This document shows, piece after piece, positions 1 to 64,000 of a stretch of DNA of 64,000 nt (its first letter is position 1; each line of letters opens with the position of its first letter). The notes beneath the pieces were generated by a model that worked only from the letters and a program-made list of their open reading frames with translations, did no database searches and was not told the DNA's origin. The stretch comes from an uncultured Candidatus Rokubacteria bacterium (GTDB lineage: Bacteria; Methylomirabilota; Methylomirabilia; Rokubacteriales; DASRDR01), in assembly GCA_963708025.1 (NCBI GenBank), contig CAVPSB010000014.1:448001-512000 (forward strand), written 5' to 3'. The translations under genes were made by a program, and so were the position numbers.

Positions 1-515
1 AGCTCGGCCAGCTCTCGACGCAGCTCCGCGTACCGGCGGGCGTGCTGATCTTCGATCTCGACCAGCCGCGCCCGGAACACCTCGGCCGGGTCGGGTCCGG
101 AGGCCCCGGTCGGGCGGGTCGCGCCACCGTGCACGTCGGTCACGACGACGTAGAGCTCGGCGCTCGGGGCGGGGTGGGGCAGGGGCGCCAGGAGAACCGG
201 CCGCCTTCCGACGAGGGTTCCGGACACCACCGTGCGGGTCTCGGACTGAACGGCGCCGGCCAGGCCCGCGATGGTCGCCTCGGCCGTGTCCGGCTCCAGC
301 AGGCTCCGGAGCGAGTGGCCGACCACCTCTCGGGGAGGGCGCCCCACCAAACGCTCCAGCCCGCCGGTCGCTGACCGGATGACCCAGCCGGCGTCCATGC
401 CGATGAGCGCCCCGATGTGGTCCAGCGCCAGCGCCGCGACCGCGGAGGCGCCGGAAGGGCGGTGGGGCCGGCCGGCCCGCGGCCGGCGCGGCTGCAGGTC
501 CCCTTCGCTTCTCAC
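1..515 (-). CDS. Partial CDS running off the window start; PAS-like N-terminal segment followed by a coiled coil (possible sensor protein)
   Basis: GTG at 515 preceded by AGGAGG; open frame to base 1: ...LIGMDAGWVIRSATGGLERLVGRPPREVVGHSLRSLL...EDQHARRYAELRRELAE. Absent from the ORF track because there is no stop in the window. Confidence 0.5.
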   Translation of the reverse strand, partial: MRSEGDLQPRRPRAGRPHRPSGASAVAALALDHIGALIGMDAGWVIRSATGGLERLVGRPPREVVGHSLRSLLEPDTAEATIAGLAGAVQSETRTVVSGTLVGRRPVLLAPLPHPAPSAELYVVVTDVHGGATRPTGASGPDPAEVFRARLVEIEDQHARRYAELRRELAE

Positions 516-830
516 GTCCCCTCCTGCCCCCTCTCAGGTCGCCCGAAGGCCCAGCAAGCCCGGTACCAGCGTGATCGAAGAAGAGCCATAGCCGGCTCTT
601 GCTCGATTTTCCGGTCACTTCCACGCCAGGAGCTCAGGTCAGAGCACGGGGTGCGAGCCCGGCTCCGGCCACAGTGTCCGCGGGCGGTGCAGCAATGTCC
701 CCGCGGTGACGCCAGGGTGCCGGACCCGGGAGGGTCTCGAAGCCGCGTGCTATCCTGACACAGCCGGGAACTTCAGACGGAAGCGCGTCACCCGTGGGCC
801 GGGCGGCGTCCTCTTCCAGGGAGGGTCCGC

Positions 831-1685
831 ATGAGCCAGTCCCGTGACGCGGCCGCGGAGGCGCTGCCCGGGCACCGCGTCCGGGCGCGGAACCTCTCGC
901 GCTACTCGGCCAACAAGATCCACGACGACGCAACCGCCCGCACCTACGGCTACGCGGGCGGCCTGGTGGCGGGAACCACGGTGTACGCGTACATGACCGC
1001 GCCCCTCGTGACGGCGTGGGGGCTCGACTGGCTCGCCCGCGGGACGGGGCGGCTCACCCTCGTCCAGCCCGTCTACGACGGCGACGAGCTGATGGTGGAG
1101 GCCCGGGTCGTGGGCCGCTCCGGGGCCGAGCCGGCTGGCGAGGTCGTCGCCGAGGTGACGGCGCGCACCCCCCGCGGCGTCGCCGCCACCCTCGTCGCCG
1201 GGCTCGGGTGGGGCGGGCCGCCAGTCACGCCGGATCCGCGCGGCTATCCGGCATCTCCCCTGCCGGACACGCGGCCGCTGGCCAGCGCGGTGACCCTGGG
1301 CGGGCGGGACCCGCTGGGGTCCCCGGCCCTCCACCTCGACGAGGCGGAGACGACCGGCTACGCGGCGGAGGTCGAGGACCCGCTGGCGTTCTACCGTGGC
1401 GCGGAGGCCGTGGCCCATCCCGGTCAGCTCCTCCAGCAGGCGAACCGGGCCCTCTCGGAGAACGTGACGCTCGGCCCCTGGGTCCACGCCGGGAGCCAGG
1501 TCGCCCACTGCGGGCTGGCCCGGGCCGGGGATCGACTGACGACGCGTGGCCGGGTGGCGCGGGTCTTCGAGAAGAAGGGTCACGAGTTCGTCGAGCTCGA
1601 CCTCCTGGTCGTCGCCGACGAGGCGCGGCCGGTGATGCTGGTCCGCCACCTCGCGATCTGGCGTCCTCGGCCTGCCGGGTCGTGA
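831..1685 (+). CDS. MaoC-like double hot-dog fold protein (dehydratase/thioesterase family)
   Basis: AGGAGG RBS; NKIHDDATARTYGYAGGLVAG motif; second hot-dog half ending VFEKKGHEFVELDLLV. Confidence 0.7.
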   Translation: MSQSRDAAAEALPGHRVRARNLSRYSANKIHDDATARTYGYAGGLVAGTTVYAYMTAPLVTAWGLDWLARGTGRLTLVQPVYDGDELMVEARVVGRSGAEPAGEVVAEVTARTPRGVAATLVAGLGWGGPPVTPDPRGYPASPLPDTRPLASAVTLGGRDPLGSPALHLDEAETTGYAAEVEDPLAFYRGAEAVAHPGQLLQQANRALSENVTLGPWVHAGSQVAHCGLARAGDRLTTRGRVARVFEKKGHEFVELDLLVVADEARPVMLVRHLAIWRPRPAGS

Positions 1686-1883
1686 CGTCGACGGCCGGGT
1701 CGTCACGCCTCGGTGCGGGAGTCGTGCGCGCCTCGACTCTTCCTGATGCCACCAGGCGAACCCCCTAGTGGCCTTGCGCAGCTTGGGGGGCGGGACGCGC
1801 CGCTGACGCGGCGTTCCGTGTTATCCTGAGCCCACTCACGCTGTGTAGTCACCGCACTCCAATCCGCGACCCCGGAGGTCCCC

Positions 1884-3287
1884 ATGCAGACTCGCCGAGA
1901 GTTCATTCTCAAGAGTGGCACCCTCGCCGCCGCCGCCGCCACCGGCCCGACGATCCTCGTCCGGCGGGCCAGCGCGGCGGGACAGCTCAAGATCCTCCAG
2001 TGGAGCCACTTCGTGCCGGCTTACGACAAGTGGTTCGACCCCTGGGCGAAGGAGTGGGGCCAGAAGAAGGGGATCGAGGTCACGGTAGACCATGTCTCGT
2101 TCGCCGACATCGTGCCGCGGGCGACCGCCGACGTGGCGGCTCAAGCGGGCCACGACATCCACATGTTCCTCGGGCTGGCCAGCGCCTTCGAGGAGCACGT
2201 CATCGATCTCGCCGACGTCCAGAGCACGCTCGAGAAGAAGTACGGCGCTCCGGTCGAGCTGGCCAAGCGGAGCACCTACAATCCGTTCAGCAAGAAGCAG
2301 TTCGCGCTCTCCGACATGTGGGTGCCCGACCCCGGTAACTACTACAAGTCGGTGTGGACGGCGATCGGGATGCCGAACGGCCCGGCGAGCTGGGAGGACC
2401 TGGTCAAGGCGGCACCCGAGATCAAGAAGAAGCACCCCGAGATCCAGATTCCGATCGGCATCGGCCTCTCCCAGGACATCGACTCCAACATGGCCGTCCG
2501 CAACATCCTCTGGTGCCACGGCGGGTCGATCCAGGACAAGGATGGCAACGTCGTCCTGAACTCGCCCGAAACGCTCCAGGCGCTGGAGTACGCCAAGCGC
2601 CTCTACCAGGTGGGCATGACCCAGGCGGTGCTGAGCTGGAACGCCGCGTCCAACAACCAGGCATTCAACGCCAAGCAGACCGCGTACATCCTCAACTCCA
2701 TCTCGGCCTACCGGACCGCACAGGACAACAAGCTGCCGGTCGTGGAGGACACGCATTTCGTGCCCGCGCTGAAGGGCCCCAGCGGGATCCAGCTGGCCTC
2801 CGAGCACGTCATGAGCGGCTACGTGGTGTGGAAGTTTTCGAAGAACCAGGACGCGGCCAAGGAGTTCCTGGTCGCGCTGGTGGACGCCTCCCGCGAGTCC
2901 ACCCTCGGCAGCAAGCTCTACAACTTCCCCTCGTTCTACGGAGCGGCGGCCGAGCCGAACGCCCCGATGAACAAGAAGGTGGAGTCGGGGGCGGCCTGGA
3001 TCAGCCAGCAGGTGAAGAAGGATCCGTTCGGCTCGGCCCCGCCCGACAAGCTGGCGGTGCTGGAGACCGCGCTCAAGTGGTCGACGAACCTGGGCTACCC
3101 GGGGAGCGGTCACCCGGCCGAGGGGGAGATCTTCGACACGTACGTGCTCACCGACATGTTCGCCAAGGCGGCCACCGGGGCGCTCTCGCCCAAGGACGCG
3201 CTGGTGGAGGCGAACACGCGCGCGAAGGAGATCTTCACCAAGTGGCGGAAAAAGGGCTTCGTGGGCGGCGGCGCCAAGGACAAGTAG
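1884..3287 (+). CDS. Carbohydrate-type ABC transporter substrate-binding protein, Tat-exported
   Basis: TRREFI twin-arginine signal; LKILQWSHFVPAYD motif; adjacent permeases. Confidence 0.88.
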   Translation: MQTRREFILKSGTLAAAAATGPTILVRRASAAGQLKILQWSHFVPAYDKWFDPWAKEWGQKKGIEVTVDHVSFADIVPRATADVAAQAGHDIHMFLGLASAFEEHVIDLADVQSTLEKKYGAPVELAKRSTYNPFSKKQFALSDMWVPDPGNYYKSVWTAIGMPNGPASWEDLVKAAPEIKKKHPEIQIPIGIGLSQDIDSNMAVRNILWCHGGSIQDKDGNVVLNSPETLQALEYAKRLYQVGMTQAVLSWNAASNNQAFNAKQTAYILNSISAYRTAQDNKLPVVEDTHFVPALKGPSGIQLASEHVMSGYVVWKFSKNQDAAKEFLVALVDASRESTLGSKLYNFPSFYGAAAEPNAPMNKKVESGAAWISQQVKKDPFGSAPPDKLAVLETALKWSTNLGYPGSGHPAEGEIFDTYVLTDMFAKAATGALSPKDALVEANTRAKEIFTKWRKKGFVGGGAKDK

Positions 3288-3289
3288 CC

Positions 3290-3348
3290 GGACCCCGATC
3301 GCGTATGGGGTCCAAGCCGGCAGGGAGACGACGCTCCCTGCCGGCTTG
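3290..3348 (+). terminator. Tandem intergenic hairpins after the SBP gene (mRNA stabiliser/attenuator)
   Basis: GACCCC..GGGGTC and CAAGCCGGCAGGGAG-acgacg-CTCCCTGCCGGCTTG inverted repeats. Confidence 0.5.
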
Positions 3349-3380
3349 GCACTGACCCGGAGGGGTTGGTAGCGCGAGTC

Positions 3381-4316
3381 ATGGACAAGGCGGTGGCGGT
3401 GACGATCCCGATGCGTTCGAAGCCGCTGGAAGGGCTCCGGCGACGGGACCGGGCGCTGGGCATCGCCATGATCGCCCCGGCGTTGACCTACATCGCGTTG
3501 CTGGTGGCGGCGCCCTTTCTGCTGGCGGTCATTCTCAGCGTGAGCAACTCCTCGGCCGGCAGCCTCGACATCTCGTTCGTGGGCCTCCAGAACTTCCGGA
3601 GCGTCATCGGCAACCCGGTCTTCCTCCGGTCGCTCCGCAATACCTTCGTCTTCACGCTGGTCTCGCAGGTGGCGGTGATCGTTCTTGGCAATATCCTGGC
3701 CCGAGCCCTGATGAAGCAGTTTCTCGGGAAGACCCTCGTCCGATTCCTCATCCTCATGCCATGGGCGGCGCCGATCTCCCTGGCTACGCTCGGCTGGCTC
3801 TGGATCTTCGACTCCACCTTCAGCGTCATCAACTGGCTGCTGAAGGTCGCCGGCTATTTCGGTCCCGGCGAATGGTACTACTGGCTCGGCGACCCGACGC
3901 TGGGCATGCTGGCCATCATCACTGTCCACGTGTGGCGGATGCTCCCCTTCTCGACGGTGATCCTCCTGGCCGGGCTGAGCTCGATCCCCGCCGAAGTGCA
4001 CGAGGCGGCCGACATCGACGGAGCCGGCCCGCTCGCCAAGGCGCTCCAGGTTACCCTGCCGATGATGCTCCCGATCCTCACGGTGGCCTTGCTGTTCGGG
4101 GTCGTGTTCACCTTCACCGACATGAGCGTCGTCTACCTCCTGACCCGCGGGGGCCCGTACAACTCGACTCACGTGCTGGCGAGCCTGGCGTTCCAGGAGG
4201 GCGTCCTCGGGGGCGACGTCGGGCGGGGCGCCTCCATCGCGATCTTCCTCCTGCCGCTGCTCGTGGTCATGGCGGTGCTGACGCTGCGGGTCTCCCGTCG
4301 CGCGGAGGTGGTGTGA
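3381..4316 (+). CDS. Carbohydrate ABC transporter permease (MalF/UgpA-like)
   Basis: Multiple TM helices; EAA loop EVHEAADIDGAG. Confidence 0.9.
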   Translation: MDKAVAVTIPMRSKPLEGLRRRDRALGIAMIAPALTYIALLVAAPFLLAVILSVSNSSAGSLDISFVGLQNFRSVIGNPVFLRSLRNTFVFTLVSQVAVIVLGNILARALMKQFLGKTLVRFLILMPWAAPISLATLGWLWIFDSTFSVINWLLKVAGYFGPGEWYYWLGDPTLGMLAIITVHVWRMLPFSTVILLAGLSSIPAEVHEAADIDGAGPLAKALQVTLPMMLPILTVALLFGVVFTFTDMSVVYLLTRGGPYNSTHVLASLAFQEGVLGGDVGRGASIAIFLLPLLVVMAVLTLRVSRRAEVV

Positions 4317-4388
4317 GAGCGGGCCAGGGTTCGATGGATGCCGGGCGCAGACGAGCGGCGATTCCGCGCAGCCGGAAGGTGACCTGAC

Positions 4389-5249
4389 ATGCGGCGGTCG
4401 GGGCTGCGGCGGGCGGCGTTGGTCGTCGGGCATCGCGCGATCATCCTCTTGTTCACGCTCTTCGCGATCTTCCCTTTCTACTGGATGGTCATCACCGCCT
4501 TCAAGCAGAACGCCGACCTCTACGTCGGGGCCACCGATGTCACCCACAATCCGTTCATCTTCAACTTGGCCCCGACCCTCGACCACCTCCGCATCCTGTT
4601 CGGCGCTACCCTCTACCCGACCTGGTTGTTCAACACCCTCCTCGTCGGCGTCGTGGTGGTCGCGATCACGCTCCTGCTGGGGGTGCCGGCCGGCTACAGC
4701 CTGGCCCGCCTGACCGGGGCGTGGGGGGAGCGGTTGAGCATCGGGATCTTCCTCACCTACCTGGTGCCGTCCACTCTCCTGTTCATCCCGTTCTCGCGGC
4801 TGATCGCCCTGCTCGGGCTCCAGAACAGCACCTGGTCGCTGGTCCTGATCTATCCGACGTTTACGGTCCCGTTCTGCACCTGGCTCCTGATGGGCTTCTT
4901 CAAGTCGCTACCCAAGGAGGTCGAGGAGTCGGCCATGGTCGACGGCTGCAGCCGCCTCGGGGCCATCCGGCGCATGGTCTTGCCGCTTTCGCTGCCCGGC
5001 ATCCTGACTGCCGTCATCTTCGCCCTGACGCTCGTGATCCAGGAGTTCGTCTATAGCCTGACCTTCATCTCCTCGGTCGAGAAGATGACGGTCAGCGTGG
5101 GGGTGCCGGTGGCGCTGATCCGTGGCGACGTCTACTACTGGGGTTCTCTCATGGCCGCGTGCCTGATCACCAGCGTGCCGATCGCTATTATCTACAACCT
5201 CTTCCTCGACCGCTTCATCGCCGGCTTCACCGTCGGGGCCATCAAGTAG
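4389..5249 (+). CDS. Carbohydrate ABC transporter permease (MalG/UgpE-like)
   Basis: EAA loop EVEESAMVDGCS; C-terminal FIAGFTVGAIK. Confidence 0.9.
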   Translation: MRRSGLRRAALVVGHRAIILLFTLFAIFPFYWMVITAFKQNADLYVGATDVTHNPFIFNLAPTLDHLRILFGATLYPTWLFNTLLVGVVVVAITLLLGVPAGYSLARLTGAWGERLSIGIFLTYLVPSTLLFIPFSRLIALLGLQNSTWSLVLIYPTFTVPFCTWLLMGFFKSLPKEVEESAMVDGCSRLGAIRRMVLPLSLPGILTAVIFALTLVIQEFVYSLTFISSVEKMTVSVGVPVALIRGDVYYWGSLMAACLITSVPIAIIYNLFLDRFIAGFTVGAIK

Positions 5250-6590
5250 ATGGGCCGATCGCGCCGGCCACGGGCGGGAAGCGATGGAGTCGTGACGCGG
5301 CGCCAGATCCTGGCCGGCACCGCCGCGGCCCTCGCGGTCGGAGGCGGGCCGACGATCTGGGTGCGCCGGGCCCAGGCCCGGGCCGGCACGCTCAAGATCA
5401 GGCAGTGGACCCACTTCGTGCCCGCTTTCGACGACTGGTTCGATCGGCGGTTCACGCGGGAGTGGGGCGAGAAGAACGGCGTCAAGGTGGTGGTGGACCA
5501 CGTCTCGGTGAACGACCTGCGGGCGCGGGCCGTCGCCGAGGTCGCGGCCCAGCGGGGGCACGACCTGTTCGGCTTCCTGGAGCCACCCCCGGCCTTCGAG
5601 GACGAAGTGGTTCCGATGAACGACGTCGTGACCGAGTGCGAGAGGAGATTCGGCAAGCTGGTCAGCCTCGCCCACAAGGCCACCTACAATCCCCGGACGA
5701 AGCGGTACTTCGCGGTGTCCGACAGCTGGATGCCGGACGTCCTTCACTACCGGAAAGACTGGTGGGACGACGTCGGGGTCAAGCCGGAGACCTGGGACCA
5801 GGTCCGCGAGGGCGCCCGGAAGATCAAGGACAAGCACGGCGCCCCGGCCGGGTTCGGCCTGGCCCCGGAGGTCGACACCAACATGATGCTGCGCGGCCTG
5901 CTGTGGTCGTACGGGGCCGCCGAGCAGGACGAAGCGGGCAACGTCACGATCAACTCGAAGGCCACCGTCGAGGCGATCAGGCTGATGACGGCGATCTTCA
6001 AGGAATCCATGACGGCCGAGGTGTTCACGTGGGACCCGTCGTCCAACAACCGGTTCTTCGTCTCCGGCAAGGGGTCCGTGATCCAGAACGCCATCTCGGC
6101 CATCCGCACGGCCGAGAAGCGGGCGCCCGAGGTGGCCCGGAACACGATGCTGGCGCCGCCGCCGGCCGGTCCCCGGGCGCGGCTGGGCTCGCAGCACCTG
6201 CTCCACTGCTACGTCGTCTGGAAGTTCGCCGAGAACCAGGACATGGCCAAGAAGTTCCTCGTGGACCTGGTCGCGGCCTCCAGCGACACCTTCGCGACGA
6301 GCGAGTTCTGCAACTATCCCTCGTTCTCGAAGTCGGTGCCGGATCTCCGGGGGAAGCTCGGCGCGGACAAGCAGAACCCGCAGGCCTACCTGGTGCTGGC
6401 CGACGCCGAGAAGTGGAGTGCGTATCCGGGATACCCGGGGTACTGGACCCCGGGGATCGACGAGAGCTTCACCACATCCGTCATCCCGAACATGTTTGCC
6501 CGGGCGGCCCGGGGCGAGCAGACTCCCGAGGACTCGGCGAAGCAGGCCGAGGCCGAGATGAGGCGCATCTTTGCCAGGTGGACCAGGTAG
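5250..6590 (+). CDS. Second Tat-exported carbohydrate ABC substrate-binding protein (paralog of 1884-3287)
   Basis: TRRQIL signal; LKIRQWTHFVPAFD and DHVS motifs shared with the first SBP. Confidence 0.85.
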   Translation: MGRSRRPRAGSDGVVTRRQILAGTAAALAVGGGPTIWVRRAQARAGTLKIRQWTHFVPAFDDWFDRRFTREWGEKNGVKVVVDHVSVNDLRARAVAEVAAQRGHDLFGFLEPPPAFEDEVVPMNDVVTECERRFGKLVSLAHKATYNPRTKRYFAVSDSWMPDVLHYRKDWWDDVGVKPETWDQVREGARKIKDKHGAPAGFGLAPEVDTNMMLRGLLWSYGAAEQDEAGNVTINSKATVEAIRLMTAIFKESMTAEVFTWDPSSNNRFFVSGKGSVIQNAISAIRTAEKRAPEVARNTMLAPPPAGPRARLGSQHLLHCYVVWKFAENQDMAKKFLVDLVAASSDTFATSEFCNYPSFSKSVPDLRGKLGADKQNPQAYLVLADAEKWSAYPGYPGYWTPGIDESFTTSVIPNMFARAARGEQTPEDSAKQAEAEMRRIFARWTR

Positions 6591-6645
6591 ACCGGTCGGG
6601 CCCGTCCTCGTTGACACACCCGATCGCGGCGGGCTAAATAGCTCC

Positions 6646-7686
6646 GTGCTCTTGACCACGATCGCCGGCAGCCTGCCGAAGCCGGCCTGGCTCGCCACGC
6701 CCGAGACGCTGTGGGCGCCCTGGCGGCTGCCGGCGGAGACGCTGGAGGAAGGGAAGCGCGACGCGGTCCGCCTGGCGCTGACCGCCCAGGAGCGGGCGGG
6801 CATCGACGTGGTCACCGATGGCGAGCAGACGCGCCGTCATTTCGTCCACACGTTCGTCGAGGGGCTGGAAGGGATCGATGCCGCCCGCCGGGTGGTGGTG
6901 GGCATCCGGGCCGACCGCTACCGGGCGGAGGTCCCGACGGTGACGGGCCCCATCCGGAGAGCTCGGTCGATCCACGCCGAGGAAGTTCGCTGGGCTCGCG
7001 CGAGCACGGACCGGCCGATCCGGTTCACGCTGCCCGGTCCGATGACCGTCGCCGACACCGTCCACGACGGCCACTACCGCGACCGGGCCCGGCTGGCGAT
7101 GGACGTGGCGGTCGCCCTCAACGCGGAAGCCCGGGAACTGGCCGGGCTCGGCGTCGCCGTCATCCAGCTCGACGAGCCTGCGTTCAACGTCGACGCGTAC
7201 CTGCCCGAGGTCGAGGAGTGGGGCATGGAGGCGATCCGAGTGGCGACCGCCGGGCTCGGCTGCCGGACGGCCGTGCACGTCTGCTACGGGTACGGGATCC
7301 GGGCAAACCTCGACTGGAAGGCGACCCTCGGCCGCGAGTGGCGGCAGTACGAGCGGACATTCCCGCTGTTCGCCAAGAGCTCGGTGGACGAGGTGTCGAT
7401 GGAGTGCGCGGGGTCGAGGGTCCCGCTGGAGCTGCTCGGCCTGCTCGGCGGGAAGACCGTGCTCCTGGGGGCGATCGACGTCGCCACCCAGCGGGTGGAG
7501 ACGGTTGACGAGGTGGCCGCGACGCTGCGGCGGGCACTGGCTCACGTGCGGCCCGATCGCCTCTCGGCGGGGACCAACTGCGGCCTGGCGCCGCTTCCGC
7601 GGGAGGTGGCCGCCGGCAAGCTGGAGGCGCTCGGCCGGGGCGCCGCCCTGGTCCGCGCCGAGCTGTCGATCGGGACGGGCCGATGA
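6646..7686 (+). CDS. Short cobalamin-independent methionine synthase, MesD-like (catalytic domain only)
   Basis: TTIAGSLPKPAWLA, DGEQTR, LPGPMT, QLDEPAF, HVCYGYG and TNCGLAP Zn-site motifs; GTG start at 6646 chosen from family N-terminus. Confidence 0.85.
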   Translation: MLLTTIAGSLPKPAWLATPETLWAPWRLPAETLEEGKRDAVRLALTAQERAGIDVVTDGEQTRRHFVHTFVEGLEGIDAARRVVVGIRADRYRAEVPTVTGPIRRARSIHAEEVRWARASTDRPIRFTLPGPMTVADTVHDGHYRDRARLAMDVAVALNAEARELAGLGVAVIQLDEPAFNVDAYLPEVEEWGMEAIRVATAGLGCRTAVHVCYGYGIRANLDWKATLGREWRQYERTFPLFAKSSVDEVSMECAGSRVPLELLGLLGGKTVLLGAIDVATQRVETVDEVAATLRRALAHVRPDRLSAGTNCGLAPLPREVAAGKLEALGRGAALVRAELSIGTGR

Positions 7687-8567
7687 AGCGGCTGTCGAGC
7701 GCGAAGAGCTTCTTCCACTTCGACCCGACGCACCCGCCCGCGATCCGGGTGGTGCCCGGCGAGGAGCTGCTGATCGAAGTGCAGGACGCCTTCGGCGGCG
7801 AGCGGGACATCGCCAAGGTGCCCGATCCTTTCACCGCCGAGTGGGAGGGCCACCCGACGCCGCCCGCGACCGGCCCCGTCTACATCGAGGGGGCGCAGCC
7901 GGGGCAGACGCTGGTCGTCGACATCCTCGAGATCCGCACCGCACCGGAGGGCTTCGTCGCCATCCAGCGGAACGCCGGCTTCCTCCCCGAGCGGTTCCCG
8001 AACCCCCGGATGAAGCGGGTGCCGATCAAGGACGGGGTCGCCCTCTTCGACGGCATCCGCGTTCCCCTCTACCCGAACTTCGGGACCTTCTCCACGACCC
8101 CGGCCACCGGCGGCCGGGCCGGCATCGCCGGCTTTCACGGGGGCGACCTCGACCAGAAGCCGATCGCCCCCGGGCACCGCGTTTACCTGCCGGTCTTCGT
8201 GCCGGGCGCCCTGTTCGGGCTGGGGGACCCCCACGCGGCGATCTCCGACGGGATCGCCTGCGGCACCGGCGTCGAGTGCGCCGCCACCGCGCGCCTCCGG
8301 TTCGGCATCCTCCCGCGGCCGATCGCCCGCCCCCGGATCGAGACCCCGGATGCCCTCCACATCGTCGGCTTCGGACCCGACCTGGACACCGCGGCCCGCG
8401 ACGCGATCGAGCAGGGCATCGCCTACCTGGTCGCGGAGAAGGGCATGGACGAGGAGGACGCCTACATGCTGCTCTCGCTGGTGGGCGACCTCGTCATCGG
8501 GACCTCGCCCCGGCCGATCATGGGCGTGCGGGTGGTCCTGCCCACCGCGATCCTCTCCCAGATGTAG
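7683..8567 (+). CDS. Acetamidase/formamidase family protein
   Basis: TGPVYIEGAQPGQTL, HGGDLD, GDPHAAISDG motifs; ATGA overlap with the upstream gene. Confidence 0.85.
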   Translation: MKRLSSAKSFFHFDPTHPPAIRVVPGEELLIEVQDAFGGERDIAKVPDPFTAEWEGHPTPPATGPVYIEGAQPGQTLVVDILEIRTAPEGFVAIQRNAGFLPERFPNPRMKRVPIKDGVALFDGIRVPLYPNFGTFSTTPATGGRAGIAGFHGGDLDQKPIAPGHRVYLPVFVPGALFGLGDPHAAISDGIACGTGVECAATARLRFGILPRPIARPRIETPDALHIVGFGPDLDTAARDAIEQGIAYLVAEKGMDEEDAYMLLSLVGDLVIGTSPRPIMGVRVVLPTAILSQM

Positions 8568-8650
8568 GGGTCAGGCCTTTCGATCTATACCTTCCCGTCC
8601 CGTTCGGCCGCCCGCGGGCTCAGATTGTTTAGATTGAAAGGCCTGACCCC
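8567..8650. repeat. 84-bp palindromic element (REP/REPIN- or MITE-like) with 21-bp inverted arms
   Basis: GGGGTCAGGCCTTTCGATCTA (8567-8587) vs TAGATTGAAAGGCCTGACCCC (8630-8650); one mismatch. Confidence 0.7.
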
Positions 8651-8685
8651 GTCTGTTACAACAGGGACCGGAACGCGGCGGGGCC

Positions 8686-9423
8686 ATGCGGAACATCTCG
8701 CTCCTGGTGGCGTTTTCGGGGGGGATCTTCTCCTTCCTCTCCCCGTGCGTCCTTCCCCTGTTCCCCTCCTACCTCTCCTTCATCACCGGCATGTCGCTCG
8801 ACCAGCTCCAGGACACCAGCAGTCACCGAGCGCAGCGCTGGAGGGTCATGGCGCATTCCCTCGCCTTCATCGCCGGCTTCTCGATGGTCTTCATCGGGAT
8901 GGGCGCATCCTTCAGCGCCTTCGGCCAGCTCCTCTTCGACCAGCGGGACCTGATCCGGCAGGTCGGGGGCGTTCTCATCATCGTCTTCGGCCTGTACATC
9001 GCGGGCTTCCTGCCGCTCGGATGGCTCGGCCGCTACAAGCAGGTGCAGCTCCGCTCGAAGCCGGCGGGCTTCCTCGGCTCCTGGCTGGTCGGGGTGACGT
9101 TCGCCATCGGCTGGACCCCGTGCGTGGGGCCCATCCTGGGCTCGATCCTCTCGCTGGCCGGCACCGCCGAGACCGTCTCCACCGGGATCGCGCTCCTCGG
9201 GGCCTACTCGGCGGGCCTGGCCCTGCCGTTCTTCCTCTCGTCGCTGGCGCTGGGAGGCTTCCTGGTCGCGTTCCGCCGGTTTCGCCCCTGGATTCCGGTC
9301 GTGGAGCGGGCGGCCGGCGTGCTGCTGGTGGTGGTCGGGGTCCTGGTCGCGACGAACTACTTCATCGTGCTGAACTCGTACGCCATCAGCCTCACCCCCG
9401 AGTGGCTCCTCAAGCGTCTCTAG
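8686..9423 (+). CDS. ccdA: Cytochrome c biogenesis protein CcdA (DsbD TM domain)
   Basis: SFLSPCVLPL and GWTPCVGPIL motifs. Confidence 0.92.
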   Translation: MRNISLLVAFSGGIFSFLSPCVLPLFPSYLSFITGMSLDQLQDTSSHRAQRWRVMAHSLAFIAGFSMVFIGMGASFSAFGQLLFDQRDLIRQVGGVLIIVFGLYIAGFLPLGWLGRYKQVQLRSKPAGFLGSWLVGVTFAIGWTPCVGPILGSILSLAGTAETVSTGIALLGAYSAGLALPFFLSSLALGGFLVAFRRFRPWIPVVERAAGVLLVVVGVLVATNYFIVLNSYAISLTPEWLLKRL

Positions 9424-9461
9424 AGCGTCTCTGAGGTCCTAGCCTGGTTGGACGTCCGCCC

Positions 9462-10385
9462 CTGAGAGTCCGCGTCACCGTTCCCGCCACGTCGGCCAAC
9501 TGTGGGCCGGGGTTCGACACCCTCGGGCTGGCCCTCGAGCTGTACAACGAGATCGAGCTGTCCGAGGCGGACGGGCTCGACGTCGCGATCGCCGGTGAGG
9601 GAGCCGAGCGGCTCCCGCGCGACGAGCGAAGCCTGGTCGTGCGGGGCGCCCGGCTGGTCCACGAGGCGGCCGGCCGGCCGTTCCGCGGCCTCCGGGTCCG
9701 CCAGCTGAACCGCATCCCGCCGAGCCGGGGCCTGGGCTCGAGCGCGACGGCCTGGCTGGGCGGGATCCTGGGGGCGAACCGGCTCCTCGGCGACCCGCTC
9801 GATCCGGAACAGGTGATGGAGCTGGCGGTGCGGCAGGAGGGCCACCCGGACAACCTGGCCGCCGCGGTTCACGGCGGCTTCACCGTCACCTGCTGGGACG
9901 CCGACCTCCGGGCCATCGTGCCGTTGCCGGTTCCCCCGGCCCTCCGCTTCGCGCTGCTGGTGCCCCGCCAGGAGGCGTCGACGGCGGAAGCCCGGGCGGT
10001 GCTGCCGGCGGCGTATTCGCGGGCCGACGCGGTCTTCAACGTCGGCCGGACGGCCCTGCTGCTGGCGGCCCTGGTCTGCGAGCGGTGGGAGCTCCTGGGA
10101 GGGGCGATGGCGGACCGTCTCCATCAGCCCTATCGCGGGCGGGCCCTCTTCCCGTGGCTCGAGCCGGTCTTCGCCGCCGCCCGCGCGGCCGGCGCTCACG
10201 GCGTCGCGCTCTCGGGCGCGGGGCCGTCGGTGCTCGCGATCGCCAGCCCGGACGCAGCACCGCTGGTGGCGCGCGCGATGCAGGACGCCCTTCGCCGGGA
10301 GGGGGGCGAGAGCGGGTGGCTGGTCCTGGGCGCCGACCGTGGCGGCGCTCGGGTGGTCGATCTCCCGCAGGAATTTTCGAGTTGA
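9462..10385 (+). CDS. thrB: Homoserine kinase
   Basis: Frame extends upstream of the listed ORF: RVRVTVPATSANCGPGFDTLG; GHMP motif IPPSRGLGSS; EGHPDN; SGAGPS. Start is CTG at 9462, or TTG at 9448 if one C is missing from a C-run. Confidence 0.9.
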   Translation: MRVRVTVPATSANCGPGFDTLGLALELYNEIELSEADGLDVAIAGEGAERLPRDERSLVVRGARLVHEAAGRPFRGLRVRQLNRIPPSRGLGSSATAWLGGILGANRLLGDPLDPEQVMELAVRQEGHPDNLAAAVHGGFTVTCWDADLRAIVPLPVPPALRFALLVPRQEASTAEARAVLPAAYSRADAVFNVGRTALLLAALVCERWELLGGAMADRLHQPYRGRALFPWLEPVFAAARAAGAHGVALSGAGPSVLAIASPDAAPLVARAMQDALRREGGESGWLVLGADRGGARVVDLPQEFSS

Positions 10386-10410
10386 CGGTGCCGGAGCCCG
10401 CTGCTATGGT
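10382..10410 (+). promoter_or_regulatory. Sigma70-type promoter for the zinc-ribbon gene
   Basis: TTGACG-17 nt-TATGGT with extended -10 TG; the -35 overlaps the thrB stop. Confidence 0.6.
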
Positions 10411-10416
10411 CGAGCC

Positions 10417-10688
10417 AGGTACCCCTCTCCGGAAGCAGAGCCGACAGACAGCGTAGCGTCACACGAGGACCGTCACACACCACGGGCTCGCCCCGCATTT
10501 CGTGACGCTATCGGCCTCTCCGACCCACGCGTCCCCTTCGACTCCACGTCGTCCGGTCCGAACCATGTCCGCGCGCTCCGGTGTTCGTCGAGCCGGGGCG
10601 CCGCCAGAGGGAGGTGAGAGAGACCTCGTTCGTGATCCGTTCGTGCATCTGGGGGATCGACCAGCATCCCAGAGGAGACGTGAGGACC
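10417..10688 (+). ncRNA. Candidate structured 5' leader (~270 nt)
   Basis: Four visible hairpins between the predicted promoter and the start codon (see findings). Confidence 0.4.
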
Positions 10689-11021
10689 ATGGATCATCAG
10701 GACAAAGTGTTGGTGTGCCGGGACTGCGGTAAGGAGTTCCTCTTTTCCGCCGGCGAGCAGGCCTTCTACGCGGAGAAGGGGTTTCAGAACGAACCGACGC
10801 GCTGCCGGAACTGCCGGGCCGCGCGCAAGGGCGGCGGCCCCGGCGCCGTGGCGACCGAGAGCCAGGGGGCGCGAGCACTGTTCGCCGCGGTCTGCTCGGA
10901 GTGCGGCAAGGAGACCCAGGTGCCGTTCAAGCCGACCGCCGGCAAGCCGGTCTACTGCCGGGAGTGCTTCCAGAAGCGGGGGAGTCGGACGGGACGGCGC
11001 AGCCCCGCCTACCTGGACTGA
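10689..11021 (+). CDS. Zinc-ribbon protein with CxxC-x17-CxxC domain
   Basis: DKVLVCRDCGKEFLFSAGEQAFYAEKGFQNEPTRCRNC and CSECGKETQVPFKPTAGKPVYCREC. Confidence 0.9.
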   Translation: MDHQDKVLVCRDCGKEFLFSAGEQAFYAEKGFQNEPTRCRNCRAARKGGGPGAVATESQGARALFAAVCSECGKETQVPFKPTAGKPVYCRECFQKRGSRTGRRSPAYLD

Positions 11022-11072
11022 TCGCAGGCCAGTAGTCGGCCGGTGCGCACTGCGGCGCTCCTTCGTGGGCGG

Positions 11073-11336
11073 TTAGTGGTGGCTCGCGGCCGGGCCGTCG
11101 TCGCGGGAGGGCGAGCCCTCGGGCTCCCCCGTCGGGTCGCGGAGCGCTTCGACCACGACGACGACGAAGCCGACGACGGCGAGGGTGATGCCGCTGGCGA
11201 TCCCGGCCGGGATCGGGGCGGGAAGAACCTTGCCGGCGAGGAACATCAGTCCGAGGCCGAAGGCGAGGAGCCCGAACCCGACCTGAAGGCGGGGCGTGAA
11301 AACGGGTTCCCGCGGGGACGGATCGGGTCGGCTCAC
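11073..11336 (-). CDS. Small two-TM membrane protein
   Basis: Two hydrophobic stretches; GTG start assumed. Confidence 0.55.
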   Translation of the reverse strand: MSRPDPSPREPVFTPRLQVGFGLLAFGLGLMFLAGKVLPAPIPAGIASGITLAVVGFVVVVVEALRDPTGEPEGSPSRDDGPAASHH

Positions 11337-11436
11337 GACGGCGCCTAATGTAGCACCGCCGGCGCGGCCGTCACAACTCGCAGGGGTGTCCCGGGTCAAC
11401 ACGCCACCCCGACGGCGTCAGATGAACCCAAAAGAC

Positions 11437-11465
11437 TTGACTGCGATGGGGCCGGTCGCTACGAT
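11437..11465 (+). promoter_or_regulatory. Sigma70-type promoter for dcd-pup-fmdB
   Basis: TTGACT-17 nt-TACGAT. Confidence 0.6.
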
Positions 11466-11527
11466 GGCGCCAGGACGGGAGGGTCTGGACCGAGATGTGA
11501 GACGGCCAGCCTCGCGCCCGCAGGGCG

Positions 11528-12079
11528 ATGATCAAGAGCGACCGGTGGATCAAGCGCATGGCGCTCGACAAGGGCATGATCGAGCCCTTCGAGGAGCGTC
11601 AGGTCCGCCAGGGCGGGATCTCCTACGGCCTGTCGTCCTACGGCTACGACATCCGCATCGCCGACGCCTTCAAGATCTTCACGAACGTCTACAACACCGT
11701 GGTGGATCCGAAGGCCTTCGACCCCCGGTCGTTCGTCAACTTCCAGGGCGAGGTCTGCATCATCCCTCCGAATTCCTTCGCCCTGGCGCGCTCCGTCGAG
11801 TACTTCCGGATCCCGCGCAATGTCATGACCCTTTGCGTGGGCAAATCGACTTATGCGCGGTGTGGCATCATCACGAACGTGACGCCGTTCGAGCCTGAGT
11901 GGGAAGGCTTCGTCACGCTCGAGATCTCGAACACGACGCCGCTGCCGGCCAAGATCTACGCGAACGAGGGCATCGCCCAAGTCCTCTTCTTCGAGTCCGA
12001 CGAGACCTGCGCCGTCTCGTACGCGGACCGCCAGGGGAAGTATCAGGCGCAACAGGGGATCGTCCTCCCGAAGGTGTAG
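11528..12079 (+). CDS. dcd: dCTP deaminase
   Basis: [36 protein letters not shown] motifs. Confidence 0.96.
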
Positions 12080-12142
12080 AGTAGAGGGGGACGGCACGCC
12101 GAGCCGCCGCCCGGCGCCGAGGTCGGATAAGGAGGGCTAGAG

Positions 12143-12343
12143 ATGGCCGACCAGCAGAAGAAGAAGGTCGAGCGGCCGAAGGGTTCGCCGGAGGGCGAGG
12201 ACGCCAAGGCGAACCCCGAGATCCAGAAGAAGGGCAAGAAGATCAAGGAGGAGCTGGACAAGATCCTCGACGAGATCGACGACATCCTCGAGGAGAACGC
12301 CGAGGAGTTCGTCAAGAGTTACGTCCAGCGAGGGGGCGAGTAG
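12143..12343 (+). CDS. pup: Prokaryotic ubiquitin-like protein Pup
   Basis: 66 aa; disordered charged N-terminus; C-terminus LDEIDDILEENAEEFVKSYVQRGGE matches the Pup consensus; strong RBS AAGGAGG. Confidence 0.9.
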   Translation: MADQQKKKVERPKGSPEGEDAKANPEIQKKGKKIKEELDKILDEIDDILEENAEEFVKSYVQRGGE

Positions 12344-12348
12344 CCGCC

Positions 12349-12573
12349 GTGCCCATCTACGAGTATCACTGTCTCGCCTGCGGCGAGAGGTTCGAGAAGC
12401 TGGTGTTCGGCTCGGCGCCGAAGGTGGCCTGTCCGGGCTGCGCGAGCGCGGAGGTCGCGCGCGACCTCTCCCTGTTCGGGGTGAAGAGCGGGGGAGTGCC
12501 GATGGCCCCGATGGCAGCCCCGGGAGGATCGGGCGGCGGCGGGTGCTGCGGGGGCGGCTGCGGCTGTCGGTGA
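12349..12573 (+). CDS. FmdB-family zinc-ribbon protein
   Basis: MPIYEYHCLACG...CPGC; Cys/Gly-rich tail CCGGGCGC. Confidence 0.88.
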   Translation: MPIYEYHCLACGERFEKLVFGSAPKVACPGCASAEVARDLSLFGVKSGGVPMAPMAAPGGSGGGGCCGGGCGCR

Positions 12574-12605
12574 CCCTGGCAGGGACGCCCGACGTCAACG
12601 CGGGA

Positions 12606-12629
12606 AAGAGGGGCCGGTCGGCCCCTTTT
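12606..12629 (+). terminator. Intrinsic terminator
   Basis: GGGGCC-ggtc-GGCCCC hairpin followed by TTTT. Confidence 0.65.
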
Positions 12630-12643
12630 GTGTTTGGGGAAGG

Positions 12644-12850
12644 ATGATGGAGCGGGTCTACACGGTTCCCCGGATCAAGTGCGAGGGCTGTGTCGAGACG
12701 ATCACCCGGGCCCTGAGCGGGCTGCCGGGCGTCCTGACCACCCGGGTCACGATCCCGTCCCGGGAGGTGCGGGTCGAGTTCGACCCGGCCCGGCTGTCCG
12801 AGGTCCAGGTGAAGCAGACGCTGGTCGAGGCAGGATTCCCGCCGGCCTGA
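12644..12850 (+). CDS. Heavy-metal-associated (CopZ-like) chaperone
   Basis: 68 aa; IKCEGC metal-binding motif. Confidence 0.85.
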   Translation: MMERVYTVPRIKCEGCVETITRALSGLPGVLTTRVTIPSREVRVEFDPARLSEVQVKQTLVEAGFPPA

Positions 12851-12866
12851 GCAGCGTCGCCTTCCC

Positions 12867-15800
12867 ATGCCGCCGGACTTCTCGCTGGACGCCAAGTACC
12901 GCCTGGAGACGGGGCGGATCTTCCTCTCCGGCATCCAGGCCCTGGTGCGGCTGCCGCTGGACCAGCACCGGGCCGACCGGCGCCGCGGGCTCGACACCGC
13001 CACCCTGATCTCCGGCTATCGCGGCTCGCCGCTCGGTGGGTTCGACATCACGGTCGAGCGGAACCAGACCCTCCTCGCCGAGCACCAGGTCGTCTTCATC
13101 TCGGGCGTGAACGAGGACCTGGGCGCCACCGCCGTCGCCGGCAGTCAGCTCACCCATCTCTTCCCGAAGCCGAAGTACGACGGCGTGCTCGGGGTGTGGT
13201 ACGGCAAGGCCCCCGGCGTCAACCGGAGCGGCGACATCCTGAAGCACGCGAACTTCGCGGGCGTGGGCCGGCACGGGGGCGTCCTGGCCCTGGCCGGGGA
13301 CGATCCCCAGGCCAAGTCCTCGACGCTCCCCACGCACTCGGAGGTCGCCTTCTACGACGCCCTCATGCCGGTCCTGTTCCCGGGAAGCGTCCAGGACATC
13401 CTGGACCTCGGCCGGCTCGGCTTCGAGCTCTCGCGCTACTCGGGCCTGTGGGTCGGCTTCAAGATCGTGACCGACGTCGCCGACGCCGTCGGGACCGCCG
13501 AGGTGGCGCCCGACCGGGTCACCGTCGTGGATCCCGGCTTCACCTTCGAGGGCCGGCCCTGGGCGGCGCGGCAGCCGGCGCTCCTGCTGCCGCCGTTCAC
13601 GCTGGAGGTGGAGCGCGAGATCCAGTACGGCCGGCTCCCGGCGGCCCGGGCGTTCGCCGCCGCCAACGGGGTGAACCGCATCACGGTGCCGGCGCCCGGG
13701 GCCTGGCTCGGCCTGGCGGCGGCCGGGAAGACGTACTACGACCTCCGTCAGGCCCTGACCGATCTCGGGCTCGACGACGGGGCGCTGCGGCACCACGGGA
13801 TCCGGCTGCTCAAGCTCGGCATGCTCTTCCCGATGGAGCCGGGGATCGTCCGGGAGTTCGCCCGGGGGCTGGAGGAGGTGCTGGTCGTCGAGGAGAAGCG
13901 CGGCTTCGCCGAGCTCCTGATCCGGGACGTCCTCTACGACCTGGCGGAGCGCCCGCGCGTGGTGGGAAAGCACGACGAGGCGGGGCGGCCCCTGGTGCCG
14001 GCCGACAACGAGCTGGACGCCGATGCGATCGCCGGACTGGTCGCCGGGCGGCTGGAGCGGCGGCTCCAGATCCCGTCGGTGCGGGCGCGGATGGCCGCGA
14101 TCGAGGCGGGCCGGGAGCGGCCGGTGTCGATCACCGTCGCCCGCCAGCCCTACTTCTGCTCGGGCTGCCCGCACAACCGCTCGACGGTGGTGCCCGACGG
14201 CTCCTTCGCCGCCGCCGGCATCGGCTGTCACGGCCTGGCCCTGAACATGGGTCGCCAGGTGATCGGCATCACCCAGATGGGCGGCGAAGGCGTCCAGTGG
14301 GTCGGGCTGGCGCCGTTCACCCACACGCCGCACATCTTCCAGCAGCTCGGGGACGGCACGCTCTTCCACTCGGGGTCGCTCGGGATCCGCCAGGCGGTGG
14401 CGGCGGGGACGCACGTCACCTTCAAGATCCTCTACAACTCGGCCGTCGCCATGACCGGTGGCCAGGACGCGGCGGGCGCGGTGCCGGTGCCGGCGCTGAC
14501 CCGGCAGCTCGAGGCCGAGGGGGTGGGGCGGATCCTGGTGCTGACCGACGAGCCCGAGAAGTACGGGACGGACGCCCGCTTCGCCCCCGGGGTGGAGGTC
14601 TGGCACCGGGACCGGCTCGACGAAGCGCAGCGGCTCCTGCGCGAGATCCCCGGGGTCACCGCGCTCGTCTACGACCAGCGCTGTGCCGCCGAGAAGCGGC
14701 GGCTCCGCAAGCGGGGGAAGCTCCCCGACCCCGCGATGCGGGTGGTGATCAACGAGGCGGTGTGCGAGGGCTGCGGCGACTGCGGCGTGAAGTCGAACTG
14801 TCTCTCCGTCCAGCCCGTCGAGACGGAGTTCGGACGGAAGACCCAGATCCACCAGTCCTCCTGCAACAAGGACTACTCGTGTCTCCTGGGCGACTGCCCG
14901 TCGTTCCTCACCCTGGTGCCGTCGGCGGGATCCCGGCGCCGGGAGCGGACGCGCTACCGGGTCGATCAGCCGCTGCCCGAGCCCGAGCGGCGGGTCCGCC
15001 ACGACGCGAGCCTGTTCCTCACGGGCATCGGGGGCACCGGCGTGGTCACGGTGAACCAGCTCCTGGGCACCGCCGCGCTCCTGGACGGCCGGCACGTCAT
15101 CGGCCTCGACCAGACCGGGCTCAGCCAGAAGGGCGGCCCGGTGGTCTCCCACCTGAAGCTCAGCGACCGGCCCGGTGATGCGGCGAGCAAGGTCGGCTCC
15201 GGCGACGCCGACGCCTACCTGGGCTTCGACCTCCTGGTCGCCGCGGCGCCCGGGAACCTGGCCCGCGCGCGCCCCGACACGACGATCGCGGTCGTCTCCA
15301 CCACGCAGGTGCCGACCGGGGCCATGGTGGCCTCGCCCGAGGTCCCGTTCCCCGACCCGCAGGGGCTGCTGGCCGCCATCAATCGGGTGACCCGCAAGGA
15401 CGAGAACGTGTTCCTGGACGCCCTCGGGCTGGCCGAGGCGCTCTTCGGCGACCACATGGCCGCCAACCTCATCGTGCTGGGCGCGGCCTACCAGGCGGGC
15501 GCCATCCCCCTGAGCAGCGGGGCGATCGAGCAGGCGATCGTGCTGAACGCCGTCGCCGTCGAGATGAACACCCACGCGTTCCGGGTGGGGCGGCTCGCAG
15601 TCGCCGACCCGCGGGGGCTCGCGACCGTCCGACGGCAGCGGGCGGGGGCGGTCGAGACGGCGCCCGCCGTCACGGCCGAGACGCGGCAGCTCGTCGAGGC
15701 GGCCGGCTCGGACGGCGAGCTGCGGCGGCTCCTCGAGGTGCGGGTGCCCGAGCTGATCGCGTACCAGGACGCGCGCTACGCCCGGGGGTACGTGGACTTC

Positions 15801-16328
15801 GTGAAGCGCGCGGCCGACGCCGAGCGGCGGGTGATGCCCGGTGAGACGCGCCTCGGCGAGGCGGTGGCGCGGTTCCTCTTCAAGCTGATGGCGTACAAGG
15901 ACGAGTACGAGGTGGCCCGCCTCATGCTGCGGCCCGAGCTGCGGGCCTCGCTGGTCACCGAGTTCGGCGACGCCACCGCGCTGCGCTACCACCTCCATCC
16001 CCCCGTCCTGCGGGCCCTCGGGTGGCAGCGGAAGATCGCGCTCGGCCCGTGGTTCGCCGGCGTGTTCCGCCTCCTGGTCGCGGCTCGCCGCCTGCGGGGG
16101 ACCATCTTCGATCCCTTCGGGCACGCCGAGGTCCGGCGCGTCGAGCGGGCGCTGATCGGCGAGTACCGGGAGCTGGTGGAGCGCGCCCTCGGCGACCTGT
16201 CACCCGCGACCTACGACCGCGCGGTCGAGATCGCCCGCCTCCCGGACCTCGTCCGGGGCTACGAGGAGATCAAGCTCCGGAGCGTGGCCCACTTCCGGGA
16301 CGAGGCGCGCCGGCTCCTCCCGGCGTAG
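12867..16328 (+). CDS. Fused indolepyruvate:ferredoxin oxidoreductase family protein
   Basis: 1153 aa; SGYRGSPLG, YFCSGCPHN, GDGT TPP motif, CEGCGDC ferredoxin, GIGGTG..GLSQKGG gamma domain, KLMAYKDEYEVAR. Confidence 0.93.
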   Translation: MPPDFSLDAKYRLETGRIFLSGIQALVRLPLDQHRADRRRGLDTATLISGYRGSPLGGFDITVERNQTLLAEHQVVFISGVNEDLGATAVAGSQLTHLFPKPKYDGVLGVWYGKAPGVNRSGDILKHANFAGVGRHGGVLALAGDDPQAKSSTLPTHSEVAFYDALMPVLFPGSVQDILDLGRLGFELSRYSGLWVGFKIVTDVADAVGTAEVAPDRVTVVDPGFTFEGRPWAARQPALLLPPFTLEVEREIQYGRLPAARAFAAANGVNRITVPAPGAWLGLAAAGKTYYDLRQALTDLGLDDGALRHHGIRLLKLGMLFPMEPGIVREFARGLEEVLVVEEKRGFAELLIRDVLYDLAERPRVVGKHDEAGRPLVPADNELDADAIAGLVAGRLERRLQIPSVRARMAAIEAGRERPVSITVARQPYFCSGCPHNRSTVVPDGSFAAAGIGCHGLALNMGRQVIGITQMGGEGVQWVGLAPFTHTPHIFQQLGDGTLFHSGSLGIRQAVAAGTHVTFKILYNSAVAMTGGQDAAGAVPVPALTRQLEAEGVGRILVLTDEPEKYGTDARFAPGVEVWHRDRLDEAQRLLREIPGVTALVYDQRCAAEKRRLRKRGKLPDPAMRVVINEAVCEGCGDCGVKSNCLSVQPVETEFGRKTQIHQSSCNKDYSCLLGDCPSFLTLVPSAGSRRRERTRYRVDQPLPEPERRVRHDASLFLTGIGGTGVVTVNQLLGTAALLDGRHVIGLDQTGLSQKGGPVVSHLKLSDRPGDAASKVGSGDADAYLGFDLLVAAAPGNLARARPDTTIAVVSTTQVPTGAMVASPEVPFPDPQGLLAAINRVTRKDENVFLDALGLAEALFGDHMAANLIVLGAAYQAGAIPLSSGAIEQAIVLNAVAVEMNTHAFRVGRLAVADPRGLATVRRQRAGAVETAPAVTAETRQLVEAAGSDGELRRLLEVRVPELIAYQDARYARGYVDFVKRAADAERRVMPGETRLGEAVARFLFKLMAYKDEYEVARLMLRPELRASLVTEFGDATALRYHLHPPVLRALGWQRKIALGPWFAGVFRLLVAARRLRGTIFDPFGHAEVRRVERALIGEYRELVERALGDLSPATYDRAVEIARLPDLVRGYEEIKLRSVAHFRDEARRLLPA

Positions 16329-16384
16329 GGCCCGACCTCGGGGCGGCGAGCCGGCCGGTCCGACCGCCCGGAAAGGGGGAACGC

Positions 16385-17032
16385 ATGACGAGATGGAGGT
16401 TCTGGCTGGCGGGAACCTTGACGCTGGTAGTCGTCGGCTCGGTCACGGCGCGGCCGGCGTCGGCCGAGTGGTTCCTGGACCTCTACGGCGGCGCATCCTT
16501 CACCCAGGACGCTGACGTCAAGCTCAGGGGCGGAAGGAGCCTGGACGACAAGGTCAACTTCGATACGGTGGGCACCGCAGGCGGGCGCTTCGGGTATTGG
16601 TTCGGTGCCCTCGGGCTGCCCTGGCTGGGCGCCGCACTGGACGTGTCGTACTTCGCTCCGGATGCGACCGGCCCCACGATCGACACGCACCTCGAGGTGA
16701 TCCCCATCTCGTCGCTGGTCATGTTCCGGGCGCCACTCCTGGCGAGTCCCGCATTCCCCTACGGACAGCTGCAACCCTACCTCGGGGCCGGGCCGTCGCT
16801 CTTCATCACCGACGTCAAGATCGACACGCTGGCGACCGGTGAGAGGCGCTCGGATGCGGTGGCCGAGGTCGGGGGCGACCTGCGCGGAGGGATCACGTTC
16901 ATGCTCGCGCCCGGCTTCGGCGTCTTCGCCGAGGGGCGCTACACGTTCTTCAGGACGAACCCCGGCGGGAAGAGCACCGAGTTCGACGTCGAGACGTTCC
17001 ACGCTCTCGGTGGCCTGACGATCCGGTGGTGA
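16385..17032 (+). CDS. Outer-membrane beta-barrel protein (8-stranded type)
   Basis: Signal peptide ending ASA; alternating beta pattern; LQPYLGAG; C-terminal aromatic (LTIRW). Confidence 0.75.
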   Translation: MTRWRFWLAGTLTLVVVGSVTARPASAEWFLDLYGGASFTQDADVKLRGGRSLDDKVNFDTVGTAGGRFGYWFGALGLPWLGAALDVSYFAPDATGPTIDTHLEVIPISSLVMFRAPLLASPAFPYGQLQPYLGAGPSLFITDVKIDTLATGERRSDAVAEVGGDLRGGITFMLAPGFGVFAEGRYTFFRTNPGGKSTEFDVETFHALGGLTIRW

Positions 17033-17055
17033 GCGCCTCCCGCAGGCTGCCGAAG

Positions 17056-17292
17056 ATGCTGGACGATCTCGAGTCGCTCGGGCGTCGCGCGAGACGAGTA
17101 GCCATCCTGGTGCCGATTTTGGCTCTCACGGCAGTCGGGCTGGGCGGCTGCTACTACGTCGTTCCCGTTCCGCCGCCCCCGCCCGGCGCCGCTCCAATGC
17201 TGCCGCAGTTCGTTCGCGAGCGACCGCAGTGCCGGTGGACGTATGGGCCGGGCTGGAGCGGGTGGGGATGGTACAGCTCCATCCCCTGCTAG
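17056..17292 (+). CDS. Small Pro/Trp-rich lipoprotein
   Basis: Lipobox LGGC after a hydrophobic core; PPPPP and GWSGWGW tail. Confidence 0.5.
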   Translation: MLDDLESLGRRARRVAILVPILALTAVGLGGCYYVVPVPPPPPGAAPMLPQFVRERPQCRWTYGPGWSGWGWYSSIPC

Positions 17293-17455
17293 GTCGTGTC
17301 CGCGCCGCCCGGTGGCTTCGTCGCCGCAGCCGCGTCTCGGCCAAGGCTTGGGAGAGGGACACCGGAGGGATCCTCGGGAGGGCCGGTCTTGCCATGCGTT
17401 GGATTCGAGTAGAATGCAGGGGGCCGTCCCGCGTGGCGGCCGGTACCCGGACCCC

Positions 17456-18373
17456 ATGGACTTCCGCCAGCTCGAGGTGTTCGCCAAGGTCGTCGAGACG
17501 CGCAGCTTCTCGCGCGCGGCCGAGGGCCTGCGCCTGACCCAGTCCACGATCAGCGAGCACGTGCGGCTCCTCGAGGAGGAGATCGGCGCCCGGCTGTTCG
17601 ACCGGCTGGGCCGCGAGACGGTGCCGACCCGGGCGGGCGAGCTGCTTCATGGCTACGCCCAGCGCCTGCTCGCCCTGCGCACGGACGCTCAGCAGGCCCT
17701 CCAGCAGTTCCTCGGCCAGATCTCGGGGGTATTGACCGTCGGGGCCAGCACGATCCCCGGCGAGTACGTCCTGCCCCCGCTCATCGGCCGATTCCGGGAG
17801 AAGTGCCCCCAGGTGACGATCGGCCTTCAGATCGGGGACAGCCAGGATATCGTCGAGGCGGTCCTGGAGGGGCGGGTCGAGCTGGGGGTCGTGGGGGCGC
17901 GTCCCGAGCAGCGGGCGCTCCACGCGGTGGAGCTGATGCCCGACGAGCTGGTGGTGGTCGTGCCGCCCGGTCACCCCTGGTTCGGCCGGCGGCTGGTGAC
18001 GCTGGACGAGTTGTTGCCCGAGCCGCTCATACTCCGGGAGTCCGGCTCCGGCACCCGGCAGGCGCTGGAGAAGGCGCTGGAGGCGGCGGGGCAGGGCCTC
18101 GGCGGTCTTCGCGTCGTCGCGGAGATGGGCTCGACCTCGGCGATCAAGCAGGGGGTCAAGGCCGGCGTAGGCGTGTCCGTGATGTCGAAGCGGGCGGTCG
18201 AGGAGGAGTGCCGGCACGGCTTCCTCTGGGGCGCCAAGATCCGCGATCTCCCCTTCACGCGCCACTTCTACGTGATCACGCACACCGGGCGCTCGCGCTC
18301 CCCGCTGTGCCAGACCTTTCTCGACTTTCTCCTGGCGGCGGGCGAGGGCGGGCCCCGGGAAGCGACGCGGTGA
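17456..18373 (+). CDS. LysR family regulator (CysL-like; resembles selenium-metabolism-associated LysRs)
   Basis: MDFRQLEVF..SFSRAA..LTQSTIS HTH; GASTIPGEYVLP; RESGSGTR. Confidence 0.9.
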   Translation: MDFRQLEVFAKVVETRSFSRAAEGLRLTQSTISEHVRLLEEEIGARLFDRLGRETVPTRAGELLHGYAQRLLALRTDAQQALQQFLGQISGVLTVGASTIPGEYVLPPLIGRFREKCPQVTIGLQIGDSQDIVEAVLEGRVELGVVGARPEQRALHAVELMPDELVVVVPPGHPWFGRRLVTLDELLPEPLILRESGSGTRQALEKALEAAGQGLGGLRVVAEMGSTSAIKQGVKAGVGVSVMSKRAVEEECRHGFLWGAKIRDLPFTRHFYVITHTGRSRSPLCQTFLDFLLAAGEGGPREATR

Positions 18374-18426
18374 GCCTCGGCGCTGGTCGATCCCCGATGC
18401 CGGCGTCCCGGTAGCCGGGAAGGACC

Positions 18427-18690
18427 TCAGGCCGGGGGGGGGAGCCTTCCTTCCTTTTCCTGACTAAGGAAGTCGAGCAGCCGCTGGGTCAGCTCGGGGG
18501 GGATATTGTCCAGGGGCAGCTTCCGCGCGACGTCCACGGTGCCCTTGTAGGTCTTCACGAAGCTGACACACGAGGGGCACAGCTCGAGGTGGATGTCGAG
18601 CGCGCGGGTGCGCTCGGAGGACAACTCGCCCTCGAGGTAGTTGACCAAGAGGTCGATGCACTCCTGACAGCGCGCGATGTGCGAGGTCAC
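18427..18690 (-). CDS. zf-HC2 anti-sigma-factor-like small protein
   Basis: CQECIDLLVNYLEGEL...HLELCPSC (HxxxCxxC). Confidence 0.8.
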   Translation of the reverse strand: MTSHIARCQECIDLLVNYLEGELSSERTRALDIHLELCPSCVSFVKTYKGTVDVARKLPLDNIPPELTQRLLDFLSQEKEGRLPPPA

Positions 18691-19063
18691 GAGCAGGTTG
18701 TCTCGGTGCTCCGGCCGGGGCGGCGCTCGGTCATCAGGTTGACCAGATCGTAACACAGCTTCCGTTCTTACGACGCCAGCCGTGGGCGCCGAGATTCCGG
18801 CCGCCGCCCCCCGGCGGGGCGGCCCCGACCGGCCCCGGCCGCCCGGCCGCGACCGGGCGCGGGGTCCGCGTGCTATCATTCCGCGGACCCATTCCGGAGA
18901 TGAGAGTGCGGTGCATTCGGAGGCTTCCGGCTCCCCCCTCACCCCGGTGACCACCGGAGGGCGGGACGTCGCGAGGGCCGCAGGCCCGAGCCGTCCCGGC
19001 GATCCGGTCAAACGGAGGGGGGCTGGGGGGGTGGGCGGGAGGTCCCGAATTGAGGTGCGCGCC

Positions 19064-19531
19064 ATGGCGCTGAAGAAGCTCGGCCACGTCGTGCTGAAGG
19101 TACGGGACCTCGATCGGTCGGAGGCGTTTTACACGGGCGTGGTCGGCCTCCGGGTGACCGGGTGCCTCCCCGGGCGGATGGTGTTCTTCGGCGTCCCGGG
19201 GAACGAGGACTCGCACGACCTGGCCCTCTGGAAGGTGGGACCCGACGCGGCCGCTGCCGAGCCGAAGCAGGTGGGGCTCTTCCACGTCGCCTGGCAGGTG
19301 GAGCGTCCGGAGGACCTCGAGCCGCTGTACCGGCACCTCCTCGCCATGGGGGTGGCGGTTCAGGGAACGATGGACCACGGCGCCAACCTGTCCATCTACT
19401 TCGAGGACCCGGACGGCAACATGCTCGAGTTCACGTACGAGCAACCCCGCCAGGCCTGGCCCCCGGGCCAGAACCCCTTCGCCGGCCGCGAGCCGCTTCC
19501 CTTCGAGGACGCCGGCCGGACCCGGCGGTAG
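19064..19531 (+). CDS. VOC/glyoxalase family protein
   Basis: LGHVVLKVRD, HVAW, SIYFEDPDGNMLE motifs. Confidence 0.88.
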   Translation: MALKKLGHVVLKVRDLDRSEAFYTGVVGLRVTGCLPGRMVFFGVPGNEDSHDLALWKVGPDAAAAEPKQVGLFHVAWQVERPEDLEPLYRHLLAMGVAVQGTMDHGANLSIYFEDPDGNMLEFTYEQPRQAWPPGQNPFAGREPLPFEDAGRTRR

Positions 19532-19545
19532 CACGCCGCGTCCCG

Positions 19546-20466
19546 ATGGAGCACGTCCGGTTCGTCCTCCCGTTCCACACGGTCTTCTACACGCCCCACT
19601 ACCTGGCGGTCGCGCTCGGGTGCTTCGCCGAGGAAGGCCTGGAGGCCGAGCAGGCAACGCCGGCCCCGCCCAACGGGGTGGCCCGCGCGCTGCTGGCCGG
19701 CGAGGCGGACGTGGGGCTCTCGGGTCCGATCCGGGCTCTCGGGGCCGTGGATCGCGGGGAGGGACGGCTCGTCTGCGTGGCGGAGATCAACAGCCGGGTC
19801 GGCTTCTTCCTGCTGGGGCATTCGGCGGCGCAGGACTTCGCGTGGCGGGACCTGGTCGGGCAGCGTGTTCTCGTCTTCGCCGAGGCGCCGACGCCACGGC
19901 TGTGTCTGGAGTACCTCCTGGAGCGGCACGGCATCCGGGTCGGCTCGGTGGACATGGTCGCCGACATGCCGGCCGCACAGGCGGTGGAGCGATTTCGCGC
20001 CGGGCGCGCGGACTATCTGCTTCAGGGCCAGCCGCTCACCGAGCGGCTCCTGACCAGCGGGCAGGCTCACGTGGCCGTCGCCCTTGGCCCGGCGCTCGGC
20101 CCGATGGCCTTCAGCGCCTACCTGGTGACGCCGCGGCTCATGTCCGAGCGGCCGCACGTCCTCGACGCCGTGCTCCGGGCGCTCTACCGGGCCCAGCGCT
20201 GGCTGCACCGCCACCAGCCGGACGAGATCGCTGCCCTGGTGGCGCCGGCCTTTCCTGGCGAGGAGCGGGCGGTGCTGACCGCCGCCATCCGGCGCTACCT
20301 GGCCGGCAAGACGTGGGCGGTCGACCCGATCCTGCGCCGGCCCGGCTTCGACGCCCTCCAGGAGGTGCTCTTGCTTCGCGGCTTCGTCAAGCGCAGTCAT
20401 CCGTACGATGCCGTCGTCGATGCCAGCCGGGCCGAGGCGGCGGTCCGGGCCGTCGGGGTGGCCTGA
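19546..20466 (+). CDS. NMT1/THI5-like ABC substrate-binding protein
   Basis: FYTPHYLAVALGCFAEEGLE motif. Confidence 0.75.
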   Translation: MEHVRFVLPFHTVFYTPHYLAVALGCFAEEGLEAEQATPAPPNGVARALLAGEADVGLSGPIRALGAVDRGEGRLVCVAEINSRVGFFLLGHSAAQDFAWRDLVGQRVLVFAEAPTPRLCLEYLLERHGIRVGSVDMVADMPAAQAVERFRAGRADYLLQGQPLTERLLTSGQAHVAVALGPALGPMAFSAYLVTPRLMSERPHVLDAVLRALYRAQRWLHRHQPDEIAALVAPAFPGEERAVLTAAIRRYLAGKTWAVDPILRRPGFDALQEVLLLRGFVKRSHPYDAVVDASRAEAAVRAVGVA

Positions 20467-20544
20467 CGCCCGCGTTACGGCAGAAAGCACGGCCGCCCAG
20501 CACGGACCGCTTTGGCGCTTCGAGGACCCTAGGGAGGGGATCCG

Positions 20545-21705
20545 ATGGAGTTCAGCCTCACGGAGGAGCAGCGCCAGTACCAGGCCCTCGTCCGCGACTT
20601 CGCCGAGAAGGAGGTCGCGCCGCACGTCCGGGAATATGACCGGGCGGAGCGGTATCCGGTTGAGATCCTCAAGAAGATGGCGGGCCTCGGCTTCGTCGGG
20701 GGCACGATCCCCGAGGAATACGGCGGCCCCGGCCTCGATCCCCTCACGATGGCGCTCGGGATCGAGGAGATGTCGCGGGTCTGCATCCACATGGGGTCGG
20801 CGATGGGGCGGGCGGCCGGACTGGTCGGCGCCGGCATCCTCCAGTTCGGCTCGGAGGCGCAGAAGCGCCGGTACCTGGTGCCGGTGGCGTGCGGCGAGGT
20901 CTTCGCCGGCACGGCGGTGACCGAGCCCCACTCGGGGACAGACGTCGCCGCCATGGAGACGACGGCCGTGCGGAAGGGCGACGCCTACGTGCTGAACGGC
21001 TCGAAGACCTGGATCTCCGGGGTCGGCCTCGCCGCCTGGTACCTGACGTTCGCGACACTCGACCGGGCGAAGGGGCCGAAGGGAATCTGCGCCTTCATCG
21101 TGGAGCGGGGCGTCCCCGGCTTCAGCGAGCGCCCGATCCGGAACAAGCTGGCGTTCCGGCCGACCCAGGTGGGGGAGCTGACCTTCGAGGACTGCCGGGT
21201 TCCGGTGGAGAACCGGGTGGGGGGCGAGGGCGACGGGCTCAAGGTCGCGCTGTGCGCCGTCGAGAACGGCCGCCTGTCGGTGGCCTGCCGCGCTGTGGGC
21301 CTGGCCCAGGCCTGCCTGGACGAGTCGGCGCGCTACGCCCGCCAGCGGGTCGTGGGCGGGAGGAAGATCGCGGAGTACCAGCTGGTCCAGGCCAAGATCG
21401 CCGACATGGTGCTGGGCATCGAGTCGGCGCGCTTCCTGACGTACCGGCTCGCGTGGCTGAGGAGCCGGGGGGTCAAGCGGGCCCGACGGGAGGCGTCGGT
21501 CGCCAAGCTGTACGCCACCGAGATGGCCTTTCGGGCCGCCTCCGACGCCGTGCAGATCCACGGCGCCTACGGCGCCTCCGACGAGTACAATGTCGGCCGC
21601 TACCTCCGCGACGCGAAGTTCCTCCAGGTGGTCGAGGGGACGAACGACATCCACCGCGTGCTGATCGGCGAGTATGCGCTGGGGCTTCGGGACGAGTCCC
21701 GATAG
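20545..21705 (+). CDS. Acyl-CoA dehydrogenase
   Basis: TEPHSGTD, LNGSKTWIS, QIHGAYG, EGTNDI motifs. Confidence 0.93.
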   Translation: MEFSLTEEQRQYQALVRDFAEKEVAPHVREYDRAERYPVEILKKMAGLGFVGGTIPEEYGGPGLDPLTMALGIEEMSRVCIHMGSAMGRAAGLVGAGILQFGSEAQKRRYLVPVACGEVFAGTAVTEPHSGTDVAAMETTAVRKGDAYVLNGSKTWISGVGLAAWYLTFATLDRAKGPKGICAFIVERGVPGFSERPIRNKLAFRPTQVGELTFEDCRVPVENRVGGEGDGLKVALCAVENGRLSVACRAVGLAQACLDESARYARQRVVGGRKIAEYQLVQAKIADMVLGIESARFLTYRLAWLRSRGVKRARREASVAKLYATEMAFRAASDAVQIHGAYGASDEYNVGRYLRDAKFLQVVEGTNDIHRVLIGEYALGLRDESR

Positions 21706-21761
21706 CGGTCAACCTGACCGGCGCCGGTGAGCTGGACCCAAACCGCTTACAGGAGGCGAGC

Positions 21762-22991
21762 ATGAACGGACCGTTGACCCGCCGCGATTTCCTCGGAGGC
21801 GTGGTGGCCGCCACCACCGCCACCCTCGGGTTCCCCGCCGTGGTCCGGGCCCAGGCCCGGGAGCTGAAGGTCGGTCACATCCACCCGCTCTCCGGCTTCC
21901 TGGCCTTCGACGGCGGGCTTGTCGTCAACGGGCTCACGCTGGCGGTCGAGGAGGTCAACGCGGGGGGCGGGATCAAGTCGATGAGCGGGGCCCGGCTCAC
22001 CCTGGTCGGCGGCGACACCCAGGGCAAGGTCGAGGTGGGGATGGCCGAGTCGGAGCGGCTGATCCGGGACGGCGTGGTGGCGCTCATGGGTCCGTACCAG
22101 AGCCCGGTCGCCTACGCGGTCTCGCAGCTCGCGGAGAAGGAGCGGACCCCGTTCGTCATCACGGTGGCGGTGGCCGACAACGTGACGGAACGCGGGTTCG
22201 AGTACACCTTCCGGGTCCAGCCCAACGCGAAGGCGATGACGACGCGGAGTCTCGACCACCTGGCCGATCTGGCGAAGGCGAGCGGCGTCCCGGTGAAGAC
22301 GATCGCCCTCATGCACGAGGACGGCCTGTTCGGGAGTTCGATCGCGGGGCACCTGGAGCGGCACGCCCGGACGCTCGGCATGGACCTTGTGCTCAAGGTG
22401 GCGTACAACTTCCGCACCCCGGATGTCACGACCGAGATCACCAAGATCAAGGCGGCCCGGCCGGACCTGGTGGTCGTGAGCGGGTACTTCGGGGACGGGC
22501 TGCTCATCGCGCGCACGGCGGCCGAGGCCCGGCTCGAGACACGCGCGGTCATGGGGATCGCCAACGGCGGCTTCTCCAACCCGAAGTTCCTGGCCGACCA
22601 GCCCCAGCTCGCCGACCTCGTCATGGACGGCAACTACTGGCACAACCCGCGCAGCGAGCGGGCCAGGCGGGTGATGGAGGCCTACCAGAAGCGCTTCGGC
22701 TCGCCGATGTCTTCCCACTCCGTCCAGTCGTATAGCGCTCTGATGGTCCTGCGGGACGCGCTGGAGCGGGCGGGGAGCCCGGACCGCGCGAAGATCCGGG
22801 AGGCGCTGGTCACGACCAGTCTGGGCGACCATATCCTCCCCCAGGGGCCGATCCAGTTCGACAAGACGGGAGAGAACGTCAACGCCCAGCCGGCGCTCCT
22901 CCAGAACCAGGGCGGCAAGACCCTGGTCGTCGGCCCTGCCGCGTACGCGGAGGGGAAGGCGGTGTTCCCCGTCCCGCGCTGGTCACGGTAG
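21762..22991 (+). CDS. Branched-chain amino-acid-type ABC substrate-binding protein (Tat)
   Basis: LTRRDFL signal; HPLSG..EEVNAGGG motif. Confidence 0.88.
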   Translation: MNGPLTRRDFLGGVVAATTATLGFPAVVRAQARELKVGHIHPLSGFLAFDGGLVVNGLTLAVEEVNAGGGIKSMSGARLTLVGGDTQGKVEVGMAESERLIRDGVVALMGPYQSPVAYAVSQLAEKERTPFVITVAVADNVTERGFEYTFRVQPNAKAMTTRSLDHLADLAKASGVPVKTIALMHEDGLFGSSIAGHLERHARTLGMDLVLKVAYNFRTPDVTTEITKIKAARPDLVVVSGYFGDGLLIARTAAEARLETRAVMGIANGGFSNPKFLADQPQLADLVMDGNYWHNPRSERARRVMEAYQKRFGSPMSSHSVQSYSALMVLRDALERAGSPDRAKIREALVTTSLGDHILPQGPIQFDKTGENVNAQPALLQNQGGKTLVVGPAAYAEGKAVFPVPRWSR

Positions 22992-23191
22992 CCCGGTCGT
23001 GCCGGTGGCGCTTCGGCGCATCCGGGCGGGCGGCGCGCTGGCCTCGCGGCAGGCGGGAGGCGCGCGGGGTCCTCTGGCTCTCCGGCTCCCCCCCGGCCAC
23101 AGGCCGAAGGCCGTCCATCGGTGGGGGAGGGGGCCAAAGGCCGAAGGCCGTTCGAGGGATCGGGTAGGCGGGAGGTCCCGAACTGAGGACG

Positions 23192-24049
23192 GTGCTGTGG
23201 CAGGCGTGCGTGTCGGGACTCCTGATCGGCGGGGTCTACGCGCTGGTCGCCCTCGGCCTCACCCTGATCTTCGGCGTCATGCGCATCATCAACTTCGCCC
23301 ACGGCACGCTGATGATGCTCGGCATGTACGCCACCTTCTTCCTCTACAGCCTGGGCGGCGTCGATCCCTACCTCTCGGTCCTGCTGGTGGGCCCGGCCTT
23401 CTTCCTGGCCGGCGTGGCCCTCGAGCGCGGCGTGATCGCGCCGAACCTCGCCGCGCCGGAGTCGAACCAGCTCCTGCTCACCCTCGGCGTCGCGCTCTGC
23501 CTGGAGAACGCGGCGCTCGTCCTCTTCAGCCCCGACTACCGGTCGATCCGGCTGCCCTGGGCCTCGCACGCCCTCTTCGTCGGTGAGGCGGTCGTCAACC
23601 TGCCGCGGCTGATCGCCTTCGGCTCCTCGGTCGCGCTCGCGGTGGGGCTCTGGCTGTTCCTCAAGCGAACCGACCTCGGCAAGGCGATCCGGGCGGCGGC
23701 CGAGGAGCGGGAGGGGGCCCTCCTCGTCGGCATCGACGTCCGGCGGATCTACGCGGTCGCGTTCGGGCTGGGCTCGGCGCTGGTGGCGGTCGCCGGGAGC
23801 CTCGTCACGCCCTTCCTCTACGTGGCCCCGGACGTCGGGGACGTCTTCAACATCCTCGCCTTCGTCACCGTCGTGCTGGGAGGCATGGGGAGCTTCGTCG
23901 GCGCCCTGCTCGGCGGGTTCCTGGTCGGCCTCGCCGAGTCGCTGGGGGCGGCCGTGCTGCCGGGCTCCCTCAAGCAGCTCCCCATCTTCGTGCTCTTCGT
24001 CCTCGTCCTGCTCTTCCGCCCGACCGGCCTGTTCGGCCGGCGTGTCTGA
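23192..24049 (+). CDS. livH: LivH-type ABC permease
   Basis: GLTLIFGVMRIINFAHG; VLGGMGS. Confidence 0.88.
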   Translation: MLWQACVSGLLIGGVYALVALGLTLIFGVMRIINFAHGTLMMLGMYATFFLYSLGGVDPYLSVLLVGPAFFLAGVALERGVIAPNLAAPESNQLLLTLGVALCLENAALVLFSPDYRSIRLPWASHALFVGEAVVNLPRLIAFGSSVALAVGLWLFLKRTDLGKAIRAAAEEREGALLVGIDVRRIYAVAFGLGSALVAVAGSLVTPFLYVAPDVGDVFNILAFVTVVLGGMGSFVGALLGGFLVGLAESLGAAVLPGSLKQLPIFVLFVLVLLFRPTGLFGRRV

Positions 24050-24095
24050 GGAAGCGACTGGGTGCTGGCGCCCGAGCAGTTCTCGAAGTAGCGGG

Positions 24096-25043
24096 ATGCG
24101 CCGGGGACGGACTCTCGCCTGGCTCGCCGCCGGGGCTCTCGCCATCGCCGCACCGCCGTTCGCCTCGGCCTACGTCGTCCACGTCCTGATCCTCGTCCTT
24201 TTCTACGCGTACCTGGGCACCGCCTGGAACATCCTGGGGGGCTACGCCGGCCAGTTCTCCTTCGGCCACGCCGCGTTCTTCGGGATCGGCGCCTACACCT
24301 CGACGCTCCTCCTCGCCCGCGCCGGCGTGAGCCCCTGGCTCGGCCTGTGGGCGGGTGGCCTCCTCGCCGCCGGCTTCGGCTGCTTCGCCGGTTACCTGGC
24401 CTTCCGTTACGGGCTGCGCGGCCCGTACTTCGCGCTGGTGACGCTCGCCTTCGCCGAGATGCTGCGGCTGATCGCCGTGAACTGGGCCGCCATCGGGGGG
24501 CCGATGGGCATCCTGATCCCGCTGCCGAAGGGCGGGGACGCGTGGTGGCGCCTCCAGTTCCGGGAGAAGCTGCCCTACTACTACGTGATGCTGGCGCTCG
24601 TCTCACTCGTGCTCTGGCTCACGCGCCGCCTCGAGCGCTCCCGCCTCGGCTACACGCTGGCGGCGATCCGGGAGAACGAGGATGCCGCCGAGGCCTCGGG
24701 CGTCGACACGGTGTCGGCCAAGCTGGTGGCGATGGCGCTCTCGTCGTTCCTGACGGCGCTCGGCGGGACCTTCTACGCCCAGTACTACTCGTTCATCGAC
24801 CCGACGCTCGCCTTCGGCGTCCCGGTGTCGGTGGAGATCCTCCTGCGGCCGATCGTCGGCGGCCCGGGGACGCTGCTGGGCCCGCTGCTGGGCTCGGTCG
24901 TGCTGACCCCGCTCTCCGAGCTGACGCGCTGGCTGATCCGGGGGCGGCCGGGGGTCGACGTCATGATCTACGGCGCGCTCCTGGTGCTGGTGATCACGTT
25001 CCTGCCTCGAGGTCTGGTGGGCCTGGGCCGGGGGCGCGGCTGA
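24096..25043 (+). CDS. livM: LivM-type ABC permease
   Basis: GYAGQFSFGHAAFFGIGAY; AIRENEDAA. Confidence 0.88.
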   Translation: MRRGRTLAWLAAGALAIAAPPFASAYVVHVLILVLFYAYLGTAWNILGGYAGQFSFGHAAFFGIGAYTSTLLLARAGVSPWLGLWAGGLLAAGFGCFAGYLAFRYGLRGPYFALVTLAFAEMLRLIAVNWAAIGGPMGILIPLPKGGDAWWRLQFREKLPYYYVMLALVSLVLWLTRRLERSRLGYTLAAIRENEDAAEASGVDTVSAKLVAMALSSFLTALGGTFYAQYYSFIDPTLAFGVPVSVEILLRPIVGGPGTLLGPLLGSVVLTPLSELTRWLIRGRPGVDVMIYGALLVLVITFLPRGLVGLGRGRG

Positions 25044-25046
25044 CCC

Positions 25047-25775
25047 GTGGCCCTGCTCGAGGTGCGCGGCGTCACGAAGCGGTTCGGCGGCCTGGCGGCG
25101 GTGTCCGGGCTGAGCTTCGACGTGGGGGATGGCGAGCTTCTCGGGATCATCGGGCCCAACGGGGCGGGGAAGACGACGCTGTTCCATCTCATCACCGGCT
25201 TCCACCGGCCGACCGCCGGCGAGATCCGCTTCGAGGGCCGGCCGATCACCGGCCTCCGCCCCTACGCCGTGTGTCGGCTCGGCATCGCCCGCACCTTCCA
25301 GATCGTCCAGCCGTTTCCCGGGCTCACGGTCCTCGCCAACGCGATGGTCGGGGCATTCAGCCGAACCCGGGAGCCGGCGGCGGCGGCGGCGGCGGCCCGC
25401 GAACTGCTCGGCGTGGTGGGGCTCACGGCCAAGGCCGGCCACGAGGCCCGGACCCTCACGCTCTCGGAGCGGAAGCGGCTCGAGGTGGCCCGCGCGCTGG
25501 CGACCCGGCCGCGGGTGCTGCTCCTCGACGAGGTGATGGCGGGGCTCACGGCGGCGGAGGTGTCCTCGATGATGGAGCTGTGTCGCCGGCTCCGGGGCGA
25601 GGGGCTCACGATCCTGGTGATCGAGCACGTGCTGCGGGCGGTCATGGCGCTCTCCGACCGCCTGGTCGTGCTGGACCACGGCGAGAAGATCGCCGAGGGG
25701 CCGCCGGACGCGGTGGCACAGGATCCCCGGGTGATCGAGGCATACCTCGGCACCGCGCGGCCCGAGAGCGCGTGA
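25047..25775 (+). CDS. livG: LivG-type ABC ATP-binding protein
   Basis: GPNGAGKTT; RTFQ; LLLDE. Confidence 0.9.
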   Translation: MALLEVRGVTKRFGGLAAVSGLSFDVGDGELLGIIGPNGAGKTTLFHLITGFHRPTAGEIRFEGRPITGLRPYAVCRLGIARTFQIVQPFPGLTVLANAMVGAFSRTREPAAAAAAARELLGVVGLTAKAGHEARTLTLSERKRLEVARALATRPRVLLLDEVMAGLTAAEVSSMMELCRRLRGEGLTILVIEHVLRAVMALSDRLVVLDHGEKIAEGPPDAVAQDPRVIEAYLGTARPESA

Positions 25776-25849
25776 ACGAATCGGCTTCGTCCGAAGCCCC
25801 CCTCCCCCCAGCCAAAGGCCGAAGGCCGTCGATCAACCGGGGAGGGGGG

Positions 25850-26581
25850 TTGGGGGGTAGGAGGGAGGTCCCGAATATCCTCGCCATCGAGGATCTCCGG
25901 GCCGGGTACGGCGACGTGGTGGTGCTGCGGGGCGCGTCGCTGGTGGTGGGGCCGCGCGAGATCGTCGCCCTGGTCGGCGCCAACGGCGCTGGCAAGACCA
26001 CGACGCTCCGGGCGGTCTCCGGCCTCGTCCGCCCCAGTGGTGGCGCGATCCGCTTCGAGGGGGAGCGCATCGAGACGCTGTCCCCGCACGAGATCGTGGG
26101 CCGCGGCCTCCTCCAGGTGCCCGAGGGCCGCAAGATCTTCCCGTCGCTGACGGTCGAGGAGAACCTGGACCTCGGCGCCTATGCGCGCGCGGCCAAGGCC
26201 GGGCGGGCCCAGACGCGGGCCCGGGTGTTCGATCTGTTTCCGATCCTGGCCGAGCGGCGACGGCAGGCCGCAGGAACGCTCTCAGGCGGCGAGCAGCAGA
26301 TGCTGGCGATCGGCCGGAGCCTGATGGGCGGGCCGCGCCTGCTCATGCTCGACGAGCCCTCCCTCGGCCTGGCCCCTCAGGTGGTCGATCGGATCTTCGA
26401 CGTCGTCCGGGCGATCAACGCCGACGGCGTCCCGATCCTGCTCGTCGAGCAGAACGTCCAGCGCTCGCTGGCGATCGCCGATCGAGCCTATGTGCTCGAG
26501 CAGGGGATCGTCGCCCTGTCGGGACCGGGCCGGGAGCTGCTCGAGCGGGACGAGGTCCGCAAAGCCTATCTCGGACTGTGA
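25850..26581 (+). CDS. livF: LivF-type ABC ATP-binding protein
   Basis: GANGAGKTT, LSGGEQQ, DEPSLGLAP; start is TTG 25850 inside a repeat element or GTG 25772. Confidence 0.88.
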   Translation: MGGRREVPNILAIEDLRAGYGDVVVLRGASLVVGPREIVALVGANGAGKTTTLRAVSGLVRPSGGAIRFEGERIETLSPHEIVGRGLLQVPEGRKIFPSLTVEENLDLGAYARAAKAGRAQTRARVFDLFPILAERRRQAAGTLSGGEQQMLAIGRSLMGGPRLLMLDEPSLGLAPQVVDRIFDVVRAINADGVPILLVEQNVQRSLAIADRAYVLEQGIVALSGPGRELLERDEVRKAYLGL

Positions 26582-26731
26582 GAGCGAGTGCGACTCAACC
26601 AGCTCGTCCGACATTTCTCCTCTGACGTTCACCGACCTTCGACAGCCTCCGACTCCCTCCGACTCCCCCTCCCCCCAGTGGGTGGGGGAGGGGGGTGGGG
26701 GGGGGAGGTGGGAGGTCTCAAAGGAGCGATC

Positions 26732-27601
26732 ATGCGACCGACCACGCGCCTCCGCCAGCTCCTGGCTCGCCCTCGGCTCCTCCTCGCCCCCGGCGCCTCT
26801 GACCCGCTCTCGGCCCGGGTCGTCGAGGAAGCCGGCTTCGAGGCGGTCTACGTGACCGGCTCCGGCGTCTCCGTCGGACACCTGGGGCTCCCCGACATCG
26901 GGCTGGCCACGATGACGGAGATGGTCGACCAGATCCGGCGGATCGCGGGCGCCGTGGCGATCCCGGTGGTCGCCGACGCCGACACCGGTTATGGCAACGC
27001 GCTGAACGTGCAGCGGACCGTGCGCGAGTACGAGGCGGCCGGGGTGGCTGGGCTCCACCTCGAGGACCAGGAGTTCCCGAAGCGCTGCGGCCACCTGGAG
27101 GGCAAGCGGGTCATCCCGGTGGAGACCATGGTGGCCCGGATCCGCGCCGCCTGCGAGGCTCGCCGCGACGACGATCTGGTCGTCATCGCGCGGACCGACG
27201 CCCGTGCGGTCCTCGGCCTGGACGCGGCGCTCCGCCGGGCCGAGGCGTACCGCGCGGCCGGGGCCGACGTGCTCTTCGTCGAGGCGCCGGTCGGGGAGGC
27301 GGAGGTCGAGGCGGTGGCGCGGGCGCTGGCCGGCGTGCCGCTCTTGATCAACCTGGGGGGCGGCGGCAAGACGCCCATGCTGCCGGCCGGTCGCCTGGAG
27401 GCGCTCGGGTTCCGCCTCGCGATTTACCCGGGGGACCTCCAGAAGGCCGCGATCCGCGCCATGCGGGAGGTGGCGCAGGCGCTCCGCCGCGACGGGACGA
27501 CCGCCGCGCTGGCCGATCGCATGGTTTCCTTCGAGGAGCGCTTCGAGCTGGTCGGGTTGAGCCGTTACCGCGAGGTCGAGGAGCGCTATCGGGAGCCCTG
27601 A
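26732..27601 (+). CDS. Isocitrate lyase/PEP mutase superfamily enzyme (PrpB-like)
   Basis: DADTGYG, EDQEFPKRCGH, ARTDA motifs. Confidence 0.9.
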   Translation: MRPTTRLRQLLARPRLLLAPGASDPLSARVVEEAGFEAVYVTGSGVSVGHLGLPDIGLATMTEMVDQIRRIAGAVAIPVVADADTGYGNALNVQRTVREYEAAGVAGLHLEDQEFPKRCGHLEGKRVIPVETMVARIRAACEARRDDDLVVIARTDARAVLGLDAALRRAEAYRAAGADVLFVEAPVGEAEVEAVARALAGVPLLINLGGGGKTPMLPAGRLEALGFRLAIYPGDLQKAAIRAMREVAQALRRDGTTAALADRMVSFEERFELVGLSRYREVEERYREP

Positions 27602-27656
27602 TGCCTCGCGCGGAGTGCCGCCGGCGGCGGCCCGTAACCCCGCTGGGAGAAATCGG

Positions 27657-27684
27657 TTGCCGACCCTTCCGGGCGTTCTATAAT
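27657..27684 (+). promoter_or_regulatory. Sigma70-type promoter for the MoxR operon
   Basis: TTGCCG-16 nt-TATAAT. Confidence 0.6.
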
Positions 27685-27728
27685 GGAACGACGAGATCCG
27701 ATCAAGTGCCCGGAACAGGAGGCGCGAG

Positions 27729-28740
27729 ATGACCGAGGAGCGGGTAGAGACCTTCGTTCGCGGCTACGAGCGGCTGAAGAGCGAGGTCCAGAAGGTCATC
27801 GTCGGGCACGAGGAGATCGTCGACCAGGTCCTGGTGTGTCTGTTCGCCGGGGGCCACGTCCTCCTCGAGGGCGTGCCCGGGCTGGGCAAGACCCTGCTGG
27901 TGCGAACCCTCGCCGGGTGCCTGGATCTCTCCTTCTCGCGGATCCAGTTCACGCCGGACCTGATGCCGGCCGACATCATCGGCACCAACATCATCGTCGA
28001 GAACACCGAGGGCCGGCGCCACTTCCAGTTCCAGCGGGGGCCCGATCTTCGCCCACATCGTCCTCGCCGACGAGATCAACCGCGCGACGCCCAAGACGCA
28101 GTCGGCGCTGCTGGAGGCGATGCAGGAGGGGAACGTCACCGTGGCCGGGGTCGGTCACCGGCTTCCGGCGCCCTTCTTCGTCCTGGCCACCCAGAACCCG
28201 ATCGAGATGGAAGGCACCTACCCGCTGCCGGAGGCCCAGCTCGACCGCTTCATCTTCAAGCTGAAGGTCCGCTATCCGGCGCTGGAAGAGCTGAACGAGA
28301 TCATCGACCGGACGACGCGGGTCCACGAGCCGGTGATCGAGCCGGTACTGACGGGGGACGAGGTGCTGTCCTTTCGGGAGCTGGTCCGGGAGGTGCCGAT
28401 CGCCACCCACGTGCGCAACTTCGCGTCGATGGCGGTGATGGCGACCCATCCCCAGTGGGAGGCGGCCCCGGAGATCACGCGTCGCTACCTCCGCTACGGC
28501 GCCAGCCCGCGGGCGGCGCAGGCCCTCGTTCTCGGCGGTAAGGTGCTTGCCCTGCGCTCGGGACGGTTCAACGTCTCCATCGAGGACCTGAAGGCGATCG
28601 CCTTGCCCGCGATGCGGCACCGGATCATCATGAACTTCGAGGGCGAGGCGGAGGGGATCGACGCGGATCGTCTGATCACGGAGGTCCTGGAGGCGGCGGA
28701 GGCGGCGACGCGCGAGGGCAAGGAGGTGTTCCTCCGCTAA
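27729..28740 (+). CDS. moxR: MoxR family AAA+ ATPase, one apparent frameshift near 28040
   Basis: GVPGLGKT, RIQFTPDLMPAD, then in the next frame LADEINRATPKTQSALLEAMQE, ATQNPIE, LPEAQLDRF; the shift falls in a GGGGGCCC run. Confidence 0.9.
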
Positions 28741-28772
28741 TCCCGGGTCGGGCAGCTCATCGAGGAGGCCCA

Positions 28773-30233
28773 ATGGAACAGGACGCGGCGCTCCAGCTCA
28801 CGGTCCAGCGGCTCAGCCGACTGATTCGGCAACGGCGTGCCGTGTTCTACGGCCTCCGGGGGCTCGCGTTCGGCCTGGTGCTGGCGGTTCTCCCGGTGCT
28901 GATCCGGTCGGTCCTGGGTCCCATCGCCTTGCCCGTGGCCGGGGGCGTCGTCCTGGTCGGCGTGCTGGCCGGGCTGGGCTACGGCCTGCTCCTGCGAGTG
29001 CCGGCCGCCGACGTCGCCCGTCTCGCCGACCGGACGTACGGGCTGCACGATCGGCTGGCCACCGCGCTGGAGCTGGTCCGATCGCGGGACCCGAATCCCC
29101 TGGCGGCCTTCGTCATCCGCGACGCGCGCGACCGGGTCGCCGGGCTGGACCTGCGCCGGGCGGTGCCCTGGCGGTGGCCGCGGGAAGCGCGCTTCATCCC
29201 CATCCCGGTGCTCGTCCTGGCCGGCCTTCCCTACCTCCCGCCACTCCCCCTTCCGGAGGAGTTCATGCCGCCGCTGCAGCGGGCGGAGGAAAAGGAGGCG
29301 AAGGAGGAGAAGAGCGGCGCCCCCCAGGCCGCCGAGCGCCCGGTCAGCAAGAAGACCGAGCAGGCTCAGCGCGTCGAGATGCAGGAGCGGGAGTACCAGC
29401 AGCGGCCGAATCCGGCGGCGGAGCCGGCCAAGGGGGATCTGGCCGCGGTGTACAAGGACACCAGCGTGTCCCAGAAGCGCCCGGACTTCTCGAGCTTCCT
29501 CAAGCAGGGCGACGAGCGGCTCCGGATGCTGGAGCGCACGGACAGCCTCCCCGACCTCCAGCGCGACTTCACCCAGACCCCGTACAAGGTCATGTTCCGC
29601 AAGCAGCGGAGCCTGCTGTCGGGGATGGACCCCAGCAAGCTCTCGAAGGAGCGCATGCGGGAGCTGCTCGACGAGATGAACCGCATGGGTCGCCGCGGGC
29701 AGCCGGGCGGCGAAGGCGACTTCGGCCAGGAGCTCATGGAGGGCTCGGAGGCGCTCGAGCAGGGGCAGATGGGCCGGGCCCTGGACGCCATGGAGCGCGC
29801 GCTGAACAAGATGCGGGCCATGGAGGACCGGGAGCGCGGCGGGAAGGGCCTGGAGGGCGGCAGGGACCGCGGGAACCAGGGCCGCGACGGCCGGGGTGGC
29901 CAGGGCGGCGGCGAGAACGACCCGGACTTCGGCGAGGGCATGGGGTCGATGCCCGGCAAGGGCCAGAACCCGAACTGGCGGGGCGACCCCAGCGGGCGCC
30001 TGGGTCAGAGCCCCATCGACATGGGCGTGGAAGGGCAGTCGCGCAAGGGACGGAAGGAATCGTACGATACGAACATGATGGGCCGGGGGGCCCAGAATCC
30101 CTCCCGCCTGCCGTACATGCGCGTCTATTCGCAGTACCGGAAGATGATGGAGGACGCGCTCGCCAAGGAAAACATCCCGCTCGATTACCGCACCCAGGTG
30201 AAGGACTACTTCCAGTCGCTCGAGGAGCGGTGA
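28773..30233 (+). CDS. Membrane-anchored coiled-coil/Gly-rich protein of MoxR-VWA operons
   Basis: N-terminal TMs, DRLATALE motif, C-terminal IPLDYRTQVKDYFQSL. Confidence 0.75.
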   Translation: MEQDAALQLTVQRLSRLIRQRRAVFYGLRGLAFGLVLAVLPVLIRSVLGPIALPVAGGVVLVGVLAGLGYGLLLRVPAADVARLADRTYGLHDRLATALELVRSRDPNPLAAFVIRDARDRVAGLDLRRAVPWRWPREARFIPIPVLVLAGLPYLPPLPLPEEFMPPLQRAEEKEAKEEKSGAPQAAERPVSKKTEQAQRVEMQEREYQQRPNPAAEPAKGDLAAVYKDTSVSQKRPDFSSFLKQGDERLRMLERTDSLPDLQRDFTQTPYKVMFRKQRSLLSGMDPSKLSKERMRELLDEMNRMGRRGQPGGEGDFGQELMEGSEALEQGQMGRALDAMERALNKMRAMEDRERGGKGLEGGRDRGNQGRDGRGGQGGGENDPDFGEGMGSMPGKGQNPNWRGDPSGRLGQSPIDMGVEGQSRKGRKESYDTNMMGRGAQNPSRLPYMRVYSQYRKMMEDALAKENIPLDYRTQVKDYFQSLEER

Positions 30234-31168
30234 TGCGACGGTCCGCCGACGCGTCGGGCAGCGGGGGCCCGTCGGGCGCGACCGCTCCCGGCGCGGTGCG
30301 GTTCTTCTCGAGCGCCTTCCTCCTCCAGCTCGAGCGGCTGTCGTTCATCTCCCGGCGGACCCACGTCGGTCGCGTCAAGGGCGAGCGGAAGAGCCCGCGC
30401 CGGGGCTCCAGCGTCGAGTTCGCCGACTACCGGCCGTACGAGGTCGGGGACGACCTCCGCTACGTGGACTGGAACGCTTTCGGCCGGCTCAATCGGCTCT
30501 ACCTGAAGGTGTTCATGGACGAAGAGGACCTCTGTGTCCACCTCATCCTGGACGGCAGCGCCTCGATGGACGTCGGGACGCCCGCCAAGTTCCGTTACGG
30601 CGTCCGGCTGGCGGCGGCGCTGGCGTTCGTGGGCTTCACGAACCTGGAGCGGGTCGGGGTGGCGGTCTTCCGGGATCGGGTTTCGGAGGGCTGGCTGCCG
30701 ACTCGAGGCCGGAACCAGTTCCTGCCGGTGTCCGAGTTCCTGGGCGGGCTGGTGCCGGCCGGACCCACGCGCTTCAACGACGCGCTGGCCCAGTACGCCC
30801 TCCGGGCCAAGGACGCGGGAGTGGCGATCGTCGTTTCCGACTTCCTGGATCCCGCGGGCTACCAGAGCGGGCTCCGCGCGCTGATGGAACGGCGCTTCGA
30901 CATCCACGTCATTCACGTGCTGGCCCCGGAGGAGCTCGAGCCTCCTTTCGGCGGTGATCTCGAGCTGGTCGACGCGGAGTCCGGCGAGGTGCGCGAGGTC
31001 TCGGTGGACGCCGAGACGCTGAGGACGTACCAGCGGCAGCTGGCGGCCTTCCTGGCGGGGGTCGAGGGGTTCTGTCGCGCGAACGAGATCAACTATGTGC
31101 GGGTGTCGACGGACACGGGGCTGGAAGACCTGCTCCTCCGCCGACTCAAGGGGACGCTCCTGCAGTGA
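30233..31168 (+). CDS. DUF58 family protein
   Basis: GSSVEFADYRPYEVGDDLRYVDW; DGSASM; SDFL. Confidence 0.9.
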   Translation: MRRSADASGSGGPSGATAPGAVRFFSSAFLLQLERLSFISRRTHVGRVKGERKSPRRGSSVEFADYRPYEVGDDLRYVDWNAFGRLNRLYLKVFMDEEDLCVHLILDGSASMDVGTPAKFRYGVRLAAALAFVGFTNLERVGVAVFRDRVSEGWLPTRGRNQFLPVSEFLGGLVPAGPTRFNDALAQYALRAKDAGVAIVVSDFLDPAGYQSGLRALMERRFDIHVIHVLAPEELEPPFGGDLELVDAESGEVREVSVDAETLRTYQRQLAAFLAGVEGFCRANEINYVRVSTDTGLEDLLLRRLKGTLLQ

Positions 31169-34100
31169 CCTTCTTATCGCCGCTCGCGTTCCTGCTGCTC
31201 GGCCTGTCCGTTCCCCTGCTGCTGCTCTACTTCCTGAAGGTCCGCCGCCAGCAGCGACGGGTCTCCGCCGTGTTCCTGTGGGCGCCCGCGCACCGCGATC
31301 AGCAGGCCTCGGCCCTGTTCCAGCGGCTCCAGCTCGATCCGCTCCTGCTCCTGCAGATCCTCGCGCTGATCCTGCTCTCGCTGGCCCTGGCTCGGCCGAC
31401 GATCACGCTGCAGGGGAAGGGGACCGACCGGCTGGTGCTGGTGATGGACGTCTCCGCCTCGATGAAGGCCACCGATGTGCTGCCGACCCGCTTCGCCGAA
31501 GCCCAGCGGGCGGCGCTCTCGCTCATCGCCGAGGCCGGACGGGGCGCCGAGGTCATGGTCGTCGAGGCGGGGACCCACCCCGTCATCCGGGTCCCCTTCA
31601 CCCGCGACGTCGAGCGCGCGCGCCGGGCCGTCTACGAGATGCAGGCCCGTGACCTGCCCAACCACCTGAGCGAGGCGGTCCGCACGGCGCTGACCATGGT
31701 GCCCCCGCTCGACCGGCGAGTCCGGATCCAGGTGGTGACCGACGGGGCGTTCGACCCGGCGCAGGTCCGCGAGTTCCCCGATCCCCGCGTCCGCTGGGTC
31801 AGTGTCGGCTCGGGCGGGCGGAACGTCGGGATCACGCAGTTCGCGCTGCGGAAGAGCTACTACGGGATCTACGACCACCAGGCCTTCCTGTCGGTCGCCA
31901 ACTTCTCCGCCGAGCGGCTGACGTTCCCGCTGGTGGTGTCCATCGACGGCAAGACGGTCAGCGAGCAGACGATCGGCCTCGACCCGCAGGTCAAGCGGAA
32001 CGTGATCGTCCCCTTCACCCACCAGGGGGGCGGGCAGGTCCGGATCGAGGCCCAGGTCAGGGACGACCTGGAGGCCGACAACGTCGTCTACGGCATCATG
32101 CCGGCCCCGCGCAAGCTCAAGGTGCTGCTGGTCAGCCCGGGCAACCTGTTCCTGGAAAAAGCGCTCAAGTCCGACCCCCAGGTCGTGCTCGAGACGAAGG
32201 CGCCGAGCGAGTACGCGGGCGGCATGGGGGCGTACGACGTGGTCGTGCTGGACAGCGTCTCGCCGCCGAAGGTCGGGCCCGGCCGGTTCGTGCTGATCAA
32301 CGCGGTGCCCGGCGACGTGCCGATCGAGCCGCTCGGCACCATGGAGCAGCCGGTCATCCTCGACTGGGACCGCTCGCACCCGATCATGCGGTTCGTGGAC
32401 CTCTCGAAGATCGGGGTCGAGGAGGCGCTGCGGGTCCGGCCGGTCTCGGCGGGCCGTACGCTCCTGGAGTCGGTCGGCGGCCCCCTCATCTACCTCATCG
32501 AGGAGCAGCAGCGGAAGGCGGTCTTCGTCGGCTTCGACCTCTTCAAGACCGATCTGCCGCTCCGGGTGGCCTTCCCGCTCATCCTGTCGAACAGCCTCCG
32601 CTGGCTCCAGCCGGTGGGGCTGGAAGACTCCGACCTGGTGGTCACGGCCGGCGACCCCTTCCTCGTCACCGTGGAGCACGGGATCGCCGAGGCGACGGTC
32701 CGGGATCCCGAGGGCGGGTCCCGGAAGGCGGAGATCACCCGGGGCGCCCTGTCCTTCGCGCAGACCGACCGGGTCGGGGTGTACACGCTGGTGACCGGTG
32801 CGCGGGAGACGCCGTTCGCGGTCAACCTCCTGGCGGCGGCCGAATCCAACATCCAACCGCAGCCGCTGCCGGTGGGGCCCCCGCCCGCCGAGGGCGCCGG
32901 GGCCGACTCCTACACCTACCAGCGGGAGCTCTGGCCGCCGCTCCTGATCCTGGCGCTCATCACGCTCCTGCTGGAGGGGTTCCTCTACTGGCGCCGGCAG
33001 ACCGCCGGCCGGCGGACGTGGCCGCCTCGCCGGGTGGATCGCTGGGCCCTCGGCGCCCGCGCCGCCAGCGTGGCGGTGCTGCTGTGGGCGCTGACCCAGC
33101 CCCAGCTTTCCCGCTGGGTCGACCGGCAGAACGTGTTCTTCCTCCTCGACATGTCGGATAGCGTGAGCCTGGCCGCCCGCGAGACCGGGTACCGCTACGC
33201 GGCAGGGGCGCTGGAGGGGATGAAGGAGGACGATCGGGCGGGTCTCATCGTCTTCGCTCGGGATCCGCAGCTCGCCGAGCCGCTCCGTCCCAAGGCGGCG
33301 CTCGGGCGGCCGCAGCCTCCCGCCGCCACCGGCGCGACGAACCTGGAGCGCGCGGTCCAGCTCGCGCTCGCCTCGTTCCCGGCCGGGGAGGCGAACCGGA
33401 TCGTCCTGCTCTCCGACGGCCGCGAGAACGCGGGCAAGGTGCTCGGCGCCGCCCAGGCCGCCAAGGATGCCGGGGTCCCCATCTACTATTCGCCGCTCAA
33501 CCTCACGTTCCCGCAGGAGATCGTGGTCGAGCAGCTCCTGCTCCCGACCGAGGTCAAGTTCGGCGAGCCGTTCTACGCCAAGGTGGTGGTCAACTCCGTC
33601 AAGGAGACCGCCGGGCGGCTGTCTCTCTACCGGAACGGTGAGTTCCTCGGCTCCCAGGTGATCCGGCTGACCGCCGGCAAGAACGTCCTCACCTATCGCC
33701 AGGCCCTCGAGAACGCCGGCGTCCACGTCTACCAGGCCCTGGTCGAGGTGGAGGGCGACGTGATCGAGGAGAACAACCGGGCCATCGGGCTCACGGTCGT
33801 CCGTGGGCGGCCCCAGGTGCTCCTCGTCGACAAGGAGCCGGCCCAGGCCCAGAACCTGGCGTCGGCGCTCCGGTCCCAGCACATCGAGGTCAAGGTGGTG
33901 GGGCCGGAAGGGCTGCCGACCGCGATGCCCGACCTCGAGAAGTACGACGGGCTCATCCTGTCCAACGTGTCCTCGCTGAAGATGACGAAGAACCAGATGG
34001 TCCTGGTCCGCGACTACGTCCGCGACCAGGGCGGCGGGCTGGTCATGATCGGCGGCGAGGAGGCGTTCGGACTCGGCGGGCTCTACCGGACCCCCCTCGA

Positions 34101-35548
34101 AGAGGCCCTGCCGGTCACCATGGAGGTCAAGCAGAAGATCGAGATCCCGAGCCTGGCGGTCATGCTCGTGATCGACCGGTCCGGCTCCATGGCGATGGGC
34201 ATGAAGGACAACGACAAGATCAACAAGCTCGAGGTCGCCAAGGAAGCGGCCCATCTGGTCGTCGATCTGCTCGACGAGCGGAACGAGGTCGGGATCCTCT
34301 CCTTCGACACCGAGTTCGTGTGGCACGTGCCGATCACGACGGCCAAGGACAAGCGGGCGATCCACCGCGAGATCTCGGCGATCAAGGCGGGGGGCGGGAC
34401 CGACGGCTACCCGGCCGTGCGGGAGGCCTACAAGGCGCTCTACGAGCGGGACGCCCTGCTCAAGCACGTGATCTTCCTCTCCGACGGCCAGATGACCCGC
34501 GGCGATTTCACCTCGCTGATCCGCCGGATGGTGAAGGACAAGATCACGGTCTCCGGGGTGGCCATCGGGTCCGACGCCGACCTCCAGCTCATGATGGACG
34601 TGTCGAAGTGGGGCCGGGGCCGGTTCTACTTCACGGAGGAGACCGCGACGGTCCCGCGCATCTTCACCCTGGAGACCCAGCTGGCGTCCAAGGCCTCGCT
34701 GATCGAGCAGCCGTTCCGTCCGATCGTGACCAACCAGTACCACGAGGCCATCCAGGACATCGAGTGGGCGAAATCGCCGCCCCTGGGCGGCTACGTCGCA
34801 ACGACGATCAAGCCGACCGCCGAGCAGCTCCTGATGACGCACCAGGAGGATCCCCTCATGGCCGCCTGGCGTTACGGGCTCGGCCGGTCGGTGGCCTTCA
34901 CCGCCGACGCCAAGGCCAAGTGGGGGATCCTGTGGCTCCGCTGGCGCGACTTCAACAAGTTCTGGTCGCAAACGGTCCGCTGGACGCTGCGGGCCGGCAC
35001 CCGGAGCGATACCACCGCCACCGTCGAGCGCCGCGACGGTCAGGGGGTCGTGACGGTCGAGGCGATCGACCCCAAGGGCGAGTTCATCAATTTTCTCGAC
35101 AGCCAGCTCGGCGTCGTCAACCCGGACAAGAGCCAGGGAGTGGTCGAGCTGGAGCAGGTGGCGCCGGGCCGGTACCGGGGCGCCTTCCCGACGCGCGGTG
35201 AGGGTGTCTACCTGGCCGGGTTGTCGCAGCGGAAGGACGGCCAGCTGATCGGCTCCCAGATCGTGGGCACGGTCGTCCCGTACGCGCAGGAGTACCGCGA
35301 GCTGGGCCCCAACGAGGTGCGTGCTCCGGGAGATCAGCGAGCTGACGGGCGGCGGGGTGCTGAGCGAGGCCAAGGAGTCGTTCACGACCAACCGGCGGCG
35401 CTCCCGCATCCCCACCGACCTCTGGCCGTGGCTGGTGGGGCTGGTCGCCGTCGTCCTGGTCCCCGAGATCGCCGTCCGGCGGATCGGTCCGGCCATCGGC
35501 CGGTGGGGACGGCGGATCAAAGGAAGAGGGGAGGTCGCCGATGCGTAG
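31165..35548 (+). CDS. Large BatA + triple VWA + glutamine-amidotransferase-like membrane protein, apparent frameshift near 35320
   Basis: BatA N-terminus (PLLLLYFLK); MIDAS motifs DVSAS, DMSDS, DRSGS; GGGLVMIGG..F and WRYGLGRSVAF; natural C-terminal TM lies in frame 35321-35548. Confidence 0.85.
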
Positions 35549-36920
35549 AGGAGTGAGCGTCGCGCTCCGGCTGACTCTCACCGTGTGGGCCGCGACCGTG
35601 GTTGCCGGGCTTCCGGGTTCGGAACCCGCCGCCGCGACGAAGCCCCGCCCGGTGCTGATCCTGCCGTATCAGAACGTCACCCCGGGTGGCGCCGACGGCT
35701 GGTTCGGCGAGGGGATCGCGGAGACGCTCGGCCTCGCCGCCCGGACGCTCGCGTCGCTCTCCCCCATCGAGGCGAGCCGGGTGGCCCAGGCGGCCCGCAC
35801 CGGTGGCCTCGACCTCGACACCACGCCGCCGGACAAGGCGGCGGTGGCGCTGGCCCGGGCCCTCCGGGCGGAGGTGGTCTTCTACGGCGAGTACCAGCGG
35901 ACGGCCGACGGCGGGGTGTCCATCGTGCCGCGACTCCTGGACGTCGGGGGCAAGCCCGAGACGCAGACGCTCGAAGCGCTGGTCGGCGCGGCGGACCGCG
36001 TGGTCGAGGTCCAGGCCGACATCGTGTCGATCTACGCCAAAGCGCTCAAGCTCGGCCTCAAGCCGGACGAGCTGGCCCGGGCGGTCGCCGCCGCCAAGCC
36101 CACGACGAACCTCACCGCGTTCGAAGCGTACGCGAAAGGGCGTCGCTCCTACGTCAAGGGCGGCCAGGACGGGTACGAAGGGGCCGCCGAGCTGTTCGCC
36201 CGGGCCGTCGAGATCGATCCCACTTTCGCGGTTGCCCACTACCAGCTCGGGCTCGCCCATCTGGCGCTGGGCAACCGGTGGAAGGGCGCCGCCCAGTTCC
36301 GGGCGGCCACGCAGGTTGACCCGACCCTCCCCGAGCCCCTCAAGGCGCTCGGCGACCTGTTCATGCTCAGCCCCCGCCGCCTCTACGATCAGGCCATCGA
36401 ATCGTACCAGAAGGCGCTGACCCTCCGCCCGCACTACGCCGAGGCGCAGGTCGGCCTGGGGGACGCCAAGGCGGCCAAGGGCGACAACGAGGGCGCGATC
36501 GGCCACTACCAGAAGGCCCTCGGCCTGGATCCCCTGAACGCGCGGGTGCACTTCAGCCTGGCCAAGATCTACTACGGGGAGAAGGGCCTGTACTACGAGG
36601 CCGTGGGTGCCTACAAGAAGGCCATCGAGCTCGATCCATTCTTCCTGGACGCCCGCATGGGGCTGGGTGAGATCTACGAGGAGAAGGGCCTCTACAAGGA
36701 CGCGATCGCGGAGTACAAGAGGGTGGTGGAGGCCGAGCCCAAGCACACCGGGGCGCACTACAACCTGGCCCTGGCGTACGAGAAAGTGGACGTGAAGGAA
36801 GCGGTCGCCCAGTGGGAGCGCTACATCGCGCTCGCCTCCCAGATCCCGACCGAGAAGGAGTGGGTCGACGTGGCCCGCCAGCATCTCAAGAAGCTGCGGG
36901 ACAAGGAGAAGGCCCAGTAA
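35541..36920 (+). CDS. Exported TPR-repeat protein with N-terminal TolB-N/FlgO-like domain
   Basis: VLILPYQN..GEGIAE; repeated TPRs (AIESYQKAL, AHYNLALAY). Confidence 0.85.
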   Translation: MRRGVSVALRLTLTVWAATVVAGLPGSEPAAATKPRPVLILPYQNVTPGGADGWFGEGIAETLGLAARTLASLSPIEASRVAQAARTGGLDLDTTPPDKAAVALARALRAEVVFYGEYQRTADGGVSIVPRLLDVGGKPETQTLEALVGAADRVVEVQADIVSIYAKALKLGLKPDELARAVAAAKPTTNLTAFEAYAKGRRSYVKGGQDGYEGAAELFARAVEIDPTFAVAHYQLGLAHLALGNRWKGAAQFRAATQVDPTLPEPLKALGDLFMLSPRRLYDQAIESYQKALTLRPHYAEAQVGLGDAKAAKGDNEGAIGHYQKALGLDPLNARVHFSLAKIYYGEKGLYYEAVGAYKKAIELDPFFLDARMGLGEIYEEKGLYKDAIAEYKRVVEAEPKHTGAHYNLALAYEKVDVKEAVAQWERYIALASQIPTEKEWVDVARQHLKKLRDKEKAQ

Positions 36921-36972
36921 GGAGCGGCCGGAACAGCCGGAGCGCCGCCGGGGCCGGAGGGCCCCGCCGGCG

Positions 36973-37222
36973 CTACGGGTTGGGTAGCTCGAGCAATCCG
37001 ACCAGGCGCGCGCGGTCGAACCCCACGACGACTTCTTCCCCGACCACGATCACCGGGACGGCCATCTGACCGGTCCGCCTGATCAGCTCCTCCCGGCCCT
37101 CGACGTCCGTGCGTGACGTCGATGTCGGTGAACGCGACCCCCTTGGACGAAAGAAACTCTTTCGCCGCTTTGCAGGGGCGTCAGGTGGGGGAACTATAGA
37201 CTGTGACAGGCTTTTCAGTCAC
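36973..37222 (-). CDS. Selenocysteine (UxxC) glutaredoxin/NrdH-like redoxin, ~82 aa, one apparent extra base near 37111
   Basis: GTG 37222: MTEKPVTVYSSPT-TGA(37183-37181)-RPCKAAKEFLSSKGVAFTDIDVT / TDVEGREELIRRTGQMAVPVIVVGEEVVVGFDRARL..NP*. Glutaredoxin motifs (cis-Pro VP, VGFD) continue after the TGA. Confidence 0.85.
37136..37183 (-). promoter_or_regulatory. Bacterial SECIS element
   Basis: mRNA UGA-CGCCCCUGCAAAGCG-GCGAAAG[AGUUU]CUUUCGU-CCAAGGGGGUC; loop 22 nt after UGA with G at loop position 2; lower stem GAC/CCCC with GGGG/GUC. Confidence 0.75.
37146..37221. repeat. Left att site: 76-bp perfect direct repeat
   Basis: Identical to 62685-62760. Confidence 0.95.
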
Positions 37223-38538
37223 GTGGCGTCCTCCGATATCGGGTCACCATTGGCTGGTTGTTGCGGATTTGTTGCGGATTGTACCGGCCTTGGCGCTCCG
37301 TCGTCGAGCCGATTCACGATCACCCGGCGCCGGGTGGGGACCAGGTGTCCATAGTAGTCCACGGTAATTTTGATGCTCGAATGGCCCAGTTGTTTGCTGA
37401 CATAGTGCAGGATGGCCTCGCCGTCCTGTCCGTGGTCCACCGCCTCAGCGATGAGTCGTGTCGCGTAAGTATGCCTCAACCCGTGCGGTTTCCGGTATCG
37501 AACACGGGCCCGCGACAGGAGTCGCCGCCAGATGTTCGAGAACGTCGTGTGGCCGATGGGTTCTTCGGCTCGGTACCACCCCGAGAGGCGGCGGTGGGCC
37601 TGAACCCGGAAATCTCGTCCTGACGGCGTACGTTTCTCGTGGGCTGTCACCCGGCTCTCGGATGGGGGCGGGAACAACCACGGGCCCGCGGGCCCCTCGC
37701 GCTGACGGATCGCCAGGTAGGCCTCCATGTCCGCGACGAGCTGATCGCTCATGTCCACCCGGCGCACCTGGTGGCTCTTCGGGGCGTTGAATCGAGCGGA
37801 GCCGTGCTTGCGCCCACGCCGGCCCTCCGTCCGGCGCACCCACAGCTGACGCACCGCGAGGTCGACGTCTGCGACCTGGAGGCATCGGCCCTCGCCAGGG
37901 CGAAGGCCGGTCCGGGCAAGCGTCAGTACGAGCACGTAGATCTCGCGTGGGAACTCCGCCCGTGCCACGTCTATGAGCTGGCGCAGCTCCTCCGCGGTGA
38001 ACACGGAGAGCCCCACCTCGCGCCGGCGTTCCACATGGCTCGCAAGGAGGAACCGTCCAGCCCGGGCGGCCGGGTTCGCCTGGAGCAGCCCATCCTCCAT
38101 CGCACTGTTCAGACACGAACGCAGGACGCTCAGGCGGAGTGCACGCGTTTTCGATCTGGTACCACTCTGGCGCATGGCGTCCAAGGCCGTCAGAATCTCC
38201 TCGCGACGGATGGCCGTCAACCTGCGGGAGCCGAGCAGCGGTAGCCAGTGCTTCCGAACGATCCGCTGATAGAGATCGGCAGATCCGATCGCGAGATCCT
38301 CCCGCCGGGCAAGCCACGTTTCGGCGTATCCGGCCAGGGTGACGTCGGAGCCTCTCCTCGCTTCGAGGATTCCGAGATCGTCGAGTGAGAGTCGACGCTC
38401 GAGCTCGGCCGCCGCCAGGTACGCCGCCTTGCGCCCGCCCCGGCCGCGCAGTCGGGTCGAGATACTCTTGCGTTGCCCCTTGTGGTCGACCACGAGATAC
38501 CACATCCCGTTCTTGCGGAGCCGCGGCTTGACGCCCAT
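37219..38538 (-). CDS. int: Tyrosine recombinase/integrase
   Basis: Catalytic set appears intact: TGLR, PKS, HGLRH, LGH, YY; N-terminal arm-binding and SAM-like regions. Confidence 0.95.
   Translation of the reverse strand: MGVKPRLRKNGMWYLVVDHKGQRKSISTRLRGRGGRKAAYLAAAELERRLSLDDLGILEARRGSDVTLAGYAETWLARREDLAIGSADLYQRIVRKHWLPLLGSRRLTAIRREEILTALDAMRQSGTRSKTRALRLSVLRSCLNSAMEDGLLQANPAARAGRFLLASHVERRREVGLSVFTAEELRQLIDVARAEFPREIYVLVLTLARTGLRPGEGRCLQVADVDLAVRQLWVRRTEGRRGRKHGSARFNAPKSHQVRRVDMSDQLVADMEAYLAIRQREGPAGPWLFPPPSESRVTAHEKRTPSGRDFRVQAHRRLSGWYRAEEPIGHTTFSNIWRRLLSRARVRYRKPHGLRHTYATRLIAEAVDHGQDGEAILHYVSKQLGHSSIKITVDYYGHLVPTRRRVIVNRLDDGAPRPVQSATNPQQPANGDPISEDAT
37259..37280. promoter_or_regulatory. 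Putative integrase arm-type sites (left)
   Basis: TGTTGCGGATT x2 in tandem; same motif at 62599-62616. Confidence 0.7.
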
Positions 38539-38556
38539 CGTGTGCTCGATCTCGGC

Positions 38557-38826
38557 CTACCGTCCGAGAAACTCGCGCAGCACCGGCGCCACCAGTCGCT
38601 CGACGTCGGATCGACCCTGATTGCGGTACCGGGCTATCCATTCATCGAAATCCGAGCGACGGACCAGGATCTTTCCCTCGACGCGGTAGCACGGGAGCGG
38701 ATGGACTGAGTGGACGAGCCGGTCGCGTAGCCACCGGATCGAGCAGCCCGAGTACGTGGCCAGCGCCCGCAGCGACAGGTAGGGATCCAGCCGCGTCGAC
38801 AGCTCGAGGTTGTCGACCACGACCAA
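38557..38826 (-). CDS. Excisionase-like HTH protein (recombination directionality factor)
   Basis: YLSLRALATYSG..LPCYRVEGKILVRRSDFDEWI; immediately upstream of the integrase. Confidence 0.8.
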   Translation of the reverse strand: MVVVDNLELSTRLDPYLSLRALATYSGCSIRWLRDRLVHSVHPLPCYRVEGKILVRRSDFDEWIARYRNQGRSDVERLVAPVLREFLGR

Positions 38827-39328
38827 CCTTGGCCGGTGGAACGGAGCTCAGGGGTCCCTTGAGCCGGCTCCCACTGTTGTGGAGGCTGGTCGTCTGCTCC
38901 GGCCGGATCGCTGACCGTCACGGTATTCCCTCTTCATACCGTCTCGAGACCACGATCGACTCGCCGTGGTCGATATGCTCCTTTCGGGATCGGCACCCCG
39001 TCCCGTCATTGGCCGATCGCCTCCGTGGAGTTCGTTTGCGTGGAGGCAGTGTGGCTTGCATCGGGGCGTTACGTGGATGGCGTGCTGGGCACGCCACGCT
39101 CGGATGGCTTCCTCGTCACTGAGGGTGTCCGCAGAGATGAGAACATCAGTCGCGACGAATGCATTGGCTCGAGAGCCCACTATCAGGACTCCGCACCGCT
39201 GATCTTCGTGCGGTGTCCAGAGAATGGCGGCTCGGAGACTCGGGTCCTCCTGCCGCGTGCCTGTCGCTGCCATCTGTCTTCCCGTTGCCCGTTAGGCACA
39301 AGACGCTGCGAGCGTCAGGGGGTGTCCT

Positions 39329-39990
39329 TCACGGAGTACCGTGCTCATCGTCCGGATAGGGCTCGGTTCCTGGCGCAGATCCACCTGGACAGGAGCGATT
39401 CGGATCGGGTGCGTTCCTAGCGGCATTCTTGGCCTTCCGGTGCCCGAACCAAGGAGGCGAAGCGGTCCATGCGGGCGCCAGGGCCCGCTCTGCGTCCGGC
39501 CGGCGCTTGAGGAACGCCGAGAGCGCGCGGCCGTCGGCAGCCAAGAGCGGCCAAGGAGCCGCCCCGGCCTCCGTGGCCGCGCGGAAAACGACTGCGGCGC
39601 TGTAGCGGCCCTTCGTGGGGAAGAAGCCGAGCTCCATGCCGTCGAGGGGGAGGGGCTCGCGATCCTGGCGGTGGTGCCGGAGGCGCTCACGGAGGCGTCC
39701 GACCCGAGCCTCGCCGGCCTGGAGGAGCGCCCCGAGCCGCCGTGTTTCGGTGTCATCGGGGACCGGCGCCTCGTCCACGGCCTCGAGGGCGGCCTGGCCG
39801 GCCGGACACCGGTTCACCCAGGGGCAGGTGCCGCAGGCGGTCGAGGGTCGCGGAGGAAAGGCGGCAGGATCTTCCGGGCGGGCCAGGGCGTCGGCGATGA
39901 CGGCCGCCGTCGTCTGTGCCCAGGCGAGCGTCTCGACGGCGTCCGCTCGGGCGAAGGTCGTCCGGGCGACACGGCCGGTGCGCAGGTCCC
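39329..39990 (-). pseudogene. C-terminal fragment of a PD-(D/E)XK (AddB/Cas4-like) nuclease
   Basis: FPPRPSTACGTCPWVNRCP (CxxC-x5-C cluster tail); N-terminus missing, abuts the repeat array. Confidence 0.5.
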
Positions 39991-40007
39991 AACCCCCAAC
40001 CTGACTC

Positions 40008-40800
40008 AGATCGGTGCCCCGCCCCCGAAGGGGCCCGAAAGCCGACGAGATGGAAGACGAACAGCGGCCCCCCCCACCGGATCAGACCGCCGCCGTCCCA
40101 ACTCGCCACCGACCTCCCACGACAGCGCGCGCGGGAGCCGAACGCGCCACGGTGTACCCCGATGTGTCATGCACGCTCTTTCCTCCGCAACCCGATCGAC
40201 CCAGCCCACCGCGACCCAGGGCGATCCGTCGGACGCCACACTTCGTCCCTCACCGACGGCCCGATCCGCAGGAGACCGGACTGCCACTCCCAACCCGACC
40301 CGACAATCCGACACGATCGCTGACAGACTCCTCCCGAGGGTGACGGGGGCCGACGTCCAAGATCGGTGCCCGCCCCCGAAGGGGCCCGAAGGCCGACGAG
40401 ACGGAAGACGGACAGCGGACCTCCCCACCGAATCAGACCGCCGCCGCCTCAGGCGATCACCGACCTCCCACGGCAACGCGCGCAGGAGCCGAAGGCGCCG
40501 ACCCCTCACCGACGACCGCGTTGCTCGGCCCCGGTCTTCCGCGTCCATCCGACAGCCCGTGGTCACCGCGCCACTCCCACAACCGCGACCCACCGACACC
40601 GCGACACGGCCGCAGGCAGACTCCTCCCGAGGGTGACGGGGGCCGACGTCCACGATCGGTGCCCCGGGCCCGAAGGGCGACGAGAGGGAAGATGAACAGC
40701 GGACCCCCAGCGAATCAGACCGGCGCCGCCCCAGGCCACCGCCGACCTCTCACGGCAGCGCGCGCGGGAGCCGAAGGCACCGACCCCTCACGGACGATCA
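40008..40800. repeat. Three degenerate direct repeats of a ~150-190-bp unit, ~300-350 bp apart
   Basis: GATCGGTGCCC..GGGCCCGAA..GACGAGA.GGAAGA..ACAGCGG..ATCAGACCG..CCGACCTC.CACG..GCGCGC.GGAGCCGAA at ~40009, ~40361, ~40654; CAGACTCCTCCCGAGGGTGACGGGGGCCGACGTCCA at 40324 and 40617. Confidence 0.8.
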
Positions 40801-41654
40801 CACCCGCCGCGACGTGGGCGGCCCTGCCCTCCGCATGCCCCGCGCCGATCCGAGGCCCCACGGTCGGACCCCGTCGATCCTCCGGTGCCGCGCGCTGCCG
40901 CCACGCCACTCCACGATTGGTGATCGACTCGCCAGCATAGGAATCTCATTAGGCGTGCCGCTGGGCGGTGCCGCTCGGAGACCCGGCTGGAAGTCGGCGT
41001 CCCTCCAGCGGGTTTTTGATTCGGAGCGCGGCGACGTCGCCCTGACAGGGTGGCTCGTCCTGGCCGGGCCCTCAGCGGCGGAACGATCGCAGCAGCCGGT
41101 CGAGCCGGGCATCGGTGTCGGGCCACGGGTCCGGGGACCCGTCTGGCGCGCGCCCGCCATGGGGCGGATCCGGTCGGGTCACGAGCGCCGCCTCGTTCCC
41201 CGAGGCAGGTCCGTGCGATCGCCGATCGGGCCGGGAGGTCGGGACCCCCTCGCCCCCGGCGCGGCCGTCGTCGGCCCCGGGCGCGTGCCGTGACGAGCGC
41301 CCGCACGGCCTGGCGATCAAGAGCGGGACGATCCGCGTGGTGCGCGTCGGGATCGCCGCGCAGCCGGTCCGAAGGACCGCCTTGATGGCCCGGCCGCGCC
41401 CGCTGGGAGGGAGTGCCTAGACCAGGCCGAGGACCTCCAGGTCCTCGGACCGCTCGAGATTGAAGTACACGCTCAGGTAGGTCTGCGACGAAGACGCGCG
41501 AGACACGGTCATCGCGCGCGGCGAGCAGGGGGACACGCCGCGGCTCCTGCTGGGGCCATGCTCGGCGTCTATCAGATCTCTGATAGACGTCTGATATGAT
41601 TTGATACGCTCGCGGCGTCTCGGAGTTCGCCGCCCGGCTGCCGGGCGTTCTGGT

Positions 41655-41920
41655 GTTGACGCTCTCCATTCTCGCGGTCGCGGGCGCGGGAGACGGCTCG
41701 TAGGAGAGCGCGCCGCGCTCCTCGGGGCCGCCCTCTACGCCGCCAACGGGTTCCTCCTCGACCTCGCCGGCGGCCGGGTTGCGACGGACCACATCGACAC
41801 GCTCTTCGTGTCGCTGGTGGCGCTCGGGGCTTTTCTGTCCGTTGACGAGGCCGACGGCGAGCGCGAGGACTGGCGAAAGCTCGTCGGACTCGGCGCGATC
41901 ACGGGGCTCGCTCTCCTGGA
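41655..41920 (+). pseudogene. Fragment of an ArnT/GT39-like membrane glycosyltransferase
   Basis: GRRLVGERAALLGAALYAANGFLL..TDHIDTLFVSL..GAITGLALL; no credible start or end. Confidence 0.4.
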
Positions 41921-42119
41921 GCGCCGCCAACCCCTGCGCGGTGATCTTGCCCTCCGGCGCGCCGGCCCCGGGTGGGTCCGGCGCCCTGGGGCGGGGAGTC
42001 GACGCAGCGGTTTCCGCCATCACCCCGCTTGGGCGCGGCTCTTCCTTTGCCACGGGACTCGCCCTGCCGGTGTCGAACCCTCACCAAACAGCAAACAGCT
42101 GCAGCTTCCCGAGCGCGCA

Positions 42120-42720
42120 TGGTGCCGGTCGGGACCTGGCGGTCCTTCCGCTGCGCGAGAGGCCGGTCGGCTTGGTTCGCGCTCACCGATCCCGCGCGCA
42201 CGGCATCGACCAGGTCGGGCGGCCGTTCCCGGACGATCCGGTCCAGCTGCCGGGTGGCTCGCTCGCTCATCCCGACCGTCCGTCCTCGCCCACGCTGCGT
42301 GGGGACCGTCGGACCCGAGCCCGCGACGCGTCCACGCCGGAGGTTGGCCGCGCGTCGGTTCACGACGCTGAGCTGGACCTCGGCCTGGGTCAGATCGAGG
42401 ATCAGCCGCCGGAGGTGGGGGGCGTCGATGCGCCGCCGGCCGGCGTCGAGGGCCGCCCTCGTGCTCTCGAGCTGCATGCGGTCGCTCTGCGAGCCCGCCT
42501 CGGGTACGGCGACGAGTCGGACCGGGACCTCCGTCAGGCCGAACGCCCGTGCCAACTCGAGCCGATGCACGCGGTCCACGACGCGCCCGTCCGGCAGGAT
42601 CAGCAACGGGTCCCGGACGCCGGACTCCTTCAGGAGCTGCCGCAGCATCTCCCAGCTCGGCGTTCCGCGGAACGAGGGGATCTCGATGAAGCGGGGCGCA
42701 TACGGTCTGAGCCCTACGAC
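42120..42720 (-). pseudogene. ParB-like N-terminal domain plus HTH protein, degenerate
   Basis: LKESGVRDPLLILPDGRVVDRVHRLELARAFGLTEVPV (canonical DGxHR is altered); GMSERATRQL..DAVRAGSVS. Confidence 0.55.
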
Positions 42721-43029
42721 TGACCGCCACTGGATGGGGCCGACCCGGTCGGCGGAGAGCTCCGATGCCCATACCGGGACGGGGATGGCGCCGCCAGGCC
42801 GCCGCCCCCGTCGGGCTCCAGGACTTCCCCGGAGGGTATGGGCGGGGCGTTGCCGCCGAATGCCGGGGCCAGGGAGAGCGGCTCGCTCATAGTCAGGATG
42901 CCCTCGATGACTACTCGTCAGTCCGGTCCCGCGGACGCCGGGGTCCGCCATGGGAGAGATGGGAACGTGACCCGATGGCCGGCACCCCCGATATCGGCGC
43001 AACCGGTGGGCGCTCGGTGCGCCCCCTCG

Positions 43030-43273
43030 AGCCGCTGGGAGAGGAGCCGACGCGATGTCGCGACCATTGCGCGGATCTCCTCCACTGGCCGGTCGAGGAG
43101 GCGACCGATCTGGTGGGCGGATCGGGCGACATCGTCCTCGAGGCCCCAGTGGAGGGACAGGACGTGCTGGACCTCGGACGACAGAGCCTCGAAGGCGGCG
43201 CGTAGCCGCTCGCGCTCGATGCCTGCGGAGGCGTCTCCGGTCTACGCTGCCGCCGTTGTCGCTCGGTCGCCAT
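43030..43273 (-). pseudogene. Sigma-70 region-4-like HTH protein, frameshifted
   Basis: GGGAGG-ATG at 43273; alternative frame RLRAAFEALSSEVQHVLSLHWGLEDDVARSAHQIGRLLDRPVEEIR. Confidence 0.45.
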
Positions 43274-43362
43274 GCCTCCCTTTCCGGGAGGCTGGCACCT
43301 CCGACCGCCCACACGTCGCTACGTCCGGGCCACCCTCCCGGGGCAGGATGCCCGACCGGGCA

Positions 43363-43480
43363 GGTGATCACGATGACCGATCTCGGTGATCACGACACCG
43401 ATCCCGGTGGTCATGATCGACCGATCTGGGTGATCACGATGGACCGATCCTGGTGCTCACGATGGGCCAAGACGCGCACA
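43363..43480. mobile_element. Solo IS21-family-like end with repeat array
   Basis: Five 21-23-bp units GGTGATCACGATG.ACCGATC ending ..GACGCGCACA (terminal CA); no transposase adjacent. Confidence 0.65.
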
Positions 43481-43661
43481 AGGTCCGCGTCACTACAGCG
43501 TCCCCGTCGTCTAGGCTAGCCTACTAGGACCCGAGATTTTCAATGGGCGGGCGGCGCCTGCACTTCCAGATACTTCCGGCCGGCTTTGGACGTCGGGTTG
43601 TAGCTCTCGTGACAGTTCTGCCATAATCCCGAGGGGATGGCCGACACGGCTTCGGTCGGTC

Positions 43662-46600
43662 ATGACCACCCTGGCTCTCCACAAGCCATGGGGCTACGGC
43701 CAAGGGGGCTTCGCCTCACATATGCTCGTAGCTGAACCGGACATTCCGCGGCCGCCACGTCGTGCACCGGGTAGGCCGCATCGCGTCGTCTCCGCATGTC
43801 TGGTTTCCTTGCGCTTCGCGGGCCGGAGCGCCCGGTCGGCTCTCCTGGCCCTCATGGCGCTCGGTCTGCTCGCCCCCGGTACCCTGGTGGCGGAGGAGCC
43901 AGGATCCCCGAAGGCCGTTCTCATCCTGCTCCCGGACCAGCCGACCCTTCCAGGGACCCAGCTCCTGCTGGCCGGGATACGCGGGCCGCTCGTCACGACC
44001 TGGGGGTCCCGCGTCAGCATCTACAGCGAACACGTGGACATCGAACGCTACCAGGGGGCGGACGTCGAGCGCAGGGTTCGTGATGCGTTCCAAGCCAAGT
44101 ACGCGGGCGTGCCGCTCGATGCCATCGTCGCCTTTCAACCCTCCCCGCTCGGGTTCCTGGCCCGCTGGGGCCGTGACCTCTGGCCCGGGGTGCCGGTCGT
44201 GGTGGCCGGGGTGGACGAGCTCTTGCTGACCCGGCTCGAGCTTCCTCCAAGGGTGGCCGCCATCCCGATGCGGTACGACGTCGAGGGCACGGTGCGCCTG
44301 GCCCTCCGCCTGCTGCCGGAGACCCGGCGAGTGGCGTTGATCAGCGGCGTGTCGCCGCAGAATCGGCACTTCGCCGACCTGCACCGGGAGCGGCTTCGAG
44401 CCTTCGGCGACCGGATGGAGCTGATCGACCTGACCGGCCTGAGCCTGGAGGAGATGCTGACGCGCGTCGCCGCGCTTCCCGAACACTCGATCCTCTTGGT
44501 GTCTCTGGTCTGGATCGACGGTGCCGGGCGATCCCTCGTCGGGCTCGACCTCCTGCCCCGGGTGTCGGCCGCGGCCAACCGCCCCGTGTTCTCCGTGTTC
44601 GGCCCGACGGTTGGGGCCGGCGCCGTGGGGGGCTCGATGGTCGACCTCCTGGAGCTGAGCGCGGAAGCGGGCCGGGTCGCGGTGCGCGTCCTGCGCGGCG
44701 AGGCGGTGCCGCCGTCGGAGGCCAGCCAGGTGAGCCAGCAGGTCGTCGTTGACTGGCGCCAGCTCCGGCGCTGGGGGCTCGACGAGCACCGGCTGCCGCC
44801 CGGCGCGCTGGTGCTCCACCGCGAGCCGACCCTGTGGGAGCAATACCGCTGGGCGGTCGTCTCGTCCCTGGGTGTTCTGGTCAGCCAGACGCTCGTCGTC
44901 GTGGCGCTGCTCTTCGAGCGGCGCCGGCGGCGGCGCGCGCAGGTCGCACTCGAGGACCGCCTGCGCTTCGAGACGCTGCTGACCGAGATCTCCACCGGCT
45001 TCGCCGACCCGCCGGGCGGCGTGCTGCGGGAGCCCGACCGAACACTCCGTCCGACGAACGGCGTCGAGGAGCAGGTCCGCGAAGGCCTCCGCCGGATCGC
45101 CGAAGGGCTCGGCGCGGAGGGCGCGAGCCTCTGGCGGTTCTCGACCGCAGGAGCGTCTCTCGCCGTGTCGTGGTCGCAGGAGGGGCTCAGCGCACCGCCC
45201 TCTGAGATCTCGCTCGATGACTATCCCTTCCTGCGGACGAGGGTGATGCGTGGAGAGGCCCTGCGGTTCCGGAGTCTGGACGAGCTGCCACCCGAGGCGG
45301 GCGTCGATCGGCAGAGTCTCTTGCGACTGGGGGTCCGGTCGTTGGTCGTGGTCCCGTTTGAAGCCACGAGCGCGGAGCCCCGCGCGACCGCCTGCCTGAC
45401 GCTGCGGAATGGGGAGACCTGGCCGGACGACGTCGTCCAGCGGCTTCGGACGGTCGGAGAGATGTTCGCGGGCGCCCTGGCCCGGGCCCAGGCGGTGGCC
45501 GCGCTGAGCGAGAGCGAGGCGCGGTTTCGCTCCATGGCGGATACCGCGCCCGTGCTTATCTGGATGTCCGGTCTCGACAAGGGCTGCACGTTCTTCAACA
45601 AGGGCTGGCTGGACTTCACGGGACGCACCATGGCGAGTGAACTGGGCAGTGGTTGGGTCGAGGGCGTGCATCCCGATGATGTCAACCGCTGTCTCGAAAC
45701 GTGTGTCAGCGCCTTCGACCGTTGACAATCGTTCGCGACGGAATACCGCCTGCGCAGGCACGATGGGGAGTACCGCACCATCGTGGACAAGGGCGTGCCG
45801 CGGTTCGCGCCGGACGGGACATTTCTCGGGTACATCGGGTGCGGCGACGACATCACCGAGCGCAAGCGAGGCGAGGAGCTGCGACGGCAGGTGCTGGAAG
45901 CGGCTCCAAACGCGATGATCATGGTCAACCAGGAGGGCCGGATCACCCTGGTGAACGCCGCCGCGGAGACGGTCTTCGGCTACGCCCGCGAGGAGCTCAT
46001 CGGGTCTGCCATCGAGATCCTGATCCCCGAGCGCTTCCGGTCTGACCACCCGCGCGATCGCACCCACTACTTCGCCGATCCCACGGTGCGGATGATGGGG
46101 GCGGGGCGCGAGCTCTACGGTCGTCGCAAGGACGGTAGCGCGATTCCGGTCGAGATCGGGCTCACGCCCGTCCAGACACCGGAAGGGCTGTTCGTGCTGG
46201 CGTCCGTCGTCGACATCACCAGGCGAAAAGCCGCCGAACTGGAGGAGCAGCGGCGTCGCGCGGAGCTCGCCCACGCGGCGCGCATCTCCACCATGGGCGA
46301 GCTGGCGGCGTCGCTGGCGCACGAGCTGAACCAGCCGCTCACGGCGATCCTGGCGAACGCCCAGACCGCCCAGGAGTGGCTCGCGGCCCCCGCCCCCGAC
46401 CTCGCGGAGCTCCGGGACATGGTGGACGACATCGTCGCCGAGAACATCCGGGCGAGCGAGGTGATCCGGCGGATGCGTGCGATGCTCAAGAAGGGCGAGC
46501 TCCGCTCGGACGCCGTTCGACCTCAATGAAATCGTCCGCGAGGTCACGCGGCTGATCGCCAACGACGCCCTGCTCCGCGGCGCCTCGATTGACCTCGACC

Positions 46601-47004
46601 TGTCGCCGGCGCTGTCGAGGGTCCGGGGCGACGCCGTCCAGTTCCAGCAGGTCCTGCTGAACCTGCTCGTCAACGGACTCCACGCGGTGGCCGATGAACC
46701 CCCGCACCGGCGCCGGTTGATCGTCCGCACCGCCGGCGTGGACGGCGGCGTCGAGGTGTCGGTGCGGGACACGGGCAAGGGGATCGCCGAGAGCGACCTC
46801 CCCCAGGTCTTCACGCCGTTCTTCACTACGAAGGGCGAGGGCCTCGGGGTCGGACTGTCCATCAGCCAGTCGATCGTCGAGACGTTCGGCGGCCGGATCT
46901 GGGCCGAGAACGAGCCCGATGGCGGCGCGATCTTCCGGATCCGCCTGCCGGCCGGCGCGACCGCAGCCGGGCCACCGGGACGCACCGCTGATCTTCCTGG
47001 TTGA
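43662..47004 (+). CDS. Sensor histidine kinase (periplasmic domain-TM-GAF-PAS-PAS-HisKA-HATPase), FixL/NodV-like; frameshifts near 45722 and 46510
   Basis: [60 protein letters not shown]. Confidence 0.85.
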
Positions 47005-47584
47005 CGACGACGCGGGCGTCCGCAAGGCGCTCGCGCGCCTCCTCAGGTCGGCCGGCCACGAGGTCGAAGCGTTCGCCTCGGCCCGCGAGTTCCTCGCCCG
47101 CGAGCGGTACGATGGGCCCGGCTGCCTGGTCCTCGACCTCCGGATGCCGGAGATGACGGGCCTCGAGCTGCAGGACGCTCTGGAGCGCGCTGGTCACACT
47201 ATCCCGGTCGTCTTCATCAGCGGTCACGGAGACATCCCGGCGAGCGTGCAGGCCATGAAGGCCGGGGCGACGGACTTCCTCACCAAGCCGGTGCAGAACC
47301 GTCATCTCCTCGCGGCCATCGAGCAGGCCCTGGCCCGCGCCGCGGCGGCCCGGGCCGACCGGGCCGAGCGGGACGCGGCCCGGGCGCGCATGGCGGGCCT
47401 GACCCCACGCGAGCGCCAGGTGTGCGCGCTGGTGGCCACCGGCCTGCTGAACAAGCAGATCGCCGCCGAGCTCGGAACCGGCGAGAAGAACATCAAGCTG
47501 CACCGGGCCCACGTCATGCAGAAGCTCGGCGTGGGCTCGGTCGCCGAGCTGGTCCGCCTCGTAGACCGCGCCGGTCTCGCCTGA
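46919..47584 (+). CDS. FixJ/NodW-type response regulator (start uncertain)
   Basis: LVDDD, LDLRMP, GHGD, DFLTKP, LTPRERQV..NKQIA..HRAHVMQKL. Confidence 0.9.
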   Translation: MAARSSGSACRPARPQPGHRDAPLIFLVDDDAGVRKALARLLRSAGHEVEAFASAREFLARERYDGPGCLVLDLRMPEMTGLELQDALERAGHTIPVVFISGHGDIPASVQAMKAGATDFLTKPVQNRHLLAAIEQALARAAAARADRAERDAARARMAGLTPRERQVCALVATGLLNKQIAAELGTGEKNIKLHRAHVMQKLGVGSVAELVRLVDRAGLA

Positions 47585-47704
47585 CCCTCGCGGGCTCCCG
47601 CGGGTCAGGCGGCCCTCCCGGGCCGGGCAAAGCGGGCGAGAGTGCTCCGAGTCGTGGCTCGAGCGTAGCTCGGGTCCCGTCCGGTCCGCCCGTCGGCCCG
47701 GGCG

Positions 47705-48082
47705 CTAGCCCTTCGCCGTGGGCGTGATCGCGTGCCTGACAGCCTCCACCAGCCTGTCCCGGTCGAGCGGCTTGCGCAGCCAGGTGACGAATCCTGCGCT
47801 CCGAGATGTCTCGCGAGCGCCCGGGTCATCGCCCGCCGTGATGAAGACGATGGGGATCGCCACCCCATCCTCGAGCAGGGCCTGCCTCAGCTCCACGCCG
47901 CTCATCCCCGTCAGTTTGACATCGAGGACGAGGCAGTCCGGGGTGGATCCGGGCGAGTGCGCGAGGAACTCCTCGGCGGACTCGAATGGCGTCACCGTGA
48001 AGCCCGCGGCCCGCAGGAGGCGGGCGAGAGCCTTCCGAACCGCCGCGTCATCATCGACGAGCGCGACAGTGTGTGCGGTCAT
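47705..48082 (-). CDS. Single-domain response regulator receiver
   Basis: VALVDDD, LDVKL, FITA, LRKP. Confidence 0.85.
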   Translation of the reverse strand: MTAHTVALVDDDAAVRKALARLLRAAGFTVTPFESAEEFLAHSPGSTPDCLVLDVKLTGMSGVELRQALLEDGVAIPIVFITAGDDPGARETSRSAGFVTWLRKPLDRDRLVEAVRHAITPTAKG

Positions 48083-48129
48083 GCGGCTACCATCCAAGGC
48101 CATGGTCAGATATCCGCGAGGTGCCCGCT

Positions 48130-48147
48130 ACTGGACCAAAGTCCAGT
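48130..48147. promoter_or_regulatory. Palindromic operator candidate in a divergent promoter region
   Basis: ACTGGAC-caaa-GTCCAGT. Confidence 0.55.
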
Positions 48148-48410
48148 TGATGTCCCTCCGCCGGGATGCGAGAACTGACGTTCACAGAATACGGTCGAGT
48201 AGGGACACGTGAGACGACCCGCTTGCCGCTGATCGGCGCGTGAGTCGCGACAACGGACGGCGTCCGGGCAATTGCGGCGTGGCAAGGCGTTGCCCAAGTT
48301 CGAGCATGCGAACTAACGGCTGGGCTACGACGACGGAGGGGTGGCCCCCCCGCGTCGGGCGCCGCCGAGCCAACCAGGTACCAACGACCGACAGGACGAG
48401 GAGCAGTCAG

Positions 48411-49110
48411 ATGAAGCGCATTCGCGGATGGCAGATGGCGATGGTGATCACTCTCCTGACGCTCGGCGCCGCGGCGCCGGCCTCGGCGGAATGGTTCGCC
48501 GACCTCTACGTCGGCGGCGCGATCTACACGGACCCCACCATCGAGACGAACGTCCAGACGGCCGCCGGCAGCGTCTCGCGCGAGAGGACCAAGGCAGAAG
48601 CCGACAACGATGTCACCTTCGGCGGTCGCTTCGGCTACTGGCTGGAAAGCCTTCCCTGGCTCGGCTTCGCGAGCGACGTCTCCTACTTTCGAGCCGGAGT
48701 ATCACCCCCAGGGCGGGAGTGGCGCCCTCATCAAGGCCAAGCTCCGGGTGGTCCCGATCACGCCCCTGGTGATGCTGCGGCTGCCGCTGCTCCAGAGCCC
48801 CGAGTATCCGGCCGGCCGGCTCCAGCCGTACGTGGCCGCCGGCCCGGGATTCTTCGTGCTCGACACGACGGTCCGGGTCGCGTCCGGCTTGGGGCCGCAA
48901 GAAGTCTCGGAGACCGGCGTGGACATCGGCGCGGATCTTCGAGCCGGTGTCGCCTGGAACTTCACCCCGAACTGGGCGATCTTCGGCGAGTACCGGTTCA
49001 CCCACTTTTCCGTCTCGCCGAGCCGCAACACCCCGGGGGGGCGCATCTCCACCGACTTCGACATCGACACCAACTCCTTCCTGGCCGGGATCAGCTACCG
49101 CTGGCGATAG
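48411..49110 (+). CDS. Outer-membrane beta-barrel, paralog of 16385-17032; frameshift near 48700
   Basis: ASAEWFADLYVGG, GGRFGYW, PWLGFASDVSYF, LQPYVAAG, C-terminal ISYRWR. Confidence 0.7.
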
Positions 49111-49217
49111 CGCCTCGTAGTGCTGGACATAAGCTCCCGGCCTCGATGAGGCCGGGAGCGAGCTGAGGACGACATGACGGGAAGCAAGCTGGCCTGGTCG
49201 AGCGGGCGAGGGACTCG

Positions 49218-50147
49218 GTGACGGACATCGGGCGATGGGCTTGCCTCGGACTGATGACCATGGTCCTGGCGCTGCTCCCGTCGCGCGGCCATGCGGACGA
49301 ACCGGGGACGCGGGGCCGCGGGTTCGGGCTGCTCGAGTCCACCGCTGGAGGCGACCCCGCATCCGTGGTCGGCCAGAGCACCATCGCCTCGCCGATGCCC
49401 GGGTCCGTGCTGATCGCCCAGGCCGGCGGAACGGGGCCGGAGGTGGGACCGGACGCGCCGGCCGAGGGGTGGCAGTTCCGTCTGGCTCCCTATCTCTGGG
49501 CGCCGCGCACCAAGATGACGCTCGACGTGGGCCGGCTCAGCCAGTTCGACCACCATCGACTTCGTGGACATCGTCCCTCAGCTCCATTTCGCCTTCGCCG
49601 CTCACGTCGAGGCCACGCGGCGAGAGTGGACCGGGTTCCTCGACCTCCTGTACATGAGCGTGGGCCAGAGCGAGACACACGGCGGCATCCCCGTGAGCCT
49701 GGGCCTCCAGCAGGGGCTCTTCGAGTTCGGCGGGACGTACCGCCTCGGCCCCGTGTCGCTGGGCCGGGCGGGCCGGCTCACGTTCGAGCCGCTGGCCGGC
49801 GGCCGCTTCATCTGGGTGCACGGGTCGCTCGGCTTCCCGAACCAGAAGGTCTCGGACAGCGCCAGCGTGATCGACCCGATGGTCGGGGGCCGCATCACCT
49901 ACCACATCACGGACACGGTGGCGCTCTGGTTCCGCGGGGACGTGGCGGGCTTCGGGATCTCCGACAGCCAGACGAAGCTCACGTACAACCTCATCGCGGG
50001 GCGTCGAATGGCGGTTCCGCCACGCGTCCGCCCTGGCTGGCTGGCGCTACATGAACATCGATGTCGAGAAGGGCAGCGGGTCGAGGACCTTCAATGCGGA
50101 CATCGAGATGTACGGGGCCGTTCCTCGGGCTCAACATCCACTTCTGA
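49218..50147 (+). CDS. Outer-membrane beta-barrel protein, several frameshifts
   Basis: WQFRLAPYLWAP, FLDLLYM, DPMVGGR, RGDVAGFG, C-terminal GPFLGLNIHF. Confidence 0.65.
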
Positions 50148-50233
50148 ATCGCGGGGTCCGTCGAGGAGCGCGGGTCGAGAAGCCTGTTGGCCATGAAACA
50201 GGGACCGGCACGGCTCGTCGCTGGAGGCCACTG

Positions 50234-51655
50234 ATGAGATCGATCACGCGCGCAGCCGCCGCACTGTGTCTTGGGGCCATGACGGCGTTTCCGCTAGCCG
50301 CCGGCGCGGAGGAGGCCCCATCGCTGGGCGCGGTGGAGGCGGTCCGCATCGCCATGGACGCGTACATCTACGGCTACCCCCTGGTCACCTTCGACATGGC
50401 CCGCAAGCAGCAGACCAACGTGGCCACGCCGGACGCCGAGCACGCCCCGATGGGGCAAGTGATCAAGATGCGGTCGTATCCCGCGGTGGACAACCACTGC
50501 TGCGCCGCCCCCAACGCCGACACGCTGTACACCGAGGTCTGGCTCGATGTCTCCAAGGAGCCCTGGGTCGTCGGCATTCCCGACATGGGCGACCGCTACT
50601 ACATCGTGCCGATGCTCGACGGGTGGTCGGAGGTGTTCGAGGTGGCGGGCTCGCGCACGACGGGCGGGAAGCCCCAGACGTACGCCATCACCGGTCCGGG
50701 CTGGTCGGGCGCGCTCCCGAAGGATGTGACGCAGGTCAAGTCGCCCACCGGGATGGTCTGGATCCTCGGGCGCATCTACAGCACCGGCACGCCCGAGGAC
50801 TACAAGGCGGTGCACGCCCTGCAGGACAGGTTCTCGGTCGTTCCGCTGAGCGCCTACGGCAAGCCGTACACGCCGCCGCCGGGCGTCGTCGATCCCGGCT
50901 TCGACATGAAGACGTCGGTGCGCAAGCAGGTCAACGCCCTGGACATCGAGGTCTATTTCACCCACCTCGCACAGCTGATGAAGACCAATCCGCCGACCGC
51001 GCAGGATGCGCCGATGGTCGCGCGCATGGCCAGGATCGGGTTGGTCCCGGGGCAGGACTTCGACCCGAGCAAGCTGAGTGTCCTCGACCGAGAGGCCATC
51101 AGGATCGTTCCGAAGCTCGCGCTTCTGGAGATGGGGCTGCACCTGAAGCGGCAGAAGACGACCAACGGATGGCTGTACTTCACCAAGGGCGTGGGCAACT
51201 TCGGCACCGACTACCTGGTGCGGGGCATGGCCAACCTCCTCGGCCCCGGCTGGAACCGCCCGCAGGACGCCGTGTATCCGCTCTCGCAGAAGGATGCGAA
51301 CGGCGACGAGTACGACGGCGCGAAGCACCGGTACGTCATGCGCTTCGAGAAGGGCAAGCTGCCGCCCGCCGAGGCCTTCTGGTCGCTGACGATGTACGAC
51401 GCCGACTTCTTCTTCGTGCCGAATCCGATCGATCGCTACGACCTCGCCCAGCGCGACACGCTGATCGCCAATCCGGACGGCTCGGTGGACCTGTACCTCC
51501 AGGCGGACTCGCCGGGCAAGGACAAGGAGCCGAACTGGCTGCCCGCGCCGAAGGGCAAGTTCAGTCCTGGTGATGCGCATCTACTCGCCCCGGGACACGC
51601 CGCCGTCGATCCTCGACGGTTCTGGACGCCGCCGCCGGTGAAGCGCGTGCCGTAG
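50234..51655 (+). CDS. DUF1254/DUF1214 domain exported protein (C-terminal frame disturbed)
   Basis: DAYIYGYPLV, PNADTLY, FWSLTMYD, NPDGSVDLY, NWLPAP. Confidence 0.88.
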   Translation: MRSITRAAAALCLGAMTAFPLAAGAEEAPSLGAVEAVRIAMDAYIYGYPLVTFDMARKQQTNVATPDAEHAPMGQVIKMRSYPAVDNHCCAAPNADTLYTEVWLDVSKEPWVVGIPDMGDRYYIVPMLDGWSEVFEVAGSRTTGGKPQTYAITGPGWSGALPKDVTQVKSPTGMVWILGRIYSTGTPEDYKAVHALQDRFSVVPLSAYGKPYTPPPGVVDPGFDMKTSVRKQVNALDIEVYFTHLAQLMKTNPPTAQDAPMVARMARIGLVPGQDFDPSKLSVLDREAIRIVPKLALLEMGLHLKRQKTTNGWLYFTKGVGNFGTDYLVRGMANLLGPGWNRPQDAVYPLSQKDANGDEYDGAKHRYVMRFEKGKLPPAEAFWSLTMYDADFFFVPNPIDRYDLAQRDTLIANPDGSVDLYLQADSPGKDKEPNWLPAPKGKFSPGDAHLLAPGHAAVDPRRFWTPPPVKRVP

Positions 51656-51838
51656 CGGTTGGCACATGCCATCGGCGGAACAGCTCGGCCACCGCCCTCC
51701 AGAATCGTCGCGAAAGGTGAGCTGTGGATGCAAAGGGCCAAAGGACTGCGGGCGCAGCTCGCCAGCGCCAGTGAACGAGGCCTTGCGAAGGCGGCGCCGA
51801 GATCGCAAACGCCGACGTTCTGACGCAAGGAGAGAACC

Positions 51839-52630
51839 ATGGAAACCAGGAAGAAGATCAAGTGGGCGATCGGCATCGTCGCCGCCCTCGTCGTCGTCGC
51901 CGCCCTCGTCGTGTATCCCAAGCTGGTCGTGACCCTGCCGAACGACGGCGCTGACGCCAAGCCGTTCACCTTCAAGGACGTGCGCGGGCACCGCTACACC
52001 GAGATGTTCCTCATCGGCGGGAACGCGATCACCAAGGACCTCAAGGCGAACGTCTACAACACCTGGGGTCTCAACGGCGGCGCCACCACCGGGGATTCAT
52101 GTCCCGCGGCGCTGCTGGACAAGGTCGATGTCAAGTCGGTGAAGGAGCAGTACGGTGTGCTTGCCTCGTACAAGAACGGTCCCCGCCTGTGGACGCTGGA
52201 CTGGATCGAGGTCGAGATGGGCAAGGAGCTGGACTTCGGCGGCATGAAAGCACGATGGGTGAACTGGCTGGACATGAAGGGCATCAGCACGGAGCCGGGT
52301 GCCGCCGACTACAAGAACATCACCGTCGGGCGCCACACCAAGTTCGGCTTCGACAAGGGCAAGCAGGTATTCATCCTGGATGACCCGGAGGGCAACTCGT
52401 GGGCCATGAAGTCCTTCAGCCTCATCACCCATCCCGATCAGAAGTTCGAGGAGGCCGGGACCCTCGGCAGCCGCCTGAAGCTTCCCCCGGGCTGGAAGTT
52501 CCGGGCGCCGGTGCTCGAGCAGGACCTGATCCTCACTCCGGACAAGGACGGCATCGCTCACATCACGCAGGATGACTTCGGCAACACCTACGACCGCGTG
52601 GGCGGCCCCTACAGCAACTACAAGCCATAG
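51839..52630 (+). CDS. Membrane-anchored hypothetical protein
   Basis: AAGGAG RBS, N-terminal TM, GC3-biased intact frame; LKLPPGWKFR..ITQDDFGNTY. Confidence 0.75.
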   Translation: METRKKIKWAIGIVAALVVVAALVVYPKLVVTLPNDGADAKPFTFKDVRGHRYTEMFLIGGNAITKDLKANVYNTWGLNGGATTGDSCPAALLDKVDVKSVKEQYGVLASYKNGPRLWTLDWIEVEMGKELDFGGMKARWVNWLDMKGISTEPGAADYKNITVGRHTKFGFDKGKQVFILDDPEGNSWAMKSFSLITHPDQKFEEAGTLGSRLKLPPGWKFRAPVLEQDLILTPDKDGIAHITQDDFGNTYDRVGGPYSNYKP

Positions 52631-52677
52631 CCCGAAACCGCACAGACATCGGCGGGGCAAGTGATGAGGAGGCAGCC

Positions 52678-53237
52678 ATGAAGAGCGGAGACCTCGGCAA
52701 ACGTAGGAGGCACTTCCCGATCGGCGTTTCTCCTGGCGGCAGTAGTGTTGTCACTGGCGGCGTGTGCGACGACTACGACGACTTCTTCCGGAGCGCCCCA
52801 GCTCATGTTCGTGCAGACCGCGGAGGATCTCAAGGTAGACCCTGCCGCGAGCACCATCCGGCTGGTGAAGGTCAACCAGCAGACGCTGTACTTCTCGGAT
52901 CGGCCGCAGCGTATCGCCGGGCATCTCACGATGGCCGACTATCTCAAGGAATGGACAGCGAAAGCCGGCAAGGACAATTTTGGCGCAGACCCGCCGAATG
53001 CCGCGCTCTCCGTCTATGAGCCGGGACAACCCGACAATACGCTTGTCGTGGTCAAGATCACCAACCCGGTGGTCGACGGCGCGGACCTCGTCTACAGCTA
53101 CAGCATCATCAGACGGCACGATGCCCGCCAGTGGCGGCGCGACCTCGCTGTTCATCGACTGGATCGGGGTCGGCGGCGGCGTCGGGGCCGGCTTCCACGG
53201 CGTCGGCGTCGGCGGCCGCGGTCTCGGTGTCCGCTAG
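52678..53237 (+). CDS. Hypothetical lipoprotein (frameshifted)
   Basis: LAAC lipobox; LMFVQTA..TLYFSDRPQR..DPPNA; SLFID in the next frame. Confidence 0.6.
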
Positions 53238-53379
53238 CTCGGGGCGTTGCATGATCACTCGGCGAGTTTCGATGAGTGAAGGGCGGCGCGCGGTTACGGT
53301 CCTCGCGCTGCGCACGGGCGCGCCTGCCGCGGGGCAGGCGCCGCCGGCCCGGCTGAACCAACCGGAGAAGGAGACCAGG

Positions 53380-54163
53380 ATGAGCACATTGAATTTCAGA
53401 ATGGCCGCAGCATTGTTCGCGCTCGGGGCGCTCGCGCTGTCGGCGACCGTCGCCACAGAGGTCCGGGCACAGGCACCGGCGGTGGATCCGGCCGCCACGC
53501 AGATCCTGAAGCGGATGACCGACTACCTCGGCAGCCTGCAGCAGTTCAGCGTGCATACGCAGAACACCCTCGAGGACGTGCTCGACTCGGGGCACAGGGT
53601 CGATTTCGACGTCTCGGCGAACGTGATCATCAGCCGGCCGAACAAGCTGCGCGCCGAGCGCAAGGGCGATCTGATCGACCAGATCTTCTACTACGATGGC
53701 AAGACGCTGACGCTGTACAACCCGTCCGACAAGGTCTATGCGACGGAGCCTGCACCCGGGACGATCGAGGAGCTGCTCGACTTCGCGCGCGAGTCGCTCG
53801 GGCTCGTCCGTCCCGATCGCCGACCTGGTCTACCGCAACGCCTTCCCGCTGCTGATGCAGGATGTGACCTTTGCGGCGGTGGTCGGCAAGGCGGTCATCG
53901 GCGGGGTCAAGTGCGATCATGTGCTCTTCAGCCGCCCGGGTGTCGACTTCCAGGTATGGGTCGCCGACAGCGGCCAGCCGTTGCCGCGCAAGTATGTCGT
54001 CACCGACACAGGAACCCCCGCGCTGCTGAGCGTCACAACGGTCATGAGCGACTGGAACGTGGCTCCGGCCGTGGCCGATGCCCAGTTCACCTTCGTGCCG
54101 CCCCAGGGGACCAAGCCGATCACGTTCATGCCACTGGATACAACCAGCGGCTCCAGCCGCTGA
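53380..54163 (+). CDS. DUF2092 (LolA-like) periplasmic protein, frameshift near 53808
   Basis: LKRMTDYL, RPNKLR, YYDGKTLTLY, DFQVWV..PLPRKYV. Confidence 0.8.
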
Positions 54164-54182
54164 CACCAACAGGAGGAAGCAA

Positions 54183-54676
54183 ATGAAGACGATGCTCAAG
54201 ATCGCCGTAGTCGCCACTACCCTTGTCTTGATGCTCATGGCCGATGTGCCGCTTCTGCCCGTGCAACTGGTGCCCGAAGCGCACGCGATCCTCGGCGTCC
54301 GGCGCCGCACGCCGTCGTGGTCGGGGCCGCAGTCCACGCTGCGGATTCGGCCCAGATGGCCCAGGCCCAGCAGCAGGCGGCCGCGGCCCAACAGCAGGCC
54401 GCCGCCGCCCAACAGCAGGCCGCCGCGGCCCAACAGCAGGCCGCGGCCGCTCAGCAGCAGGCTGCCGCTGCCAGCAGCAGGCCGCCGCAGCGCGTCCCGC
54501 TCCGCCGCCTGCAGCCGCCGGGACACCGTTGCCGCTGGGCACCGTCGTTGTCCGCCCTTCCCGCAGGTTGCGTCTCCACGCCGGTCGGCGGCGTGGAGTA
54601 CTACTACTGCGGCGGCAACTTCTATCGCGCGGTGTTTCAGGGGAACACCCTGGTGTATGTGACGGCGCAGCCGTAA
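54183..54676 (+). CDS. Exported protein with QQQAAAA tandem repeats (frameshifted)
   Basis: Signal peptide; ~5 x 21-bp CAGCAGGCCGCCGC... repeats; C-terminal LPAGC..GVEYYYCGGNFY. Confidence 0.6.
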
Positions 54677-54689
54677 TGAAAAAGACAGG

Positions 54690-54790
54690 CGAACCTGGCC
54701 CGGAACCCGGCGGTCCTGGCGAGCGGAGTGAGCCCGGTCGTCGCGGCGGTCGAGGAGGTCCGCCGTATTCTCGGGCTGCACGCACGTCTG
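54690..54790 (+). pseudogene. Internally deleted remnant of the alpha/beta-hydrolase 3' end
   Basis: Matches ~58840-58899 joined to ~59115-59155 through TCGA microhomology. Confidence 0.6.
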
Positions 54791-54971
54791 AGGAGGACCA
54801 CGAGTGAACGCCAAGGGCGAGGTCCTCATCTGAGGACCAGGAGGGCACCGGTGGGTGGAGGGAAGCCGCAGTAAGTCGCGCCATCACGCGATCGTAGCGC
54901 AGGGTCAGGGACGAGGCAGCGGAGCCGTGGCCGCAGGGAGCGTTCACCATGTCAGTGACAAGGAGGGGCGG

Positions 54972-55677
54972 ATGAGCCGAAGATGCGTTCTGATGAGAGG
55001 GGTCGTCGGTGTGCTGGCGGCCCTATTCGTGGCGGCCGGGACGATGCCCGCGTTCGCCGACGACACCGCGGATGCCAAGGAGCTGGTGGAGAAAGCTAAG
55101 CTCACCATCGAGAAGTTCTCGACCGATCCTGCCATGAGCGGCTTTCGCGACGCGGTGAAGCGGGCTAAGGGCGTATTCATCTCGCCCCAGGTGCTTCGGG
55201 GCGCGTTCATCATCGGGGTCTCGGGAGGCAGCGGCGTGCTTCTGGCGCGGGAGGAAAAGGGGAACCAGTGGGGAGGACCGGCGTTCTACACGGTCGGTGA
55301 GGCGAGCTTCGGCCTCCAGGCCGGGGGCGACGCGCAGGAGGTGGTGCTGCTCGCGATGACGGAGCGCGGCGTGACCAAGCTCCTGTCGGCCACCACCAAG
55401 CTCGGCACCGATGCCAGCGTGGCCGGGGGACCGGTCGGCGCGGGAGTGACGGCCGAGACCGGGCCTGAGCGCGGACATCATCAGCTTCGCGCTGAGCAAG
55501 GGGGTGTTTATCGGCGTCTCACTCGAAGGGGCGGTGGTCGGGGTCCGCGGGGTCCTGAACAACGCCTACTACGGCAAGGAGGTCAACCCCACCGATATCC
55601 TGATCCGCCAGACCGTCAAGAACCCACAGGCGGCGCCGCTGATCGCGGCGGTCGCCAAGGTGGCCGGCGGGAAGTGA
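54972..55677 (+). CDS. Ysc84/SYLF lipid-binding domain protein, frameshift near 55460
   Basis: AKGVFISP, GSGVLL, SFGLQAG, SKGVFIGVSLEG, NNAYYG. Confidence 0.85.
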
Positions 55678-56245
55678 GCCGCCGGTCTTCGGGCTCGAGC
55701 GACGATCCGGGCGTGGGCTGTGACGGCCGGAAGGCTCGGGCCCGGAGGCGAGCAGAGTCAGGGCGGCGTGCCGGGGACGGGCGGGGAGGCGTCGAGAACG
55801 CGGGAGCGCGATGTGTCGTGACACCGTGATGCCCCGGATCGACCCGTCAAGGGGCGGGACAGCCCCTCTTCGATCATGCATCAGATGTCCGGCCCGCGCC
55901 GTCTCCGCGCGCCAGCGGGATTCTCGACGAGAGGACGGTTGACCTCAGGCAAGGATGGTAGCGGTGGCTGATGGAAGGCATGGCGATGAGCACAGCGGAC
56001 GTGCCGCAAGGATGGAGGCTGAAGGAGTGAGCCAGTGACGAACGCTCGCGCGAGTCGATCCCGAACGGTTGACGGTTGGCGGATCGGTTGAGGTCTGGCC
56101 GACCGCCCGGATGACGCCGTGGTGGCCGTTCCCTATCGGGGCAAGATCGGCAAGGTGACGATCGAGCTGAAGGACGTGGAGACTGCCGATCCTCGCGAGG
56201 ATCAGCACGTCACAGGCTCGCCGCCATGAATAGGGCGCGGGCCGA

Positions 56246-57270
56246 TTGACACGTCCGATGGTGTGGCTGGGGCGCCTCCTGGTGGGGCTCGGGTGCAGCG
56301 TCGTGCTCGGATGGATGGCGCTGGCCATCTACTTCGACTTCTCGCGGCTCGGGCCCCCGTGGCTCCGCGCCGGGCTCGGCGTTCTCGTACCGGTGGGCGC
56401 GCTGGTCGCTCTCTGGCTCGTGCGCCCGCGCCGGCGGGCGCTCGCCGGGATCCTGGGGGCGTTCGTCGTGGTCCTCGTCACGTGGCTCGCCATCCCGCCG
56501 TCCAACGAGCGGGACTGGCAGCCCGACGTGGCAACGCTGGCCTTTGCCGACATCCACGGCGATCGCGTGATCGTGCACAACGTCCGCAACGCCGAGTACC
56601 GGACCGAGACCGACTACACGGTGCGCCTCGAGGATCGCGCGCTGGACCTCTCGAAGCTCCGCTCCCTGGATCTCTTCCTCGTCCACTGGGGATCGCCCCT
56701 CATCGCCCACACGATCATGAGCTGGGGGTTCGAGGGCGATCGGTACCTGGCCATCTCGATCGAGACGCGCAAGGAGAAGGGCGAGCAGTACTCGGCGCTG
56801 CGCGGGTTCTTCCGCCAGTACGAGCTCGTCTTCGTGGTCGCGGACGAGCGCGACGTCGTGCGCCTCCGCACGAATGTCCGCGGCGAGGACGTCCACGTCT
56901 ACCGGCTCGACGCGCCCCCCGCGGACGCTCGCGCGCTGCTGCTCCGGTACCTCGAGGAGGTCAACCAGCTGCGCGAGCGGCCCCAGTGGTACAACGCGCT
57001 GACGGACAACTGCACGACGGCGATCCAGCGCCTCGCCCGGGTCGGGCGCCCGCCGGTCGTGGTGGAGCTGGAAGCTCTTCCTGAACGGCTACCTCGACGA
57101 GCTGGCGTACGACATCGGCGCCATCGATCGCTCCCTGCCGTTCTCCGTCCTCAAGGCGAAGAGCCACATCAACGAGCGGGCCAAGGCCGCCGACGACGAC
57201 CCACGATTCTCGGTCCGGATCCGGGACGGGCTTCCTCGGATGTCCCGCGACCGCGGCGAGGCGATGACGC
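56246..57270 (+). CDS. DUF4105 (Lnb N-terminal-like) protein, frameshift near 57050
   Basis: PSNERDWQPD, HNVRN, IAHTIMSWGF, SIETRKE, YNALTDNCTT. Confidence 0.8.
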
Positions 57271-57287
57271 TCAGGGATGGAGCGGCG

Positions 57288-59188
57288 ATGAGCTCCGACG
57301 TGCGGCTGCGCCCGCATCGGCTCGCGCTCGTCTCGGCGCCCTCGGGCTCTGGCGCCTGGCGGCCTGCGCGGGCCCGGTGGGCACGGTCCGGGTCGACCCC
57401 AAGGTCGTCCATCGCCACCTCGGCCGGAGCGCCATCACGACGGGCGAGCCGAGCCTGGCCCGACGCGCAACCTGCTCTTCGAGCGCGGTCTGCTTCGAAG
57501 CCTTCGACGAACGCCCGGAGGCCGCCATTGCCGAGCTGCACCGGGCGATGGTCGCGGCGGGGGGGGACCCGGACCTGCTCTTCGCCCTCGCCGAGCTCTC
57601 CTTCCTCCACGGCCAGGCGACCACGAAGCCCGACTACCACCTGGCCGCGGCCGTCTACGCCTACGCCTTCCTGTTCCCCGAAGGGCCCGGGTGCGCTCCC
57701 CGGGCGGTTCGACCCGCGCCTGCGGATCGCGGCGGATCTCTACAACTGGGCGCTCACGGCGAGCCTTCGCCTCGGAGGACCGCTCGGAGGTCGTCCCGCG
57801 GGGCGGCACGTTCACGCTGCCCTTCGGGCCGATCGAGGTGGCGTTCGATCCCGCCGCGCTCCGCGCCGGGGATCGGGAGCTCTACCGGTTCATCGCCGAC
57901 CGCGGAGCTGGAGGTGCACGGGCTGGCCATGCGGTATCGCTGGCCGGGCCTCGGCGCCCCGCTCGCCGCCTCCACCCGGCCCATCGATGCCTCGAGACCC
58001 GGCCGGGACCTGGTGGCGCCGCGGCTCCAGGTGCCGGTGACGGCCCTGCTCCGGATCGCCGAGGCCCGGCACGCCCTCGTGCAGGGGCGCCCGCTCGCGG
58101 GCACGCTCGAGCTCCACCTGGCCTGGGACGCGGAAACGGTCTCGATCGCCGGCGAGCCGGTCCCGCTCGAGAACGAGCCGACGGCGGCGCTCGCGCTCAC
58201 GTTCACCGGCGTGCCGATCATGGAGCTCGAGCTGCTCGGGTTCCTGGGCCGGCTGACCGGGCTGATGCGCAGCGGCCCCCGCTCGTCTCCGCCACGCCGT
58301 ACCGTCCCGGGCTCATCCCCGTGGTCTTCGTGCACGGCACGGAGTCGAGCGTGGTCCGCTGGGTGGAGATGTACAATCGTCTGCTGGCCGATCCCGAGAT
58401 CCGCAGCCGCTTCCAGTTCTGGTTCTTCCAGTACGATTCCGGCCAGCCCATCGCGCTGTCCTCTCTCCACCTGCGCGAGGCCCTGACGGCGGCGGTGGCG
58501 CGGCTCGACCCCGAGGGCAAGGACCCGGCCCTGCGCCGGATGGTCCTGATCGGGCACAGCCAGGGGGGTCTGCTGGTCAAGATGCAGGTCATCAGCAGCG
58601 GTGATCGGCTCTGGAACGCGGTCAGTCGCAAGCCGCTCGATCAGCTGGTCCTGTCCGACCACGACTCGCGACCTGCTCCGGCGTGGGCTGTTCGTCGAGC
58701 CGCTGCCCGAAGTCTCTCGCGTGGTGTTCATCTGCACGCCGCATCGGGGCAGCTTCGTCGCCGGACGCCATATCATCGCCAACCTCGTCCGGCGACTCCT
58801 GACCCTGCCCTTCGCTCTCACCGGGGTGGCGGCGGACATCGCCCGGAACCCGGACGCCCTGGCGAGCGGGGTGAGCCCGGTCGTCCCGTCGGCGGTCGAC
58901 AACATGTCGCCGCGTCACCCCTTCCTCCGGGCCCTGCAGGAGATTCCCGTCGCCCCGTCCGTCACGGTCAACTCCATCGTCGCGGTCGAGGGGGACGGGC
59001 CGGTCGAGCAGGGCAACGACGGCGTGGTGGAGTACTCGAGCGCCCACATCGAGCCGGTCGAGTCCGAGCTGGTCGTGAAGTCGAGCCATTCCACGCAGGG
59101 CAATCCCCACACCATCGAGGAGGTCCGCCGCATTCTCCGGCTGCACGTGGGTCTGACGACGGGCACGGTCCCGCTGGAGGCCCGATGA
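57288..59188 (+). CDS. Alpha/beta hydrolase (lipase-like) lipoprotein, multiple frameshifts
   Basis: LAAC lipobox; PVVFVHG, IGHSQGG, TPHRGS, NDGVVEY, SSHS. Confidence 0.75.
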
Positions 59189-59271
59189 CCGCCGAGGACC
59201 ATGGCCGGGAAACACGACCATGCCACCCGATTCGTCGTGGTCGTCATGTCGATCCAGGAGGACTCACGCAC

Positions 59272-59847
59272 ATGAAGAGCTCCGTCGTGGGAATACTGAG
59301 TCTCGCCGCCGTCCTGGTGGGATCGGTGGTTTCGGCGCTCGGCCCGGCCGCCCTGGCTGGCGAGCTAGCGGGCGTGACGCTGCCCGACACGCTGAAGGCC
59401 GGCGAGAAGACGTTGAAGCTGAACGGGCTGGGCCTCAGGAAAAAGGCCGTGTTCGAGGTCTACGTGGGCGGGCTGTACCTCGAATCACCCTCCAAGGACG
59501 CGGCCGCCATCCTCACGGCCGACCGGGCGAAGGCCATCCGCATGCATTTCCTGCGCGATCTGACGAAGGCGCAGCTCGTCGAGGCCTTTCAGGAGGGCTT
59601 CGAGGCCAACGTGAAGGACCGGGCCCCCCAGAAGGCCGCGTTCGACAGGATGCTCGCGCTCGTGCCCGACGTGAAGATTGGCAGCACGCTGACGTTCACG
59701 TACCTGCCGGGAAAAGGCACGACGCTCTCTGCCGGGAGCAATGAGCTGGGTGTCTTCGAGGGGAAGGGGTTCGCGGACGCGGTCTTCGCGATCTGGCTGG
59801 GTCCCAAGCCGCCTACCGAGGATCTGAAGAAGGGGCTGCTGGGCTGA
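59272..59847 (+). CDS. Chalcone isomerase-like periplasmic protein
   Basis: LKLNGLGLRKK..VYVGGLYL; FAIWLG..LKKGLLG. Confidence 0.85.
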   Translation: MKSSVVGILSLAAVLVGSVVSALGPAALAGELAGVTLPDTLKAGEKTLKLNGLGLRKKAVFEVYVGGLYLESPSKDAAAILTADRAKAIRMHFLRDLTKAQLVEAFQEGFEANVKDRAPQKAAFDRMLALVPDVKIGSTLTFTYLPGKGTTLSAGSNELGVFEGKGFADAVFAIWLGPKPPTEDLKKGLLG

Positions 59848-60030
59848 TGCGGTGGCGCCCGAGGAGCGCGCCCGCACGAGCGTCCGGCAACGGGTGACGA
59901 AAGAGATCATGCGATGCGCCGACGCGACCCTGGCAATGGGCGACACGAACCGACCAGTCGCTCTGGCGGGCTCTCCGCTTATCGTAGTCCCGGTCGACGC
60001 GGGCTCGGGTCGGGCGCGCGGGGGTTCTGA

Positions 60031-62491
60031 GTGATCGTCACGGTGTCGCTGGCCCAGATGCTCCTCGGCGTCCTCCTCCTGTTGACGCCCGTGGTCCGCG
60101 GCGAGGCGGCGGACCAGAAGGCGTCGGCTCCGCAAGAAGCGACGGTCCCGGCGCCGCCGCCGTTCCCGGCGATCCCACTCGCCGAGGTGGCGCCGCAGGC
60201 CACGGAGATGGAGGCGCTCCTGCGCGCCTATCGGACGCTGCAAGCCTCCACGCCGGCGACCTCGATGATCGAGAAGCAGCTTCCCGAGGCCAGCGCCCTC
60301 ATCAGCCGCGAGCTCGAGCGGACGCTGAGCCTCCTGCGGGAGCAGCCGACGCTCGAGACGCTCGAGGTGAAGCAGGAGCTCTGGGCAAGGCGGCAGCTCC
60401 TGACAACCACCTGGCTGGGTGCGCTCACGCGACGGGTCATCCACCTGCAGGAGGCCCTGACCCGCCTGGCGGACCAGCATCAGACGTGGACCCAGACCCA
60501 GGATGCCGCGCGTGCGGCAAAGGCGCCGGAGCCGATACTCGGGCAGATCGCCGAGGTTCTCGCCGCGATCGAGGCCGCACAGACGCCCCTGCAGGCCCAG
60601 CGCGCGGTCGCGCTCGAACTCCAGAGCCGTGTCGCCCGGGAGGTGGCCCGCTGTCAGACCGCCTTGGCGCAGGTGGCCGAGGCGCAGCGGCAAGCGGTGG
60701 GAGGGCTCCTGGAGCCGGAGCGCCCGCCGATCTGGAACACCCAGTGGTGGGTGGGCGCGCGGACCGTCAACGCTCGCAACGTCCGCGATATCGCCGCCGA
60801 CTGGTGGCGCGCGGTGATCCAGCACCTCCGCGATCCCGCCAACGGCCTGAAGGCGCATGCGGCACTCTTGGTGATCCTGGCCGCCTTGCTGTGGGCGGCA
60901 CGGCGCTGGACCCATGGTTCGGTCGCCATGGAGGGCGCCTCGTTCGCGACCGCGGTGTTCGATCGTCCCTTCTCCGCCGCGCTGCTCATCGGCCTGGTCA
61001 GCCATCCCTTCGTCTATGGCCCGGCGGGCCCGGAGACGCGGCAACTGTTCCAGGTCGCGCTGCTGGTCCCGGTGATCCGGCTGACGCGACCGGTCGTGGA
61101 CCCGCACGTGTTCCCTGGCCTCCTCGTGCTGGCAGCCGTGTTCACCCTTGATACCGTCCGAAGAGCCGCCGGCACGCTGGCGATCGAGCCAGCGATCCTG
61201 TCGGTGGAGATGCTCGCCGGGCTGCTCGGGCTGGGCTACACCCTGACGGTTGGGCCTCTCCGGCGCCCGCCTGCGCGGGATGCCGAGTCGGAGCGGTTGC
61301 GCGCCACTCGGGTGGTCGGCGCCCTCATTCTGGTCGTTGTTCGCCGCCGCGCTGGTGTGCACGGTCCTCGGGTACCTGCGCCTCGGGCGTGTGATCGCCT
61401 CCGGCGTGCTCGGCAGCGTCTTCCTGGCGCTCGTGCTGAGGCCCGTCGTCCGGGTGATCACCGGTCTGGTCGCGCTGACGCTCCGCATGTGGCCGGTCCG
61501 GCTCCTCCGGATGATCGAGCATCACCGCGACCTCCTCGAGCGCCGCACGCACCGCGTGCTGGTCTGGCTTGCGGTCGGCGTGTGGCTCACCCGCTCGCTG
61601 GACTACGTCGGCGTGCTGGGGCCGGCGCGGACGCTCGGGCAAAGCCTGCTCGGTGCCAAGCTCGAGCGGGGCGCGCTCAGCATCTCCGTCGAGGACGTCC
61701 TGGCCTTCGCGCTCACGCTGTGGGTCGCGTACCTGCTGTCCGCCTTCCTTCGCTTCGCACTGGAGGAGGACGTCTATCCCCGCGCTGGCCTGGCCCGCGG
61801 CTTGTCCTATGCCCTCTCGAGCCTGCTGAACTACGTCCTCCTCACCGTGGGCTTCCTGGCGGGCCTGGCGGTCCTGGGGCTGGACCTCACGAAGCTGACC
61901 ATCATAGCCGGCGCGTTCGGCGTCGGGATCGGCTTCGGCCTGCAGAGCGTGGTGAACAACTTCGTCTCGGGGCTGATCCTGCTCTTCGAGCGGCCGATCC
62001 ACGTCGGCGATACCATCGAGGCGGGCGGGATCACGGGGAGCGTGCGCCGGATCGGCATCCGCTCGAGCGTGGTGCGCACCGGGCAAGGGGCCGAGATCAT
62101 CGTCCCCAACGCGCAGCTCGTCACGGAACGGGTGACGAACTGGACGCTCAGCGATCGACAACGGCTCATCGAGCTGCCGGTGGGCGTGAGCTACAGCGCG
62201 CATCCCAAGAAGGTCATGGAGATGCTGGAAACGGTGGCGCAGGCACACCCCCAGGTGTTGCGGCAGCCACCGCCCAGGGCGTTCTTCACGGGCTTCGGCG
62301 ACAGCTCGATCAATTTCGAGCTGCGAGCCTGGACGGACCAGTTCGACCAGTGGTTCCAGATCCGGAGCGAGCTGGCCGCGGCCGTGTATGATGCGGGCCA
62401 GGCGGCCGGGATCTCGTTTCCCTTTCCCCAGCGCGAGGTGCGTCTGCTTCAGGACCCCTCGGCCCGGCCCGCTGCGGGCCCGGTACCCTAG
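60031..62491 (+). CDS. Large MscS/MscK-like mechanosensitive channel, frameshift near 61340
   Basis: Periplasmic coiled coil, many TMs, GIGFGLQSVVNNFVSGLILLFERP, IIVPN, FPFPQR. Confidence 0.88.
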
Positions 62492-62495
62492 AGAA

Positions 62496-62566
62496 GCTCG
62501 GCACGGCCGCCCCGGCCGGCGAGCTGGCGGACGCGACGTTGCCCGACACGCTGAAGGCCGGCGAGA
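62496..62566 (+). pseudogene. Diverged 71-bp copy of the chalcone-isomerase-like gene 5' region
   Basis: 64/71 identical to 59337-59407 by manual alignment. Confidence 0.75.
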
Positions 62567-62598
62567 CCCGCACAGGGGCAAAGTGCTCCTGGAAGACC

Positions 62599-62616
62599 TG
62601 TTGCGGATTTGTTGCG
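62599..62616. promoter_or_regulatory. Putative integrase arm-type sites (right)
   Basis: TGTTGCGGATT-TGTTGCG, same motif and orientation as 37259-37280. Confidence 0.7.
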
Positions 62617-62668
62617 TCTCCTGCCGCAGACTGCCGGGAAATGCCGACCAGAGAGCGAGAAGTTACCG

Positions 62669-62761
62669 TTACTTAGCGTGGACCGACGAAAGAAACTCTT
62701 TCGCCGCTTTGCAGGGGCGTCAGGTGGGGGAACTATAGACTGTGACAGGCTTTTCAGTCAT
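62669..62761 (-). pseudogene. Truncated 5' stub of the Sec-glutaredoxin (30 aa if UGA is recoded)
   Basis: AGGAG RBS (62775-62771), ATG 62761: MTEKPVTVYSSPT-U-RPCKAAKEFLSSVHAK*; TACCAT -10-like box at 62783-62778. Confidence 0.8.
62685..62760. repeat. Right att site: 76-bp perfect direct repeat
   Basis: Identical to 37146-37221. Confidence 0.95.
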
Positions 62762-62869
62762 TCCGACACTCTCCTCTATGGTACCCATTGGCCCGAGTGG
62801 CCCCGTTTTGCGCCCGTTCGCGCCGCGTCGTTCCGGCTCCAGGGCTGGGGTCGCCGCGGGGAAAGACCG

Positions 62870-63125
62870 GCACCGCTGTCCGGAGTCATCGTCCAGCCGG
62901 TTCGTGATCTCCCGTTGGCCGCCCGGAAACGGTGGATGTAGCAGTTCATCGTCTTTTGGATGCTTCGGTGCCGCATCTGGCTTCAGCAGCAGCACCTCGC
63001 CCCCCCGGAGGCCTGTCCGGGATGATCAGCACGATGGGATAGAGGGCTGGGAAGTGTCGCTCAGCGGCGAGCAGCAAGGTTCTCAGCTCCGGCTCAGGGA
63101 ACAGTTTCCGGGCGTCGACGGCACG
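62870..63125 (-). pseudogene. Heavily deleted remnant of a homologous tyrosine integrase
   Basis: Across frames: ELRTLLLAAERHFPALYPIVL / RTGLRGGEVLLL / HRSIQKTMNCYIHRF / PGGQREITNRLDD, versus intact Int ELRQLIDVARAEFPREIYVLVL / RTGLRPGE / HSSIKITVDYYGHL / PTRRRVIVNRLDD. Confidence 0.75.
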
Positions 63126-63154
63126 GCTGCCCCTTGGCCGGGTCAAGGCCGGGC

Positions 63155-63775
63155 TCAGCCGGGCAGCCTCCAGGCCGCGCAGAGGTCCGCCGAGGTTACG
63201 ACATCGCCGAAATACGCGCGGATGTTGTAGAGCGTCGCGTCGTGGGCCGGTCGGTGGCTGGTGGCGGCCGCGTCCTCGGGGAGGACGACGTAGTAGTCGA
63301 GCATGTGGCCGTCACGCGCCGTCGACTCGACGCACACGTTCGTGGCCGTCCCGGTCGGGACGATGGTGCGAATGCCCCGGCTGCGGAGGATGAGGTCCAG
63401 CGGCGTGTTGATGAAGGCGCTGTAGCGGTGCTTGGTGACGACGACGTCGCCCCCGTGTGGCCGAAGGTCCCCGTACCAATCCGCGCCCCAGGTGCCTTCA
63501 GTGCAGCCGGAGGCCGCGCGGCCGCGGCGGCGCTCGCGCCATGCGTCCGAGTTCGTCGTCTCGTCGTGGCTGGCTCGGATGAAGACCACCAGGACCCCCG
63601 CGCGCCGCGCCACGGCCGTCAGGGCCCCGAGCGTCGGCACGATGACCCGAACGAGGCGTACGTCGTCGCCGTTCTTCGCGCTGGCGCCCTGGTCGTCACA
63701 GAAGTCGTTCTGCATATCGATGACGAGCAGCGCGGTGTGCTTGGGAGCGACCTTCTCGGCTAGGGTGGTCAGCAT
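63155..63775 (-). CDS. Isochorismatase-family cysteine hydrolase (RutB-like)
   Basis: IDMQNDF, KHRYSAF, GTATNVCVESTARD. Confidence 0.9.
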   Translation of the reverse strand: MLTTLAEKVAPKHTALLVIDMQNDFCDDQGASAKNGDDVRLVRVIVPTLGALTAVARRAGVLVVFIRASHDETTNSDAWRERRRGRAASGCTEGTWGADWYGDLRPHGGDVVVTKHRYSAFINTPLDLILRSRGIRTIVPTGTATNVCVESTARDGHMLDYYVVLPEDAAATSHRPAHDATLYNIRAYFGDVVTSADLCAAWRLPG

Positions 63776-63818
63776 GGGTCCTCGTCGCTCGCGCGTCGCG
63801 CCCCGCGCCCGCCGCCCG

Positions 63819-64000
63819 TCAGCCCGCGATGAGTCGCTCGAGCGCCTGGGCCATCCGCCGGTCCAGGCGCTCGTAGAAGCGCCGTTGCTCGAGCGTGCGG
63901 CCGCGCGGGCGAGAGGGTGATCACGGGATTGGTGTTGATTTCCACCTGAACCTTGCCATGGAGCACGCCGGAGTCCATGCGTCCGTATTCGATTCGCGCC
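63819..64000 (-). CDS. 3' end of a CDS entering from beyond the window (possibly ATP-grasp-like), frameshifted
   Basis: IEYGRMD..EINTNP, then RRFYERLDRRMAQALERLIAG* in another frame. Confidence 0.3.

Follow-up and report, generated by a model that had tools for sequence, protein, structure and literature searches.

Integrases that target tRNA and tmRNA genes include those of islands at selC, the gene for tRNA-Sec. Selenocysteine-containing glutaredoxin-like proteins are known from surveys of the prokaryotic selenoproteome; in them, selenocysteine (U) substitutes for the first cysteine of the active site, and a hairpin follows shortly after the UGA codon. To our knowledge, these proteins have no link to a mobile element. 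Among elements that target protein genes, the dusA-specific integrases insert in the 5' end of dusA and are found in islands and prophages, as described in the accessible part of Farrugia et al. 2015 (PMC4482086). The 4.5S RNA gene ffs has recently been reported as the attachment site of a temperate phage in Enterococcus, according to the available excerpt of that report (PMC12540744). The sole paper found that joins 'Rokubacteria' and 'selenoprotein' concerns, in its accessible part, another phylum.

The window analysed here is a 64-kb stretch of DNA from an uncultured Candidatus Rokubacteria bacterium, taken at its full length. It very probably contains a 25.5-kb integrative island of a Rokubacteria-type soil bacterium, equipped with a lambda-type integrase and an HTH_17 protein and inserted site-specifically in the 5' end of a selenocysteine-glutaredoxin (Sec-glutaredoxin) gene. 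A first-pass annotation had proposed that a perfect 76-bp direct repeat brackets these 25.5 kb, and this holds base for base: positions 37146-37221 and 62685-62760 are identical at 76 of 76 bases, lie 25,539 bp apart and are the only two copies in the whole 8.17-Mb genome, each with unique flanks that differ on both sides. Both repeats, at the two island ends, are part of the target glutaredoxin gene and read on the minus strand. The integrase-side copy (attL, 37146-37221) is joined to the 3' portion of the gene, while the far-side copy (attR, 62685-62760) lies behind an older ATG start and is followed by the P' arm of the element. The repeat was also said to run from the start codon onward; it does lie at the minus-strand gene start, but its first base is the second of the start codon, the copies differing at base 1 (A versus G). 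At its outer edge it ends precisely with the final paired base of the hairpin described below. A tRNA fragment was considered as the source of the repeat and ruled out, since the 64-kb window holds no tRNA or tmRNA gene. A promoter scan gives a match in each repeat copy from the start codon (37222-37193 and 62761-62732), too weak to use.

On the integrase side, the repeat opens a restored Sec-glutaredoxin gene (36973-37222, minus strand), delimited by its reading frame, by intact orthologues and by a PF00462 match in the orthologue of genome G020. Its GTG start (37222-37220) overlaps the integrase stop codon as GTGA, with GGAGGA 6 nt upstream, and is followed by the same 25 codons as the right copy and then by the remainder of the glutaredoxin. 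On the far side, the reading frame defines a displaced 5' gene fragment (62669-62761, minus strand) with the native ATG (62761-62759), preceded by a Shine-Dalgarno-like GAGGAG, the UGA and the complete hairpin. This fragment reads MTEKPVTVYSSPTURPCKAAKEFLSS, then passes into element DNA and stops after 30 codons. The in-frame TGA that had been placed at the first cysteine of a glutaredoxin CxxC proves to be codon 14 (37183-37181, minus strand; twin 62722-62720), the first active-site position of a UxxC motif by reading frame and homologous loci: the active site is U..C in 38 of the 45 loci examined and cysteine in none, and the downstream frame is conserved. With U read as C, PF00462 matches score 66.7 bits (the G020 orthologue) and 62.7 bits. 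The same genome encodes selA (597.8 bits), selB (371.9), selD (398.4) and tRNA-Sec (76.2), all above the family cut-offs. Judged from sequence, the target qualifies by every computational criterion as a genuine selenoprotein gene, and selenocysteine is presumably inserted at the UGA.

Bacterial SECIS elements are, as a rule, stem-loops shortly after the UGA with a G in the apical loop. The predicted hairpin GGCGAAAGA-GUU-UCUUUCGUC (37146-37166, minus strand; twin 62685-62705) has this form: alignment and folding give a 9-bp stem with a GUU loop, which starts 14 nt after the UGA. The earlier description of the repeat as spanning a SECIS-like hairpin is borne out by its conservation, together with the UGA, in 38 homologous loci. 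Across these 38 sequences the hairpin is nearly invariant, synonymous sites included, and constitutes the most invariant DNA of the gene; 97.1% of 342 cells are paired. The fold has a minimum free energy of -20.2 kcal/mol and a z-score of -2.21. Covariation is almost nil, with one compensatory pair, and the support for the predicted structure is conservation, not covariation. Rfam returned no SECIS or other family at the gathering level in the window, and only two chance-level matches at E<=10 in 37080-37260. The single-sequence fold also pairs the UGA region with bases outside the repeat in a lower stem; this stem is absent from the alignment fold and was not adopted.

The element had been described as beginning with an intact integrase and an excisionase. 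The first part stands: a tyrosine integrase of 439 aa is intact at 37219-38538 on the minus strand (PF00589, 68.7 bits against a curated cut-off of 27.1 bits; phrog_1, E 1.3e-56). Its motifs TGLRPGE, HGLRHTYAT (HxLRH) and LGHSSIKITVDYYGHL (LGH...YYGHL) align with XerA and are invariant in four aligned clade members; we take their Arg, His-x-x-Arg, His and Tyr to be the catalytic residues, from the alignment and general knowledge of these motifs. Residues 1-66 precede the SAM-like/core-binding domains and match no Pfam arm-binding family. The second part is a candidate: the adjoining HTH_17 gene (38557-38826, minus strand; PF12728, 30.4 bits) may act as the excisionase, or recombination directionality factor. 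Next come two small ORFs that match no family (38848-39273 and 39292-39756; together 38848-39756, minus strand) and form a conserved module with the G020 element; this region is 84-86% identical in nucleotides to G020:C39, and the homology ends at 39987.

Arm-type sites can be proposed at both ends of the element. A repeat search places two tandem copies of TGTTGCGGAT in the int 3' end (37259-37279, plus strand), which are candidate arm-type integrase sites of the P arm. The P' arm (62575-62684, plus strand) is a conserved element end, 96% identical to one in G012:C9, where it likewise follows an att copy. An 18-mer occurs exactly twice in the window, once per arm and in the same orientation (37259-37276 and 62599-62616; 0.05 expected). 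The tandem TGTTGCGGAT pair recurs near the 3' terminus of int in both G020 and G015, and analogous paired motifs are found in other element types. Both attP arms would then carry arm-type repeats distinct from the core, the arrangement of lambda-type (heterobivalent) integrases. Inside the int 3' end, the promoter scan also gives a consensus-level match (37307-37278, minus strand), too weak to use.

Members of this integrase clade occur in 4 of the 251 genomes of the phylum sample. As the first-pass annotation predicted, the 3' ends of all six readable copies (G000, G020:C39, G015:C1, G020:C5, G020:C75 and the remnant G012:C11; 64-95% identity, four genomes, two genera) abut a UxxC glutaredoxin start, and all six share the GTGA overlap with the start of the target gene; the seventh, G020:C6, is cut off by the end of its contig. 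Such a start also adjoins a 50-nt integrase relic in G012:C9, and none lies near six integrases of lower similarity (36-47% identity). The proposal that the family targets a selenoprotein gene is supported by these six of six copies, together with the selenoprotein criteria above. Scanning metagenome_contigs with the integrase alignment recovered only integrases of 25-30% identity and no new clade context; one of these adjoins tRNA-Arg. The close integrase homologues are P0005, P0006, P0007 and P0029. Between G000 and G020, which belong to different genera, int is 93.7% and xis 96.3% identical in nucleotides, as against 80.7% for the TPR gene and 82% for the 3' portion of the glutaredoxin gene. 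Across genera, int and xis are 94-96% identical, flanking genes 75-82%, and the cargo differs.

The junctions suggest the following mechanism. The attP site would consist of the int 3' end with two 10-bp arm-type repeats, a GTG overlapping the int stop, a 76-bp copy of the first 25 codons with the UGA and the whole SECIS hairpin, and a 110-bp far arm with the same repeat. Recombination would split the glutaredoxin gene just after the hairpin, and the element-borne copy would replace the lost 5' end, so that a full-length UGA-containing frame is kept. Translation of the restored frame would be coupled to that of the integrase gene, the two probably sharing a transcript, and the old 5' end would stay as a stub at the far end of the island.

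The core site of the integrase may be the nearly invariant DNA of the hairpin itself, in which a 3-nt spacer separates the arms of a 9-bp dyad, much as tRNA stems serve elsewhere; we put this reading forward tentatively. Alternatively, the integrase may read plain conserved DNA within the first 76 bp, with the UGA and hairpin as bystanders carried to rebuild the gene, which is possible if somewhat doubtful. Tyrosine integrases read DNA, not RNA structure, and polymorphisms among 11 att copies leave the crossover ambiguous, a position at the hairpin or close to the UGA each needing one coincidence or conversion event; ACCTGACGCCCCTGC around the UGA, common to 10 of the 11 copies, is an equally possible core. 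Several factors nevertheless argue against a bystander hairpin. Firstly, in all three far-arm types seen, identity with the gene extends across the 5' stem and the loop, as far as GAGTTTCTT or the end of the hairpin, and so reaches further than gene restoration needs; the sole junction that breaks earlier, in G020:C5, is explained by a secondary deletion. Secondly, a 9-bp dyad is the usual geometry of a core site. Finally, the hairpin exceeds the rest of the gene in invariance. If the hairpin is the core, an mRNA recoding signal makes the landing pad by freezing nucleotides across a bacterial order, attP must hold a working UGA and SECIS, and the selenoprotein falls under integrase transcription and translation through GTGA, coupling its expression to the state of the element.

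Junctions elsewhere point to a site that has served more than once. Fusions of int, att and far arm (G020:C75, G012:C9 and G012:C11b), together with an upstream flank joined to att and far arm (G020:C13, with a flank syntenic with G018 and G004), suggest repeated or tandem use. Integrase fossils lie at the locus in G018, G013 and G012, two of these genomes being outside the four of the clade and having the fossil on the upstream side of the gene, which indicates earlier use of the site. An older integrase fossil probably lies beside the far repeat of the window as well: 62885-62984 (minus strand, 124-223 nt upstream of the ATG) is called as an integrase C-terminus by a transitive match, being 83% identical, in a 101-nt alignment, to DNA that lies equally far upstream of the start of the G013 gene; that G013 region in turn matches Int residues 327-413 (E about 1e-11). 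Directly against Int, the match is weak (BLASTP E 0.013 over 14 residues; tblastn E >=0.35 for the colinear part). For the right flank (62761-64000), a search of 20 relatives at E<=1e-10 gave no syntenic match; the 101-nt match to G013 emerged only with a more sensitive local blastn. Upstream of the full gene in G012 there is no integrase, and a Phd/PIN pair and a hydrolase are found there; the element type beside that gene either lost its neighbouring integrase or lacked one from the outset.

An empty site was expected in related metagenome-assembled genomes or reads, and the expectation is met in part, across genera. In G013 there is no island at this place, and a single gene copy is contiguous with the left flank on one side and with the homologue of the right flank on the other. 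Neither a same-species empty site nor a circular junction was recovered when metagenome contigs were compared with a 20-kb stretch, which is shorter than the island. Among the 15 joints listed (70 more exist), there was none across the island, whose two ends do not fit in 20 kb. One contig of run X20 matches 36960-37221, stops exactly at the repeat/integrase boundary and continues for 112 further letters. In runs X20, X1 and X3, int and xis have little or no contig cover and the flank is covered, which is no sign of their absence.

The variable cargo (39988-62574; Pfam and PHROGs scans) encodes a histidine kinase split into three ORFs, LuxR-type and single-domain response regulators, DUF1254/DUF1214, DUF2092, Ysc84 and Lnb_N proteins, an MscS channel and several ORFs without a family, and is not homologous to the cargo of G020:C39. 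Among 30 ORFs scanned in Pfam, several of them without a family, there is no relaxase, coupling protein or type IV secretion gene, although remote homologues are possible in the family-less ORFs. Capsid, terminase, portal and tail genes are likewise missing from the 30 ORFs scanned in Pfam and the 10 scanned in PHROGs, and the same scans recognised no transfer, replication or packaging gene. The family scans thus place the island neither among integrative conjugative elements nor among prophages. The viral_contigs collection contains no relative, and matches among plasmids are all below 28% identity.

The island may still be mobile. A rival reading grants the same origin by site-specific integration and holds that the island is now fixed, decaying and immobile, its repeats kept identical by gene conversion; we consider this unlikely. 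The absence of recognised transfer genes and the integrase fossils at the locus, where decay is common, are in its favour. So is the perfect match of the copies here, given that in sister elements (95% identical) the integrase-side copy differs at 10 of 76 positions: either the element copy has been homogenised with that of the host, or the element has long been resident in the lineage. In this assembly the restored gene also has a +1 frameshift (an extra base at 37107-37108, after codon 38), and the G015 copy is frameshifted too, while the restored gene of G020 is intact. These frameshifts and the split histidine kinase fit either decay or assembly indel errors. Two independent metagenome contigs (runs X20 and X1) lack the frameshift, with a 1-nt deletion at 37112, and indels relative to metagenome contigs are frequent in the 20 kb compared (12 listed, 30 more), which favours assembly errors. 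The full-length integrase with its catalytic motifs, the intact xis and the intact arm motifs at both ends also speak against a relic. That the duplicate is an assembly artefact, or arose other than by site-specific recombination, is very improbable: the genome is metagenome-assembled, with 8.18% estimated contamination and indel-type differences from other populations, but each repeat copy has its own flanks, three other independently assembled genomes share the integrase-gene junction, and the far arm recurs beside an att copy in G012:C9.

The island is real and site-specific, and its target is of a new class. It would add a class of attachment site for tyrosine integrases, namely protein-coding DNA in which a recoding signal keeps the nucleotides fixed, and it lends support to the broader notion that mobile elements favour DNA that RNA structure has made invariant and dyad-symmetric, whatever the role of the RNA. 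With a mobile element that carries a Sec codon and SECIS purely for target repair, nature provides a system in which the sequence requirements of a bacterial SECIS can be studied. Since gene callers interrupt the target ORF at the UGA, such islands, and the att sites of the clade, escape standard island finders. We know of no genetic tools for Rokubacteria-type genomes, for which the integrase-attP pair is a candidate.

The host protein resembles surveyed Sec-glutaredoxins in its glutaredoxin fold, the U that replaces the first active-site cysteine and the hairpin soon after the UGA. As at tRNA and tmRNA genes, the sequence is frozen by RNA structure with stem dyads, the element carries the displaced part and preserves function, and tandem accretion and fossil integrases accumulate; unlike there, the RNA element is cis-acting and lies in an mRNA coding region, and the 5' rather than the 3' end is replaced. 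Like ffs, which in the excerpt cited (PMC12540744) receives a temperate element, the target is an unusual one that codes for structured RNA, but ffs is a non-coding RNA gene of Enterococcus, and the target here is a protein gene with a recoding signal. With the dusA islands, as the accessible text presents them (PMC4482086), the element shares a tyrosine integrase in the 5' end of a protein gene, a new 5' end supplied by the island, the original 5' end left as a remnant, flanking direct repeats and variable cargo. It differs in its selenoprotein target, in replacing a part with a recoded UGA and SECIS hairpin, in its perfect 76-bp repeats as against 21-bp semiconserved ones (PMC4482086), and in the overlap of the new start codon with the integrase stop. 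As the target belongs to the glutaredoxin family, the island falls outside the dusA-specific family, and the resemblance is in mode of action only. By this comparison with the available sources, a selenoprotein gene is an insertion target without earlier description, at which the element appears to act like the dusA-type islands that replace the 5' end of their target.

The 25.5-kb element is a genuine integrative island, and the target it uses is of a new kind. The perfect 76-nt direct repeat that the first-pass annotation had placed around it (37146-37221 and 62685-62760) was recovered in a repeat search of the window, with copies that are 100% identical and 25,539 bp apart, and a search of the entire 8.17-Mb assembly finds the 76-mer in these two places only. 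Short-word blastn detects no further partial copies longer than 21 nt. The island begins, as proposed, with an intact integrase and a candidate excisionase: a 439-residue tyrosine-type integrase adjoins the left copy (PF00589, 68.7 bits; phrog_1, E 1.3e-56), and an 89-residue HTH_17 protein of the excisionase type (xis) lies beside it. The integrase keeps the motifs TGLRPGE, HGLRHTYAT and LGHSSIKITVDYYGHL, which align to catalytic motifs of XerA and do not vary among the four clade members compared. Third-position GC is 0.78 in the integrase gene and 0.81 in xis, compared with 0.90-0.91 in flanking host genes. An 18-mer consisting of two copies of a 10-mer is found in the 3′ end of the integrase gene, 38 nt inside the left copy (37259-37276), and again in the same orientation 69 nt inside the right copy (62599-62616), but nowhere else in the window (0.05 expected); this is the layout of putative arm-type integrase sites.

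The rest of the 25.5 kb comprises two small ORFs that match no family, a poorly coding region (40018-40781) with three ~131-nt units spaced 282-351 nt apart, a sensor histidine kinase divided among three plus-strand ORFs (43662-47004), a pair of response regulators, genes of the DUF1254/DUF1214, DUF2092, Ysc84-like, Lnb_N and MscS types, and several further ORFs that likewise match no family. Family scans and a viral contig search revealed no recognisable conjugation, replication or virion-formation genes in the element. Arrays related to the ~131-nt units are present elsewhere in the same genome (G000:C18:482060-482700 and G000:C10:1452-1642) and in the element of a related genome, G020 (L052 6-477), and metagenome contig depth is raised over these units in sequencing runs X20 and X3. 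The histidine kinase ORFs carry GAF/PAS (43662-45725), PAS/HisKA (45783-46529) and HATPase_c (46477-47004) domains, and their split could reflect frameshifts or assembly indels.

Both repeat copies lie in the 5′ part of a minus-strand glutaredoxin gene. At the right copy, the 5′ stub opens with an ATG (62761-62759) preceded by GAGGAG and reads MTEKPVTVYSSPTURPCKAAKEFLSS before entering unrelated DNA, with a stop after 30 codons. At the left copy, the gene start is restored from a GTG (37222-37220) that overlaps the TGA stop of the integrase (GTGA), with GGAGGA 6 nt upstream, within the integrase coding sequence. The restored frame shares 25 codons with the right copy and continues as SKGVAFTDIDVTH; after codon 38 it slips by one base, and the remaining glutaredoxin DVEGREELIRRTGQMAVPVIVVGEEVVVGFDRARLVGLLELPNP follows in the next frame up to a stop at 36975-36973. 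The extra base is one of two C's at 37107-37108, and the frameshift, together with the split histidine kinase, suggests indel errors in the G000 assembly. Both reading frames bear out the earlier claim of an in-frame TGA at the first Cys position of a glutaredoxin CxxC. The extent assigned to the repeat, from the start codon onward, stands through the UGA and the hairpin and needs correction at its first edge: the repeat runs from the second base of the start codon to the hairpin end.

The host encodes the machinery for selenocysteine incorporation. Contig C32 carries a cluster of selA (597.8 bits), selB (371.9 bits) and tRNA-Sec (76.2 bits), each above its family cut-off. Its selD, best matched at G000:C7:91381-92304 (398.4 bits, also above cut-off), contains one in-frame TGA, and thus selenophosphate synthetase is itself probably a selenoprotein in this organism. 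In G020, the orthologue of the target gene has a complete frame through the UGA and scores 66.7 bits against Pfam Glutaredoxin (cut-off 22.9; U read as C). With a pattern that allowed either U or C, we searched 45 loci of relatives in the same family and order; 38/45 hold the gene or a paralogous form, of the VYSSPTU.PC or the VYWSTTUQSC type, and the active-site codon is TGA in 38/38 and Cys in 0/38. Five of the seven loci without a match retain the hairpin 13-mer. Across an alignment of 38 distinct sequences, CGAAAGAGTTTCTTTCG is near-invariant, synonymous positions included, and neighbouring codons vary. The hairpin formed from CGAAAGAGTTTCTTTCG starts 14 nt past the UGA and consists of a 9-bp stem and a GUU loop. 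Bacterial SECIS elements are stem-loops located ~16-37 nt after the UGA, with a G in the apical loop. Pairing holds in 97.1% of 342 stem cells and falls to 49-68% once the partner is shifted by 1-3 columns; with only one compensatory pair, support for the hairpin comes from conservation rather than covariation. The single-sequence fold of the region has an energy of -20.2 kcal/mol (z -2.21), and no Rfam family matches the hairpin. The target is, on this sequence evidence, a selenoprotein gene with predicted Sec insertion. A second, paralogous UxxC glutaredoxin-like family (VYWSTTUQSCH type; loci L072, L075, L078-L080, L082 and L090-L092) has a KEFLSS-coding hairpin nearly nucleotide-identical to that of the target gene, and no integrase was seen beside it at the loci examined, within ~250 nt of flank each.

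Matches to the integrase at E<=1e-45 occur in 4/251 genomes of the phylum (G000, G003, G015 and G020), all of one family. In a collection of 5.8 billion proteins, where close homologues include P0006 (94%), P0029 (91%), P0005 (84%) and P0007 (69%), no more than five clusters exceed 69% identity and the one after them drops to 43%, so the clade is small. Defined as 64% identity or more to the G000 query, it includes copies at G020:C39 and G015:C1 (95% each), G020:C75 (85-91%, in pieces), G020:C5 (72%) and G020:C6 (64%, a fragment whose 3′ end lies beyond the contig edge), and G012:C11 holds a remnant (88% over 51 residues). The N-terminus of the G020:C5 copy is apparently truncated by an insertion-sequence-like ORF just upstream (L041 246-1277), by its sequence a putative transposase. 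Six clade copies have a 3′ end that can be read, and every one of them runs directly into G[T/C]G and the 5′ sequence of the UxxC glutaredoxin, with the same overlap, which upholds the proposal that this integrase family targets a selenoprotein gene. The hairpin 13-mer is absent from the loci of six more distant integrases (36-47% identity). An isolated attP-like unit, distant from the glutaredoxin locus (G012:C9:213520-213756, equivalent to L057 8521-8757), consists of the final 50 nt of an integrase gene, a single att copy and 110 nt that correspond, at 91-96% identity, to the window's far arm, the element end beside the right copy.

Comparison of G000 with G020, which belong to different genera, gives evidence of movement. 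Nucleotide identity is 80.7% in the host TPR gene, 82% in the 3′ part of the glutaredoxin gene, 86.8% in the repeat, 93.7% in the integrase gene, 96.3% in xis and 84-86% in the next two ORFs; past 39987, the two cargoes are unrelated. Three unrelated far-arm types (A, B and C), each with its own paired motif, follow att copies. Within G020, contig C13 carries an upstream flank, att and far arm B, the flank being syntenic with sequence that precedes the gene in G018 and G004; C39 carries the integrase, att, the 3′ part of the gene and TPR; and C75 carries the integrase, att and far arm B. These junctions look like putative tandem elements at one site. On G012:C11, att occurs two more times, 24 and 34 kb upstream of the glutaredoxin gene, and the integrase remnant precedes one of these copies. 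Where an integrase would be expected, directly upstream of the same gene, lies a toxin-antitoxin pair (L051 18428-19206): a PIN-domain toxin and an antitoxin with a weak match to Phd/YefM (E 0.0011). On G009:C66, ~22 kb separates the glutaredoxin gene (7263-7486) from the TPR gene (29461-29866), its neighbour in the other genomes, and something may have inserted on the 3′ side of the glutaredoxin gene.

Far arm A retains identity with the gene up to the hairpin end, and far arms B and C as far as GAGTTTCTT, which takes in four bases of the 3′ stem arm. The G020:C5 junction breaks earlier, but its downstream sequence is shared with the region beyond far arm A in G012:C9, indicating a secondary deletion. 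Because identity otherwise reaches into the 3′ stem arm or to its end in every far-arm type, the predicted crossover must lie at or 5′ of the hairpin loop. At tRNA sites, the identity block spans from the crossover to the end that needs restoration; by analogy, we favour the hairpin dyad as the candidate core site. Alternatively, the core could be the invariant stretch around the UGA, and polymorphisms among att copies are compatible with either.

Integrase-side att copies of sister elements differ from that of G000 at 10/76 positions, and the two G000 copies are identical to each other. Consequently, attP and attB must have been identical wherever the crossover falls, which means either homogenisation by conversion or long residence of the element lineage in the host lineage; the identical copies thus count against a recent arrival. 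A collapsed or duplicated assembly block is ruled out as the origin of the repeat, since the sequences flanking the two copies differ on both sides.

The window's right flank has no synteny with relatives at stringent settings. Nine family members (G001-G006, G009, G010 and G017) possess the gene, and the 1-2.5 kb ahead of it contains nothing that resembles an integrase. In both G018 and G013, a fossil integrase C-terminus lies upstream of a seemingly unoccupied gene and is colinear with its start (residues 335-413, 51% identity, E 1e-14, and residues 327-413, 36% identity, E 1e-11, respectively). The right flank at 62885-62984 matches the G013 fossil region (83% over 101 nt), and the two are equally far from their start codons. 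The supposedly 'native' 5′ end of the right copy may therefore be read as itself left by an older element; compared directly with the integrase, this segment reaches E 0.013 only. The nearest available view of the site before insertion comes from G013, where a fossil, one gene copy and the TPR gene are contiguous. Runs from 14 studies, on soils, wetlands and sediments, contain the host flank. For four runs, contigs were aligned to 34001-54000, a span that takes in only the left end of the island. A 391-nt contig from run X20 (depth 12.7) matches 36960-37221 with 13 differing letters, ends its match precisely at the repeat/integrase boundary and continues for 112 letters, which is consistent with a close relative whose site is empty or holds a different insertion. 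This contig and one from run X1 have one base fewer at 37112, 4 nt from the inferred extra base, so the frameshift is absent from those populations.

Within the full text searched, no report was found of an integrase or attachment site in a SECIS, selenocysteine, selenoprotein or glutaredoxin gene; the only matches appear to use 'SeCI' for staphylococcal islands or to mention selenocysteine in another context. The island is of interest because its target is a recoding signal, of which the element must carry a working copy. Integrases also target tRNA and tmRNA genes, including selC, and these share a common logic with the island's target, namely DNA frozen by RNA structure. The same logic applies to ffs, a reported element target (PMC12540744). 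The closest described system is the dusA-specific integrase family, which inserts in the 5′ end of dusA, supplies a substitute from the island and leaves the displaced end as a remnant, its semiconserved repeats being 21 bp long (PMC4482086); the mechanism here is a variant of such 5′-end-replacing islands.

Follow-up and report, generated by a model that had tools for sequence, protein, structure and literature searches.

We analyzed a stretch of 64,000 nucleotides (hereafter, the window; G000:C14:448001-512000) from an assembly of 8.17 Mb in 49 contigs; the metagenome-assembled genomes (MAGs) that share relatives of its integrase belong to Candidatus Rokubacteria. A repeat search of the window returned a single perfect 76-nt direct repeat, with copies at 37146-37221 and 62685-62760 and a spacing of 25,539 nt, and by alignment the DNA flanking the two copies is unrelated on either side. 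In minus-strand orientation, the repeat covers codons 1-26 of a gene for a small glutaredoxin-like selenoprotein. The features of the locus, in window coordinates, are as follows.

36976..37222, minus strand: glutaredoxin-like (YruB-like) selenoprotein gene, restored copy; GTG start at 37222-37220, UxxC motif
37139..37178, minus strand: SECIS element, as judged from the fold, the consensus fold (13 sequences), and covariation (46 distinct sequences)
37146..37221, minus strand: att repeat, integrase side; attR-type (element P arm, block, then remaining gene)
37181..37183, minus strand: in-frame TGA, the selenocysteine (Sec) codon (codon 14), aligned with Cys in the Cys-type ortholog L027
37219..38538, minus strand: tyrosine integrase, 439 aa (Pfam PF00589, E 6.7e-19)
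37222..62684, no strand assigned: island body, with the integrase, the HTH_17 protein, and cargo (Pfam)
37258..37276, minus strand: doubled CGCAACA, two copies 11 nt apart, inside the 3' end of the integrase gene; candidate arm-type site (P arm)
38557..38826, minus strand: small HTH_17 protein beside the integrase (Pfam PF12728, E 4.8e-07); candidate excisionase or directionality factor
62598..62616, minus strand: the same doubled motif, co-oriented, 68-89 nt inside the far island end; candidate arm-type site (P' arm)
62685..62760, minus strand: att repeat, far copy; attL-type (upstream DNA, block, then element P' arm)
62761..63155, minus strand: probable remnant of an integrase gene, decayed and with internal deletion, immediately upstream of the far copy (profile matches)

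The island and the restored gene

The integrase adjoins the left copy of the repeat, and its TGA stop codon shares the letters GTGA with the GTG start of the restored gene. The protein matches PF00589 with 68.7 bits (cut-off 27.1), and its matches to the N-terminal arm-binding/SAM-like domains of lambda-type integrases, PF22022 (25.3 bits, cut-off 27) and PF14659 (18.1 bits, cut-off 22.6), fall below the respective cut-offs. Six of its residues, R213, K254, H352, R355, H386, and Y396, are unchanged in a four-sequence alignment (A4); by motif, we take these to be the catalytic R-K-H-R-H-Y set. For the small HTH_17 protein, no NCBIfam match was obtained. The cargo assigned with Pfam includes a GAF/PAS sensor, a PAS-HisKA plus HATPase protein, and a LuxR-type response regulator, as well as an OMP beta-barrel protein, DUF1254/DUF1214 and Lnb_N proteins, and an MscS channel. 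No Pfam families of phages or of conjugation were matched in the 20 island open reading frames scanned, and the G+C content of the island resembles that of the flanks. Given the repeats, the integrase, and cargo lacking phage or conjugation families, we interpret this region as an integrative genomic island of 25.5 kb.

At the left copy of the repeat, the selenoprotein gene continues to a stop at 36976. The integrase-side copy contributes codons 1-26, in frame with the remaining gene, together with the start codon and a Shine-Dalgarno sequence (GGAGGA), which is located 8 nt upstream of the gene start, within the integrase reading frame. Both halves of the restored gene match the Glutaredoxin family PF00462; an intact ortholog, L009, scores 84.1 bits against TIGR02196, just under the cut-off of 88.55, and the gene is therefore best called YruB-like. 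At the far copy, where the start codon is ATG instead of the GTG of the integrase side and identity accordingly begins at the second base of the start codon, the gene enters unrelated DNA and stops five codons later, leaving a truncated reading frame of 31 codons.

In the window, the restored gene shifts frame after codon 37, with one extra base at 37112. This base is missing from every covering contig in runs X1, X2, X3, and X5 (four runs, two studies), including one contig that is 98% identical to the window, and without it the window protein reads through like its relatives; the gene is also intact in contig C39 of genome G172. The break is probably an assembly error or a strain difference, not a sign of a gene killed by the island. 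Separately, the contigs of four runs show uncovered parts and loose ends at 37190 and 37126-37146, which come from the orthologs of other organisms.

The SECIS hairpin and its conservation

The upper stem-loop of the SECIS element spans 37146-37166 and stands on a lower stem, CCCCU/AGGGG; the RNA helix, on the minus strand, reads GGCGAAAG-AGUUU-CUUUCGUC. The initial annotation of this DNA had pointed to an inverted repeat of the form CGAAA-N7-TTTCG in the hairpin, and the letters that it quoted are all present (CGAAA at 37148-52, GAAACTC at 37153-59, and TTTCG at 37160-64). The perfect DNA palindrome is, however, one pair longer, with arms CGAAAG (37148-53) and CTTTCG (37159-64) around a 5-nt spacer, that is, 6+5+6. 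Its statement that identity between the att copies stops at the base of the SECIS upper stem proved correct: identity ends at 37146, in the last and outermost helix pair (37146 with 37166), 2 nt outside the perfect palindrome.

The hairpin does not stand out in folding energy (z = -1.22; an equally good fold is obtained for 28 of 200 shuffles), and its significance comes from conservation and covariation, not from energy. The comparison drew on MAGs, with 7-8% contamination and indel errors, and the genome tallies given here and below (183 genomes of the order, 251 of the phylum) include three unpublished genomes, G010, G151, and G152, which are not used for any sequence-level statement. The gene family occurs in 176 of the 183 genomes of the order, and nearly every match listed has one in-frame TGA. 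Of the 30 loci that were read, all but one are Sec-type, and the exact 14-mer CGAAAGAGTTTCTT, synonymous positions included, is present in 26 of the 29; in the three exceptions, the 14-mer is one base off (L025 and L045) or the stem is compensated (L034). Genome-wide, the 14-mer yields 92 matches in 76 of the 183 genomes, compared with a single match for the reversed control. These counts fit the earlier suggestion that such a site would be hard for the host to mutate away. Four matches to the 14-mer were set aside: one in an unrelated context (G050 C212), one in a decayed pseudogene (G117), one in a paralog at a contig end (G144), and one in a gene with a 22-nt deletion directly past the hairpin (G126 C182).

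The position and pairing of the stem are also maintained. The stem begins 18 nt past the UGA in 49 of the 50 Sec genes read, with a loop GU(U/A), and in 20 more distant paralogs the hairpin lies equally far past the UGA, with stems that differ and yet remain complementary. Across 46 distinct sequences, pair (18,36) is GC in 20, AU in 17, and GU in 8; pair (19,35) is CG in 36 and AU in 9; and pair (22,32) is AU in 34, UA in 7, CG in 4, and GC in 1. The sole Cys-type ortholog seen (L027, in G177) has no hairpin. A search of Rfam returned no family for the hairpin and nothing relevant to it. Three components of the Sec machinery are clustered on contig C32, with matches to tRNA-Sec (76.2 bits, cut-off 47), selB (371.9, cut-off 242.25), and selA (597.8, cut-off 267.9). 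From the near-invariance in orthologs, the covariation in paralogs, the absence from the Cys-type ortholog, and the presence of selA, selB, and tRNA-Sec, we conclude on comparative grounds that the hairpin is a real SECIS element.

Related elements and the place of strand exchange

Integrase matches at E 1e-30 occur in 8 of the 183 genomes of the order. The close relatives (E 1e-45) are confined to 4 of the 251 genomes of the phylum, and the phylum-wide search returned none outside family f1; besides the window, they are found in G172, at four places, and in G173. Wherever the 3' end of an integrase of this close clade is assembled, the same gene block follows directly, and the integrase-linked copies of the window, G172, and G173 share one common architecture. 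Contig C39 of G172 carries an integrase (95% identical), the block, and then the remaining gene. Contig C75 carries a frameshifted integrase (about 86%), the block, and foreign DNA, which makes it an attP-like or tandem-internal junction. Contig C13 has different upstream DNA, then the block, and then the foreign DNA of C75, the two contigs being 96.7% identical over 3,001 nt. In both C13 and C75, the foreign DNA begins directly after ...GAGTTTCTT.

Two further genomes contain far-type junctions. In G174, a far-type copy is located 33,961 nt upstream of the gene on the same contig, again with foreign DNA after ...GAGTTTCTT; this far copy is decayed, no integrase was found within 6 kb of the gene, and the two do not form a clean att pair. 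In G046, a member of a different family within the order, the 5' part of a gene, equipped with a ribosome-binding site of its own, breaks off after ...CTTTCG. G046 C472 was considered as the partner of this junction and rejected, being a different paralog with no integrase nearby. The window junction ends after ...CTTTCGTC. Thus, the element-side junctions of the four element types (window, G172, G174, and G046) fall at most 5 nt apart, within the 3' arm of the hairpin or immediately beyond it. The initial annotation had proposed comparing att boundaries among homologous elements, and those of G172, G174, and G046 end no more than 5 nt from the window boundary, a result in favor of its main inference that recombination occurs at the hairpin. 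By BLAST, the P' DNA of the four element types shows no significant similarity beyond the block; an apparent likeness by eye among the P' arms of G172, G174, and the window was dismissed for this reason.

Tyrosine integrases enforce identity at an exchange segment of about 7 bp, the identity block is longer only as replacement sequence when the site lies inside a gene, and the core can be localized by comparing diverse instances, according to the available parts of PMC10111431. The exact identity blocks that include the hairpin measure 76 nt in the window, 39 nt between C13 and C39, 18 nt between C75 and C39, and 16 nt in G174, and the intersection of the blocks of these att pairs is the 14-mer, which spans the hairpin from the 5' arm through the loop to the third nucleotide of the 3' arm.

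On this comparison, we propose that the attachment site of the island is probably the 5' part of the selenoprotein gene, with recombination in or next to the SECIS hairpin. In this mechanism, the 25.5-kb island, with its tyrosine integrase and small HTH_17 protein, would attach at the 5' part of the gene, and strand exchange would occur in or right beside the SECIS upper stem-loop. The attP would bring a replacement 5' end consisting of the Shine-Dalgarno sequence, the GTGA start/stop fusion, and codons 1-26 up to the hairpin, so that integration would rebuild the gene behind the integrase and leave the resident 5' part as a stump at the far end. The DNA of the SECIS stem, an inverted repeat, would probably provide two core-type integrase sites around the overlap, as tRNA stems do. 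We infer that the crossover lies within the 14-mer, with the stem arms serving as core sites.

The claim of the initial annotation that exchange takes place in the SECIS loop is thus upheld in part: the junctions and the common 14-mer lie at the hairpin, but the attP copies of G172 and G174 break the proposed 5-7-5 symmetry. The attP-type copies of these two genomes read CTTCG where the gene has CTTTCG, so that neither the 5-7-5 nor the 6-5-6 arrangement is kept there; CTTCG would reflect either a genuine single-base change in the C' site or the beginning of the P' DNA. As a candidate overlap, GAAACTC (plus strand) fits within the 14-mer with two bases to spare and is only one of several possible windows of 6-8 nt.

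Alternatively, the crossover could occur elsewhere in the 76-nt block, for instance close to the start codon or in the unvarying sequence that surrounds the UGA (ACCTGACGCCCCTGCAA), with the hairpin merely marking the end of the captured fragment. The window block is perfect across its 76 nt, so that the window alone allows any point within it. Moreover, the 17 nt around the UGA are unchanged in 7 of 7 aligned copies, including C5 of G172, in which the hairpin region has diverged, and in G172 the similarity of C13 and C75, about 95-97%, extends from roughly codon 3-5 across 3 kb of P' DNA without interruption at the hairpin. We nevertheless consider this alternative unlikely. A crossover far upstream would leave the end of a useless gene fragment unfixed, and four junctions that coincide within 5 nt in elements with unrelated P' DNA, which such a crossover does not explain, favor the hairpin. 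A crossover at the start codon would likewise leave the fragment end unfixed and would make codons 5-26 of the attP pointless, and we therefore consider an exchange in or next to the hairpin probable. In G174, furthermore, the copies differ at five places from codon 11 to the hairpin, and their longest exact block is the 16 nt at the hairpin.

One observation against the hairpin comes from contig C5 of G172, on which an integrase with 66-72% identity is followed by a block that matches the gene exactly only up to about 10 nt ahead of the hairpin; the hairpin part of this block has diverged (loop GAGTAT), with 9 of 12 bases matching through the loop and none thereafter. A fit of this junction to another hairpin variant was rejected, given that the 12-mer gave 8 matches compared with 5 for the control and only C5 lay in a glutaredoxin (Grx) context, and no target with the C5 hairpin variant was found in the 183 genomes. 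C5 may be a relic. In G163, an integrase with 43-47% identity is located directly 5' of a different Sec-Grx paralog, the hairpin of which reads CGAGAG-AGUUG-CUCUCG; a search for a second att copy in that fragmented genome returned the query alone. Six other integrases, with 33-41% identity, have other neighbors. In a metagenome scan, the best 80 of 245 integrase relatives, all with at most 43% identity, had no Grx gene nearby, and viral contigs contained four distant integrases and no match to the UGA-to-hairpin pattern.

The doubled CGCAACA motifs are, hypothetically, arm-type sites of the integrase. On the P side, the pair is located at -117/-106 from the loop (within 1 nt) in the integrase-linked copies read (n=7, including G163, with its pair at -126/-115), and it varies in both copies jointly, reading CGCAGAA in C5 and CGCAACC in G163. 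On the P' side, the pair lies at +82/+93 in the window element only; it was not found in the P' arm of G172. The total count of the motif in the window, 5 compared with 2.3 expected, is not significant (9 of 100 shuffles reach 5).

The element could instead target the coding sequence or its promoter-proximal position for the sake of regulation, placing the selenoprotein under integrase-linked transcription, with the coincidence with the SECIS being secondary. All intact integrase-linked copies have the GTGA overlap and the Shine-Dalgarno sequence inside the 3' end of the integrase gene, so that the integrated gene would have to use element-side expression signals. Such a regulatory link is, however, compatible with a crossover at the hairpin and gives no reason for the position of the junctions, and as a rival explanation we regard it as very improbable.

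Repeated use of the site

The DNA upstream of the far copy probably contains traces of an earlier element. The 62761..63155 region gave three weak, collinear integrase-profile matches in three frames (E 0.0011; 0.018, two pieces; controls at least 0.5), with no Pfam match and a tblastn E of 2.6, and beyond it lies an isochorismatase-like gene. The far copy thus appears to sit behind an old integrase remnant, probably, and not behind its native promoter. Integrase remnants are also found directly upstream of the gene in G170 (E 7e-29) and G175 (E 1e-17), and upstream of the C13 copy in G172 (E 1e-5). These remnants in G170, G175, and G172 indicate that the site was used repeatedly and that the 'native' 5' ends in the family are partly element-derived. 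The 76/76 identity would not be expected if the far copy were an old, diverged remnant; hence, an additional assumption is needed, namely, that the resident block was converted or replaced earlier.

The window island itself could also be a fossil, its repeats stemming from an old event, from homologous (RecA-type) recombination, or from gene conversion, and the palindrome being only a SECIS. Decayed copies and remnants are common; no attP circle or empty-site joint was detected in the contigs of four runs; close relatives of the integrase are rare (4 of the 251 genomes of the phylum) and absent from the 80 best metagenome loci and from viral contigs; and the restored gene of the window carries a frame-breaking extra base. 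We find this explanation improbable, however, because the 76/76 repeats, the intact 439-aa integrase with its catalytic residues, and the adjacent HTH_17 gene suggest a recent, integrase-made event, because the extra base is missing from all covering contigs of four runs and is probably an assembly error or strain-specific, and because homologous recombination would not put four junctions at one spot. We infer that the island is still active.

A broader reading, which we advance tentatively and regard as possible rather than probable, is that the window integrase belongs to a clade of tyrosine integrases specialized on SECIS hairpins, the members of which are matched to the hairpin variants of different paralogs. 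As part of this reading, the clade of the window would use CGAAAG/CUUUCG, and the G163 integrase would use the paralog with CGAGAG/CUCUCG. Repeated integration and decay would then have overwritten the host promoter, start codon, and first 26 codons across a bacterial family, such that much of the apparently native 5' end would stem from elements and expression of the gene would take place behind integrase remnants.

Known integration systems and implications

Integrases favor tRNA and other RNA genes, which offer conserved and symmetric sequence. The closest parallel to the present system is provided by the islands and prophages that target tRNA and tmRNA genes (the Islander classes, with crossover subsites in the anticodon loop and T-loop), which likewise combine a tyrosine integrase with a conserved RNA stem-loop as the target. 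In these targets, the stem arms of the tRNA reportedly serve as symmetric integrase sites around the 7-nt loop, as Williams is said to have described in 2002. Further shared features are that the replacement piece regenerates the split gene and the displaced fragment marks the other end, and that tandem arrays and decayed copies occur, as far as the available portions of PMC4383910 and PMC10111431 describe them. Unlike tRNA islands, the island described here would target a cis-acting mRNA recoding hairpin within a protein-coding gene, not an RNA gene, and its replacement piece includes a ribosome-binding site as well as a start codon that overlaps the integrase stop. Furthermore, the 5' part of the gene is replaced here, in contrast to most Islander islands: the available text of PMC4383910 counts 3,760 islands with a 3' tDNA fragment and 159 with a 5' fragment.

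The arrangement is also reminiscent of lambda Int and attP, with the integrase gene beside the att site, a small HTH protein, a candidate core inverted repeat, and co-oriented doubled motifs (candidate sites) about 106-117 nt from the presumed core on one side and about 82-93 nt on the other. It differs from lambda in that the arms are 6+5+6 (or 5+7+5) in attB and 4+8+4 in some attP-type copies, and in that the P' motif is present in one element. Elements that use icd-type sites replace the 3' end of the gene, whereas the replacement described here affects the 5' end, with the translation start and the Sec codon, and the presumed core coincides with an RNA structure needed for Sec insertion. 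Otherwise, icd-type sites are similar, in that the identity block begins at the crossover core, extends as far as the gene is replaced, and keeps the gene functional, as stated in the consulted sections of PMC10111431. Another temperate element with a structured-RNA target other than a tRNA is phi-Ef11, which integrates into ffs (4.5S RNA), as reported in the accessible part of PMC12540744; its target is an RNA gene, whereas the one proposed here is an element of a coding region.

A literature search on SECIS or selenocysteine combined with integrase or integration site returned, at the level of titles and the beginnings of abstracts, nothing on integration at a SECIS. The logic of tRNA islands is already known; what appears new here is a SECIS hairpin in a coding region as the integration site, by which the logic of RNA-gene targeting would be extended to an mRNA recoding signal. 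Protein coding, RNA structure, and Sec-machinery recognition jointly fix such a site, which does not vary in nucleotide sequence across much of an order of uncultured soil bacteria. If the proposed mechanism is correct, the SECIS hairpin would represent a new class of attB and would make a natural integrase/att pair with a short, defined target of 14-21 nt available. For annotation, this implies that the 5' ends of such genes may be element-derived. Furthermore, if this is true, a host selenoprotein could have both its Sec codon and its translation start captured by a mobile element.

Reading frame of the rebuilt gene and the Sec machinery

The reading frame of the selenoprotein gene restored at the integrase-side repeat is broken by a single surplus base at window position 37112. 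This base is missing in every covering contig from four public runs, one of these contigs being 98% identical to the window, and it is probably either an assembly error or strain-specific. In the genome from which the window derives, selB, selA and the tRNA-Sec gene lie in one cluster of <5 kb (contig C32, 201569-206431).

Paralogous selenoprotein genes and their hairpins

Among 20 paralogues of the glutaredoxin-like selenoprotein (Sec-Grx) from the same order (L193-L212), we identified at least two further groups, YTQPGU... and YTN(V/I)GU..., each with its own covarying SECIS stem and with unchanged spacing. One of these groups has the innermost 15 nt in common with the target hairpin and, judging from this shared sequence, could serve as a secondary integration site. 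Another Sec-Grx paralogue (L081; G126, contig C182) carries a 22-nt deletion that starts directly after the 3' arm of the hairpin and shifts the frame.

Cargo and repeats within and outside the island

Within the island, a histidine kinase is split into PAS-HisKA and HATPase_c parts, encoded by two overlapping ORFs in different frames (45783-46529 and 46477-47004); this frame split (45783-47004) may be another single-base assembly indel. The stretch at 40018-40781, also within the island and without Pfam matches, contains three copies of a ~131-nt unit (spacings of 351 and 282; 86% and 60% identity) together with two paired 72-nt copies, located at 40300 and 40593. Diverged internal duplications, with 83-90% identity, are present in the cargo region:

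54688-54802 and 58831-59167, internal duplication
59337-59407 and 62496-62566, internal duplication

To the left of the island (19018-26723), G-rich repeats of 33-45 nt that terminate in GGGAGGTCCCGAA occur at several intergenic places. In a comparison locus (L085; G172, contig C5), the non-coding stretch past the block of the third integrase (3560-3700) contains two copies of TTGGGCAGCAT 11 nt apart, which resemble the CGCAACA pairs near the island ends in style but differ from them in sequence.

Integrase remnants upstream of the selenoprotein gene

Upstream of the far att copy, the window contains the following feature:

62761-63155, probable decayed integrase remnant

In several genomes, decayed integrase remnants are located directly 5' of the selenoprotein gene (L019, L020 and, on contig C13 of G172, L084). 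These directly upstream remnants suggest that integration and decay have occurred more than once at the selenoprotein-gene site, and that the 5' ends of the gene are element-derived.
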